NCBI GenBank assembly: GCA_965644295.1 | Contig: CBFFRP010000044.1 | Location: 6,120-70,119, forward strand | Direction of reading: 5' to 3' | Length of the DNA stretch: 64,000 nt | Source of the DNA: Paraphysomonas bandaiensis | Taxonomy: Eukaryota; Protista; Chrysophyceae | Shown: in pieces, positions 1 to 64,000 of the stretch | Layout: every line of letters begins with the position of its first letter | Numbering within the stretch: the first letter of the stretch is position 1 | Translations under genes and position numbers: made by a program | Notes under the pieces: model-generated | Told to the model about the DNA's origin: nothing | Database searches by the model: none | What the model saw: the letters and a program-made list of their open reading frames with translations, nothing else

Positions 1-108
1 ACGCGGCAACATCTGTTAGGGCCACCTACCGCTGCGGATTAAATTATATTTTTATCGCAAATATACACAAAAAATCAAATATATGAAATAATCTAATGAG
101 TGCACACT

Positions 109-1435
109 CTAGTTTAAAGCTTTTACTGTAACTTTTTTAAGTCTTTTATCTCTACTGCCACTTCCCCCTTTAGGAGTGCGTTCCACACGAACAGAACCAT
201 CATAAAAATGTTGAAACAAGGACACACGCCTCTTAGTCAACTCACGTTTCGATATTGTCGCCTTTGAGTTGTATTTCTTTGCAGTTACATGCTTATTTAA
301 GGTCACTGCAAGCTTAGACAAGTCTTTAGATCCTTGACGTACAAGTTCCACTCCGTTCCCAATGATACGCTCGAACACAGACTTTTTCCTTGGCTTACTC
401 AGAGCTGGCTTTGCATTTCTACCATTATTATTACCAAAACGAAGAGAACCAAAAATTGATTCATTGCGCATTCTCTTGCCCGCCTTTACCTGATTATGCC
501 TGCGAGAAGCTGTTAAAACGTCAAATATTGATTTCTTCCGCGAGCTTGTTGTTTTGGGAGACACCACCGACACCTGACAAGCTCACAGTCACATACTATT
601 GTAAACTTAATAAAAGGAAGCATATACCTTCATATTGCACATTCTATAAGTTACGTCTTCTTGAGCAATTTTGGCAGCAGCTTGAGCTCTTTCCATCTTC
701 ACTATATCCCCTCCGTTGTTTGTAATCATGTCAACAGGGAAATATTTTTTAGAAAACATTTTAGTCCGATAAGCGTCGTGAAGTTGCCAAAACATTTCAC
801 CACATAAATGCTCACGTAATTTTGCGCGCAACACAATGATTGGATACAGTATAGCACTGTGCGTGAGAATAATATTGTTAAATGTATCTCTATCGATTGA
901 GTGCTTGGCATCTTCCTGGAGCTTATGATGTAGATTGAGAGCCTGAGAGTTCTTTGACCAATTATCGCCGTAGAAATCTCGAACAATAGCATCTACTTCA
1001 CCAATATCAATACGGGAATTATCGTTAATATCATACAGGTGAAAAACATAATCAACAGTGGTCGTCTTCGTCAATGTACAGAAATCCCTGATATAATATA
1101 ATAATAAATATTAAAAAACAGTATATTATGTATTATACATACCACATCGCTAATACAAACTCATTAAACTCTAACATGATTGGTGGACGCTTATTATATG
1201 ATCGAAATACACGTCTTAAAAATGGGGTTTCATTTTCTTCAATTTTAAGTAATAATGCACTTAATGGTATGCAACCATTACTATTAATTAGTATATTACA
1301 GAAACTTTCATGAAGTTTCTTTATATCATGTGTAGAAAGACCTAATGATTGATATTTCTTATGATATGAGCCAATAGCACGACTGCGTAAGTAGACTCCA
1401 TCATAATGATGTTGTATACATAATCCACACCCCAT
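109..1435 (-). CDS. EF-hand calcium-binding protein (calcineurin-B/recoverin-like, N-terminal MGCG), 3 exons (~1435-1143, 1087-628, 573-109)
   Basis: ORFs 1133-1483, 607-1074 and 109-573 join in frame through GT-AG introns. EF-hand motif FHLYDINDNSRIDIGE. MGCG start suggests myristoylation/palmitoylation. Confidence 0.75.
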
Positions 1436-2117
1436 ATGATAAGGGTAGTATAATAATAATATTACAAAGGTTTTATTATACAAGAATAATGATATCTATT
1501 TCTATTATATCTATTAATATCATACTTCTAGTATCACTTGGTCTATATGGAGATATTCATATGTTATGATAACCTCTGTACACACTGGTGTACATACATA
1601 CTGCTGTACATACATAGTGCTGTACATACATACTGTATATATGTACACTGTCCACACAGTATATATGTACTGTATATATATATGAGGTGGATTTCTGATT
1701 GTATTGTAACGTCTATATACTGTGTGTTTTTTTATATGAGAGGATACGTACATTATGAAATATCCGTATTCTACAGGTATTTCATATAGAAGGACAATAT
1801 ATGGTATACCGTATAGTATACTTCTGTATACGGTGGTATCTCTCTGGCCTGTGGACGGAAGTTAAAGTTAAGATCTAGCAGTACCATATACTGCTGTAGT
1901 ATGCCACATATCTCATAGGGTATTATCGTATCATCCATACATACATACCTACATACATACATATACACATACACATACACATATACTTCATAGTCTAATT
2001 CACGTACATCATATACACATAGAGTGTATATAGTATGCATCTCCTCATGTTGTATACTATCTAACATCATCCATAAGTCTCATCTATATTCCCCTCTATC
2101 ATCTCTTACATATTACA

Positions 2118-4773
2118 ATGTATGAAAGTGAAGATCTTGAAATGATTCATCCTCATAATTCCCCATCAAATCCTAATGAAACTACTTCATTAATCCCTCC
2201 AACCTCCTCTAATCCATCAAACACCACACATCCATCATATAAAGAGATATACCTCATATATATCTCATATATCATAATACTATTATTAGGATGCGGTATG
2301 GGATATACTTACTATACATTTCATCAACATATCTCACATATAACACAACAATATCATATCTTACATCATCAGTTTATAGATTATCAATATAACAATGAAT
2401 TGCATATATTAGAATTAAAAGATCGTGAAAAACATTATCATAATCAATATGAATTATTAAAAAATTTTACTATTAATTATAGTAAAGAATTTAATGATCG
2501 TATATTTGTATTAGAAAATATGACAACTAATGCGGATGTGATTGATAAACTTCATATAACTGAAAAGAAAATACATAAAGAAATGGAAAATGAAAGATAT
2601 CAACTAGAGAAAGATATGGCAGCTGTACGATTGAATGTAACTCAGCATATTGCCCTCTCGGATAGTCTTATAGATGGTAAACTCTCTGATGTGGATAATC
2701 GTATACGTCGGTCAGAAGACAGGGTAAATCGATTGATTGCTCAGACGTATGAGAATGTGAGTTTGGCGGTAGCTTCTGCGGATCGACACATTCAACGCAT
2801 GCAGAGCAATGTTACTGCCCAAGTAGCCACCATGAGTGCATCAGTACAAGGGGCAGTGACCTCTGTGGGGGGTATGGTGGATGCTGCCAAAGAGGACATA
2901 TACCAGGAAGTGCAACTAGTTCATGATAGTATGGACCAATACATCGCGTTCACTAATAATCAGTTTGCCGCAGAGAATGACTTCGTCAAATATCAGCTCG
3001 CAGGTACTATAATACTAGTCGTATCCATGTTGTTGACCTGCTCTTTCAGGAAGTTTCTCCCTTTTGGCGTGCCTTATTTGCCTCTGGCACGTCACATCTC
3101 ATCTTCGACATTTCGATAATCCTGATGTGCAGCGACGTGTTCTAGCTATCTTATGGATGGTTCCCATATACAGTGTTACGAGCTGGCTAGCATTAGTCTT
3201 TCCATCATCTCAGCCTGCACTGGGAGCTTTCCGTGACTGTTACGAGGCCTATGTTGTCTATACCTTCATAGCATTTCTTATTGCAATTCTAGCTCGTGGT
3301 AAAGGTAGGGGGGAGGTCATTAATCTACTAGCATCTCGAGTAAATCCTCAAAGGTCGAATTCCGTTTTGACTGAAAGTGACAGGAATGGTCCAGGTTCAG
3401 AATTTGGAAGTGATTCCCCGGACTGCGGCGATGATTCTGAACGTAGTAGTCCAAAAAACAGCCACAAAATATCTGCCCCGTGCTCGTGCTGTATTCCCGC
3501 TCGCACTAAAAACCATCCCCGTGCGCTTGCTTCTTCTATACTTTACCAATGTCAAGTCATGGCAATGCAGTTCGTGCTTCTTAAACCACTTCTTGCCGCT
3601 GCTCCTTTCGTGTTCCGCTTATGTGGTGTGGACTACGATGATCTACAACCCATTTCGCATGGAAGCATAGTATGGGGAAGCCCAAGGCTGTACGTTATGG
3701 TGGTTGCCAATATCTCTGTCTGTGTTGCCTTTTATGGTCTTCTCAGTTTCTATCACATCACAGAGAGAGATCTTGCGTGGTGTGACCCGTGGCCGAAGTT
3801 TTTATGTGTCAAGGGCGTCGTATTCATGACTTTCTGGCAAGATATTCTGTTACAACTTATGAGTGGTTCAGGCTTAGTGGACTCTAAAGCCGCTGCACAG
3901 ATTCAAAACTTGCTAATATGCATTGAGATGTTTATGGCGAGTATTGCGCATTTCTATGTTTTTCCGCATTTCGAGTGGGCCAAAGGATATCGCAAGGAGG
4001 CCCTTACACGTACGCGCATACGCGACACGCTTGCGCTACCGGACTTCGTGACAGACGTGCGACTTATGACCTTTGGTAAGGGATGGGAGGTAGAGAGCAA
4101 CGGATCAATAGACAGGTCATCTCCTATGCAGAAGGAGCGTAGTACAGGTAGCAGAGGAGAGGAAACTGCTTTAGTTGACAGAAGACGAAGTCGCAGTGGA
4201 GACATTTCTCCTGATGCAGAGAAACATAGTACTTGGAGGGAATATGGGAGCTGTCTGCAGATGCGGAGCCAGGATCAAAGTGACAGAGGGAGTGAAGGAA
4301 GTGGGGACATGGAAGGCCTGGCGACCAGTCTGTACACATACAGCACTATAGATCCCCCATCGTCAGATGACAACGAGCCCAGAGTGGGCAGCAGGAAAAG
4401 AGAACCTAGCTTTCGAAGGAGTGTGGGTGAATCGAAAGGATCACCAGAAAGAATGAGGTTTCAAGCAGAGCATGGAGGGAAGGAAGGGCATATCGAAAAT
4501 GAACCGATGTGCTCTGTGGCAGCCGCTCTTGGGTCGTTGGACTTTTCGTGTACTGACAGCTCCCATGTCCCATTCAGCTCCAGTCTTCATGCTTCGGATA
4601 ATGAAGACACAAAAGAGATGAAGGCTGACACAGCACCTGCACCTACTACAAGTTCTAACAGCAGTAATAAGTCAAACTCACGTGCGACGAAGCGATCCCC
4701 TGATGTAATATTACATGGTAGTGATGAGGAGCTGTCGACTGATGAGGATGTTATAGTTGTTGCTTCAGTTTAG
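2118..4773 (+). CDS. TMEM184/OSTalpha-family (Solute_trans_a) membrane protein with an N-terminal TM plus coiled-coil extension; intron ~3004-3049
   Basis: Motifs ILWMVPIYSVTSW, FRDCYEAYVVYTF, PKFLCVKGVVFMTFWQ and IQNLLICIEMF. The two ORFs join through a GT-AG intron (YQLAG-SFSLLAC). Confidence 0.9.
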
Positions 4774-5146
4774 TGATGGTGTGTGTATAGTGAATTGCAA
4801 TCGCAAATCGAATAATGTTTGGTTTTAGGTTAGTGCTGAAATGCTAGGTTATTTTGTATATTCTGTAATAAGTGTTGTTATGATACATTTGTTTTGATTT
4901 TTCAAAGCACGGCAGTGCTAGCGTTTGGACTCATGCCCATTTCGGAGTAGAAGTCTTACTCTGAAAAGGCATGCAAAATATACACACTAAATCATATCCT
5001 ACATCTCTTGAGTTTTGCTTGTAGTTGACCTGCAAGGTTAGTTCAAAGTTATAGAGTGATAGCCGTTGGTGGTGAACACACTTTCCCGGTGTTGCTCAGA
5101 GAGTACCATGGCAACTCACTAATATTCTGTGATAATACACTCAATT

Positions 5147-5333
5147 ATTCATAATAAATTTCGTATCAACCTTCGGTTCGATGCATCGTTCAAGTTTCTG
5201 CCCTATCAGTTTTGGATGGCAAGGTGTTGGACTATCATGGATTTAATGGTAACGGAATATTAGGGTTCGATTCCTAACAATTCCGGACTTTTTTTTTTAC
5301 AGTCCGGTAATTTGAATGAGAACAATTTAAATC
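5147..5333 (+). pseudogene. Degenerate 18S rRNA fragment (two 5'-domain segments joined by an internal deletion)
   Basis: caagtttctgccctatcag...ggatgg...gtaacggaatattagggttcgattcc, then taacaat...gtaatttgaatgagaacaatttaaatc. Both resemble conserved eukaryotic SSU sequence with scattered substitutions. Confidence 0.85.
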
Positions 5334-5709
5334 TATTTTCAGAGTTCAGTTACTTCAAAGGGTGATTAGTATGCCAGAGCTTGATAAAAACGAAGCACTG
5401 ATTACAGAAGGTTTAGGAGAAAGTCATAAAATATGTCCAGTCTTTTTTGTAAGTGCTACGGAAATGCGTGGTGACAATTTAAACATCAGAACCACAAATC
5501 GTAAGTTTAAATAACAAATATTTAGGTAACAAGTTATTAGGATGCAGTACGATCATGTTCGAAGTCCAAAATCAGCGCCAACTATTCACTGAAGGTCGAA
5601 TACTTAACAAGAACATAATAAACATATAATAGAGTTATCGTAACACAAACTCTGTGGTGATAAGTACTCTATTATGGGCCGGCAAAACTGGTGCTCTCAA
5701 TGGTGACTA

Positions 5710-7235
5710 TTAGCTTCTAGCCAAACGTAAGTCTGTAACCTTTTTCACAGGGAAGCATTCTGTGTACGCAGGATCATCCGATATCCATCCAGCAAATGGT
5801 GTGGCGGAAAGAAAAGTCTCCCGCTTGTGTCTATAAGTGACGACTTCTTGTTTGCAATCTCTATATGAACATGAACCACAGTAACTTTCCCCCATGCATT
5901 CTAGCAGGTCAAGATAAAGGGATGCTATAGCCCTGTAACATTGTCAGTAGTCAAACACAAAATCATCCCTGGGTGTTACCTTCGGCATAATCGGGACTCC
6001 AAATTACTTTTCCCCAGCTCTGCATTTTTGCTAATGGACGCTTTGGCAGCTCCCTGTGGCCTGCCAGTCGCGGCTAAGGTTACTTCTACTGTGCCCCCAA
6101 GCACCCTCCGCTGTCTATTCGAGCTGTCGATATGCTTACTATCCACATTAAAGGGTACATCAGCAATCCAATTAATACTCGTGGCACATGGTGTGGCAGC
6201 ACCCTGGGAGCCACGCTTGCGTTTCTTTTCAATAGTACGGTCTGCATCACTCTTGTCCTGTGCTTCTGTCAGAAGTGCAACTTCGACAGCACACTTTCCA
6301 TATTCAAATACAACATCACTGGAAGCAATAAACAACTCTGGTATGCATGGACAAAGCGCACACGATGAACGAAACGAGTGTTCGATACGGTCTACCAATG
6401 CTCGACGTAGTGCTTCCAGTTGTGCGCCTTCCTCTGCACCAGGGTCATTTCCAATCACTATCCCCGCTAGAGTTATCGGATTCTCCAGCACACGAGGTAT
6501 CAGACACCTGCTCGGTCACAAAAACGGAACATTGTGTCAGATGAGGCAAACGACTAGATTTTATACTGACCCTTGTAAACCCAAACAGCACCAACGTGTT
6601 ATCTTATCGGTGCAACTCATGGAAGAACTTCGAACGGAGTCGTCCATGTCTCTCCTCCCAGGTTTCAATCGGAGCATATTCACATATGCATTGTCCAAAG
6701 AATCATCTACTTTATGACTATCTCCATCTTCCTGTGATACACTTGTGGCAGTCCTACGAGATTTCTCGCCCGTAAAGGAACGACATAGCCCAGTTCGTTT
6801 ATACACTGACGCCTCACCGCAGGGACTATCAGAAACATAAAGCCACAATGACCAAGATGACTTCATTACCAACTTAAAACCCTTCGGATTTGATGAATCA
6901 ATATGTTTTTCAAGTGGACAATATGGATTTAATTGAAATGATTCATCTTTTTGTAAATATAATGCACATAATAATATATAACGTATAAGACATCGACGAC
7001 TTAATACTTCTGCATGTGAATCTGATAATATAGCACCAGGTTCATAAGATTTAGATGAATTACTTAAACATTTTGTACCCGATGTTATAGCAATAATAAA
7101 ATATCCATAATGATCTATATATGCAACTATGCCTGATATAACGGTAAATTGACCGTTACATGGCTTCCCATTTGATGGTAATTGAGAATAATGTTGAATA
7201 ATTAATTCAGCTATATGATCTGCTTTATTTTTCAT
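5710..7235 (-). CDS. ADAT1: tRNA-specific adenosine deaminase 1 (ADAT1/Tad1, A_deamin domain), 3 exons
   Basis: SGTKCL, DSHAEVLSRR, YVSDSPCGEAS, LRLKPGR, SMSCTDKITRWCCLGLQG and SNLESRLCRR motifs; no dsRBD seen. Confidence 0.88.
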
Positions 7236-7518
7236 GAATATATAAAGGATATTAAGTTATAGGTGAGGTTTATATGTATTGTATTGTTAAGTGGTTTAGT
7301 TAAGGGCTATATGGACACAGCAGCGCACATACACACAACACTCGTACACTGCTTTATATGGTTTGGTGTATAAAATTAGGAAAATATGGTTATATATTGA
7401 GTATTTTATAGGATTTTTATATTTACTTTGATCATAATCAAACTTTTCAACGAAAATGTAGGAATTTTTACATAAAGGCTTGTATACGAGCAGCTGTATA
7501 GCAGTGTCCATCGGATCG

Positions 7519-7653
7519 ATCTTATTTTTCGGAAGTAAATTGAAGCATATATCCTCTATATTATTGTAGTACAATATACAGCTAAAATACAGATAATTAT
7601 TGTCTCAATATTAGAGGAATCTTTCATCAAAAATATACAAAGGATGCCGATAC
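7519..7653 (-). mobile_element. ~150-bp TIR repeat (MITE-like, family A), copy 1, 3'-truncated
   Basis: Reverse complement matches the copy at 7675-7825; ends at AAGAT. Confidence 0.85.
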
Positions 7654-7674
7654 AATGTCAGTTCACAATATACA

Positions 7675-7825
7675 CGTATCGGCATCCTTTGTATATTTTT
7701 GTTCCAAGATGCCTCTAATATTGAGATAACAATTGTCTGTATTTGTGCCGTAGTTGTATTGCAGTAATATAGAGAATATATGCTTCAATTTATTTCCGAA
7801 AAATAAGATGCTGACTGCCGATACG
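7675..7825 (+). mobile_element. Family A MITE-like element, copy 2 (complete)
   Basis: TIRs cgtatcggca...tgccgatacg; internal ttgttccaagatgcctctaatattgaga...ttgcagtaatataga...cttcaatttatttccgaaaaataagatgctgac. Confidence 0.85.
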
Positions 7826-8303
7826 CAACGAAGACGAAGAGATACATACTACGAACGACTGTACATATACAGCAGACAGCAGGATATAATACGAGGGACA
7901 TGGACAACAGATGCGTGCATTGTGTGCAATAGCTCTACCTCAATACCGACAGACACCATCGCACAGTCATGTGCCATTATTGTCTTCAGATTAACAGCTA
8001 ACAGAGAGAATACACACACTCTATATACATACATGAACAAGATATATACCTCTAAGAGAAGAACGATGACTAAGAACTTGATATGTCAACACTGTAGAGA
8101 GTGTGTAGTATCTCTGAATATGTATAACTCGCCCAATCTACATATAACCACACAATACTGAATACTGTATATAGTCAGCACCGTAATGATCCCTCAAATG
8201 TTGAATTAGTATGAACGACAATTATTGAAATGATCCTGTGATCGACTATTTAGACGAACATCTTAATATGAAATCTACTGTACTTCCCAGAATTCTGTGT
8301 TGC

Positions 8304-8917
8304 AGTGGCATAGCAAAGGTACATTGCTATGTTACCTGTTGATATGTATGGTTGGTGTTGTAATGCTGTGGCTCATTGCATGAAGGACTGCTGCAAGAAT
8401 TGCTATCCAGAGAAGAGTAAGTAATAACCGGGATGGCTCACACAAATGATAGGAGGCAGTATATGTCATATATACTATTCGATGAGGTTAAATTGTAGCT
8501 TATCCTCTAGTGGCATAGCAAAGGTACATTGCTATGTTACCTGTTGATATGTATGATTGGTGTTGTAATGCTGTGGCTCATTGCATGAAGGACTGCTGCA
8601 AGAATTGCTATCCAGAGAAGAGTAAGTAATAACCGGGATGGCTCACACAAATGATAGGAGGCAGTATATGTCATATATACTATTCGATGAGGTTAAATTG
8701 TAGCTTATCCTCTAGTGGCATAGCAAAGGTACATTGCTATGTTACCTGTTGATATGTATGATTGGTGTTGTAATGCTGTGGCTCATTGCATGAAGGACTG
8801 CTGCAAGAATTGCTATCCAGAGAAGAGTAAGTAATAACCGGGATGGCTCACACAAGTGATAGGAGGCAGTATATGTCATATATACTATTCGATGAGGTTA
8901 AATTGTAGCTTATCCTC
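8304..8917 (+). repeat. Three near-identical tandem copies of a 205-bp unit
   Basis: agtggcatagcaaagg... starts at 8304, 8509 and 8714; only about 2 substitutions seen between copies. Confidence 0.95.
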
Positions 8918-9842
8918 ATGATGTTAAACATAGCTACTAACAGCTATATTTAACATTAGGTTGTATAGCTTTTAGTAGCTTGCTTGCTATAATAAGAAAT
9001 ACGTGTGTCCTGATTAGCATTAAGAAAACAAAAATGGGAATACATATTGTTTCAAATGAACGGTATGTATACTGGCTGTGTATGCTTTGGGAGTATTGCA
9101 ATTGCACTATAGATCAACTCAAACAATAAACCCCCAAATTTCTATATAAAATAGTAGCCAACAACAAATGTACTCTTACCACAGAACACAGAAGGATACT
9201 GAGGGAATAGCAACTGTGAGGTTTTGAAATTCGTACATAAGTGTGATGATGAATGTGAACAGTTGTAGTCGCACGAAAGGCTTCTTATTACCTTAATTAG
9301 CATCATCATCACATTTATATACAATGTGCTTACCCTCCTCTGCTAGTGCACCTGATCGAATGATGTGAGTATGAGTATGATATAAGGTAAACTATATCCT
9401 CATAAGCACAAAGTAGCTCAAACCCTAAAAGAACTGGATGCCACTGCCCTTAACCACCTAATATACAGCATCAGATATCAGATATGGCACTTAAACTCTC
9501 CAGAAATATTCTTGAAGTTGTTACGAAGTCCTGGATATGAAGATAGATCGCTTGCACGGACATCATTTATGATCTTGTACAGCAGTCGAAGGGTGAATTA
9601 CTATAACTTGGATTGTTTGATGACCTGCTCTTGATAGTTTGTTCATGATTGTGGTCTCTCTACAATAGTGTTTTATAATGAAATCACGTACATATGACTA
9701 TCAACATCATAATAAAGATAGAAGTGAGCTTCATTTGAACCGAATATTGAAGTGGAATGTCTATATTTTCCAGATGCTAATATGAGCGCCCTGTTGAGAC
9801 AAAATCAGGTCAAAAGAAAGCTTTTTTTGAGACAAAATGGGA
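8897..9842 (+). repeat. ~1-kb dispersed repeat (family B), homologous in inverted orientation to 49120-50070
   Basis: Shared colinear blocks, e.g. ctgagggaatagcaactg, gaaattcgtacataagtgtga, gcacgaaaggcttcttatt, gcacttaaactctcc, gatagaagtgagctt. Confidence 0.85.
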
Positions 9843-10016
9843 ACAAGATACTTATTGTTATTAGTCTAGGTAAGCGCATAATCAAATTCCAATGTTACAG
9901 TAACACACCACCATAGATATATCACCCATACACTCCTCTTAACGGATGTAAACTATCATAAAAATATCATAAAATATCGGGGCCTATTATAATTCAATAG
10001 ACCATCTGAAATGTCT

Positions 10017-10427
10017 TTAAACTCTAGACCATTTACCAGTCGTGGTTTCCTCGCTAAACTCACACTTTTCGATAATAGTTTCAACGGCTGCAACCCCCAA
10101 AGCCGCTATTGCGTTCGCTGTAAAGTATGCCGCAAATTTTGCTTTGAAAGTTGACCAAGCCACAGCCGGACTATCAAACCACATCTCGATTGTACATGCA
10201 CTACTGGCGAATAGAACGGCATTTCGGACGTAGTTTTTCACCATTTCTTTCGAAAGGTGTGCAATATCTGGATATCTGAATAGTATTCGCATATACTTGG
10301 ATCGTGTGTATGCTACTGGTAGATGAGCTTTAATCTTTTTCCCGAATACACTCCCCACTGTCGTCAGCTCCATACATATCTTACTATCTGGCTCTCTATG
10401 AAGAGCTGCAATCTGAACAGTGATCAT
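10017..10427 (-). CDS. Hypothetical 136-aa intronless protein with an Ala-rich amphipathic C-terminal half
   Basis: Clean ORF with protein-like composition inside otherwise stop-rich DNA. Confidence 0.5.
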   Translation of the reverse strand: MITVQIAALHREPDSKICMELTTVGSVFGKKIKAHLPVAYTRSKYMRILFRYPDIAHLSKEMVKNYVRNAVLFASSACTIEMWFDSPAVAWSTFKAKFAAYFTANAIAALGVAAVETIIEKCEFSEETTTGKWSRV

Positions 10428-11516
10428 GTCTGGTAAGAAAAGTTATTGAGTAGTAAGAAATGTGTGAGATATGTATATTTGCTGCTCTGCTTTATGTGTC
10501 TGTTAGTAGCTGAATTGTGAGTTGATGCTGTGATGCTCCCACAGATTGTATCCGATATCTGGATAATCAGACACTTTCCTGCACTCTTCTTCAATAATGA
10601 CAAATGAAAACACAAAGAAACAGCATGGTAGGTTTCCATTGGCTAATGACAATATTGCCATATAGATATCTAATTTCCAGATTTTTATACATAATATAAA
10701 GTCGTAGTTATATATGTACAGTATATATGACTATATAGCTAGCTACATATGAGATCTGAACACTATGTAAACTCAATAGATGCCAACTATGAGGATATAG
10801 AACATACTTATAGTAAAAAATTAGTTCAATTATGCTTCATATTATCATGTATAGCTGATTCATTGGGATACTATCATCTAGTTAGTGATATATATACTTA
10901 TACTCCTGTTTCTAGTGGCAGAAACTGAGCAGATGACAACTACATGAGTGAGATATGAAACTCAAATCGAATATCAGACACTAGTTGTACCATAACATGG
11001 TCATTACTCCTCACATATAACTCAGCTGTAAGAAGCTATCTTGAGATCTATCGATAGGAATTGAAGTGATACAGTGAAATGTTCTGTTAAAACGTATATG
11101 TAAATATCTATTGGAATGACACTTATTGCATTTATATGACCAATTCAAAGAGGTTGTGTATATCGGAGCATAACAGTTCTATGATTTTGGTCAGGCATGG
11201 TTTATAAAGTAATGATAGAGCTACTGTCGATCACTTCTTTTACATATTCAACGTTTCCCACAACCAGTTCGAGCAGTGCTGGATTCTATTGAACGCATCA
11301 CTGTGGCGGAATAATTGTATTAACTAGCTGACGAAACACCCTCTCGTGGCTAGGCTAGATTGTTTCTGCACAATGTGCCGCACTCGCTCCACTACGGGAA
11401 AAAAGGAATCAGGCAACACTGGTAGTTGTCGTTATGCGGTAGATCTTGATGCATAGAGTCGTTATTAATAATAACTGAATCATTTCATAAATAGAATATG
11501 TACAATGTACAAGCAT

Positions 11517-11638
11517 CAGGGCTGCTTATTAATTAATTGTCAATTATTGAAATTGCATTTATTCAAATTGGAAAATCTATTCATAATTGCAATTATAATT
11601 GGCTCCAGCTCGCTTCAATTAATTGATACGCAGCCCTG
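11517..11638. mobile_element. 122-bp hAT-type MITE with an 8-bp TSD (ACAAGCAT)
   Basis: TIRs cagggctgc..attaattaattg / caattaattgat..gcagccctg. acaagcat occurs at 11509-11516 and 11639-11646. Confidence 0.92.
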
Positions 11639-11945
11639 ACAAGCATATGTATAAACAATACAGAGCTGTTGGCATTGCATATGGGTTAGCAGAACCGGAG
11701 ACTCTGGTATCTCATCATAGGGCATCTTTAAAGCGATATTTTAAACTTACACGTTATATGAGACGAAAACATTGTGAACTGATTCTGAACTAGTATGTCT
11801 CTTGAAGAAGTAGCTAAGAGCAGGCAATGATAGAGACAGCAGACTAATTGTACGAATATTGTTAATTTTAAACATCAATAAGCATAATGCATACATGAAT
11901 AATACTTCTTAAAACGATAGCAAGGTGATAGAAGCGTCCACCATT

Positions 11946-12938
11946 CTAGTCCACTTCACCATCAGAGGTATATGATACACCACCCTCTCCGAAGAGAGAA
12001 TCAAACGTAATTCTCTGCATCGCTTCTTCAGAATACAACTCCGTCACTGGAGCAGGTCCAATAGAGAATACATCCCTTTCACTTATAGTCATGCAGTCCA
12101 ATGCTCTGGTTGGGAGAGAGGATGGGGTTGATCGAGATAGAGAAGAAAGATTAACAACTACGGGATCTGAACGATAAGATGTTAATCTCCGCAAAGTGGT
12201 ACTTGCTGTGCTTGTGAAAACGCTCCCATGCACCCGCTCCCGGTATTGCTTTATCCTTTCCTTAGCAGCCATTATCTCTGAATCAGAGAGAACAGGTACA
12301 CGAGTCGGAATACCGCCACCTTTGCCTCGCGAGCGCTGTTTAGATTTATTACTGCTACAAGAGGAGTTCAGAGAGGTAGTCGATTCACTGTCATCACTGC
12401 GGCAACCCAATGTAACGATGGGCTTCGAGGGGTTCGAGGGAGGGGGAGAGGTTACCATCGCCGGGTTTTGAGGCTTCGTGGGCAATATGACTTTCTCTTT
12501 CGTAATAGAGCTGCTTGAAGATGCCGATTTTAAACGACGACGAGCTGACTTGAGAACAAATGGATTGGAGTACGCACTTCCGACAAGCTCTCCTATTTCA
12601 CTTCCAGGAGAAAAGCGATAGGCAGCAACGAGGAAAACATGCCTTTCCATAGCGCGATGTTTGTTGGAGGTCCACCCGTAGTGCCATCCAAGAAGTTCAC
12701 GGTTGAACTCGCAGGTAATTATACCCTGATCTGAAACCCCAACCACACCCTCGTAGTACTTCCCGAGGATGTTAGTTGCAGAGCGGCGGTTCTCTAGGAA
12801 TCCACTGCGCGTGAGTGTTGAGCTAGGAAATAACGCCAACTTCTCAGCTGTAAATTGACCAAGCCAAACAACATCTTTTAGTGGTATATCACTGCAATCA
12901 AGTCCGTTATAAAAATCACAACGTGCTAATAGTTTCAT
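11946..12938 (-). CDS. Hypothetical protein: compact N-terminal domain (WHYGWTSNKH...HVF...SNPFVLKSARRR) plus Ser-rich tail; upstream exons appear disrupted
   Basis: 330-aa ORF with normal coding composition. The frame continues upstream beyond an in-frame TAA at 12951-12953. Confidence 0.65.
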   Translation of the reverse strand: MKLLARCDFYNGLDCSDIPLKDVVWLGQFTAEKLALFPSSTLTRSGFLENRRSATNILGKYYEGVVGVSDQGIITCEFNRELLGWHYGWTSNKHRAMERHVFLVAAYRFSPGSEIGELVGSAYSNPFVLKSARRRLKSASSSSSITKEKVILPTKPQNPAMVTSPPPSNPSKPIVTLGCRSDDSESTTSLNSSCSSNKSKQRSRGKGGGIPTRVPVLSDSEIMAAKERIKQYRERVHGSVFTSTASTTLRRLTSYRSDPVVVNLSSLSRSTPSSLPTRALDCMTISERDVFSIGPAPVTELYSEEAMQRITFDSLFGEGGVSYTSDGEVD

Positions 12939-13921
12939 ACCGTGAGGTGGTTACATTAACCTTAATGCTGGTTCCACAAAACTGTCTCTCAGTATGCTTG
13001 TGGGAGCAATGCGGGAAACTGAATCAAAACAATACAAAAATTAATCCAATTATTTCATAGAATAGTATTATACTCTATACCATTGCAAGTTTTTCAAATG
13101 ATCATTCCTATTGTTTCTGAGATAAGAGTTTGAGAACCTCATATCATCAGCAAATGTAATATCGATCTGAGACATTGTCGATAGATAAAATGAAGTCCAA
13201 AGAGAAACATTGTGTTGACTTCATTATCATTTCTATAAGAATATAGTATCTATAATATAATGTTTCTGTCCAATCGGTAATAAGATGCTCCATTGGATAG
13301 ATAGTCACTTGGACTGGAATGATAATACAAACATTGGATTGAGTTTTTTGCAACCGTTAGGAATAGTATATGAGTGTAATCTAATAATAAGATCTTTCAT
13401 GATATAAGATACTAGTAAAATAACAACTGAGTTGTATATAATAATGTGTTATTAATAAACTATAACAGTGTATAGTGGAGACATATATATATATATATGA
13501 CTTGCTAGATAGACTATTGTGATATGGTTATATTAAACTGTATGATGGGATTTCCGGTTTTTCCATGGCTCAAAACTAGGAAAAACAGTAAAATATAGGA
13601 TTTTAACATTGCTATATGGCTAAATTTGTATATTTTCTGGTTTTTAGTGCTGTAAAAATGTGGAAGTACATACAGCAGTATACCGGTATATATACAGCAG
13701 TACATGTACATACAGCAGTCTATATACAGCAGTACATGTACATACAGCAGTCTATATGGCTATATGACATACAGCAGCAGTATATACATGTACTGTATGT
13801 ATACCTATATAGCTATCTATAGCCCTCCAACACACAGTCAGGTCTATACAAACCCACCTAGCTGTCTATTAAAGAACAACACACATATATATATACATAC
13901 ACATATATACATATACATACT

Positions 13922-15499
13922 ATGGATAATAATACACGTGAATCATTAATACAACAAGCTATTAGTACATTATATGAAGCACATCATCAAGGAGTATCTT
14001 CAATATCCCAACAAATTAATTTCTTAGAAAATAAAGGCTTCACTCCAATTGAAATAACTGAAATATTAAAAAGATTAAATGAAGGATCATCTATAGGAAA
14101 TAATTCGAATGGATGGATATGGCAAATAGCATATCCTTTACTTGTATTAAGTGCAGGATGTCTTGCTTATGTTGTGACTGGTGCATTAGAGGAGGTAATC
14201 ACATACATATATATGTATTATAGAGTGTGTTATATATATATAGACTGAAGATGAAGCAGTAAATGTCGATACTGAATCTGAGGAAGTTATGGATAAGTGG
14301 AGTGAAGATGAGGGTGCTCTCCTCGAACAGGATGAAGCGGAACTCAATGGTGACCTTAACTTACCTCCAACCCAATACCATGTGGACGAGAAGGGGTCAC
14401 TTTCTGGTTTGACCAAGGCATTGGAAAAGCAGAGCATTGCAGTTGAGCGAGCACTAGAGATGGCTAGTCGCAGTTTAGCAATGCAGAGAGAGGAAGAGCA
14501 GGTTCGAGTTCCTCGATGGGCGGATGATGTAAGGTTATATATATTGTTCCTGGCTTGGTTCACGTATATTGGACTGTGTTTTTTGCAGCTAGTTGATAGA
14601 GTCACAGCTCAAGGCAGGGAGCTACTGAGCCTTCAGGAGGAAGTGAAAGCTTTGGAGGAGATAATTAGATCGTCACGTGGGCACATACCAGATGAAGCGA
14701 CTCAAGTAGCGACTCCGGTGCCCACGCTGCTTTTCCGTTGCATGCGATCTCTTCGAAAGACACTTTGTGACATAGTGTCCCAGAAGCAGGAGAAAAATAA
14801 GGACAGTGAGGCAGAACTGGAAGTTCCGCAGGACGTACGTGCGTTCTGTGCTGCGGTACGCATGTATCTGCAGAAAATTATTGACAGTCCCACTATATCG
14901 CGGTAATGCATTTATATCAAACTCATCACATGTAAACTCTTTTTTACCTATAGTTACCATCGCTTGTCCGCACTGAATTCGTCTTTCAAAAGCTCTGTCG
15001 GAAGTGTTTCTGGGCATGAGGAGGTGTTAAGTGCCGTGGGTTTTAAGCGCAATGGCAATTACTTTGAGTGGACTTGGAGTGGTACATTCACAGGGAAGGT
15101 TGGTAGTAATGATGCTAAGGAATATTCCAAAGAGGAGGTGCTGGATGTGTTGAAGGGGGCAGCGGAAATGCTGCTGTGTGTTTCGAAGGGAGATGTTTCC
15201 TGGAAAGACGATATCTGCAAAATACCACCTGAATGCCTGGAAATTGTAGAGTGCACTTCCGAAGACACTAAGCCTCATGAAGACCAACCAGAAGTGAATA
15301 CATCCACAAATGCTGATGATGAGGTATGTTCATATATCGCGTGTTATGAATCATAAAGGGGTCACTATAATTACTGTAGATATCACAAGAGGTAAGCAAC
15401 TCTCCAGCTTGTTCTGATTCCCAGAAAAGCGTTATGTCCGCTGTTCCATCGTCGACAATAGAGAATACCACGTCAACAGCAGCATCTAGTACCAGTTGA
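13922..15499 (+). CDS. PEX14: Peroxisomal docking protein PEX14-like (Pex14_N, TM, coiled coil) with a C-terminal PUB domain, 5 exons
   Basis: RESLIQQAI...QQINFLENKGFTPIEI fits Pex14_N. TM WIWQIAYPLLVLSAGCLAY. MYLQKIIDSP..RYHRLSALNSSFKS...EVLSAVGF fits PUB. GT-AG introns join the ORFs. Confidence 0.75.
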
Positions 15500-15899
15500 G
15501 ATTCTTTAATATAATTGAATAATCCATATCTATATTACGCAGAGTGTTATGATGCTTTTTATTTACATACAGAAAGGGTAGCGAGACAGATAGGGTGGTC
15601 CATCTACCTTCTTTGGTTTGGAACAGATAGATTTCGACAGCAGCGTTTCAACAAGTTATTTTGTATAAATCATAAATAGTTAACATTAGGAAAGCTTTCC
15701 AGGCGTACAGGTACTGAAATAGAGTAGGCACAAGAACAGCACCAAGAGAAGGGTGATAGCCTTCTCTCCCCTGATTGATTTTTATATGTTTACATTTGAG
15801 AATATCCGAAGAGGAGGCTCAGAATCAGACTCCGACCAGTCTGAGTTAAACATGCTGTATGACTGCCCTATTAACATATATGCCATACATGCATATTCT

Positions 15900-16215
15900 C
15901 AAATGTAAACACTTTTCCCGTGCTTCCGTTGCTTTGAACTCTTTATGCTTTAGATGAAACTTCTGGAGTGTCTTCGGAGAGCGCTTCACCGCCTCCCTGC
16001 AGTACGAATACGCGATGGCATATGACATTGGCCTTCAAGTAATCTTTCGTCGCTTGCTTGTATGACTTCGCCTCAAGCTTGTTCAGCGGTGGAAGTCCGA
16101 AGTCTTCCTCTCTTTGTGGCCTTTCGAGCGCGACCTCGCTTTCCTCTTTACGCATCAGAAACGTCTCGAAATCTTCAATCCATTGATCAACATTGTTCTC
16201 GTCGAACCATGACAA
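15900..16215 (-). mobile_element. Ty1/copia gag N-terminal remnant, frameshifted
   Basis: FDENNVDQWIEDFETFLMRK resembles copia gag N-termini. Removing a 7-bp duplication (atgtcat/atgccat) restores KANAIAYSYCREAV. Confidence 0.6.
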
Positions 16216-16245
16216 ATCAGCTCTATCCTCCTTCTCTCCTCCGCA

Positions 16246-16587
16246 TCTGCTATCATATATATATAGTAAAGTCTAATTATTACATGAGAACGGTTGTGTA
16301 CAGAAACTAGTTATACATCTATAGACTAACTAATAACTGGACTTGCTATATACTACTAGCGGCGGGCAACCGTCTCGGGACTGCTTGTGCATCGCTGCGA
16401 GCACCATGGTGCAACCGTCCCTTGTATTGAGCTTAGTCGGGGGGTCTACTTTTGGGCAATATGTCTGGCGGACCTGTGCCATGGATTATGTGAGGGGTGA
16501 ATGGGGCGAGATGTATATGAGAGATGAGAGTGTAAGTTGGTGGTGGGTATCGGTCTGCTATCATATTGACTATCGGTCATTTTAGCA
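16246..16587 (-). mobile_element. Probable 5' LTR plus degenerate PBS of the copia remnant
   Basis: On the minus strand: TG start near 16587, TATA-like gtatatagca, then tgatagcaga (resembles a TGGTAGCAGA Met PBS) just before gag. Confidence 0.4.
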
Positions 16588-18174
16588 GTTAAAATCATTA
16601 AGAAAATTTTATAGTAATTAAACTGGATAGACTCTTTATTATAATTGCATACACAATTATTATAATCATGTAAAACATGTCAACAACATGATAATTTATT
16701 TCGTTCATATCAACCACTGCTCAACTTCAGTATCTTGAATCGTCATGATACAATACTTCAGTTTCACAGTTATAGCTATATAGTATATAGCATCTTTGTC
16801 TACGTATTACTGTTTTTCACATTGTATTAACGTATTCTACATTCTACAGTACTATCTTAGAGAACCATACGTATTCCAACATTATATACGTCTAACATGC
16901 CACTGTTTGGGTCCTATTATTTGTCGGTTATTATCGAATTAGTATCAGGCTATGCATACCGTTACGCTTTATACGTGAAAATTCTAAATGGATATATGGG
17001 CATTATTATAAACAGAGTAAAATACAGAATAGGCTTCTATATTAAGCGATGGAATATAAGGAACATATACAATAGAGTGTGAAGCTAAGTATACTTGATG
17101 TTGATATCAACACAAGTAGACACGCAACATCAAAGGCAACGTAGAGCACATGGACTAATATATCTCATGCATAAGTTATCATGCATGAATGTGGCTATAT
17201 ATCAACATATCAACTGGTTGTATTTCTCTGTCTTTTATAGAACTAATGTGTGATATTAATAAGGTAGCAACGGCTCCATAGGCCCATATGCAACACTTTA
17301 TATAATATACGGTATGTGTGTGTTATATATACTATTCGCCCCATGCAACTTTATATCTGCGCCTCTTCAGTTATAGTTTCATATCATCTATTCAACTAAC
17401 AACATATAAATATCCAAAGATAGAGATATATATGGTACACACGGGTATATGGTAGGATATGAGATATGAGTGATTGCACACACTGCTATATGGAGTATGC
17501 ACAATATACACACCATATATATGTAGATAGAAACATCTATATAACATGCTCACGTATCATTGCAAACAATATCTTAAATAACATCCATACCTCTCAAAAT
17601 ACATGCAATACATATTATACAACACCAATAAAACATATACTGTAGTATTCATTGCATAATATATATATAACTCGACCTTAAAGTTCTATAGTATCACTGT
17701 AGTGGTCATGCATGTAACTGTAAGTCAATGGCTGCCATATGTTTGAAGCAATGGTTTGTCTTCGTGTTGATGACTATTGGCTGCAACTACGATTCATATA
17801 GTTCGAAAGCATGATAGAAACAGACAATGTAAATCATTAGTATGCATTAGATGAGATGGAAGCCACTTTACTTAAATGAATGCATGCATGCATGTTTTCT
17901 ATGCAACGATCTGTTCCATATATATCATAAAGTGGGTGTTTTCACTACAAAACCCCCCAAAAACGCTTTTTGCTACAATACTTGTGCTTCTTTAAATAGG
18001 AATTTCGTAGAATATACCTTATTAATTCCTGTTTTCCATGCTTTTCGCATTATAACCTTCGAATACTACTACAAAACCCATGAAATTGATGAAAATCAAG
18101 GATATTGTACTCTATATTTACAATATTTACAGTATATATACTCGACTTGGAGGTCGCAGTGTTGTGGTTAATAT

Positions 18175-18308
18175 GTATCGGCATCCTTTGTATATTTTTG
18201 TTCCAAGATGCCTCTAATATTGAGACAATAATTCTCTGTATTCCAGCCGTAGTTATATTGCAGTAATATAGAACATTTTTGTTTCAATTAATTTCCGAAA
18301 AATAAGAT
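18175..18308 (+). mobile_element. Family A MITE-like element, copy 3 (3'-truncated at AAGAT)
   Basis: gtatcggcatcctttgtatatttttgttccaagatgcc...ttccgaaaaataagat. Confidence 0.85.
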
Positions 18309-18385
18309 ACATATGTAGAGGAATTAGATCACATCATACTCATAATTTGAGATAGTAGTAAGAATATTATAAGAAATTAATTACA

Positions 18386-18983
18386 ATGGAAGGAGTATGT
18401 GTACCATGTAGTGATATGGATCAATCATCCATATTATCATCTGAAGATGTGAATGAAGTGAGTTCATAGTCTATTGATATATATATGTATGCATATGTAT
18501 GCATATGTATGTATATGTATGTATATGTATGTACTTACATGTATGTATGTACTTATATATATATACACATGTACTTGTATGTATGTATATATATATCTGT
18601 GTTTGACATATATGAATAGATGCTAAAAGATATGCCACTATGGAAATTAAATTCAAATGGTCATTTAAGTAGAGTTTTTATTGCAAAAAACTTTACAGCT
18701 GCAATGGATTTTCTCAATCAAGCCGCTGCAGTTGCAGAATCAATGGGTCATCATCCTGATATGCATCTGACATCCTACAGACAAGTCGAAGTAATATATA
18801 TACACAGATAATAATACATATCTGATATTTTTATGTATGCAGATCGTGTTATATACACATTCTGTGGGAGGATTAACTCAAGCTGACTTTATGGAAGCTC
18901 GAAAACTTGATGAACTCCCTGTGACCTACTCGCCAAAATGGTATCGTGAGAATTTTCCGTCGCAGGATACTGGCAAGTCGTAG
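18386..18983 (+). CDS. Pterin-4-alpha-carbinolamine dehydratase (PCD/DCoH family), 3 exons
   Basis: MEGVCVPCS..., LSRVFIAKNFTAAMDFLNQAAAVAESMGHHPDMHL, IVLYTHSVGGLTQADFMEARKLD. Confidence 0.9.
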
Positions 18984-19546
18984 GTTTATTTATCGTGGGC
19001 TATCTTTCTTTGAGTAGTACCATAATTTAGTTAGTTTGATTATATAGTATTTTGCAGTGCTGCTTATCGGTGCTCTCACAGTAGCGTTTGATATTATATT
19101 TTAGCTTGTTTTTTGGTCTTGGTTGTCGGTGTAAATATCCGAGCGAGCAAGACTATTAGGCTGTAGAATAACCTTAGGCTAAACAACTAATCATTTAATC
19201 AGCGTATAGTTTACCGCAGTTCAAGTAAATAGCTTTGGTGGAAGAAATTATAGCAGAGCTTCTTGATATTCAGTCTGCTGTTGCTAGTGCTAAAATTTAC
19301 ATTCTCTTCATCGGAAGTGGTTATGCCAGGTTTGAAAGTGAAATACGAGTTAGTCCATGAAACATATATTATCATGCATGATGCATGGGTCCCTAGAATA
19401 TGTTAAGTTGTGAATTATTCTTCATCAAAATTAAAATTCTTTACATAACGTGCGCTCTATATTTCTATTCTATCTTTAAATTTCGCTACTAACACGACCT
19501 GTATAATATTTGCAAGATGACGACATCATGTTGTTCATATAAACAA

Positions 19547-21911
19547 TTAATTATGGGATGGTGCGTCCTTTGCATCCTCGGTATCCATAGGAACTGGAGT
19601 AAGATTATGAAACATAGTAAAATCAACAACAGTCCACCCTGCTTTCAAATAAGTAACAAATGAAAAATCGCATCGACTCACCGTTGCTGTCAATTGATGT
19701 ACACGGCACAAAAAAGTGATCCCACACTATTTCATCGTATCTATAGGAGTGGAAAGCTTGTACATTATGCGAAGTTTGCGGATCCATGCCCTCAACAACC
19801 ACTACGATCTCCATTCGCCTATCCTGCATAAACGCTTTTACATCCTGCTGCTCCCACTTGTACTGTTCTCTTTGTTGTTCAGGGTCTACACAAGGTTTTA
19901 ACGTATCTTCTGAGCCGTCGGGATGAAGCGCCCCCCTGCCTGATTGCCGTGTAATAACTTCGGGAAAAGAATATTGGCTTCGTCTACGAGAAATCGATTG
20001 CGATGGAGCTGACTCAGAAAATTGTTTATTATCTGCCTGAGAGTGCAGGGCAGAAGGAATTTCCCACATTTTCTCTGCAGGGGTCGAACTGAGATAAGAG
20101 TCTCGGTCACCCCCACTACATGTATCCTTGTGTGTATCAATATCAGGGGGGCTATACGGCCTCGGGGTGTAGAGGGGTACCGTAGGAGGTTCCTTCCAGC
20201 ATTTAGGAGGTAATCTGAGTCATTACACCGCAATATCACATATAACTTGACTATATCAATTAGAATAACTTACAGCGGAGAAAAGTCATCTATGTCGTGT
20301 ACAATCACCTGCGGAAGCGACAGTAGAATTCTAGATCCCAGGTCATCATTGGGGTGTGAGAGACGCATGTTGTATGTCTGACAAGTGACAGCTCCCGCAG
20401 ATCCCATCCGCTCGTACCGGACTGCATAGACGCGCACTTTCGCCTCCACCAGTTGCATCTTGCGTAGCTCACATACTTGAAACATGAAATACAACTTGCC
20501 ACGGATACGGCGGATTATGGCGCGGTTACTCATGACAATCGTCTTCCGACGAGAACGGGTCCTACGATGTATTCACAGAACACATATGTTAGAATTATTC
20601 AACTACTACACATACACTACCTACTGATCCTCTGGTAAAGGACACCCAACACACCCGCTTGAAGCATGAGACTCATACAAGAGTGAATAGTCAATACAAT
20701 TGATGGGGTCACGCATCCTCCAAAATATATATCCCTGAGAAGCAAGTCAACAGCGTGAACTACATCGATCAGCTACAAGCGCACACAAGTCCATGTATCC
20801 CCGACAGAATAGTCGCACTCACTTGGCACCGAACCCGATAGTCATCATAATCTCAAGTGAAAAAGTGTACGCTCGAAGAAATGAAGTTGTCGTAATGTTA
20901 CAACGGTCGGTGAAGTTAGCAAAATCTCCCATGATTGCCCATGGTATAGCCATTACAACCGTACTGTGGTACACAGTATTAATACTATTCACATAAAATA
21001 TGTGTCACAATCGCGACTCTGCTTACCAGGTAAGAAATATTACCATCAAAACCAAACAGCACCTTGGTGTTTTCATATACACCAGTGCCAACACAGGATC
21101 TCCTCCAAAAAACAGGCCCAAAACTTGATCACCAGGAACCTTTCGCTTAATATACCAGTCACCTTCACTCTGATGGAACGAACTATCGCGATCAACTAAA
21201 CGAGTGGCTACATTCTTAGGTGTAGATTGTATAGCAGAATCTGATGTCCAGCTATCAGATATCCAACTCTCTCTATATACATATATACACAATTATTTAT
21301 AGTATATGTAATATGTAATGTATGATATGTGATGTACAGTATGTGATGTACAGAGTATTATATGTGCAATATACAGTATGTGTGTATGGCTACATGTACT
21401 ATGCAGTGTGTGTGTATATGGCTACATGTACAATGCAGTGTGTGTATATATGGCTACATGTACAATGGAGTGTGTGTGTATATGGCTACATGTACTATGC
21501 AGTATGTGTGTATATGGCTACATGTACAATGTGTGTGTGTATATGGCTACATGTACAATGCAGTGTGTGTGTGTATATGGCTACATGTACAATGCAGTGT
21601 GTGTGTATATGGCTACATGTACAATGCAGTGTGTGTGTATATGGCTACATGTACAATGCAGTGTGTGTGTATATGGCTACATGTACAATGCAGTGTGTGT
21701 GTATATGGCTACATGTACAATGCAGTGTGTGTGTATATGGCTACATGTACAATGGAGTGTGTGTGTATATGGCTACATGTACAATGCAGTGTGTGTGTAT
21801 ATGGCTACATGTACAATGCAGTGTGTGTGTATATGGTTACCGTGTGCCATCTCTTTTCTTCATAACAGACACCATTTTACTTTCAAAGTAAGTCATAAAA
21901 CAAGTGCCCAT
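19547..21911 (-). CDS. Inward-rectifier K+ channel (Kir/IRK family), multi-exon
   Basis: Pore motif FSLEIMMTIGFG; IVMSNRAII...YFMFQVCELRK; EIVVVVEGMDPQTSHNVQAFHSY..DEIVWDHFF; terminal VDFTMFH. Confidence 0.88.
21378..21840. repeat. 32-bp minisatellite (gtgtgtgtgtatatggctacatgtacaatgca), about 14 copies, in Kir intron 1
   Basis: Head-to-tail repeats with no spacers. Confidence 0.95.
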
Positions 21912-22047
21912 GATTACTAGAATAAGGAGTTATGAATCCTCCTATAAACTAACTGAAATAATCTGATAAATAATGTGTATAATAATATATATGACTCCGA
22001 GTATATTGTGATAGAGTTCATATGACTATATATACCACCATACACAC

Positions 22048-22204
22048 ATCGTATCGGCATCATTTGTGTATTTTTGTTCCAAGATGCCTCATATATGGAG
22101 ACAATAATTGTCTGTAATCCAGTCGTAGTTGTATTGCAGTTATATATAGTATTTTTGCTTCAATTTATTCCCGAAAACTAAGATGCTGACTGCCGATACG
22201 ATAC
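22048..22204 (+). mobile_element. Family A MITE-like element, copy 4 (complete)
   Basis: atcgtatcggca...tgccgatacgat TIRs. Confidence 0.85.
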
Positions 22205-22659
22205 ATATATACAGACGTCTAACACACAGATGTCATATAATGTCACCACTAATACACATGATAGCCAATCAATGAATAGTCACAGGTACTGGTTGGAAAA
22301 TAATGGTTTGAAAAAAAAAAAGTTTGAAGTAGAAGAAGTGAAAAGAAAAAATTCTATGAAAATCCCTTATTTTTTTAAAATTTAAAATTACGAGTAGTGT
22401 TAAAATCTGTATGTATGATTAAAGTACACCACAATATCCCCATAATATACTGTGTATATATAAAAACAGGTATAGTAAATCCATGCATTAAACATCATCA
22501 TATCACACATACAGTGTACATTTAAACAAAGCAATACAATCTGCTACATTACAGTCTATAGAATCAACTCACACAATGGTATCAACTCATTGCAAAAGAT
22601 GTACAACAAAACATGATCGGTAATTATCTATACTATCAAACTATTGTTTTAATTGATTT

Positions 22660-23621
22660 GAATAGATGTCGTTTAATGCACTTATATAGTCATCTATCAG
22701 CAAAGACTTTATGGAAACGTGCAATTGACTCAATGTATTTGAATACAAAAGAAAGGTCAAGTATTACAACTGCTTTGAACCCATGGATACAGTTGGCAGA
22801 AATGTTTAATGATACTAGTTTAGTATTTCAGAATCAGTGTATTACTTACTACGAGGATGGAACACCGATAATTCCATACAAGTAAGTAAACTATACCACT
22901 TATCAACACTTCGTCTAATTTTTTTACAGGCCTGTGCCTAAATTGGAGAGCATAACTAAAGTTTGTTATGATCTCAACCCATCCTTGAGTGGGAGGCCTC
23001 AACGCGATGGGGAGTGGATCAAGAAAGAAATATGTTAAATTCGAAGCACGTTGACAAAGGCAAGTACTACATATGTAACGAACCCGCCGCATTTTATTTC
23101 TGTGATTTCTTACATAGGTATTTAACGATTTCAACCGTAGTGGTAATCAAGATGCCGAAAACTTGAACAATGAATGGTGCAAATTCAGCTCTACATATCC
23201 TACTATTTACACGTACGCTTTCTGTATCATTGATCGAGGCATGCTTGATCAATTAGGAATAATGCTTCCCGTGGAAATGCAAAAAGATAGTGGTGTCTTG
23301 GTGTCGGAACGAACCAAGCGTCCTCTCTCAAATAATCCGTCGGTAGTAAACCGTAGGCGTCAGAGAATGCGCAGAGCAGAATGTCCTCGTAGTACGGATT
23401 CCACAACGATCTCCGACCAAGGAGGATCAAACTCCATTACGAACTCGTTTGTAAAAAATATGCTTGACACTTTTCAGCGACAACACGAACGAAAACTTCT
23501 TGAATGCTTATATCTCTATGGTACGGACAAAATGAAAGCGAAGGCCCAAGAAAGACTATTACAGCTGGGTTACGTGAAAGGCGTTGAACTGAATTTTGAT
23601 TTTGAACACGAACGCCTCTAA
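22660..23621 (+). pseudogene. Multi-exon gene with one in-frame TAA; Myb/SANT-like (possibly transposon-associated) protein
   Basis: NPWIQLAEMFND...DLNPS...RDGEWIKKEIC*IRSTLTK|VFNDFNRSGNQDAEN..EWCKF. One GT-AG intron and one GC-AG intron. Confidence 0.5.
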
Positions 23622-24500
23622 CCTTTCATAGGTCGCTGTTAGAATTAGACATTTTACTGAAGTTGACTTTGCTCTACACTTAAATCTTAACCTTGTTTTG
23701 TTGAACACAAAGCACTTTCAAGTAAGAAACTATAATTATTAATCTAAACACTTCACTACATATTCATGTCACATCTGGTGAACATCTGTTCTCAGCAGCA
23801 TCTGTTTATCATACGTTCACCAGTCACGCCTATATCTTATAAAGTAACACATCAGTAATGCACCTAATAACTTTGTAACTATAATCACCCGTTACACCTA
23901 CGAGTTGACTTCACCTATTGCACACTATTAACTATTGACTCACTTCAAATGCACACTATATATTACATCATATTGCAGAACTCAACTGTGCATCTGTGTT
24001 AGACATTTTGTAACTGCTGAGAAATCTTTGGAATCCATTGCTAGGATGAATATTAAGATATTAAGTATTATGATGCTTTGATACACATCTATATAACTAT
24101 ATGGGATTGGATTGATTGGATATGATATGAAGTTTTTGTGATAATTTTATAGCGCAATGACACTCTATCAAAACATGTTGTCCGATTCAATAAATGTGAT
24201 GTGTGTAATGGAAGGTCTATCATATCTAGGGCAACTGATGCTGATACCTAGGTTGTTTGATATTGACACATTGTTTAGACATTTAGACTTTACCCACTGA
24301 TTCAACTCACAATTACTGTATTAACAGGTTGCAATAATTTAACAATATCGTTATATTTATCACATAAACAATCACCATGCTAAACCATACGTATTCTCTA
24401 CATCTTGAACAGACGCTATTTTACCATTATGGTCAGATGTTCTTATCCATTTACTCTTGCTTATTGAACATTTAGTTTTAGTAGTCCATGTAGTGTGCAT

Positions 24501-25284
24501 CAAGGATAGAGAACAATATATTGTAAAATATATTGATTGGTGGACCGGTAAAATATTCCATCAATATTGTTTCTGTTAAAAGAGCTCACAATACTATTGC
24601 AATATATTGTAATCAATATTATGATACTCATATAGGAGAAGATTCTTAACTGTAGGGAAAAAACTATAAGCCGATGTATATAAATCTTCGTTCAGACAGT
24701 GATTATTGCAACAATACAATAGGGGATGATGAAGCTGAAGTTGGATATGCGAAAAAAATTCTTCAATCAGTTCAAAAACTTAAGAAACGGAAAGTTGAAA
24801 TATCTAAGTACAGGTGCACGAGTCATGTAGTATGTACTTCCAATCCAATACATGTGAACGCCTGTTCAGCGCTTTGCAAAACTGATTATATCAGTGTTGC
24901 GCAAACGTGTGCATTCTACTACACTTATTATGCTGTTGTTTCTGAAAGCTAACCGACAGTTGTGGCCGGATGCAAGCATATTTCAATCAATATTGAATGA
25001 ATATGATGATGATGATGTCACCGATGATGGCTCATGAGGATGTGTATGAGGAAACTTTTAATTAGTTAAGAGTAGTGGGTTTGATTATTAAAAGTGACCG
25101 TAGACCTTATAATGGCAAGTACTAAAAATGGAAACTACGGATGTGTTTACTTACTGATTAGTCATATACCTATATATTGGAATATATTGAAATAGTATTG
25201 TAGGGCCGGTTTAAAAAATCCATCAATACTTTTGATGGAACGCTATCTAACAATAGTATTGCAATATATTGTTCCCTATCCCTG
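24501..25284 (+). mobile_element. Non-autonomous hAT transposon (784 bp) with 23-bp TIRs and an 8-bp TSD (GTGTGCAT)
   Basis: TIR caaggatagagaacaatatattg versus caatatattgttccctatccctg. TSD at 24493-24500 and 25285-25292. Frameshifted remnant TSN.CERLFS.AKL...RKR...MLLFLKANRQLW matches the hAT C-terminal dimerisation motif. Confidence 0.92.
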
Positions 25285-25401
25285 GTGTGCATCGCCACAA
25301 GCATACGAATTGATATCACAGCACGTTTAATATATTTTTCTCGTGACAAATAGTCACTCAATTTATTAGATTTCAACCATAACTAAATACTAAAGTACAT
25401 G

Positions 25402-26733
25402 CTATAGAAGTCCCTTGTCAATCCGCGCCGATGGAAAGCTATAATCCACCGTGTCATCTCGAAGCGGATGTACAATACGAAATATCAGGTACCCCACTGG
25501 TGCACTTGACACGTCGAGTGTGCAATACGCCACGGGAGAGCTAGTATTTGCCTCCTTGCCATCGGATTCTCGGGTCGTCCCGCTGGAGGATGCGCGGGTA
25601 CCGTGGTGTTTAGTGATTCGTATATTGACCTCGTATTGAGGTACGCTCCTGATTTCTGTCGAGCCTGCTTCATAAACAAACGTATTTTCTATATTTGCAA
25701 ACTGGGGAAGCGGAAGACCGTACTCGTCGTAGGCCACAAGTGACCAGTACTTTTGCCCCTTCGATCGTAGTGTGCTAGTAACAATGATATCGTCGCCATC
25801 AAGAGCTCTTAGATCATATCTCATCACCCAATATCGGTGCTCCCTAGAAGGCTGCGAGGTCTCCGATGCCGTTTTGATGTCAGGTAACACGAATACGTGG
25901 TTGTGGGGACATATGTTAGTCATGTGCCTCTTGAGTCCACGCTTGCCGATTAGGAACAAATTTTGATAGATAGCATATGAACCAATCATTCCACCAATAA
26001 AAACCGACATGGCTCGCTCTATGCTGTATCCTAGACCAATATACATTGCTCCGATTATAAAGATATTGAATGCAAGAATCTTCTGCATGCGCTGTACATC
26101 AATTCCTTTCACTCCAGTGTTGCCGGCTACCAACACTTGAGCAGGACGAACGACAATACCTGTTTCCGCACAGCAAATAGAAGGAGTTACTACCCGTGTA
26201 CCCGCCGGAACAGCGAAGTTTCTCATTGCAATAAATCCTGCTGGCCAAGTATCTGGGTGTGCAACAAACCCCGGCCCTGCAACAGATGTTGTGGTCTGCA
26301 AGGAATTAATATCATATGATCGGGGATGAAGAAAGACTTCAAATGCTCTATCATTACTGGCTTTTAAAGTTGACAAATCTAAAGTACATGGTGCATCAGA
26401 AGATCCACGAGGATATACAGTAATCGAATTGATACGAGCTGGAGGAAATACTCCATTTATACGTAATGGTCTTCCAAGTGGTAATCCTGTCCAACATATA
26501 TTAAAATTAGATGGTTCAGGAAGTGTTCTCATTAAAGATATAATTAAATCATCAAATGCATGAGGATTTCCTGGTATATCTGATGTAACATAACGATGAA
26601 ACATTTGATTCTTTCTAAATAATAATTTCCCTATCATTGGAACCCATATAATAAGATTAATAACTATAATGAATATAATGAATATGATATCATGAATATA
26701 TATATATAGATTGGCGATATTTGTATCTTCCAT
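25402..26733 (-). CDS. Hypothetical membrane protein (about 3 TM) with a DUF1214/DUF1254-like C-terminal motif
   Basis: Intronless ORF with hydrophobic segments; KYWSLVAYDEYG...GYLIFRI motif. Confidence 0.7.
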   Translation of the reverse strand: MEDTNIANLYIYIHDIIFIIFIIVINLIIWVPMIGKLLFRKNQMFHRYVTSDIPGNPHAFDDLIISLMRTLPEPSNFNICWTGLPLGRPLRINGVFPPARINSITVYPRGSSDAPCTLDLSTLKASNDRAFEVFLHPRSYDINSLQTTTSVAGPGFVAHPDTWPAGFIAMRNFAVPAGTRVVTPSICCAETGIVVRPAQVLVAGNTGVKGIDVQRMQKILAFNIFIIGAMYIGLGYSIERAMSVFIGGMIGSYAIYQNLFLIGKRGLKRHMTNICPHNHVFVLPDIKTASETSQPSREHRYWVMRYDLRALDGDDIIVTSTLRSKGQKYWSLVAYDEYGLPLPQFANIENTFVYEAGSTEIRSVPQYEVNIRITKHHGTRASSSGTTRESDGKEANTSSPVAYCTLDVSSAPVGYLIFRIVHPLRDDTVDYSFPSARIDKGLL

Positions 26734-27434
26734 GTGTATGTTTAGTGTAATATAATGATAGTATTGTGTTAGATTATATGAATATGTTTTCAATTATGAT
26801 AATATCTTGTAAATATAAGATGATTAATGGGTTGTGTTGTGATATATATATATATATGTATGTACTGCTGTTGAATGCTGTAAAGTGGTGTGATTGAGGA
26901 TGGTATGCTGGTGGTGTATGAATGATATCTATATCCAGTGCTCTGTAGGTACGTAGGTACAGTATTCCAAGAGGCGGAGTGTGTACGATCCATGGCAATA
27001 GATGTACTGCAGGATGCATACCTATACAGCAGTATATCTGTACAAAAACGACCTACAACATGCACATATACCTGTTTTTGTGGGAGATTTGTGCACGATG
27101 TATGGATATAAGCTGCAGTATATGTTTTTGTTCGGTTTTCTGTTATAGTGTACCACCAAAACTGGCATATTTTAGATTTTAGTAGAAATTATACACACAC
27201 TGTACTCCACACATCATATATATTGTGAGTATTTTGAATTTGAAAAGCACATACTGTGAAAAACTGTTCCATATCTGCCTCCAGATATACATACCCTGAA
27301 CCACTGTAGATGTGATACTATATAATTGTGATAGAGTTCAATTAAAACACATTCAAAACGTATGTGGATTTGAATCACTGGAATTTCTATTACTTTCCAG
27401 GAGATTTCTTGTCTTCTTCATACTATTAATCAAA

Positions 27435-30069
27435 ATGACAAGAGATGAACTAGATGTAAAAGAAGGTTATATATATCGTAATGAAGAAAATAAGCGAAAT
27501 TCTATACATGATACATCTTCAACAATCACATCTTTACATCCAAATCGTCATATAAAAAAAAAGAAAAGTATTAATAAATATGAATCCCCATATGTACGTG
27601 AAGCACGATTAAAAGCAGAAGAACGTGCAAGACGAGCATATAAGAAATCAAAAGAAATAAAACCATGGAATAATGATTTTACAAAAGAAATACCCCAATA
27701 TTTTGATAATAAAATACATAAATCTGAAATATTTAAATTACAACCAAGAGATCCATCAAAACCTTCAAGTAAAGAGAATTTATGGTCAAATTTAAGAGAA
27801 TATCATCCAACTTCACATCCAACAACTTCGACTTCATCTATGAAACGATCATCAAAGTTAACTATGCGAACTAATGAGGTATGACTATGTATGTATGTAT
27901 GTATATGTATGTATGATTATATATGTGTATGTGTACATGTATGTATGTATGTATGTATGTATGTATGATTATATATGTGTATATGTATATGTGTGTATGT
28001 GTACATGTATGTATATATATATAACTATATGTGTATTATCTATTAGACGTCTCCGGTTAATTCTCCGCATAAGAAGTATGGATTTATCCCCAGAGACCAC
28101 GTATCATCACAGGTGCCACAGTGATACATACATACATAGATAGATAACTACCCATATATATATATGCATGTATGTATATACACATACTGTGCTCGTTGTT
28201 CGTGTGTCTTGTGTTATCTTACATGAGATCAGGTTGATATGAGCTCACCGGTATCTGATACACATGATAAGCAGCCACTAGACTCTGATCATCATGACAC
28301 ACCACATTCAAGACAAGATATACATCACTCTAATAGGGATCCTCACTACTCACAGCCCACTTATTCATCTGCACATCATAATCCAGGCACTTCCTCCCCT
28401 CATCGCATGTCTATATCATCATCCACCCAAACACTTGATAGTACCACGCCCTGGATGCCTTCATATCACGATACACGACGTGGTGAACCTGAGAGACAGT
28501 CATCTTCACCACATAGGGGCACACGCGAGAGAATAAACGCCACAATGTCGCCACAGCGGCGCAGAAATTCATCCCCTCACACTTCCGACAGAAGGGTATT
28601 AGCATCTCCGCGAACTCACCGGACTAGTTTTGAAAGGGAGAGTGTACCGATAGCACCCAAGCGAGTAACTACTCGTGCTACATCTCCTTTTGACCCTAAC
28701 GTAGTGGATCGACTACTTTCCACAAAGTCAGTAGGGGACAACATCCCCCCATCAAACCCTACACAATTCCCCTTAAGTCACAGCCGAGGACCGGAAGGAA
28801 CATTGGAGGCAACCTTGGTAAGGATTTTGGAACACCAAGCACGGGCTCAGGAGGTGCGATATGTATGTCTTTCATCAACGTGTATGCTAAACTAGGGCCC
28901 AGGTCAGCAGCACAGCTAACTCAACTGCTTTGGGAAACGTCAGTAAGCTAGTTACAGAAATGGGAAAGTTAATTATATCTGCTGGCGATAAGAAAAAACA
29001 TCGCCGGCGTTCCAAAAGTCAGACCTTTGCCTCGTCGAGCAGAAGTGCAACCGCGTCTCCGACGCTTCGAAGTCAGCATGAAATGCTCGTGTACACCCCC
29101 CACAGAGATGTATATGACAGCACCCAGCAGACACAAACTCATGGACCAAGTGATTCCACCGGGCTCATAGAGGAGGCAGATGCATCGCGCACAATACATG
29201 TGAATAAACGCGAGGAAAGTATATGCAAGCAGAATAAATGGACAGGACCTGTAAAAGCCAATAGCTGCAACAAGAGGAAGACGAAAGCAGATATGTTGGA
29301 CCACGTACTCAGCAAAATCCAAGCGATGGAGCACCAAGAACAGGAGACCTCTCGACTGCTTGTAAATAGAAAGAACCGAGACCGCCACGCGGATATCCCC
29401 GTATCAACCTCCAGTTCAAAAGAAGTTAAAATAAACCATAAGGGCTCCCCTCTGCGTCGTGTGGTAACAAAACCACCAGTAAATGAGGTAGGCTCCCAGC
29501 GCCATGTTGTTTGAATCTTCTTTCTAATATGTTGCTCAAAGTCACTCCAGGATGCTATTTTCATGCAAAAAACTGAATTCGACTACCTGGACCGTATTGA
29601 ATCCGCAATATCGCATACGCAAGACACAACTGATGTGCTGAATCTACCTGAAGAGAAAGGTGGACTAGCGGTATATAAATCACCAGTGGATGGTGAAAAT
29701 AGAATTTCTGAGCCATCTAATGAGCTTCAGAGGGCAATGAAATATGTCGCTGCAGATTCTGTGATGCGACATGATGTGAAAGAGTACCAGCTCGAGTTTA
29801 AAAGGTTAATCAGGCAATTTGCAGTCGTTTCTATCATAATTTTGGTGCGTAACAGGTGGAAGAAACTTAGAGAATGTGTATTTCGAGAGAACAAAACTAG
29901 TTTACATGATGTTGTTGTCAGGTGACATACTTTTCGAATTTGCTTTTTTAAATTGATTGTTTTTGATAGACTTTCGGACGCTTTGCTGAATGACCTGCTC
30001 GACGGTGCGACAGATGAACTTGAAACATTATTTGCTGAAATAGCGGATAAGTTTATAGATAAGATTTGA
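27435..30069 (+). CDS. Hypothetical multi-exon Ser/Arg/His-rich low-complexity protein with an acidic helical C-terminus
   Basis: Chain of ORFs (27312-27884, 28239-28895, 28930-29514, 29563-29925) linked by GT-AG introns; last exon ends ...IADKFIDKI*. Confidence 0.7.
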
Positions 30070-31293
30070 TTGTCGAATAGCCAAGGGTACTATATTTCGT
30101 TGTTAATTATTTATAAGTGTTTCTTTTTGTGGAGTTGTCAGTTTGTTTTCTTTGTGTTATCTAGCACACACATGCTCCTAAACTACGACTAAATATAAAT
30201 TGGAAAAATATAGAGCGATATGCAGCTGTACTCTGTACTAAAAATTTGTAACTCATGAATACTTTCTAATTAATGTACTAAGCAAATGGTGTGAGATAAA
30301 ATCAACGAGATGTCGTAGAAAATCATAGCCATGTATCATGTATACTTGATTAACCGGAAACGCGTTCTAAGTAAAATTAAACATATTGTGACAGCGCTTA
30401 TTACTTATTGCTATTTGTTACACTGTTTAGTTGCACAACAAGAAATCTTAAAAAGGGGTTATCTTATCCCTCAACAAAGTCGACTCGCACTTTTTCGAGG
30501 TGTTCTGGGGATTCCAAACGTGAGCGACAAACATAGACAGCAGAAAACGTTGTGCCCACTCATAGCCAAATGTTTGTGTGGTACAAGGGACACTAATATA
30601 AGTGTCACTTGTTTAGACGTCTTTGGACCCTGATGAATAAACAGGCATCCGGGAATGGGTCCGCCTGAAGGGTAACCGGGGCATTGGGCTGCCTGCTGAA
30701 GTCAAACATCCGGGGGGTTCAATCATCCTGAAGTCAGCAGATGTCAGGTACATCAACTTCCTGCTTGCTCACTGCGTTTGCTTTAAGTGATAGAGCAAAA
30801 GTGGATGCACCTTGGTGCTTGAAGTGACACACAAGAAGCTTTCGTAGCGCTAAATAGTAGGATATCAAAGTTAAGCACAATTTAGTTAAATTGCGATAAA
30901 TGCTAAATTAACTCTGACTCTCAAATGCTTACTGCTAACAATTAGATATTCACTACTCATAACTAACATATATATATACCAAGAATTATATATTTACAGA
31001 ATTAAATAATTGTTCAACATTACGCAAAACTACTCAACAACTTTGATCTCAGTGAAAATACTGACAAATTCAATTAATGAATGATATATATACCTGTTGG
31101 ACATTACATAGACTTCTATTGTTTGTTGCATTTTATTTTTTACAAAATGATACCTACCAGTATGTCGTATTTCCTTGATTTGATATACCACAGGGCCTCC
31201 TTCATATATATACACCTGATTGTATACTTCACATGTTTAACAAGTAGAATGCTCATGGAAGTCAAAGCAACGTATTTAGTATATAGTGTATAG

Positions 31294-31752
31294 CAGGGAT
31301 AGGGAATAATATATTGTATTGCAATATATTGTAAATGTATTGATGTTGTACCGGCAAAAATTCCATCAATATTGTTTCTGTTAAATTACCTTACAATATA
31401 TATTGCAATCAATATTTTGCAAGCTTCCAAATGTAGGGTGCAAAACTCAAGCAGGCGAAGAATTAGAGTTAACAGGATTTGAGATAGATGTTGCTAGAAT
31501 ATATCTCCGTTCAGACAGTGATTGCAACAAGCTGAAATATTAAGAAGCAAAACGTTGAAAGAACTAAGTGCAGGTGTGCAGGTGCACAAGACATGTTTTA
31601 TGTCAGTCCATTACATGTGAACGTCTATTCTCTATTCTGTGCAGCTAAACTTAATATATCAGCGTTGCGCAAGCGTATGCATCTTACTACACTTAATATG
31701 ATGTTGTTTCTGAAAGCTAATTGACAGTTGTGGCCGGATGAAGGCATATTCA
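31294..31752 (+). mobile_element. Second, truncated copy of the hAT element at 24501
   Basis: Starts cagggatagggaataatatattg and shares ttccatcaatattgtttctgttaaa, gttcagacagtgatt and gttgtttctgaaagctaa..gacagttgtggccggatg. No right TIR found. Confidence 0.85.
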
Positions 31753-32093
31753 AATCACATAAAGGTATTTAGTCAGTTTTAATCAATCAAATATATAGAA
31801 TTTATTTGTGTGGAAAGTACAGAATAGTAACCTTACATTCCTCAATACTTTAATATTAAGAGGTATATCTATGAACTCCACCAACATATTTTCTCAAAAT
31901 TGGTTGCAGTTTTTAACTTAACTCATTAATCTAATAAATATGTAAGCAGAGTAATATGTACATATGCACAGTTCATAAAAAGCCAAAAACTTCTACTTGA
32001 AAACAATACTATGGGAAAATATGTGTGCCTGTTAATCAAGCAGAATAAAATAGAAAATTGGGCAGGTTGAAATCCCAGTAATAAATATTACAT

Positions 32094-33122
32094 TTAGCTT
32101 TCTCGATCAGTTTCATTTTCACGCTTTAGCCTATCTTCTTCGAGTTTCGAATATATCTGATACATGAGTCTGTTCTGCGACGGAATTCCCGGGTAACCGA
32201 ATCCTACTGGTGGGCACCAAGGCATTGATACATGTCTGTGTGGTGCAACTTCATCCTCATCTCCAAAATCATATGGGTTCTTCCCCTTCGGATATTCCTT
32301 GTACAATGAGTAATCTCGGTCATGTGTGTAGCTGAGACATTGAGGATCAGGTGGCCCTTCCTCGTTTTCGTACACACTCATCCGCTCCTCGAATACATCA
32401 CTTTGTCGATACGCCTCATTCTTGCACCACATTATTAAGTTGTGCCGCTCGCCTGAAATTATAGAGTCCGCTCCATGTCTCTGCTGCCCCAAGTGAACTA
32501 TTGCCCGACCCACAACATGAGGGTAACTGAGAGAGTATTTGCGGTGTCGAGCTTCAGCCATTTGTCCACAAAATGTCAAGCCAGCTCCCACGAACCCCTC
32601 CTTACCTAGACAAATGTTCCAGGTAACATCAGAATCATCTGTATGCATATCAAGAGATCGATCTTTGTTCGGATCATAGGATACAATAAATGTATGATGA
32701 TCTGTAAATTCCGATCCTTCCAGTGGATATAATACACGTGACAATGGTAACAAATACCGTTGTTGTAAATCAGTAAGTGTTTCTTTCATACCCATTGTAT
32801 TTAATATTAAACCATAGTTATTCATACTATTAGGTCGTGCAATTGGTATATCATTCTCTATAGAATATGCAATAAACTGTTCCATTTCATGTATAATCAT
32901 ATGACAGATTTCATATGTAAATATATTTAATGAATATACATGTAAATATTCTTTTTTGATTAAATTTAATTTCATTAAATCATTTAATTTTATATTTTGT
33001 TGTATAGAATTTAATAGTGTATGATATTGTGGATTAATCCAATCATTTTCCCATTTCCCAGAAAATAATTGAGGATAACAACAATAATTAGATGTAATAT
33101 ACATTTGAATATTATGATTCAT
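32094..33122 (-). CDS. 2-oxoglutarate/Fe(II) oxygenase, OGFOD2/PLOD-like
   Basis: RPNSMNNYGLIL, DRSLDMHTDDSDVTWNICLG (HxD), HLGQQRHGA..I.SGERHNLIMW. Confidence 0.88.
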   Translation of the reverse strand: MNHNIQMYITSNYCCYPQLFSGKWENDWINPQYHTLLNSIQQNIKLNDLMKLNLIKKEYLHVYSLNIFTYEICHMIIHEMEQFIAYSIENDIPIARPNSMNNYGLILNTMGMKETLTDLQQRYLLPLSRVLYPLEGSEFTDHHTFIVSYDPNKDRSLDMHTDDSDVTWNICLGKEGFVGAGLTFCGQMAEARHRKYSLSYPHVVGRAIVHLGQQRHGADSIISGERHNLIMWCKNEAYRQSDVFEERMSVYENEEGPPDPQCLSYTHDRDYSLYKEYPKGKNPYDFGDEDEVAPHRHVSMPWCPPVGFGYPGIPSQNRLMYQIYSKLEEDRLKRENETDRES

Positions 33123-33688
33123 ATTGATATATTCGATTAAGGTTTATGTTAAGTGTGTGTATATGTATAGAATGAGAGGGAGTTGGTATATATATGGAAG
33201 GTGTGTATGAGAGATGTGCATGTACATGTACATGGATGTGTGTGTATTGTATATATAGAAGCCGTCAGGAAGATTGGAAGAATTCTCTCTTCGGTCATAC
33301 AAGACATACAAGACATATATGTACTGCTGTACCTGGTGTACGCGTACGTGTATCAGATGGTACGTATCTACTGTATATATGGTATATGTAGAATTACATA
33401 CAGCAGTGTATATTATACAACTGTGTATATAATTATACTGGAACGTGTACAATATCAATGATTTTCTATAACAAAACCATGCATTTCTAGATATTGCATT
33501 GGAATTTTTGAGATTTACTAGCTGTACAATACACAATGCTGTTTGTAGTATGTGTTGCTTTGGGCGCCATGCAGAGTGCCTCCAGTACGCACATACTGAA
33601 CTTGGAGTTATATACATACACAGTCATATTAATAACTCTACAGTCATAGTACAAACAAAGAGAAGAGAATTTAATAGAAACTATTCAT

Positions 33689-34066
33689 ATGGTATATCTT
33701 ATCTATGAAATAGAAGATCATAACATATCTTAAACAGGCAAATATTAAAACTGAAGAGAGTTTATTAGAAGACATCGAACAATCCACTCGACGTGTATAT
33801 AATCAGGTATCAACTATATATATATACATATGATCTGTTATATATATATATTGTAGTCAAAAATATTAGATGAAGAAGCAAAAGAACATACAAGACTGTT
33901 AAATGGTATGGAAAATGGGGTTCATGATGCTCAAGTAGGACTAGAATCTAATACTACACGTGCCTATGGTATTAATCAACGCAAAGGGTCATTGACTTGG
34001 ATGTACTGTGTTATTACAGGAGAAGTGATATTATTAATTATATTGTTGATATCTGGACTGACATGA
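33689..34066 (+). CDS. Small tail-anchored SNARE (Qc-like), 3 exons; absent from the ORF track
   Basis: Spliced product M|ANIKTEESLLEDIEQSTRRVYNQ|SKILDEEAKEHTRLLNGMENGVHDAQVGLESNTTRAYGINQRKGSLTWMYCVITGEVILLIILLISGLT* has a heptad SNARE motif and a C-terminal TM. Confidence 0.7.
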
Positions 34067-35502
34067 ATATATATCTGTATAACACCTTTTTTGTAATGCA
34101 ATGTACGAATCGAAACTGTAATTAGAAAAGAATTTGTGTATGTATTGATGTCGTTGACTGCCTTGTAATGTGAACAATGAGTAAATGATATGATGAGACC
34201 TACCTTTATGTATAGCAAATTGTTGAAACTTATCAGGCTTGAGGCCACGAGAAATCAAAAGACTGCTTATCAATTACAGTGATACACGAAATTTTCCATA
34301 GGATAGATATGAAGTACCAACTGAGAGCTAATTAACTACAGAATAACATATACTTTGTTCAGATTTATATTCTTATAGCTTGACTATATATCACAGAAAT
34401 AGAAGTCATCGTATTTCTTGTTACGTAAATTTTACGAAATGTGTCACATGGGATAATACTGCACTCCAAGAAGCCTTGCAACAAGATCCTGTTGTGCCAG
34501 TGGACGAAATCAAAAACACTGACGATGTGTAGTCATAGGAGTTACGACACGTATTCTGTTATTTAATCTAATTTGTAAATAAGGTAGTACCCCGCTATCA
34601 TGTATTATTCTGTTATCTATTATGAGCAATAAACCTTGTGAGCTTGTGCGTCATTGACGCTAACTTTAATTACTATAATTGCGGCCAACATAGGCTATTA
34701 AAGGATACTAGGCCCTGACTGAAATACATAGATACCAATTGAAGTTGGAGCCTTGGATTCCCAACACACAGTATAGCACCCTGATAAATTTCACTGTATA
34801 TAGTTACTTCGGAATATGACGACTGTGTCTTCTATTGCTCGATGTCTCTTAGTTTTATTGACTTCTACATCTCATTCTTAGCTGCTAAATACATTTGCTC
34901 TATAAGATGTCAAAGAAGTGTGGACATAAGGCTAAAGTGTTGGAGTTTTATCTTGAAATGCGTTATTGTAGACCGGGTTCAATTTTGTACAGGATATGAA
35001 AAATTCAGTATGACTACATACATCACTGCATTTATGACGCGATTATGAAACGGTTACACAAGTACCACATAAGTAATAATAAGTACTACTAATACAAAAC
35101 ACAGAAAACGTTGGACTGTTTAAGTGAACATTTATGCTGTTACAACTCTATGCCTGTGACATATAGATATACAACAACTAGTATACCACAAATACATTTA
35201 CCGACAAGTGTATGTGCATTGCGCAAAAAACGGAGTCAATCGTGCAATATCGTTTTGAAACGGGGATTACTATGAACTCTTGAGTATGTAGTATATTATA
35301 TATCACCTAAATCACACTCACATCTGTGTCGATGATTCACTATCAGATATTGCCCGTACCCCCATACAAACATTCTGTAGTGTTGAGCGTTGATGAATAC
35401 TATACCCAGCTTACATATTTAGTGTGCACAATACACAATCTAATCTGAAAGAGTGGCATCTCTTTCCAGTCTTATTATATATTATATATTATTAAATATA
35501 TA

Positions 35503-35540
35503 AGACCTACGAGGGTGTAATAGACCTACGAGGGTGTAAT
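35503..35540. repeat. Perfect 19-bp tandem duplication (agacctacgagggtgtaat x2)
   Basis: Directly visible. Confidence 0.85.
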
Positions 35541-35877
35541 ATGATACCATTCAGGGAAGATGGAATTAATATGCTAAAATACGCTAATACATTATCTGTA
35601 CTATCTCACTGGCTCTACTTCTTAGAAAGGCCAAGTTGACGGCTATTACTTTGATTTATACGAATATTTCGATTTTAGACAAGACAGGGATGTTCGTATG
35701 ACAGCATGAATTGTAAACTAATATATCACCAAACAGAAATAATAGTTATTAATAAATTATTAATTTGATTGATAACTCATTACGTGCAGAACCTACATCA
35801 TACCAGTGGAGCCAGTCACAGTACAATATTTAGTGCAGACTGAATCCAGGCGTAATGATATACACGTCGTCATTATA

Positions 35878-37092
35878 TCATATACTCTCTCCAAGCAAAA
35901 GTGTTACTTCCGTTGTAACAGAAGCGACCAATGTCAGGGATCCATTATTCTTAATATGCCCATCGTTAAAGATAGTCGCAGTTTCAATGAAGTTTGGGAA
36001 TCCCCAGTCGATTTTACCGGGACGAAACACCAGTGACTGCTTCGTTCCACGTTTGACAGATGGAAAAAGCGGGTTCTTCTTGCATAACGCAATAGTAAAA
36101 TCCACTCGCAAATCTCTTTCTATATCAGGAAAGTAAATCCGTGCCTCATGGAAGTCATTTCCCCGTGGAGTTGGTCTGAATTCGAGGAAAAACTCCCTTC
36201 CTTCGACAGACTGTCTATGAGAGCGATAAATTTTTTCCGGCGAAAACCCTGGGATAGTAAAGACTAGCTCAGTTGTAGCACACTTACTCTGGAGCTGCTG
36301 GATAGTACGCTGCTGCGAGGTGATCATTCTCTGTTGGGAAAGTATAGTAGACATCATCATCGGAATATGTGCTTTTAAGTCACTATTGTGTGACGCCAGG
36401 TCCTTACGCTTCACCATTGCTTCGCATCCCAGGATAGATAGCTCACATTTAACAGTTTCTTCTGGGCAAGTAGTAGATCGGTGATTGTCCACCATGTTTC
36501 GAGGAATCCTTGTGGCATCCCCACTCGTGGTATGGCATCCATTAGGGCAGGGAATTACAGTTTTGGGACATACTTCTTGATGACCAGAAATCAGATAGTG
36601 CTTCATGGATTGCTCACAAAATCCACATGTAACCACGCGGTGTTTGCACGAAATACCATGTTTTCGTGCATCTGATCGTGGAAAGATATCTTCACAACCC
36701 TCATTACAACACATGACTTGTACAAATGGACATGATTCCATATGACTTTTTAAATCTAACATCTTTCCATTCCATTGACATTTCTTACCTTTTATATCAT
36801 CTAATATAGATGGGCACTTTAATATAAAATCATTAATTAAATCAGCCACCACTCTATTCGTTATTAAATGACTGTTATATAATTCACTTGTGGAACATTT
36901 CATAGGACATTCTTTCCGTAATTTTAAAGAATTTTCAATACATTTTCTACAAAATGAATGACCTTTAGGACATTGTACAGGATCTTGCATAACATCAAAA
37001 CATATTGTACAATGAAAATGTTCATTAGGTGGGGTGATATATAAAGTATTTGGTATACCTCTTGATGTATAATGTAAAGCAAGTGGATACAT
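35878..37092 (-). CDS. TRAF-like protein: RING, TRAF zinc fingers, coiled coil, MATH domain
   Basis: CTICFDVMQDPVQCPKGHSFCRKC...CPMKC RING; repeated H..C...C..C zf-TRAF units; DWGFPNFI MATH motif. Confidence 0.9.
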   Translation of the reverse strand: MYPLALHYTSRGIPNTLYITPPNEHFHCTICFDVMQDPVQCPKGHSFCRKCIENSLKLRKECPMKCSTSELYNSHLITNRVVADLINDFILKCPSILDDIKGKKCQWNGKMLDLKSHMESCPFVQVMCCNEGCEDIFPRSDARKHGISCKHRVVTCGFCEQSMKHYLISGHQEVCPKTVIPCPNGCHTTSGDATRIPRNMVDNHRSTTCPEETVKCELSILGCEAMVKRKDLASHNSDLKAHIPMMMSTILSQQRMITSQQRTIQQLQSKCATTELVFTIPGFSPEKIYRSHRQSVEGREFFLEFRPTPRGNDFHEARIYFPDIERDLRVDFTIALCKKNPLFPSVKRGTKQSLVFRPGKIDWGFPNFIETATIFNDGHIKNNGSLTLVASVTTEVTLLLGESI

Positions 37093-37224
37093 GTATGTAG
37101 ATATGTGATTATGATGATGTGATATATATATATGTATGTATGTGTGTGTGTTGAGACTATGAATATATATGTAGAGATCTTCTTATGATTATATTGAGAG
37201 ATATGAAGATGAAGTAGATATGGA

Positions 37225-37400
37225 TGTATGTATGTGTGTATGTATGTATGTATGTATGTATGTATGTATGTATGTATGTATGTATGTATGTATGTATGTA
37301 TGTATGTATGTATGTATGTATGTATGTATGTATGTATGTATGTATGTATGTATGTATGTATGTATGTATGTGTGTATGTATGTATGTATGTATGTATGTA
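37225..37400. repeat. (TATG)n microsatellite
   Basis: Directly visible. Confidence 0.97.
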
Positions 37401-37873
37401 TTGACATTTACTTGCTTTGGTGAAGAAATATCCTTGAAGTGAATTTTATAGGAAATATATTTATACGGGTTGTTTCAACCGGAATGTGTAGCCGGTATAT
37501 TAGGTATTCTGCTGTTCAAGACTCTTTGGCACATACCGTTCACCCGTTCACGATAATGTGAGAGCACTCTGTATATACAGCAGAGTATGGTTAGATTGGA
37601 CAGAGGTATATGGTATACCAGTATACCATGGTATACAGCAGGTATATAGAGCTGTGTTTATATACGCATACTCTGTAAGTCTCTATATGTAGGTACGTAT
37701 ATGCTATAGTGTAGTAGTAGAGACTATAGACTAGAGAGCATATAGAACACAGTCCACAGATCTACTTACATCTTCATCCCTCCCTCATCATTCATTCTTA
37801 CAAATCCATCCATGAACTCTATATAAACAATACCCTCTTCTCTTCTCTCCTCTCATCTCTTCACATATTAACA

Positions 37874-39372
37874 ATGACATTAAATAACATTATTAATATA
37901 TTTGATTATATTAAACAATTATCAAATGATCACATTGCATTATTATACGGTCAATCAAATACTAATATACAATTCACACAATGGGTATGTAGAGCAATCT
38001 TTCAATCACTTACATCATTATCACGTACATATATTATGCGTATAATCTTTATTGATCATGAAATATCAATTGATCTATTAACAAAATGGTGTCATGAGAA
38101 TGAACTTACAATACATCAGAATGCTATGAATGAATTACAATTAATGAGAATATTAATACCATCGAAAAATCCAAATTATTTTATTATGCATGAAGGATTT
38201 AGAAAAAGTTTAAGATGTAGTTTAACAAATGTTTCGAAACCATGGAATGCAGTGAGTGATGTCAAAGGCGAGAATGTTGAGGCTTTGGATGCAGCTTCCT
38301 TAGATGATATGTGCATTCGCAAGTGGAACGATATATTGGAGTATTTAGTTACCTCTAATCCAGCCTTGAATATTTCATCGACTGTGGAGAATTTCCTCAT
38401 TCAGGCAGGACTAATGCAGGTTGCGAGTGATGAGGTTGTCCTATCTGGACCACGAAAGGGGCGACCCAAGACTGTGTGCATTACATCGAAGGGGTACGAG
38501 TATATGTTAATGGATATACAGAGTCAGGTGCTGTGTTTCTATTTGTGTGCTGTTGTCACTTTTATACGCTTTTCCTGTAGGTGTGGATGTTTGCTTTTGA
38601 ATGTTTGAAACGATCAGGATCACGACAGGCAGAAGTACTGTCGTTCCTGTTGACTCTCTCATATTGTGAGGTTGGGATGAGGTATCCGACTTCATCTCTG
38701 ACCCCCATCCAACGGCAACTAATGATTGAATTTTCTCACCTGGGGATACTTTATCAGAATCCGAAGGATTCCTCTGGGTTCTATCCTACAAGGATTGCTA
38801 TTAGCATGGTTTTCCGCAACGCTGCCCGAGGAGTAGCCCAAGGTCGCACTCAGATCGCCTCGGGTGGAAGTATCACTGGCCTCTCTGTCATTGTAGAGAC
38901 TAACTTTCAGGTCGTTGCGTATGTAACATCCGACTTGCACTTGGCGATGTTGAGTCTATTTGTTGATACGAGGGGCATGATTCGCATGCCCAATATGGCC
39001 CTCGGCATAATCACAAGAGATAGTGTAAAGTCTGCGCTGAAAATGGGAATTTCTGCCAAGCAAATCATCGGCTTCCTTACACTTCATGCCCACCCTCGAG
39101 TGGCTAATAAAACTCAAATTGTCCCCGAAAATGTGGCGGATCAGCTGCTCCTCTGGGAGGCAGAAAAGCATAGGTTACACACCCAGGAGGCGGTGTATCT
39201 AAATTTGTCTCTTGTAGTTGCTGGAAAAGATCTAGAGATCATGTACACTAAAATTCTCGCCTATGCAGAAGAGATAGGCGTGTGCTTGTTTGCGAATGAG
39301 AACAAAAAGTGCTTAGTCGTGACACCCGAAGGTTATAGACAACTACAGGCGTATGCTTCGTCTATTGCGTGA
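37874..39372 (+). CDS. GTF2H4: TFIIH subunit 4 (p52/Tfb2); intron ~38528-38580
   Basis: CRAIFQSL, ITSKGYEYML.DIQSQVW, FYPTR, IVETNFQVVAY, ITRDSV..AL..GISAKQII.FL..HAHP, VPENVADQLLLWEAE..R. Confidence 0.93.
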
Positions 39373-39902
39373 GAACGTAGATTTTGGATATAGTAGAATA
39401 GTTTTCATGTTCCTATCAGTATGAGCAACTCACTGATAAATAGTACAATGCAAATTTTAAATCAATTCTTATTACACTTTAGTAATATTTACCTTAAAAA
39501 AGGACATGCATGTTTATACTTTTAGGATAATGAACCCGTTGGGGACCACCGACATATCTCAAAAATGAACGAAACTAAAAGAAATCAAAATAAACTCGCT
39601 TTGCTTAAAGAGAAATTCAAAGCGTGGTTAGAAATAGTGAACAACCAGACATTGCCTATTGGCCGGATCGCTTTAGGCAGCAAGCGCTTATTAGTAATAT
39701 TTATCAATATGCTGGTGCATCAGTTTGCTATCACATTGAGCATATCACGCTCCATACAATAGTAAATAGTATTCCGTATTCCACCATAGTAGTCAATGCT
39801 TTTCACCAACAATTCCTAATCTGCTGATAATTTGAAGGTACTAAGTTCTTTTGTGTATTTAATCGTGTACTTCTCAATGAAAAGAATGGAAAGTGAAATT
39901 AG

Positions 39903-41874
39903 ATTCATTTACTGTAGTTAATGTACCTTTGAAAACATCGATGAAGTCTTACTCTCTGGGGGTCTATCAGCATCACTTATTTAACTATGAATTATAAGGC
40001 ACAAGTATGACAACAACACGCTACAACCTCTTACACACCACTCTACACACTGAAAACAATTGGTTTGGAAACCAAATCGCACCTTGAAAGGATTTGCAGT
40101 TTGCTTGATGCATCAAAGCTGAAACATTCTGACTGTACAAGATACTTGCTCCGAAATATTAGTGGCTTGGAGGAAGGAAAGCATATAAACAAGCATTCCA
40201 CAAGTAATCTGATGTAATATAAAAGACACTTTATGCAATTTAGCATATCTATCTAATTAGTTATGGATTCTTGGAGTCAGTCCTCCGAAGAAGATGCTCC
40301 TGACTGCCGATACGGTTGTTGACAGACGGACACATCGACAGATCTTTCAAGTTCTTTGGAAAAGCGGCCGTATTTGTTATTTTTAGAAGAAAATACTGGC
40401 GATTTTGAGGAGTTGACGAATATCCCTATTTTTACGCTGCCAAAAAAGGGGGGTTTGAGTGGAACGAAATTGATGCTTCGGGGACAGCGCCGTCCCTCAA
40501 TTCTAGAATTAATACTGCCACCCCGTCCCTGAGGGACGGGCAACACGACGACCTCAGTTTTTAGGTCCGTAAAACCCCTATTTTTATATGTGAGATGATG
40601 TGTACATGATTTGAGTGTGTTTGTACTGCTGTACATAAGAGTATGTGTACTGCTGCATGTAATATAGCAGTACTCAGCAGAGGCCACTCATATGCTGTAG
40701 TATGATGTACGTATATATAGTCGTGTTGTGGTTTGCGTTGCTTCGGTTAGCATCCACTGATCGAAATGAGGAATCAAGCTTCAAACAGATTGCAGTTGTT
40801 CTCATCTTTGAGATGAATGTTTGGAATATAATGGAGGGTATAGTAGACCACACCTTCCTCACAGTCCCTCATACTGCATCAGATATAAGATACTTGGAGC
40901 TCTTATGAAGCCGGACTTATTCACTCGACCCATGTATACATCCCATTTGAGATGAGAATTGCATGTCTATGTACATAGTAGTGTATAATAAGCTATGTGT
41001 TTATACGCAGACGAGCTGTTAGCACACTGTCATGTCCCAGTGAAGTTTGTCATTATGTGTGAAGTCAAAACGCCCTCGAGCAAATCGTAAAGGGGCATTC
41101 CTGGTACAGTCCTCTAAGAAACGGTGTGGGTTGCGAGGGTACTGTGTGTACCCCGCTCGTACACTTCTCCGGTTTTAAGCACTTTCACATAGTGCTTGCA
41201 GGCTATGTGCATAATGCACTCCCGCACCACACCGTTTCTTAGAGGACTGTACCAGGAATGCCCCTTCACGATTTGCTCAAGGGTGTTTTTCAGAGATGGA
41301 CAATTTCGTTCCACTCAAACCCTCTTATTTTCTTTGGTGGAGTAAAAATAGGGATATTCGTCAACTCCTCAAAATCACCACCGTCAACGAAATCGCCAGT
41401 ATCTTCGTCTGAAGATAACAAATACGGCCGCTTTTCCAAAGAACTTGAAAGATCTGTCGATGTGTCCGTCTGTCAACAACCGTATCAGCAGTCAGCATCT
41501 TCTTCTGAGGACTGACTCCAAGAATCCATAACTAATTAGATAGATATACTAAATTGCATAAAGTGTCTTTTATATTACATCAGATTACTTGTGGAATGCT
41601 TGTTTATATGCTTTCCTTCCTCCAAGCCACTAATATTTCGGAGCAAGTATCTTGTACAGTCAGAATGTTTCAGCTTTGATGCATCAAGCAAACTGCAAAT
41701 CCTTTCAAGGTGCGATTTGGTTTCCAAACCAGTTGTTTTCAGTGTGTAGAGTGGTGTGTAAGAGGTTGTAGCGTGTTGTTGTCATACTTGTGCCTTATAA
41801 TTCATAGTTAAATAAGTGATGCTGATAGACCCCCAGAGAGTAAGACTTCATCGATGTTTTCAAAGGTAAATGAA
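39903..41874. repeat. Large inverted repeat: ~570-bp arms (39903-40472 and 41301-41874) around an ~830-bp spacer
   Basis: Arms are near-identical reverse complements with a few indels. Confidence 0.93.
41067..41289. repeat. Nested 63-bp inverted repeat enclosing three short hairpins
   Basis: 41067-41129 versus 41227-41289, 3 mismatches. Confidence 0.93.
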
Positions 41875-41892
41875 GGACGTGCATGAAGATTG

Positions 41893-42157
41893 TGTTGAGA
41901 GAAAGAATGGTCTACCAGCCTACTTCAGCATTGGAGAGATCGATGGAGTCCTGCTTATGCTGCTATATACCGCTCTTTAGCTTTGTTTTGACCTGATGTA
42001 TGTTGCATTGGTTCTACGTCACCTGCTATGACCTCATGCTTCTGTAATGCGTAGCTATATGCCTGTGATGTGTAGCTATAGGCCTGTAATGCGTAGCTAT
42101 ATGCGAGTACAATTCATGACTAGGTTTAATACTATAATTGACTAGGTTGAATAATAT
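41893..42157 (-). mobile_element. Probable 3' LTR of the adjacent copia remnant, containing a 3x21-bp tandem repeat (42042-42104)
   Basis: On the minus strand: purine-rich agtggaga upstream, TATA-like gtatatagca, and an ...tctcaaca end. Confidence 0.4.
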
Positions 42158-42563
42158 ATCTCCACTGAATTAATGATAATTTAACTGCAGAGATGCCATG
42201 ATGTGAGACCATCCTTCTAGTCCAGCATCATATAATGAATAAAACTTTTTTTTAAATGGTAGAAACTCCGTGTAACTCAAACTAGCCACCTAGGTCGCTT
42301 GTGGCTTGATAATTGTGATTATTAGAATATGGATCTTATTCTAGTATATTCAGTATGTCACTTGAAGACAATGTAAGAGAATACAGTGAAATATAGTGAT
42401 GTACAAATGCTGTGATGATATTGAGAAACTGAAATAGTTTGATCTTTCAAGATATGTTCAGTAACGAGAGGTTCGCATATGTAGGATATTATGCAGGGAT
42501 TATAATGAGTTAGTGTTGGTTATCACAACTTTGTGTAAACGATATTAATAAATCTATCTAGTC

Positions 42564-43165
42564 TTACGACAAATTCTCTCTGTGATCTAGCTTAAAATGA
42601 GCAATTATCAATAGTGATTTGGGTGTCTCAGAGGTTGTTGATCGCTTTCTGTTGTTGCTGGATGGGATATCGAACCAAGGTCCTCCCATCAATGTAGTTC
42701 GCAATGTGAGAAAGTTAGGTGCTCCCAGTGGTTTCGTAAGGAGGTCGGCTAACAGTGACTTGGTGGGCATATGATCAACAGTCAATAGATTCTCGGCAAT
42801 ATGTTCTCGAATGAAGTGATATCGGATCGCGATATGTTTTGTACGTCGATGATGAGTAGGATTGTAACATAATTGGACTGCACCTTTATTATCGCACCAA
42901 ATAGTTGTTGAGAATGGGAGTTTGAAGCCAATTTCTGATAATAAAGAGCGTAGCCATAAAGCTTCCTGAGCTGCTGATGATAAAGCCATATACTCAGCTT
43001 CGGTAGATGACAATGCCACTGTTGTCTGTAATCGAGATTGCCATGATATAAGACAATTACCTATGAAGAATGTAAAAGCTGTAGTGGACCGTCGAGTGAG
43101 GTGACATCGTGCCCAATCGCTATCGCAGTATCCTGATAATGTTATGTGGGATCCATATGGTATAC
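42564..43165 (-). mobile_element. Ty1/copia pol RNase H domain remnant (5'-truncated)
   Basis: GYCDSDWA..RRSTT, ISWQSRLQTTVALSSTEAEYMA, WCDNKGA, HRRTKHIAIRYHFIRE, LADLLTKPL. Confidence 0.95.
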
Positions 43166-43574
43166 GTATATGCATATGTGTACATGTTCGTGATTAATGC
43201 TCTATCGTATGCACTCCTATATACTACGAATAGAACGTTCTTTATTGACTCATGCTCTTGCTGCAGCGTTGGCTGTCTACACCACTCTCAACGTAATCTC
43301 TGTTAATTGCGATTGACATTGCACTATATTCATTCGTACATTTTTATTAAATATGAGATATGTAGACATAAAATACTTAGCTGTAGGATAATCATCGTTA
43401 CCCTTTGAAAAATAACACATACACGAATATTAAGAATACTTCAAAATATGACTACAACATGACTTGAAGCTAAGCAATATTTCCAAAAGCCATAATTGGC
43501 CAGTGCTATTGTTTGATGAAAGCACAAAGGATGTCACACGAAATATTCTGCACAACCTTTAGCATATCTTGCAA

Positions 43575-44606
43575 CTACATTACTACGCATGAAAACATTT
43601 TACAGTACACTGGTTCAGAAGACAACGACCTGTCATTGCTCACTGAAGTGACACTAGCGGCTCGGCTCGTCTGTCTACTTGACCGTGCCGAAGATAAGTA
43701 CCTTTCTTCTATTAGCCCTCCGTTGCAGCCCAAGTCGCTAAGCAATAACGTGCTCCGATTATGGGTCGACTCCTCTGCCTCGTGCGAAATAAGCTGCTCC
43801 ATAAAACTTCTATTGGGGTGAATTTCTGGTCTCCTGGCAATGACATATTTATACGCTTGCCGAAGGGTCCAACCAAAATGCTCTTGAACGAAAGCTATGA
43901 CCAACGATGCGGAACGAGAGATTCCAGCCTGACAATGTACTAGGACTCGTCCGTTCTCCCCGAAGGCATGCTCGATAAAGTCATTTACTGGACGGAAAAA
44001 GTGGGACACATCTTCTGATTCGTCGTCTGTAATTTCTACGTTAAAATAACGAATCTTATCAGAAAATCTGTTGTCCTTCGACTTTACTGCTGCCACTATG
44101 TGAGTAATTCCAAGACTGTCCAATAGAACATCATCACGTGCTTGCTGAATATTACCCAACCATAAAAAATTTTCAACAATTTCTGACGGGTAACGAAATT
44201 TTTTGAGATCAGAATCAGGGTTTGAGGTAAAGACCAGAGGATATCGTATCTTAAAATGAGGAATACTTACAAATTGAGGACGAAATGGAAGATTTTCTTG
44301 AATTAATACAGAATATACAAACTGTATCCATGAATCTTCATATGTATTACCAGCTATAACTAAATGTAGATGTGATATCCATGAAAATCTTTCACGTTGA
44401 TGTTCTATAATACAATTATCAGATATCCATTGTATAGATGATATCCATGTCTTTGTATGTGGTGGTGAACATGTTATAGATTCTCTTATACAATTATTAT
44501 AATATTCTTCATGATTTCTACAATCAATGACTATATAATCACCATATGGTAGCATGTTACATAATAATGTATAGTTTATATGAGGGATATGATAAGGAGA
44601 TGACAT
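43575..44606 (-). CDS. Dual-specificity phosphatase with an N-terminal rhodanese-like domain (MKP-like) and a C-terminal CaaX
   Basis: VIDCR...Y; PSEIVENFLWLGN; VLVHCQAGISRSAS; IHPNRSFMEQL; ends CVVM. Confidence 0.92.
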   Translation of the reverse strand: MSSPYHIPHINYTLLCNMLPYGDYIVIDCRNHEEYYNNCIRESITCSPPHTKTWISSIQWISDNCIIEHQRERFSWISHLHLVIAGNTYEDSWIQFVYSVLIQENLPFRPQFVSIPHFKIRYPLVFTSNPDSDLKKFRYPSEIVENFLWLGNIQQARDDVLLDSLGITHIVAAVKSKDNRFSDKIRYFNVEITDDESEDVSHFFRPVNDFIEHAFGENGRVLVHCQAGISRSASLVIAFVQEHFGWTLRQAYKYVIARRPEIHPNRSFMEQLISHEAEESTHNRSTLLLSDLGCNGGLIEERYLSSARSSRQTSRAASVTSVSNDRSLSSEPVYCKMFSCVVM

Positions 44607-44949
44607 GTAGAGATGAGAGTTATATAAGGGGAATAGAGAGCATTATGTTAATAGGGTGATAGATAGGAATATAGGGAGATGTATCATGTAGTTATTGATA
44701 TGATGGAGATGTGTGTGTGTATGATGGTATGGTATAGCAACACTCTATATATATATATATATGTACTGCTGTATATGTATATAGTATAGTAGCTACACTC
44801 GTATTGTATATGGTACAGCTGACACTGCCTGTGGTGTATTTATAGACATGTACAGCAGTACATTGATATAATATACTCAACGGCACACATATACACGGGT
44901 ACATAGGTACGTACCTACATATCTACCAAAAAAAAAATCAACAAAATTA

Positions 44950-45020
44950 TACGGCAGCGGGGAATCGAACCCCGGGCAGAAGAATGGGAACCTTCTATGT
45001 TACCACTACACCACTGCCGT
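44950..45020 (-). tRNA. tRNA-Gly (anticodon CCC)
   Basis: Minus strand acggcagtggtgtagtggtaacatagaaggttCCCattcttctgcccggggttcgattccccgctgccgt-a folds into a cloverleaf with A and B boxes. Confidence 0.9.
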
Positions 45021-45308
45021 TTGCTAATGCTGATAACGATGTCATTAATTTTATAATATAAATAAAATAATGTTTTCTAATCCTTTAAACTACAACATAT
45101 AACTTCAACTGCAAAGAAAAAAGAATATCTCAATATGTGTATATTCCATATACAACAGAACTATAATGGAACATACATACCTCTATATATATATATATAT
45201 ATATACTGACTGTATCTAACTAACTTAAGAACATAATCATCTAAGAACTCATATATACATACATACATATCTATATGACATCCAATCTAATCAATTATTT
45301 CAATAATA

Positions 45309-45768
45309 ATGAATAAGAAATTATTTCTATTAGTCCTTTATACTTTAACAATAACAACTGTATCATCAGGAGCCTTACGAGCCCATCAATATGGTATGTA
45401 TTCACAACTATATCATCTATTAGTAAGATAGATATATCAGACAACACGCCAAGTGATAGAAATGTTATTGTTACCCATTGGCCAGAATTGAAAGGTTGTC
45501 AGTGGCTTATATATACACACTCATTATCTAATGGAGATATATATACAGGTGTGCATTATGAAGATGCAAGAACAGCAATATTAAGTGACCGGCCAGAACT
45601 ACAAGTACTTGTTGTTCCACAAGTAAGTGATATATGTATAGTATTTTATAGGTGTAATAATCTATCTGGGTCTAGGATGCAATGGTGACTGCAGATTATC
45701 GAGAAGATCGTGTGCGTTTGTTTGTAAATGATGAAGGGATAACAGTTCGCACTCCACACATTGGTTAA
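45309..45768 (+). CDS. Secreted potato inhibitor I family (I13) serine protease inhibitor, 4 exons; not recovered by the ORF track
   Basis: Signal peptide MNKKLFLLVLYTLTITTVSS, then HWPELKG|VHYEDARTAILSDRPELQVLVVPQ|DAMVTADYREDRVRLFVNDEGITVRTPHIG*. Confidence 0.9.
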
Positions 45769-46831
45769 TTTGATGACTGTAAATGTCTGCGGTTAAGGTT
45801 GTGGATAAAACGGTCGACATCAGTTTGCCACGCTACTTCATTGATGTCGGACTAATCTCTCGTGAAGTGGATGAATTCTAATGAATATATATTATTGTAC
45901 TGTGCGTGGTGGTATATACTGACTAGAATATACTTTTATAGCCACTTGAAATAATATTTGATGTATACATACAAATCTATTAAATATAAATAACGCTGTT
46001 GTACATATCTATAGTTCTTAGTATCTACCAACTACTAATCATAGAGATTGAAGAGTTAAGGTTGTGTGACAGAAATATATAATATCACCGCAGTAGAGGC
46101 CTGTGTCTTTGCTGCTATTGTGGTCAATTGCGGAAAGTCGAAGTTTTTTGTTTGATTGTGATGCCTTCCATATATCACATGTTACCATGATGTATGATGT
46201 TCTATAGTAGTGAATTACTATAGGAAATAGGAACCAATCTATATGTTAATGTGATTAAAATAACTAGCACTTCCAATCATTTTCATAAGACCTTAGATAT
46301 AAATGCTAACAATCGATGTGCACTACATAATCGACGAATTATAAAAGGACTAGGTTTTCACGTTTTCACCACTTGTCTAGGTTCTTACATCGATTTTGGT
46401 GTGACTAGATCCATACAATATCCAAAAACAAAAAGCGGAAACGGCATGGAATAACCTACGGCTACTACAAAAGCATGGATGACCAGTTGCAATGCTATCC
46501 TTTATCTGAGAAAGTAAATATAGTAGCGCAAGATGAATAGAAGAAACTAGAAGAAAATTATTATTTTCGTCTAATCTCGTCGTCCTATATGTCCATTTAT
46601 ATACAGCACCTTGAACAATTCACAACCCCTGGAAGTCCAAGTTCGACTTCAAGTACTCAACGTTTGTATTTACAGATATATCTTTGCATCAGCCATCAAT
46701 CCTGAAGCAACCAATAAAAGAGTGGACGAAGTTACCCTCGTTCCGTCATGAATAACATTTTCGGCATAAGCGCATTTATGCCGACCAAAATATATAAAAT
46801 AATAATATAATGAGCACAAAGGCATGGCACT

Positions 46832-47672
46832 CTACATCGTCGGGAGATTACGAATTGCTTTCGGATTGTGTGTGTCATCCCTACGCCTGCTCCCACTTGG
46901 ATTCGGGTACCCCAATGGATTTGCTCTAAATACCTCTCTCTCATGTATAGCCTTTTCGTATTCAGATTTTTTCTTGTCTATTACTCGCTGCACTTTCGCC
47001 TGTTTAACTTCATTTTCCAGACGAGTGTCGTCAGTCATATTCCGAAACTCAGCCATACGCTTCTTACGACGGCGTCGTATTTCACGTCGTCTTTGTCTCT
47101 CTTCTCTTGATGCACAGAAAAACGCTACAAACCAGAACCCCACCGGGGCAAGAAGAAAACAACCGAGGATAAATAGCCACGTCAATTTTGGCTATAAACA
47201 ATCTAATAATCACAAATACTTTCAATTGTTCGCAAAACTAACCTGGCTGGAGAAAGCTAAAAGAAAGTATTAGTTTACGATATATGACCAGTAACACACC
47301 TACCATCAGTTTCAGCTCTTGCAAAAAGAATCAAAAACACTCCCAATAAACCTGATGTCCAACTTGCTAGGGTAATTGAAACCTTATATTTCATAAACCG
47401 TGTATCTTCATCAATATCACCCATATAATTATCTAATTTATTAAACATTGCACCATATTCCAAATCGTCTACATAGGCTTTATATGGTATCTTATTACCT
47501 AATTACAAATTTATTATTAGAAATCATATATATATAATTAGTAGTATAGATTATTACCATCAGTCTCATCGTCTTCTAATACAGGAGGTTTAATAGATTT
47601 GATTGTCATGGGATGAACTTTAGTATTACTATTAACTATATATGATTTGGATTTATTTGTTGTAAATGACAT
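46832..47672 (-). CDS. Hypothetical small multi-exon membrane protein (2 TM plus basic coiled tail)
   Basis: ORFs 47275-47463 and 46832-47185 have TM segments, plus an upstream AT-rich exon. The 3' end is uncertain. Confidence 0.6.
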
Positions 47673-48060
47673 TAGTAACAGTTCAAAATATAATGAACTG
47701 TTATAAAATATTCAATTGATATGAATATATCATATATATATAGTGAATGAAGGCATAGATGTATATGTATATATATATGGTATGTTAACACTCAATGAAC
47801 TCAAGTCACTCTATACTGCTGCTGTCTATATATATATATGTGTGTACTGTACTGTATGTGTCGTTTCATATGTATGTATGGTATGTGTGTACCTGTAGGG
47901 AGAGTTTATGGAGTGTTTCAAAAAAAAATCAAAGAATATAGATTTCTAGGTGTCAAAAAAGTAGACATTTTCCAGTATTACTCACAAAATCTATAGATTC
48001 TATATACTGTGTGTGTATGTACACAGTATCTTATCATAAATATCTATGTGTACATACAGC

Positions 48061-48210
48061 ATGTCGGCAGTCAGCATCTTATGTTTCGGGAATAAATTGA
48101 AGCAAAATTCCTCAATATTACTGCAATACAAATACGGCTGGAATACAGATAATTGTTGTCTCAATATTAGAGGCATCTTTGAACAAAAATACAAAAAGGA
48201 TGTCGATACG
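48061..48210 (-). mobile_element. Family A MITE-like element, copy 5
   Basis: gtcggcagtcagcatcttatg...ggatgtcgatacg is the reverse complement of the family consensus. Confidence 0.85.
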
Positions 48211-49119
48211 TCTGTATATACACCGCTGCTAGATATCCATGTATGTATCATCTCTACAACTATCTGTATAGTCCATATCTTAATATACCATATATAACAA
48301 GAGTAGAAGACAGAATCACAAGAAACATTAACCCATACATCTATCATATCATCCCTTATATAGATATATACATACAGGTATGTATAGACTGCTCTGTATA
48401 TGTATGTACTAGACATGTACATCCACCTCATATACTCGACTATCTATTACATACATAGCCTTATATACTGCTACTCCTACTACCTGATATACATTGATAT
48501 ACAAGCAGCATGTATGTTGCCGTGCAGTCCCTATAGAGCCATAAAGCCATAGACCATCGAGCTATATGCAACACGGACTACTATATGGTTATATGGGTGT
48601 ATGGTTTGTGTAGAATATAGTTATAACATAATGTATTATAATAATCTAACCCTACTATTAAACTACTACATCTTCTTCTATACTGATTTGAGAGGGCATA
48701 ATATATCCAGAAAGTGTGATACTATTCATACTTCACCTTAATAACTACTGCAAGTAGCACGGAACAACATTATTCTTTTTTTGCCTGTACCAATTACTAC
48801 GAAACAACTATCTTCTTTTTATGTTACAAATACTATGTTCTCACTGTTGCTCTTCGTATTTTGATGTATTACCAGTTCACTATATATGTCCCTGTTAAGG
48901 ATGCCCTATATGAGATATTATGGGTATGATATACTATTATAAGTACATGCATGTGCTTACTTTCCAGTCCTGATGCTATGTAATTGGCGTAATTCTATGT
49001 CCAATCTGCAGCAAGTGAAAGTAAACTTTAAAGTGAAACTGTCAACTCATAGATCAAAGCCATTCTACGTGAGAAGAAGCAGTGGTTGACCTTTTGATAA
49101 TCAAATTAAATAAATGCAT

Positions 49120-50070
49120 CCCCATTTTTTGTCTCAAAAAAATCTTTATATTGCCTTGAATTGGGCTCAACAGATCGCTCATATTAGCACCGGGCAAATA
49201 TAGACACTCAACTTCAAAATTCGGTACAACAGAAGCTCACTTCTATCTTACTTATGCAGCATACAGACAGAAGAATATCAACAGTGCAGACCATAGATAC
49301 GAAGTAGTGATTATCTATAGGATCCATCAACTGCTGTGTGACTGTCATATGTATGTGATTTCATTATATTACTCAATTAGAGAGAAACCACAGTCATGAG
49401 TTAACTATACAAAGCTGGTCATAAAACATTCCAAGTTATATTCTATCCTTTGTCTCCTGTAGAAGATCACAATGATGTCAGTGCAAGCGATGTACCTTCA
49501 TAGCCAATACTTTGAAACAACTTCAAGAACATTACAGGAGAGTTTAAGTGCCATATCTGATGCTGTATAGGTGGTTAAGGGTAGTGGAATTCAGTTATTT
49601 TAGGGTTTGGGTCATATTGTGCTTATCAGGATATTATGTGCCTTATATCATACACTGAGGTGCACTAGCAGGAGTTAAGCGTATTGTATATAAATGTTAT
49701 GAAGATGCTAATTAAGGCAATAAGAAGCCTTTCGTGCGATTACAAATGTTCACATTCAACTTCACACTTATGTACGAATTTCAACACCTCGCAGTTGCTA
49801 TTCCCTCAGTATTCTTCTGTAGTAAGAGTACATTTGTTGTATATATTATAAATAGAAATTAGGGGGGTTATTGTTTGAGTTGACATACAGTGCAATTGCT
49901 ATTTCTTAAGCATACACAGTAACATACCATTGATTTGAAACAATATGACTTCTCATTTGCTTTCTAAATGTTACTCAGGAAACGTTAATTTCTTCTTACA
50001 GCAAACAAGAATACTAATAGCTATACAATCTAATATTACGTTTTCAACATCAGGATAAGCTACAATTAAC
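49120..50070 (-). repeat. ~1-kb dispersed repeat (family B), second copy
   Basis: Reverse-complement colinear with 8897-9842. Confidence 0.85.
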
Positions 50071-50617
50071 ATAGGGATAAGGGGTATCATCCCTTGTCTA
50101 AATTTTAGAACTCCGGCTTTTCGCCCTAGTAGTTTCAAAATTTTGAGCGCGGGACGATATAGCCTCTATATCTCCATATTGCCCGTGGTTAAATATAACT
50201 ATATTAGCACCATACAAAACTGTTTTCTGCCATAGAACATCATGTAATAAATTCCATGCATCAGGCTGTTTTCTTCCTACACAACAGACTATAGATTATA
50301 ACTCATATCCACTTAATTAGTACGATTCGCCTTAAGAATTTTTAAAGAAAATCCCATGATTAAAACCTATTATGTTACCATTACTCATCTGTTATGGAAG
50401 TACGACTAATAACTTGGCAAAGAAGGAAACATGACCTGCTATCTACCTGTCAGTCGAAGAAAGCAGTCACCTTTAACTTCAAGAAACACAACATATGGCC
50501 AATCCACTATATTGAGACTTATATCAATAATATATTACTATATTTTACATTCTACTACAACAAAAAGGTACTAACACACCCATGCGACACAAAGTCTAAC
50601 CACTGCAAACGAACGCA

Positions 50618-53600
50618 TCAATTTTTCCCATTGGCGCTCAGATTCGGTATTATAATATTTGGAAATTTTTTCGTCACAACAAGAAACTCTTTCAGCGTGA
50701 TTGCATTGCTGTCATTCGCCACAGCCTGCTTCATCATAGTTTGGGCTTTTCTTTCAATACTAGCTAAACTGACCATATGATTTCCTCGAAGAATCTGTCG
50801 AACTTCATTTAAAGATATATAGCCCGTCTTATCTTCATCGAACATATGAAAAGTTAAGGGCAATCGAACATCTCTCGAAAGTTCAACAAAATTGAAGCAC
50901 CCGAGCAAAAATTCCCTGAAATCCACTTTTCCAGAACGTTCGGGATCAAAGAGCCCAAACAGTCTGTTATTCTCGTTAATAGGATCAATGCGAAGAAGAT
51001 TGCAAAACTGATTGAACGTAACGTTTCCATTCGCCCGCTGTTCTCTAGGTAAATCCAAGTATGAGTTGTACCCCATTTTTAAAGAGTCAAAATCATATTC
51101 GTGGTCATGCAGGAAGTTCGTAATCATTTTCTTCTTCATATCGCGTGCCTGCATTTCCTTCTGTCTCTGGTACGTTGCAGAGTCTACTTCATTCGCTCGA
51201 CCAGCCATTACTAATTTTTCATCTTCAATTTCCTTCAGTTTGGCCTCATTAGCTTCACCATCCTTGTCCATAATCGCGGGGTTGGGATGCAAAACGAGTT
51301 TTCTAAATTCATCAAAACTAACTTGGCCATCTCCATCAATATCGACCATCGCAATCATCATATCGATTTCTTCGTCAGTAATAAGCTCACCCATGCATAT
51401 AAGAATGTGGCGAATCTCCGATGCACCGATAAAATTATTTTTATCTAAATCAATAAATCTAAACGCATTTTCGATCTCTTCGTCTGTGAACTCTTGCTTC
51501 ATCATGTCAGATTTTTGCCCTTCTTTTAAAATATCTGCCACCATAGCATTGTCATCTTCTCTAACTTGCAAGTCATCCTTTTCGTCTGGAGGTGCTTGTC
51601 TGAGAGCATCATCAAAACTCTCCATACCCGGGCGGTACTGAGGAAAGGCTATAGCTGGAGGGCCTTCAAAGTGAAATTGCAAGTTAATATCCCCACATTC
51701 ACGGACTCCGCCTGTGGGTTTGTTTTGTTTCAGTGTCACCCAGAGATTCTGTATTCCTGCCTTGAATACTGTTAAAAGTGAGACTTGAGCGCTCCCTATC
51801 AACTCATCATCTCCTTGTATGTTCTGGTGGTAGCAGTCCACATCCATGAGGTACTGGTCCACAATATCGAAATCAAGCTTCGCAGACCAGACAGGATCCA
51901 TCCCGCCGTCCTTGTCGACAGGGCACTTTTTCGACATTTTAGCTGCCTGACTATTGAGTGTAAAGTTTACAAACGGGTCCAGACGAAGTGTTTCGCCTTC
52001 AGTTGGAGCATTCTTACCAACAGGTAGGAGTCCTTTGCCTCGAACTACATTCATATGCAATGTTCCAGCAGGGAGGTGTGTTACCTGTCAAAATCACACG
52101 TTATCCATATACTCACATTTGTGAAAGAGGTACCTTCATAACTAGCTGACCCTGTGCCGTCTCATCATCGCGAAGCTTATCAGGCTTATAAAATAAGTCA
52201 AAGGTGTCCCTCTTTGCAGCCATCGGTAATATATCCATGTAAGGCAATAGGCATAGATCGGTGTAAGCAATGGGATTGTCTTCCCCAATTTCATGGTCAC
52301 AAATCAATATATCTAAATCATTCACCCATGATTCAGTATCAACCCACATAATAATATCCTCCTCTGCAAAATACGGATCTCTACCGCCCTTCTCGATCAC
52401 CTTACTCTTCTTTTTGTATGATCCCAATGCCATCTGTACGTATGGATGCTGTTGACCCATGGGGTCTACATTTCTAAGTCTCTTTGCCTCGTACAGAGTA
52501 AACACAAACATTCCGGCCCTCGCCTCTTCAAATAAGAATTCTAACATAATCTAAAACCGCAAATTAAAGGCATCAACATGGAGCATTTAATAATGAAAAC
52601 ATGGATACGTACTTTGCTTGTACTCGTTCTGTCACCAGGGGCTACAATAGGAATCTTTTCGTTGTATGCCTTGAATGGATTTTTGAAAAATCGAACCACA
52701 CTCATTGTCACTGTTCCGATTACTTCATCCTTAAATGATCCTTTATTCCACACTTCTATGCTCAATTGAAGATCCTCCTGAAATATGTACTGTGAGGGCC
52801 GAACAACATCGAAATAAACCAATTCATCGGCAAAGCTCGCATCTGTGTCTTGTTTCCGTTGTACTTGTGTTTCTTTCCACGGCCACTTATCGGCAGCCCC
52901 CAGTTTGAATCTAATATATGGATCTACCCGTGGGTTTTTCGATTTATCATCCCTCTTCCTCAGGCCAATGCCTTGAATACAAGTAATATTGAGTCTTCCT
53001 CCATTTATTTCTCTCGCAAGAGTACTCTCAAGCCCCTCTTTATTAAGGGGAACAGGTGGTACGAATTCTCCAACGCCCTGTGCCTGAGCGACTGCGGCAT
53101 TAGGGTCTTTGATTACTTCGACACCAGGGGGTGCAGTGATCAGCTGGCTAACAACAGATCCGCTGATGTCAGACTGCATGTCATCTGGGATGGTGCGTTG
53201 GCCAGCAGAGCTAACAGTAGGAGGTCGTTTGCTTGGCTCACTAGTAGTGGAGCTCGAAGTGGGGCGAGACGGGAGAGGTTGTGGCTTGTCCGCAGAAGGC
53301 TGGGTTTGCATCGGCTGTGGCTTGTCCGCAGAAGGCTGGGTTTGCATCGGCTGTGGCTTGTCCGCAGAAGGCTGGGTTTGTATCGGCTGTGGCTTGGCCG
53401 CAGGAGACTGGGTTTGCATCGACTGTGGCTTGGCCGCAGGAGGCTGGGACAGCATCTGTGTCTGAGGGTCAGAATCAACCGGTGCAGAGTGCGGCTCGAT
53501 ATCTTGCGCTGAAGGAGCCGGAGTCTTCACGTCTTGCTGAACAACAGGAACGACTGATGGCGGCCCCTCAGGAGGCTGCCCTGCCAGTGCAGAAGGCTGG

Positions 53601-54734
53601 GCCGTAGGCTGCTTCTGTAGTTGTGGGGACATGGGTTTCGAAGTGCTAACAGAAGGTTCAATTGGGACCGCCGGTGTTGAAGTTGTAGGAGCCGTCGTCG
53701 CAGCAGGCATAGCCGGAGAAGAGTCATGCGTAGTAAGGGGGACAGCTGGCGCTGCATCTTTAGCTGTTTCCATTGGTTCGGATGGTACAACAGAAGTGTC
53801 CACGGGTACTGCAGGTGCTGCCTTGGCATCCTCTTCGTCTGAAGAGCTTTCTTCGAATTCTGGGAACTCTTTGTCTCTTCTTTTTACCACCACGACCTCC
53901 TCCACCTTGGGGGCTTTGTAACCCCGCTTGAAAGGAGGTTCTGTCGTTGGAGGGGTGTGCTTCGGCTTCTTCGGATCCACTTCTTCCTCCAAAGGAGGGG
54001 GGGCACGGCCTTTGCCTGGAGGTGGTCGAGTGGGTCTCGGCGGCACGCGTGTGCTCGGAGGCAAAGTCTGCGGTGGTAGTGGCTTGCCCTCTGGAATTCC
54101 ACCTGGTGGCCCAGATGGAGGAGGTGGACGGCCAGCCTTGGGATCTTTTTTCTCAGCTGGTGGAGGTGGAGCGGACTTCTTCTCGTTCGGGTCCGCTTCG
54201 AACATTGAGATGGCGCCTTCTTTCTTGGTAGGCTTGAGAGTAAACTTTGGAGGAGCTGCACCTTTGCGACCAGCTTCGATGATACCTGTTTTCGTATCAG
54301 GTTCGAACTCTGCTGGCTGATAGCTAGGAGTAAAGCCTCTTCCTGGAGGTGGGCCTCGACCAGGAGGTCCAGAAGCCTGCACTTTGTCTTCTGGAGACGC
54401 AGCAGGAGCAAAAGATAATCCTTTTGATGGACTAATTGCTTTAATATTTTCAACTGCAGGTCTATGCGCAGTGTTGGCTAAGTCACGTGGAGGAGGTGCC
54501 ATTGGAGGTGGCTTGAGCTTCATGGCCCCTGCATTAGGTGGTGGTCGAGGAGGAGGTCCTGCAGGCTTCTTAATTTCACCAATACCCCTTACAGCTTGAG
54601 CCGCTATAGCATATAACATAAGTATATATATACATATATATTAGATTGATTTACTTACGGGGTGGTGCTCTTGGTTGTGGAGGACCACGTGGAGGTGGTC
54701 CTCTTGGCCTAGCAGGAGGTCTTGGGCCACTCAT
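50618..54734 (-). CDS. Proline-rich N-terminus, three C2 domains and multiple EF-hands (Ca2+/membrane-binding protein), 4 exons
   Basis: C2 motifs (DPYIRFKLG, HPYVQMALG, DPFVNFTL); EF-hands DLDKNNFIGASE, DIDGDGQVSFDE, DPERSGKVDFRE, DEDKTGYISLNE; 36-bp coding repeats (QPSADKPQPMQT) at ~53280-53450. Confidence 0.88.
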
Positions 54735-55168
54735 ATATTATAACTACTCTAATGACATGATATATACATATATATATATGATGATGAGGATCTATGTGTC
54801 TTAAGTGTGTATGTATGTGTATGTATGTATATATAGAGAGGAGAGCAGTTTTAAGTTACGTTATTATATCATCGCTATCCTGCTGCTGGTGATGGGGAAA
54901 ATTGTGTGACAAGAGTGACAAGGGTGTGTGTACTGCTGTACAGAGTACGTACAGTTGTACGTTATTATAGTGTAATGGTACTCTTGTACTGTACAGCAGT
55001 ACACTGTATTATATAGTACAAAGTACCATTATCCACTCATATACTGCTGTACTTGCAAGTGTGTACAATTGCCCACAGTGGTACAGTACATACCATTGTC
55101 CACAGCAGTACAGTACTATTGTCCACACATGTACAGCAGTACTTATAAGTGGACCATCATCCAGAGCA

Positions 55169-55318
55169 GTATCGTATCGGTAGTTCATTTTTCGGGAATA
55201 AATTGAAGCAAATGTAGTCTATATTACTGCAATACAACTACAGCTAGAATACATATAATTGTTGTTTCAATAATAGAGGTATCTTTGAACAAAAATACAC
55301 AAAGGATGTCCATACAAT
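55169..55318 (-). mobile_element. Family A MITE-like element, copy 6
   Basis: gtatcgtatcggtagt...ttttcgggaataaattgaagca...aaaggatgtccatacaat. Confidence 0.82.
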
Positions 55319-56245
55319 ATATACAATAATCCATACATAGTCCATCATGGCTGTGAATAGTAACACTTAAGCCTTATCTAAGTGTTCTTACTAGCTACCT
55401 ATAAGTATTCATTCACAAAACAGAAAATGTGAAAACAGGTGGTGCCCACTTACTGTTTTTGTTAGTATAGACATGATTCTATGCAATGTACAAGTGTATG
55501 ATACAACTACTGTGTATATATGTATAGACTAATAGATTAATAACTTTGATATTAGTGATAGAGAGTGATAAGGTCACATATACGAATAAAGAATCGATAA
55601 TAAGACATTATGATCGAACAGAGTTGAAACTGTGCCCCGTTGACTACAATTGAAGTGTAAGAGCAGCCCACAGTAATGAGGATAATGAAGCACTATAATA
55701 GTTGAATAAGGAAAATATATACATCACATGGGTGTATCTGCCATATGTTACATGTTACACTCTATGAATACATCAATGCATAGGATAGAGTGAAGGATAT
55801 TATAGCTCAATTGAAACGTTTTACTAATGACACAGCAATCACATAAGTCTATTGCTGTAACCAGTGAATTATTAATTGAAACGTTATGCTGATGTCTATG
55901 TATATGAATAAAAAATGAGGGAAGTATTACTGATGCTAACCTCGATTGAAATTAGGCATATATTTAAATTTGTGACGCGTAGGGCTTGGTATACAACTAA
56001 CTTGAGTCGTTGGGACTATGTATATGCTCCACCAATCAACTATCGCAGATTCAAACAAAAACGCAATAAATCAAAAAGGAATTAGGATTCCACACTTCAA
56101 TACCATTTGACTGCTTTATTAAGTCGCATATATAGCACTTTAACTCTGCAGTTCTCAGTACATTCACAATAGAGTATCTAACGCAATCCAAATAATACTG
56201 GTTGCTAACATTTTAAGTTATTTCATACCTCGCCAACAGTATAAT

Positions 56246-59200
56246 CTAGCGCTCTTCCCAGTTGACATATTTCAATGCGATAAGCACAGCAGCGGCGAAG
56301 ATAGCTGTGAAAATTGGAATCACAGAAAGGCAGTAGTCTCTGCTGTATGAATCAAATCCCAACTCATCGATAAAGTAGTCACCATTCTCTAGATCTTCGT
56401 TTCCACTGAATTCGTTGAGGACCATAGCTTGGAAAGCGAAACGCATGAAAGACACGTATGGAGCCCAGCAACGTAGCCATAGAGGGAAAGTTGGGATGTA
56501 TACGATAAAACCAGCAAATACAACTGTGATGAAAAGACTTACTGGGAAGAAGTTAATAGCCGCCTGACCTGTAGGTGCAAGCGCTGCGATAGTCTGACAG
56601 CAGAAAAGGCCAGTCCAGGAGCTAAGCAAGAGAGCAAGGAAAAATGGACCGAAGTGTCCATCTACAAACCCACACATCGAATATGCAATGGCACTAAACA
56701 CGAGCACATTCAAGATCCCTTGTGGCAGTTGCAGGTAGAACGAAGATATCCAGTACGGAAAAGCACCATACGCCTTGGCTCCGCGCTCTCTGTAGAACAA
56801 AAGCCTATCTTCGAACAGGGCTGGTATAGCTTGTTGGTGACCAAGAATCATAAACATGATTGCAAAAAACATAACAGCGAGGCGCTCAGTATAGTCTTCA
56901 TCTCCAAGCTTCCAGAAAATAGATCCGTAGAAAAGGGCAACAAAAATGTGACTATATATTCAATATCAAACAGACTCCAACAACAATACAATAATTATAC
57001 AATACATTCATACCCATGTAATATGAAAAGAAAATTAAAGAAGACAATATACAAATCATTCAATCTTACCGCATAAATGTTGCGACGGTGGTTCTCGGCT
57101 GCTTGACCGTTTTGACAAACACTCTTTCCATAAGGACGTAAAGTTGGTGCTGAGTGGAGGTCGGGTATTCACTGATATCGTCATCCTGGGTTGCTCCTGC
57201 GTCCCCAACAGCAGCAATATCCATGGCAATCATAGTGTCAATATTTTCCATAAACACACGACAGAGCTCTCCACCGGCATAATACGACGCCAGCTCTGAA
57301 CCAGTGATAAACTTTCCATTTCCAGCTGCTGTGAACGATCCACCAACTGAAATCACAAAGTCAGCCGGGTTGGTACCTCGGACATAGGGGAACTGGTAGG
57401 GTGATGTTGTGAAGTAGTTTACTACATCTCTAGCAGGGCCGAAATAGATAACACGTCCTTCAGCCAGTAGAAGAAGTTTATCAAATAGGAAGTAGGTGAT
57501 CGGTGATGGTTGGTGGATAGTGCAAATAATAGTTCTATTTTGGTTTGCAAGATTTCTCACAGCCGCCATTACTTCATATGCAATTGAACTATCCAGACCA
57601 GTAGTAGGTTCTATATTGACGATTATTAAAATCAGCGAAGCAAAACACTCAAACTTACCATCCAAAAATATCAAATCTGGAAGATTTATAATTTCAACAC
57701 CAATTGACAGGCGCTTCATCTGTCCTCCAGAGATGCCACGAATGTACTCATTGCCGACAATCGTACCGGCATGTTCAGTCAGACCAAGCATATCCATGAT
57801 CTTGTTCACGCGCGCATTACGCTTCTTAGTGTCAAATTTTTTCTCATCCATACGGAGACGAGCGGCGTATGTAAGTGTCTGACGAACAGTCAGCACTCCG
57901 ATATGCACATTATCCTGCATCACATAGGCCGAAGATCGCATGACAGCGGTTGTTACTTCTGCACCGTTGAATAATATGTCGCCACCAATTTCGCCAGTGG
58001 TCTTACGATATGCGAGAACATCAAGAAGAGTGCTGCGAATATATAATATCAGATAACAACAAATAAAACAGAAAGACAACACCTTTTTCCAGCGCCAGAT
58101 GCACCCATGAGTGCACACATCTCCCCTGGGTGAGCACGTCCTGATACCCCTTTCAGAAGCTGCGTACGTATTTTCGGGTTCTGCTTGTTCACCACCGTGT
58201 ACGTGAGGTTTCGAAATACAAGGCGGCATCCCCTAGACTGTTGAACTTCTCCTGTGTTGGAACGATACCAGGCGACATCATATGTAGATCGTGTAGGGAA
58301 TGCAATTGCATAAGGGTCAACAGGTTTTTCGTCCTCAGTGATTAATTTCTCCTTTAGCCCTGCACCGCCACCGAATTTCTTCTTTGGTTTCTTGGTCCGT
58401 GCCTCTGGAGGAAGGTCTTCAAACCTGACGAGTTTAGATGCCGCAGGACGGAGAGCCAAGTATGCAGCTCCCATCATAGCAATCATAAACAAAATAGTTA
58501 TCCAGATGGCATCTCCTTTGTTGAAATCATCGAAATAAAATTCTTCCAGCACCTGTTCGCCATCATCATACTGTTCAAATTCATTCACCATCAAGCCTTC
58601 GTACACCCACCGAGCATAGCTGACGTAAGGAGCCCAGATCCACCCTGCAGGTACATCCTCCACAGGGATAGTGTATCCCGCGAACATTGAAAAGAACAGA
58701 AAAGTAACTGGAAAAATAGCGAACGCCAGTTGTGCGCTTCCTGTGGCAGCGGCGAGATAGAGGGCAAAATAATACGACACAAAATTCGTCAAGAGCAGCA
58801 GGAAGTAGAAGTAAAAGAAGTAAGCGCCATCTGAGGGGAAGGCAGTCGTTGTGTACACCATCACGATGAATATCGTGTGTGTCAGAACCACCATGGGAAT
58901 GTGTGACAGACAAGATGCCAACCAATAGGGCGAGGCACTGTACCCAAACGATGCCAAGTCACGACGGTAGATGAGGTCCTTGGTGCACAGGGCAGGGATA
59001 GCCTGGAGATTAGCCATCAGACAGTACATCATCACGAAGAAAAGGAGAGATGTCATGTTCGTATTATCCGTCGTGGGTAGGCCAGTATCTTCGTCATAAA
59101 ATGGCTCATCTATATCGGCCTGTTTCCAGAAAACAATACCAATGAGAACTCCAACAATCAAATTCTTTGCCACTCCAGCCCTAGTGTCGGCCTTGTCTCG

Positions 59201-60465
59201 AATGAGGGACATCCAGCCCCTGTGCATGAGCATCTTGAACTGAGTCAGCTTGGTTGTAGCATGTTTGCGGGTATATATCAACGGCTCAGGGGCGGTAGAC
59301 AGTCTTTCTGCAGGTTTCTGGTTGTAATCAGACTGCTCATACAACTCCACTAGTTCTTCCGGAAGACGGGGAAAGTCGTGCCCCTCGGGGTTAACAAGCC
59401 CTCCACACACGTCAATAATAAACTCAGCAGGATTTTGATCTGGATCATACTTGTAACCCAGCGCTGGGCGGGTAAAGTAGGTCACAGCCTCGTCGGCAGG
59501 ACCAGCGTAGAGGAGACGACCGTTGGACAGCAACACCGCTTTGTCAAACAATGCGAATACTTCGGGTGATGGCTGATGTATGGTGCTCACGCAGGTGCGG
59601 TTCTGGTTCGCCAAATTACGAACAGATGACATGACTTCCAGGGCGATAGCACTATCAAGTCCAGAGGTAGGTTCATCCAAAAAAATTAGATTTGGGAGTG
59701 CAACAATCTCTACGGCAATGGACAGACGCTTGAGCTGACCACCTGATATGCCTTTGTGCATAGCATCCCCGACAATGCTGTCCTTAACATGGCTGATACC
59801 CATCATGTCTAACAAAAATTTGACCCGCTGCTCACGTTGATTGATTGTTGTGCCCTCAGGCATACGAGTCCAAGCTGCATAACGGATGGTCTCTTCTACC
59901 GTTAGAGTAGCGATATGGATATCATCCTGCAGTACATACGCACTGTCTCGGTTGAAAAAAGGCGATCTTGGTCGCTGATTAATTAAAATGTCTCCAGACC
60001 AAGCACCAATATGCTTGCGATTAGCAATCAGATCAAGAAGAGTACTAAAACACAAATAATCAAATTTTAGTTCTAAATATATCGTCATAGTAATTTTCAT
60101 ACATAACAATTATAATATACTACTAATTATAGTAGCAATAGTTGTGATAGTAATAATAATAGTAATGGTAGTAGTAACGGTAGTAATAACAGTAATAACA
60201 GTAACCATGATATGACCCCTGACCTCTTTCCTGCCCCAGAGGCTCCCATTAATGCACACATATCTCCTGGTTCCAAATGAAAACTAACATGTTGTAATAG
60301 TTTTCTTTCTTCTCCATTAACAAATACACTATAGCATACATCAGATACATCTAATTGAACTCCTACAGCTTCAGTATTAGTACTAGAAGCTTTTCCATTA
60401 GATTTTTGAGCTCCATCTGGTGCCCATGAATAGAGTTCGGTCACACCTACTCCAGGTTCAGTCAT
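56246..60465 (-). CDS. Full-size ABCG transporter (NBD-TMD-NBD-TMD), multi-exon
   Basis: Two Walker A (ALMGASGAGKS), two signatures (ISGGQ.KRLSI), two LDEPT.GLDS and TIHQPS motifs, and two ABC2 membrane domains. Confidence 0.95.
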
Positions 60466-60668
60466 TATGAGCTTGAGAAGGTATGACCAAGGGTATAAAG
60501 TAGTGTATTATAGTATATAATTGATATGACTCTGGATATGAGCAGTGCACATCCCTTAGAGGTACAGGATATGGATGATTACTACGATACCCAACCACCG
60601 CAGCCACTAATAGCCCAACGACAAAAATACCGTATAGATACATACGTACATGTACATAGATATATACG

Positions 60669-61179
60669 TACATACATACATACATACATACATACATACA
60701 TACATACACACATACATACATACATACATACATACATACATACATACATACATACATACATACATACATACATACATACATACATACATACATACATACA
60801 TACATACATACATACATACATACATACATACATACATACATACATACATACATACATACATACATACATACATACATACATACATACATACATACATACA
60901 TACATACATACATACATACATACATACATACATACATACATACATACATACATACATACATACATACATACATACATACATACATACATACATACATACA
61001 TACATACATACATACATACATACATACATACATACATACATACATACATACATACATACATACATACATACATACATACATACATACATACATACATACA
61101 TACATACATACATACATACATACATACATACATACATACATACATACATACATACATACATACATACATACATACATAC
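60669..61179. repeat. ~510-bp (TACA)n microsatellite
   Basis: Directly visible; lies between two divergent genes. Confidence 0.97.
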
Positions 61180-61281
61180 TATATATATATAGATCTGTCC
61201 AGTGTGTATGTATGTATGTGTTGTCAGATCAGTTCATTCTATAAGTATATTACTCCACAATTCAATCAATTACATATCCAT

Positions 61282-62685
61282 ATGACATCCCTACGACGTG
61301 CTATACAAGAAAGTGTTGATACACCACCATCATCAACTATTCATGATAATGATTTCCAATCAACTCTACATCATATTGAAAATCTTTTAATAGAACACTT
61401 TACATCATCTCAATATACATATATATCATATAATATTATTAAAAATTATATATTAAAACTTATTAATGAAATATTAACAGATAATTTATATGAGAAATTT
61501 CATTCATTTAATATACGTACATGGATAACACAATTAAGAAAGAAACATACTGTGTTACAAACGAAAGATACACATACAAGTCATATAATGCATACAAATA
61601 ATAATGATATTAATGATAATACTATTGCAAATGGAGTATATACTTATAATTCTGTGAAGACAAAAGTTGATGAGATGTATACGAAATTTCTTGGACGATC
61701 ATTTACTGATATTGAAACAGGTGAATCTGGTGTGGTGGAAGATATATGCACATGCAATTTGATCCCAGGGACACTTTTTTATAAATACCTAATCGAAGGT
61801 GAAATTGCATATTCTAGTTGTAATGAAATGTTGGATAATTCGGGATGGGTGCGGTGGGACAGCGTAGACAAGACGAATATGCAGTCTGACCCACATACAA
61901 GTGCTCAGATGGGCCAGAGCGATGAAGTATCGAGACTTTCAAGAAAGATTGCCACTCTAGAAAAAGATGTAAAGACGAAGAATTCCAAAATTCTTACTTT
62001 GTCTAAGGAGGTTGCACAGCTACGTAAAAAGGCAGCGAAAAGAAATGATGAAAGTCGTGCGAAATTTGTAGCAGAGACTGCTAAGCGTAAAGAGATGGAG
62101 AACAAGTTGAAGAATATGATGCAAGATAACAAGAGTTTAACCGATGAACTTGTAGCCACTCGCAGCTTAGTAGACTGTGATACAGTACCTCGTAGCGAGT
62201 ATGCTCGGTTGCAGAGGGAACATCGACTGCTCCTTGATCAGTTCAAGACAGCAGTGCCAATAGAGCGACTGCAGCGCGCAGAGATTGAACTTAAGTGTGC
62301 TCAGAAAGAGTTGCAACGCGTCGTGCCAATTACACAGTACAATGAGGTGAAGCAGCGGTCACAAGAAGTGGTTGATGGGTTGACAGAGAAGGTTCAGACC
62401 ATGCAGAAAGAGGCTGAGGAGATGAAGAATAAACTGAGTCAATGGAAACAGCGAGTAGCTACTCAGAAGACAGAAAATCAATCCTTAAGAAAAGAAATTC
62501 AAGAAATGGTTGACAAAAGTAAATACAATCAGCTAGCTGCAATGATGCAAGACGTTATTGATGAAAAACGTGATCTTGAAGAGCAGATGCTGCAAAGGTC
62601 AGGTCAGCACACGAATAGTGAAAGCACAGTCGCCGAATTGGAAAAGTATAACCAGGGAAATTTCAAGAGAAGAAAGATGGATTAG
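61282..62685 (+). CDS. Hypothetical coiled-coil protein (true start likely MTSLRRAIQ)
   Basis: ORF after the microsatellite; heptad-rich C-terminal half. Confidence 0.75.
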   Translation: MTSLRRAIQESVDTPPSSTIHDNDFQSTLHHIENLLIEHFTSSQYTYISYNIIKNYILKLINEILTDNLYEKFHSFNIRTWITQLRKKHTVLQTKDTHTSHIMHTNNNDINDNTIANGVYTYNSVKTKVDEMYTKFLGRSFTDIETGESGVVEDICTCNLIPGTLFYKYLIEGEIAYSSCNEMLDNSGWVRWDSVDKTNMQSDPHTSAQMGQSDEVSRLSRKIATLEKDVKTKNSKILTLSKEVAQLRKKAAKRNDESRAKFVAETAKRKEMENKLKNMMQDNKSLTDELVATRSLVDCDTVPRSEYARLQREHRLLLDQFKTAVPIERLQRAEIELKCAQKELQRVVPITQYNEVKQRSQEVVDGLTEKVQTMQKEAEEMKNKLSQWKQRVATQKTENQSLRKEIQEMVDKSKYNQLAAMMQDVIDEKRDLEEQMLQRSGQHTNSESTVAELEKYNQGNFKRRKMD

Positions 62686-63379
62686 CTTATTGATTTTTCT
62701 TATGCGTTTACATGTGTAATAATGTCGCTATTGTTTAGTGTTGGTAGTACGAGAGTCAGGTAGTAGCAATTTCTGTTGTGTACATTGATCACCTGATATA
62801 TATTGTACGTTTATAACCTCTGTCCATAACGTTATAAAGTACTCACTGTTATTTTGATTCCGCCATGAACTCGAAAAAAATATTTTTAATCGAAAGCATC
62901 ATTTGGTATTAGATTACAGATACTCGATGTCGCAGAGTCTGTTTTGCTTTCTGATCATTCTTAGCTTTTTCTACAAAATGACATTTTGGCATTTCAAGTA
63001 ATAGAACTGCGTAGAAATCTACCCGTGTATGAGCAGATCAAGAAGACGAAATTGACCTTAATTCAAAAAATGGAGAGATTGGATTCCACTTACAACTAAA
63101 TGATTAAATATATAAAATGTAGTTATGAATGGAAAATGAGCAAAGTAATCGATTAGGGTTAGGGTCTCTGATAGTAATATTGCTCAAACACATGTAATGC
63201 CATTATAATTGCCGGGAACTGGCCACCCATTAATGCTATTTACAGGTACTTGATATATGCTTATGCATAGAATTAAGTGTTTTAAAGATATAGTATCATC
63301 TCCTCTATACTCCGAAGAAACTCCAAACACTGTTAAGCAATGTTCATGCAATTCTACAGCTACTTCATCGGTGGGACTA

Positions 63380-63530
63380 ATTAGGTACCTATAGTTTTCG
63401 CTCTACCTACCTATAGGCATCTCAAGCCCCACCTATAGGTATCGAAGGCTTAGGTACTGTCTATAGGTAGTGCTTCTCGCTGCCTTTAGGTATAAGACGA
63501 AAGACCTGTAGGTACCTGAGTTCTGAACCT
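63380..63530. repeat. Cluster of short palindromic CCTATAGG/TAGGTACCT motifs (possible transposon subterminal repeats)
   Basis: About 7 variants within 150 bp. Confidence 0.5.
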
Positions 63531-64000
63531 ATAGAGATGCTGTTCCAAGTTTCACATAGGCAACGCAGCGGTGAAGAGTATAATATATCTATCTTTATTA
63601 GATTATTTCTTTGTATACGGTATTACTAAACAAGTATAGCAGTGCATTCTATGCTAATCAAAATAATAAGCGCGCAACATTAATTATGTGTCATTGTCAG
63701 ACGAGTCACCGGTGCTGTAACAAATACTCAGATTGCTATCAAATTCTGATGGGTGGTCACTGCTGCCATTCTCACTGTATATGTTTTGACTGTCGTGGTC
63801 ATGCACAGTACGTTCAAGTGCAATTGCACCGGAGAAATTTTGTTTGATATACTGTTGCATCCCCTCCATAAGATGATAATAATAAAATCCAAATTATACT
63901 ACCCACAACAATCAACAAACTTCCTTGGAATAAAACAAAAACGATCTGAAAGTGAGGCCTTCCCATGATGACATGGCACAAAGAAACTGGTACTACAAAA

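Follow-up and report, generated by a model that had tools for sequence, protein, structure and literature searches.

The short repeated element found in six copies in the window (the whole 64-kb stretch of Paraphysomonas bandaiensis DNA that was analysed) is probably a non-autonomous cut-and-paste DNA transposon, a MITE, that targets promoters. Its ends and target-site duplication (TSD) have been demonstrated, as have a paralogous site that lacks the element and a pair of identical copies in unrelated places; its copies accumulate within ~700 bp upstream of gene starts. That it inserts a short way upstream of genes, in both orientations and also between intact back-to-back genes, points to a promoter-seeking transposon. 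This was one of the readings offered in the original prediction, and it is now supported by the TSDs, the start proximity outside the window, the matched nulls and an ORF-only check; the surprising part of that prediction, i.e. the marking of unpaired promoters and the directional core, is false.

Copies in the window and their neighbouring genes

The copies and the genes next to them are as follows:

7512..7654, minus strand: MITE copy, short-end variant of 143 bp; TSD AT; 277 bp 5' of the ADAT1 start
7235, minus strand: ADAT1 start (PF02137)
7675..7825, plus strand: full MITE copy of 151 bp, inverted neighbour of the copy 7512..7654; TSD CA; 95% identity to the family majority sequence
18174..18315, plus strand: MITE copy, 142-bp variant lacking 9 bp next to its right end; TSD TA; 70 bp 5' of the PCD start
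18386, plus strand: PCD start (PF01329)
22050..22200, plus strand: full MITE copy of 151 bp in a head-to-head gap; TSD AT; 139 bp 5' of the Kir start, in opposite orientation to Kir
21911, minus strand: Kir start (PF17655)
22577..23621, plus strand: Kir divergent partner gene, with an in-frame TAA near 23037
48060..48210, minus strand: full MITE copy of 151 bp whose ends have decayed, no TSD being discernible; ~390 bp 5' of a gene start at 47672 (minus strand)
55173..55316, minus strand: MITE copy, 144-bp variant with 7 bp absent; TSD AT; ~440 bp 5' of the C2/EF-hand gene start
54734, minus strand: C2/EF-hand gene start (C2, PF00168)

The six copies at five loci reported originally are all recovered, with E-values of 1e-17 or better and with ends that are now exact. 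The start codon claimed near each of the five loci is likewise found, at ~70-440 bp, and the convergent gaps of the window are, as described, free of the MITE. The partner of Kir does carry the premature stop ascribed to it, the TAA lying in the spliced frame; this gene belongs to a small multi-copy family with six paralogues at 36-54% identity and gave no match in a Pfam search. Concerning orientation, the proximal copy is co-oriented with its gene at four of the five loci, as stated before (p 0.19). The proposed preference for unpaired over paired promoters was not confirmed, being weak in the window, Fisher's test giving p 0.27 with our gene models (4/7 vs 1/6) and p 0.12 for 4/7 vs 1/8; a value of 0.026 is reached only when Kir is reassigned post hoc to the unpaired class.

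Ends, size and copy number of the family

The termini of the MITE are CGTATCGGCA...TGCCGATACG. A TIR had been recognised correctly, but the 14-mer given for it took in the duplicated AT and some flank; the true TIR is CGTATCGGCA, perfect over 10 bp (fold z -3.7) and extended to 12 bp in the 144-bp variant. The terminal bases are mostly CGT..ACG, several copies start with TGTATCGG, and a TG- start occurs in ~7/47. Most members measure 151 bp, the end variants being 142 and 144 bp long, and the element is short, with neither an ORF nor coding capacity.

The 62.6-Mb genome of this marine protist is estimated to hold ~1,000 copies, dispersed and uniform in size. An internal 21-mer, present in nine of the 11 copies from an unbiased sample, has 820 matches—410 on each strand—against 0 for the control. 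The tree of the copies is star-like (terminal 4.1, internal 0.6), and those near promoters and far from them have diverged equally. No match was obtained in an Rfam search; the MITE was not found in JGI metagenomes, where the 12 matches to a 19-mer are due to chance, nor in viral contigs.

Target-site duplications and empty sites

Contrary to the earlier statement that no TSD is evident, a 2-bp TSD flanks five of the six copies in the window (AT, CA, TA, AT, AT) and 23 of the 32 full copies sampled, where 5.2 would be expected. Ten different dinucleotides are represented, AT being the commonest (11/23) and TA occurring only once. The duplication is sometimes 3 bp long, as proved by a paralogous empty site: for C297:380121 there are two empty paralogues, compared with which the filled site has gained the element plus TGT. 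An empty site was also sought at locus L005 in other runs, and none was found; X4, X8 and X9 carry the MITE copy in flanks near-identical to the present assembly, so the empty-site test there says little.

Position of the copies relative to gene starts

Outside the window, a start codon lies within 700 bp of the MITE at 25 of 34 loci (27% expected, p 2e-8), the starts being those of a self-trained gene finder, with Pfam checks for part of them and TSS evidence at one locus, and 29 of the loci having been picked for likeness to one copy. It should be noted that the predicted starts at L002, L011 and L019 run through a microsatellite; even 19/34 loci near a start, set against a null of 0.34, would yield p 0.007. 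The enrichment holds at p 1e-6 when TATG content is matched, likewise with non-repeat DNA only, and the check based on ORFs, independent of any gene finder, places 21 copies upstream and eight downstream (null 41%, p 6e-4). The nearest gene end is a 5' end in 22 cases and a 3' end in six. By comparison, segments of other repeats are near starts in 12/96 and near stops in 39/96 cases. The distances from MITE to start are scattered, reaching 680 bp, and all the positions represent old insertions already filtered by selection, with no de novo insertions among them.

Alternative explanations

The same distribution might arise through retention, if insertion were random or guided by local AT- and TATG-rich sequence and the pattern were left by selection or sequence placement. 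The target flanks are indeed richer in TATG/TACA than intergenic DNA (0.125 vs 0.068, p 9e-6), the promoters of this genome are TATG-rich too, and AT is the commonest TSD. Matching for composition, however, lifts the expected share near starts only to 0.30-0.33, whereas 0.74 is observed. Moreover, other repeats are depleted near starts, which means that selection eliminates insertions in those places and cannot be the source of the MITE's enrichment. The youngest sampled pair also argues against retention: the copies at L004 and L005 are identical to each other in different flanks, the latter residing in a promoter and the former having no gene within 1.5 kb. Retention bias is considered unlikely.

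A domesticated cis-element, acting as a unidirectional promoter core at promoters without an intact divergent partner, was suggested by the window, with four of five proximal copies co-oriented and four at unpaired promoters; the MITE also lies inside some RNA contigs, so that a few copies are within transcripts. Copies nevertheless stand at paired and unpaired promoters alike, nine of the 34 loci outside the window lying in head-to-head gaps, which make up 10% of intergenic bases (the null); among the sites near starts the share is 36% against 24% expected. A clear Pfam gene is present on either side of the gaps at L002 and L014, and one clear and one weak Pfam gene at L020. At L005 splicing and expression are seen for both head-to-head genes; the copy (1502-1652) occupies the untranscribed gap between RNA contigs reaching 1288 and 1712, i.e. 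214 and 60 bp from it, although contigs cannot give the true start. The orientation to genes is random (nine co-oriented, 16 opposite outside the window), with neither a fixed orientation nor a fixed distance. Rare mutations show an even, Poisson-like distribution over the length of the element (mean 1.69, variance 2.08; 26 invariant sites vs 22.5 expected), which argues against domestication and gives no sign of internal purifying selection; the uneven conservation once taken for constraint was only apparent, arising from variants common to subfamilies and from misalignment of the short ends, and was dropped. In addition, ~1,000 copies could serve no more than a small minority of promoters. 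The domesticated reading is largely refuted by its own criterion and extremely improbable. Hardly more probable is a boundary or insulator screening the promoter from adjacent repeat-rich DNA. Other repeats do lie beyond the far side of the copy at many unpaired loci, but this order results simply because the MITE sits close to the promoter and the other repeats farther out; seven of the nine head-to-head gaps contain no other repeat detectable in the sample, and the absence of internal constraint speaks against this function, too.

Proposed mechanism and source of the transposase

For the promoter-targeting transposon, a transposase encoded elsewhere would bind the MITE ends and cut the element out, and reinsertion by a staggered cut of 2 bp, sometimes 3 bp, would leave the variable TSD. 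As in mPing, Mu and P, taken as analogues, the accumulation at promoters would most likely come from preferential insertion into open, TATG/AT-rich promoter chromatin, the small size making the element tolerable there.

Tc1/mariner (Stowaway) and PIF/Harbinger (Tourist) were rejected as sources, their fixed TA/TWA duplication being at odds with the ten dinucleotides seen. ISL2EU/Pangu (PHIS) elements make a fixed AT duplication and have purine (GG) termini; they were rejected as well, AT forming only 11 of the 23 TSDs and the MITE ends beginning with CG. The CMCT clade comprises EnSpm, Mirage, Chapaev, Transib and Plavaka, PlavakaA having a variable 2-bp TSD with ends TGT..ACA and PlavakaB a TSD of 2-3 bp (PMC12730594). 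The MITE shares the variable 2-3-bp TSD, and its CGT..ACG resembles the PlavakaA ends, one base away (PMC12730594); compared by described motif, its termini are neither TGT..ACA nor CATCA..TGATG (PlavakaB), nor the CA..TG of most of the clade. Judged from TSD length and end motif, a Plavaka-like transposase of this clade may tentatively be put forward, and three PF18759 hits to Plavaka transposase exist in the genome (C394:73232, C259:11306, C355:23914). A search of the genome by terminal pattern found no autonomous partner, all CGTATCGGCATC ends among the matches listed being MITE variants. A longer repeat carries the right-end motif internally; that at 41.1-42.2 kb was rejected as a parent, its likeness past the first 31 bp being at shuffle level, and its open frame matches ankyrin-like repeats only.

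Comparison with known systems

Both plants and animals are already well known to harbour promoter-seeking MITEs. The rice mPing is 430 bp long with 3-bp TAA/TTA duplications, and the TSDs of Mutator and P measure 8-9 bp. The present MITE, known from genomic copies, differs from mPing in its 151 bp, variable 2-bp TSD and CGT..ACG ends, and from Mutator and P in that its data concern fixed copies spread over ~700 bp and placed by predicted starts. mPing, a Tourist/PIF-Harbinger MITE, is over-represented <1 kb upstream of gene starts, avoids exons and prefers AT-rich targets; it thus resembles our element as a short, non-autonomous, many-copy TIR element with exon avoidance, 5' over-representation and AT-rich targets (PMC4065317). 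De novo insertions of Mutator (maize) and the P element (Drosophila) are most frequent no more than 50 bp from the TSS, with 5' ends enriched and 3' ends avoided as in the MITE, whereas Spm shows no promoter targeting (PMC7337890). Barley Mariner and Harbinger MITEs, equally small and non-autonomous, concentrate just upstream of the TSS, apart from other repeats, but use TA/TAA targets in a plant host and occur also downstream of genes (PMC5738225).

No description of promoter targeting in the Plavaka/CMCT group was found in the literature examined. That a transposase of this group mobilises the MITE and actively targets Pol II promoters like Mu and P, a minority of the copies being perhaps co-opted into 5' UTRs or start sites, is rather doubtful; if true, it would extend 5'-specific targeting to a clade, and to a protist lineage, where no described example was found. 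The transposase, once found, could become a promoter-tagging tool in this group of protists, and ~1,000 promoter-proximal insertions offer a ready supply of regulatory variation. The repeats of this compact protist genome are sharply partitioned, the MITE occupying 5' gaps (74%) and other repeats the 3' and distal regions (12% near starts).

Copies and structure of the element

BLAST and nhmmer searches, with the 22-kb copy as a query, revealed exactly six copies of the miniature TIR element (MITE) in the window, i.e. all of those originally predicted, with the following exact ends:

7512-7654, minus strand, MITE copy
7675-7825, plus strand, MITE copy
18174-18315, plus strand, MITE copy
22050-22200, plus strand, MITE copy
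48060-48210, minus strand, MITE copy
55173-55316, minus strand, MITE copy

The majority sequence, 151 bp long, contains no ORF and gave no match in an Rfam search; its TIR is CGTATCGGCA, the left end continuing with TCCTTTG and the right one with GTCAGCATC, and the forms of 144 and 142 bp are shorter by 7 or 9 bp close to that end. The target-site duplication (TSD), reported as not evident in the original prediction, was overlooked because the flanking AT had been counted into the TIR. With the corrected boundary, a 2-bp duplication is present in 23/32 full copies versus 5.2 on permutation of the flanks (0/1000 permutations), with ten different dinucleotides represented and AT accounting for 11 cases; five of the six window copies have one too. 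Two copies exhibit a 3-bp TSD, one of them—at position 380121 of contig C297 of the same assembly—being inserted within another repeat, two empty members of which show the gain to equal the element plus TGT.

The cores diverge from the majority sequence mostly by 4-13% and the tree of the copies is star-like. Two copies, those at loci L004 and L005, have the same sequence although their sites are unrelated, which indicates recent movement; the latter copy is present in the three DNA runs compared, all near-identical to the assembly. Once common subfamily variants were set aside, mutations were found to be Poisson-like along the length (mean 1.69, variance 2.08; invariant sites 26 vs 22.5), and thus there is no sign of constraint inside the element.

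The host assembly is eukaryotic (62.6 Mb, 669 contigs), and since part of its sequence is present in marine metatranscriptomes, the host is a marine protist. An internal 21-mer of the MITE has 820 genome matches, 410 per strand (control 0), and was found in 9/11 copies taken from unselected DNA, from which about 1,000 copies are estimated. Searches of JGI metagenomes and of viral contigs yielded no copies.

Position with respect to genes

The sample consisted of the window, 29 loci (the best matches with 1.5 kb on either side) and a 200-kb part of C297 picked independently of MITE content, with gene starts taken from a small HMM gene finder trained on that sample, a Pfam check of 30 flanking exons, and clustered copies counted once. 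In many window genes the AT content is far higher in the 5' part than in the 3' part, and true starts are therefore missed by a single coding model.

The predicted association with promoters was borne out: outside the window, a start codon lies within 700 bp in 25/34 MITE loci versus 27% of random intergenic positions (p 2e-8), and in four of the five loci of C297 alone. The nearest gene end outside the window is a start in 22 cases and a stop in six (null 44%, p 2e-4), or 21 versus 8 if only long ORFs are considered (null 41%, p 6e-4). With a few of the predicted starts running through a microsatellite, 19/34 versus 0.34 still gives p 0.007. A null matched for TATG content or purine-pyrimidine alternation reaches only 0.30-0.33 (p about 1e-6), and other interspersed repeats behave in the opposite way (12/96 segments near starts, 39 near stops); the 5' bias is therefore real and specific to this family.

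The claim that the element marks promoters lacking an intact divergent partner did not hold, since 9/34 loci fall in head-to-head gaps, which make up 10% of intergenic bases. Paired promoters account for 36% of the sites close to a start versus 24% expected, and are thus not depleted. These gaps include:

L002, RhoGEF / glycoside hydrolase 65, Pfam on both sides
L014, LUC7 / GNAT, Pfam on both sides
L020, sulfotransferase (weak, E 0.002) / choline kinase, Pfam on both sides
L009, L010, L017 and L024, Pfam on one side, predicted gene on the other

At L005, both divergent genes are covered by spliced RNA contigs extending to 1288 and 1712, the MITE copy (1502-1652) falling in the gap between them. 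One locus, L015, occupies a convergent gap. Nor is co-orientation with the gene general: 9 copies are co-oriented with the nearest start and 16 are opposite to it (13 and 17, the window included).

Inside the window, the paired/unpaired contrast with the present gene models is not significant (p 0.27), reaching p 0.026 only if Kir is reclassified for its broken partner. The premature stop in that partner is real, and the gene belongs to a small dispersed family:

22577-23621, divergent partner of Kir, in-frame TAA near 23037; six paralogues, 36-54% identity

It has no Pfam match and could, to judge from its appearance, be a decayed accessory gene (Myb/SANT-like) of a transposon.

Origin of the bias and relatedness to known transposons

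The element is thus mobile, has TIRs and 2-3-bp TSDs, and, in either orientation, is over-represented upstream of starts but not downstream of stops. Its transposase probably prefers open promoter chromatin or is tethered near initiation sites, with AT/TATG-rich DNA mildly favoured, and the element is probably small enough to persist where bigger repeats are purged. Two copies within 800 bp, found at 8/39 loci, fit hot spots or local hopping. Retention bias alone is a less likely cause of the position near starts: other repeats are scarce at 5' ends, and it is improbable that about 1,000 insertions, unconstrained and in random orientation, were positively selected. The proposed role as a boundary against repeat-rich DNA is likewise disfavoured, since 7/9 MITE-bearing head-to-head gaps hold no other repeat detectable from the sample.

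In its behaviour, the element resembles mPing, with its preference for promoters and avoidance of exons (PMC4065317), and the Mariner and Harbinger MITEs of barley (PMC5738225); its 5'-not-3' bias is shared with Mu and P (PMC7337890). The family is new, the type of transposon already known. Stowaway, Tourist and ISL2EU were rejected since the TSD is not fixed; the CMCT clade is compatible with variable TSDs of 2-3 bp. PlavakaA has 2-bp TSDs with TGT..ACA ends and PlavakaB 2-3-bp TSDs with CATCA..TGATG ends (PMC12730594), whereas the MITE ends, CGT..ACG, match neither motif. The host genome has three Plavaka transposase hits. The element is classed simply as a MITE, without a superfamily, a Plavaka-like nature being a possible, if somewhat doubtful, assignment. 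In a terminal-pattern search of the genome, no long element with both MITE ends was among the matches listed.

Other features of the window and of other contigs

One MITE copy lies 513 bp upstream of one gene of a tandem pair (L031-L050):

C297:211116-214740 and C297:217673-221013, 3.5-kb multi-exon gene in two tandem copies

The target flanks of the element are enriched in TATG words. The remaining features of the window are as follows:

37200-37410, 60650-61190 and 27880-28030, long (TATG)n arrays, of which two occupy head-to-head gaps
39918-41874, inverted duplication of a multi-copy repeat, arms 555 and 574 bp, 93% alike
15943-16482, minus strand, ORF upstream of PCD, matching a repeat in C297 (68-81%)
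8951-9850 and 49118-50038, another interspersed repeat, two copies 79% alike
8304-8918, near-perfect tandem array, 3 x 205 bp
42172-43175, Copia-like reverse transcriptase/RNase H remnant
21295-21880, 32-bp tandem array filling the first intron of Kir
44950-45020, minus strand, tRNA-Gly(CCC) gene

Inside the inverted duplication, the MITE right-end motif occurs at 40314 and at 41481. Elsewhere, two copies of this repeat start 12 bp before that motif, and a copy in another contig, C213, has about 2 kb of different DNA exactly at that start point. The ORF upstream of PCD is probably a transposon remnant; it has no Pfam match. Each copy of the 79%-alike repeat is located 1-2 kb distal to a MITE copy. 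The 42320-42613 part of the Copia-like remnant has dozens of genome copies, 97-99% identical, as a young LTR-like piece. Among the matches listed, an identical 34-mer starting CGTATCGGCAAATT occurs at least 15 times in many contigs of the assembly and never in an inverted pair; it is probably the interior of another young repeat.
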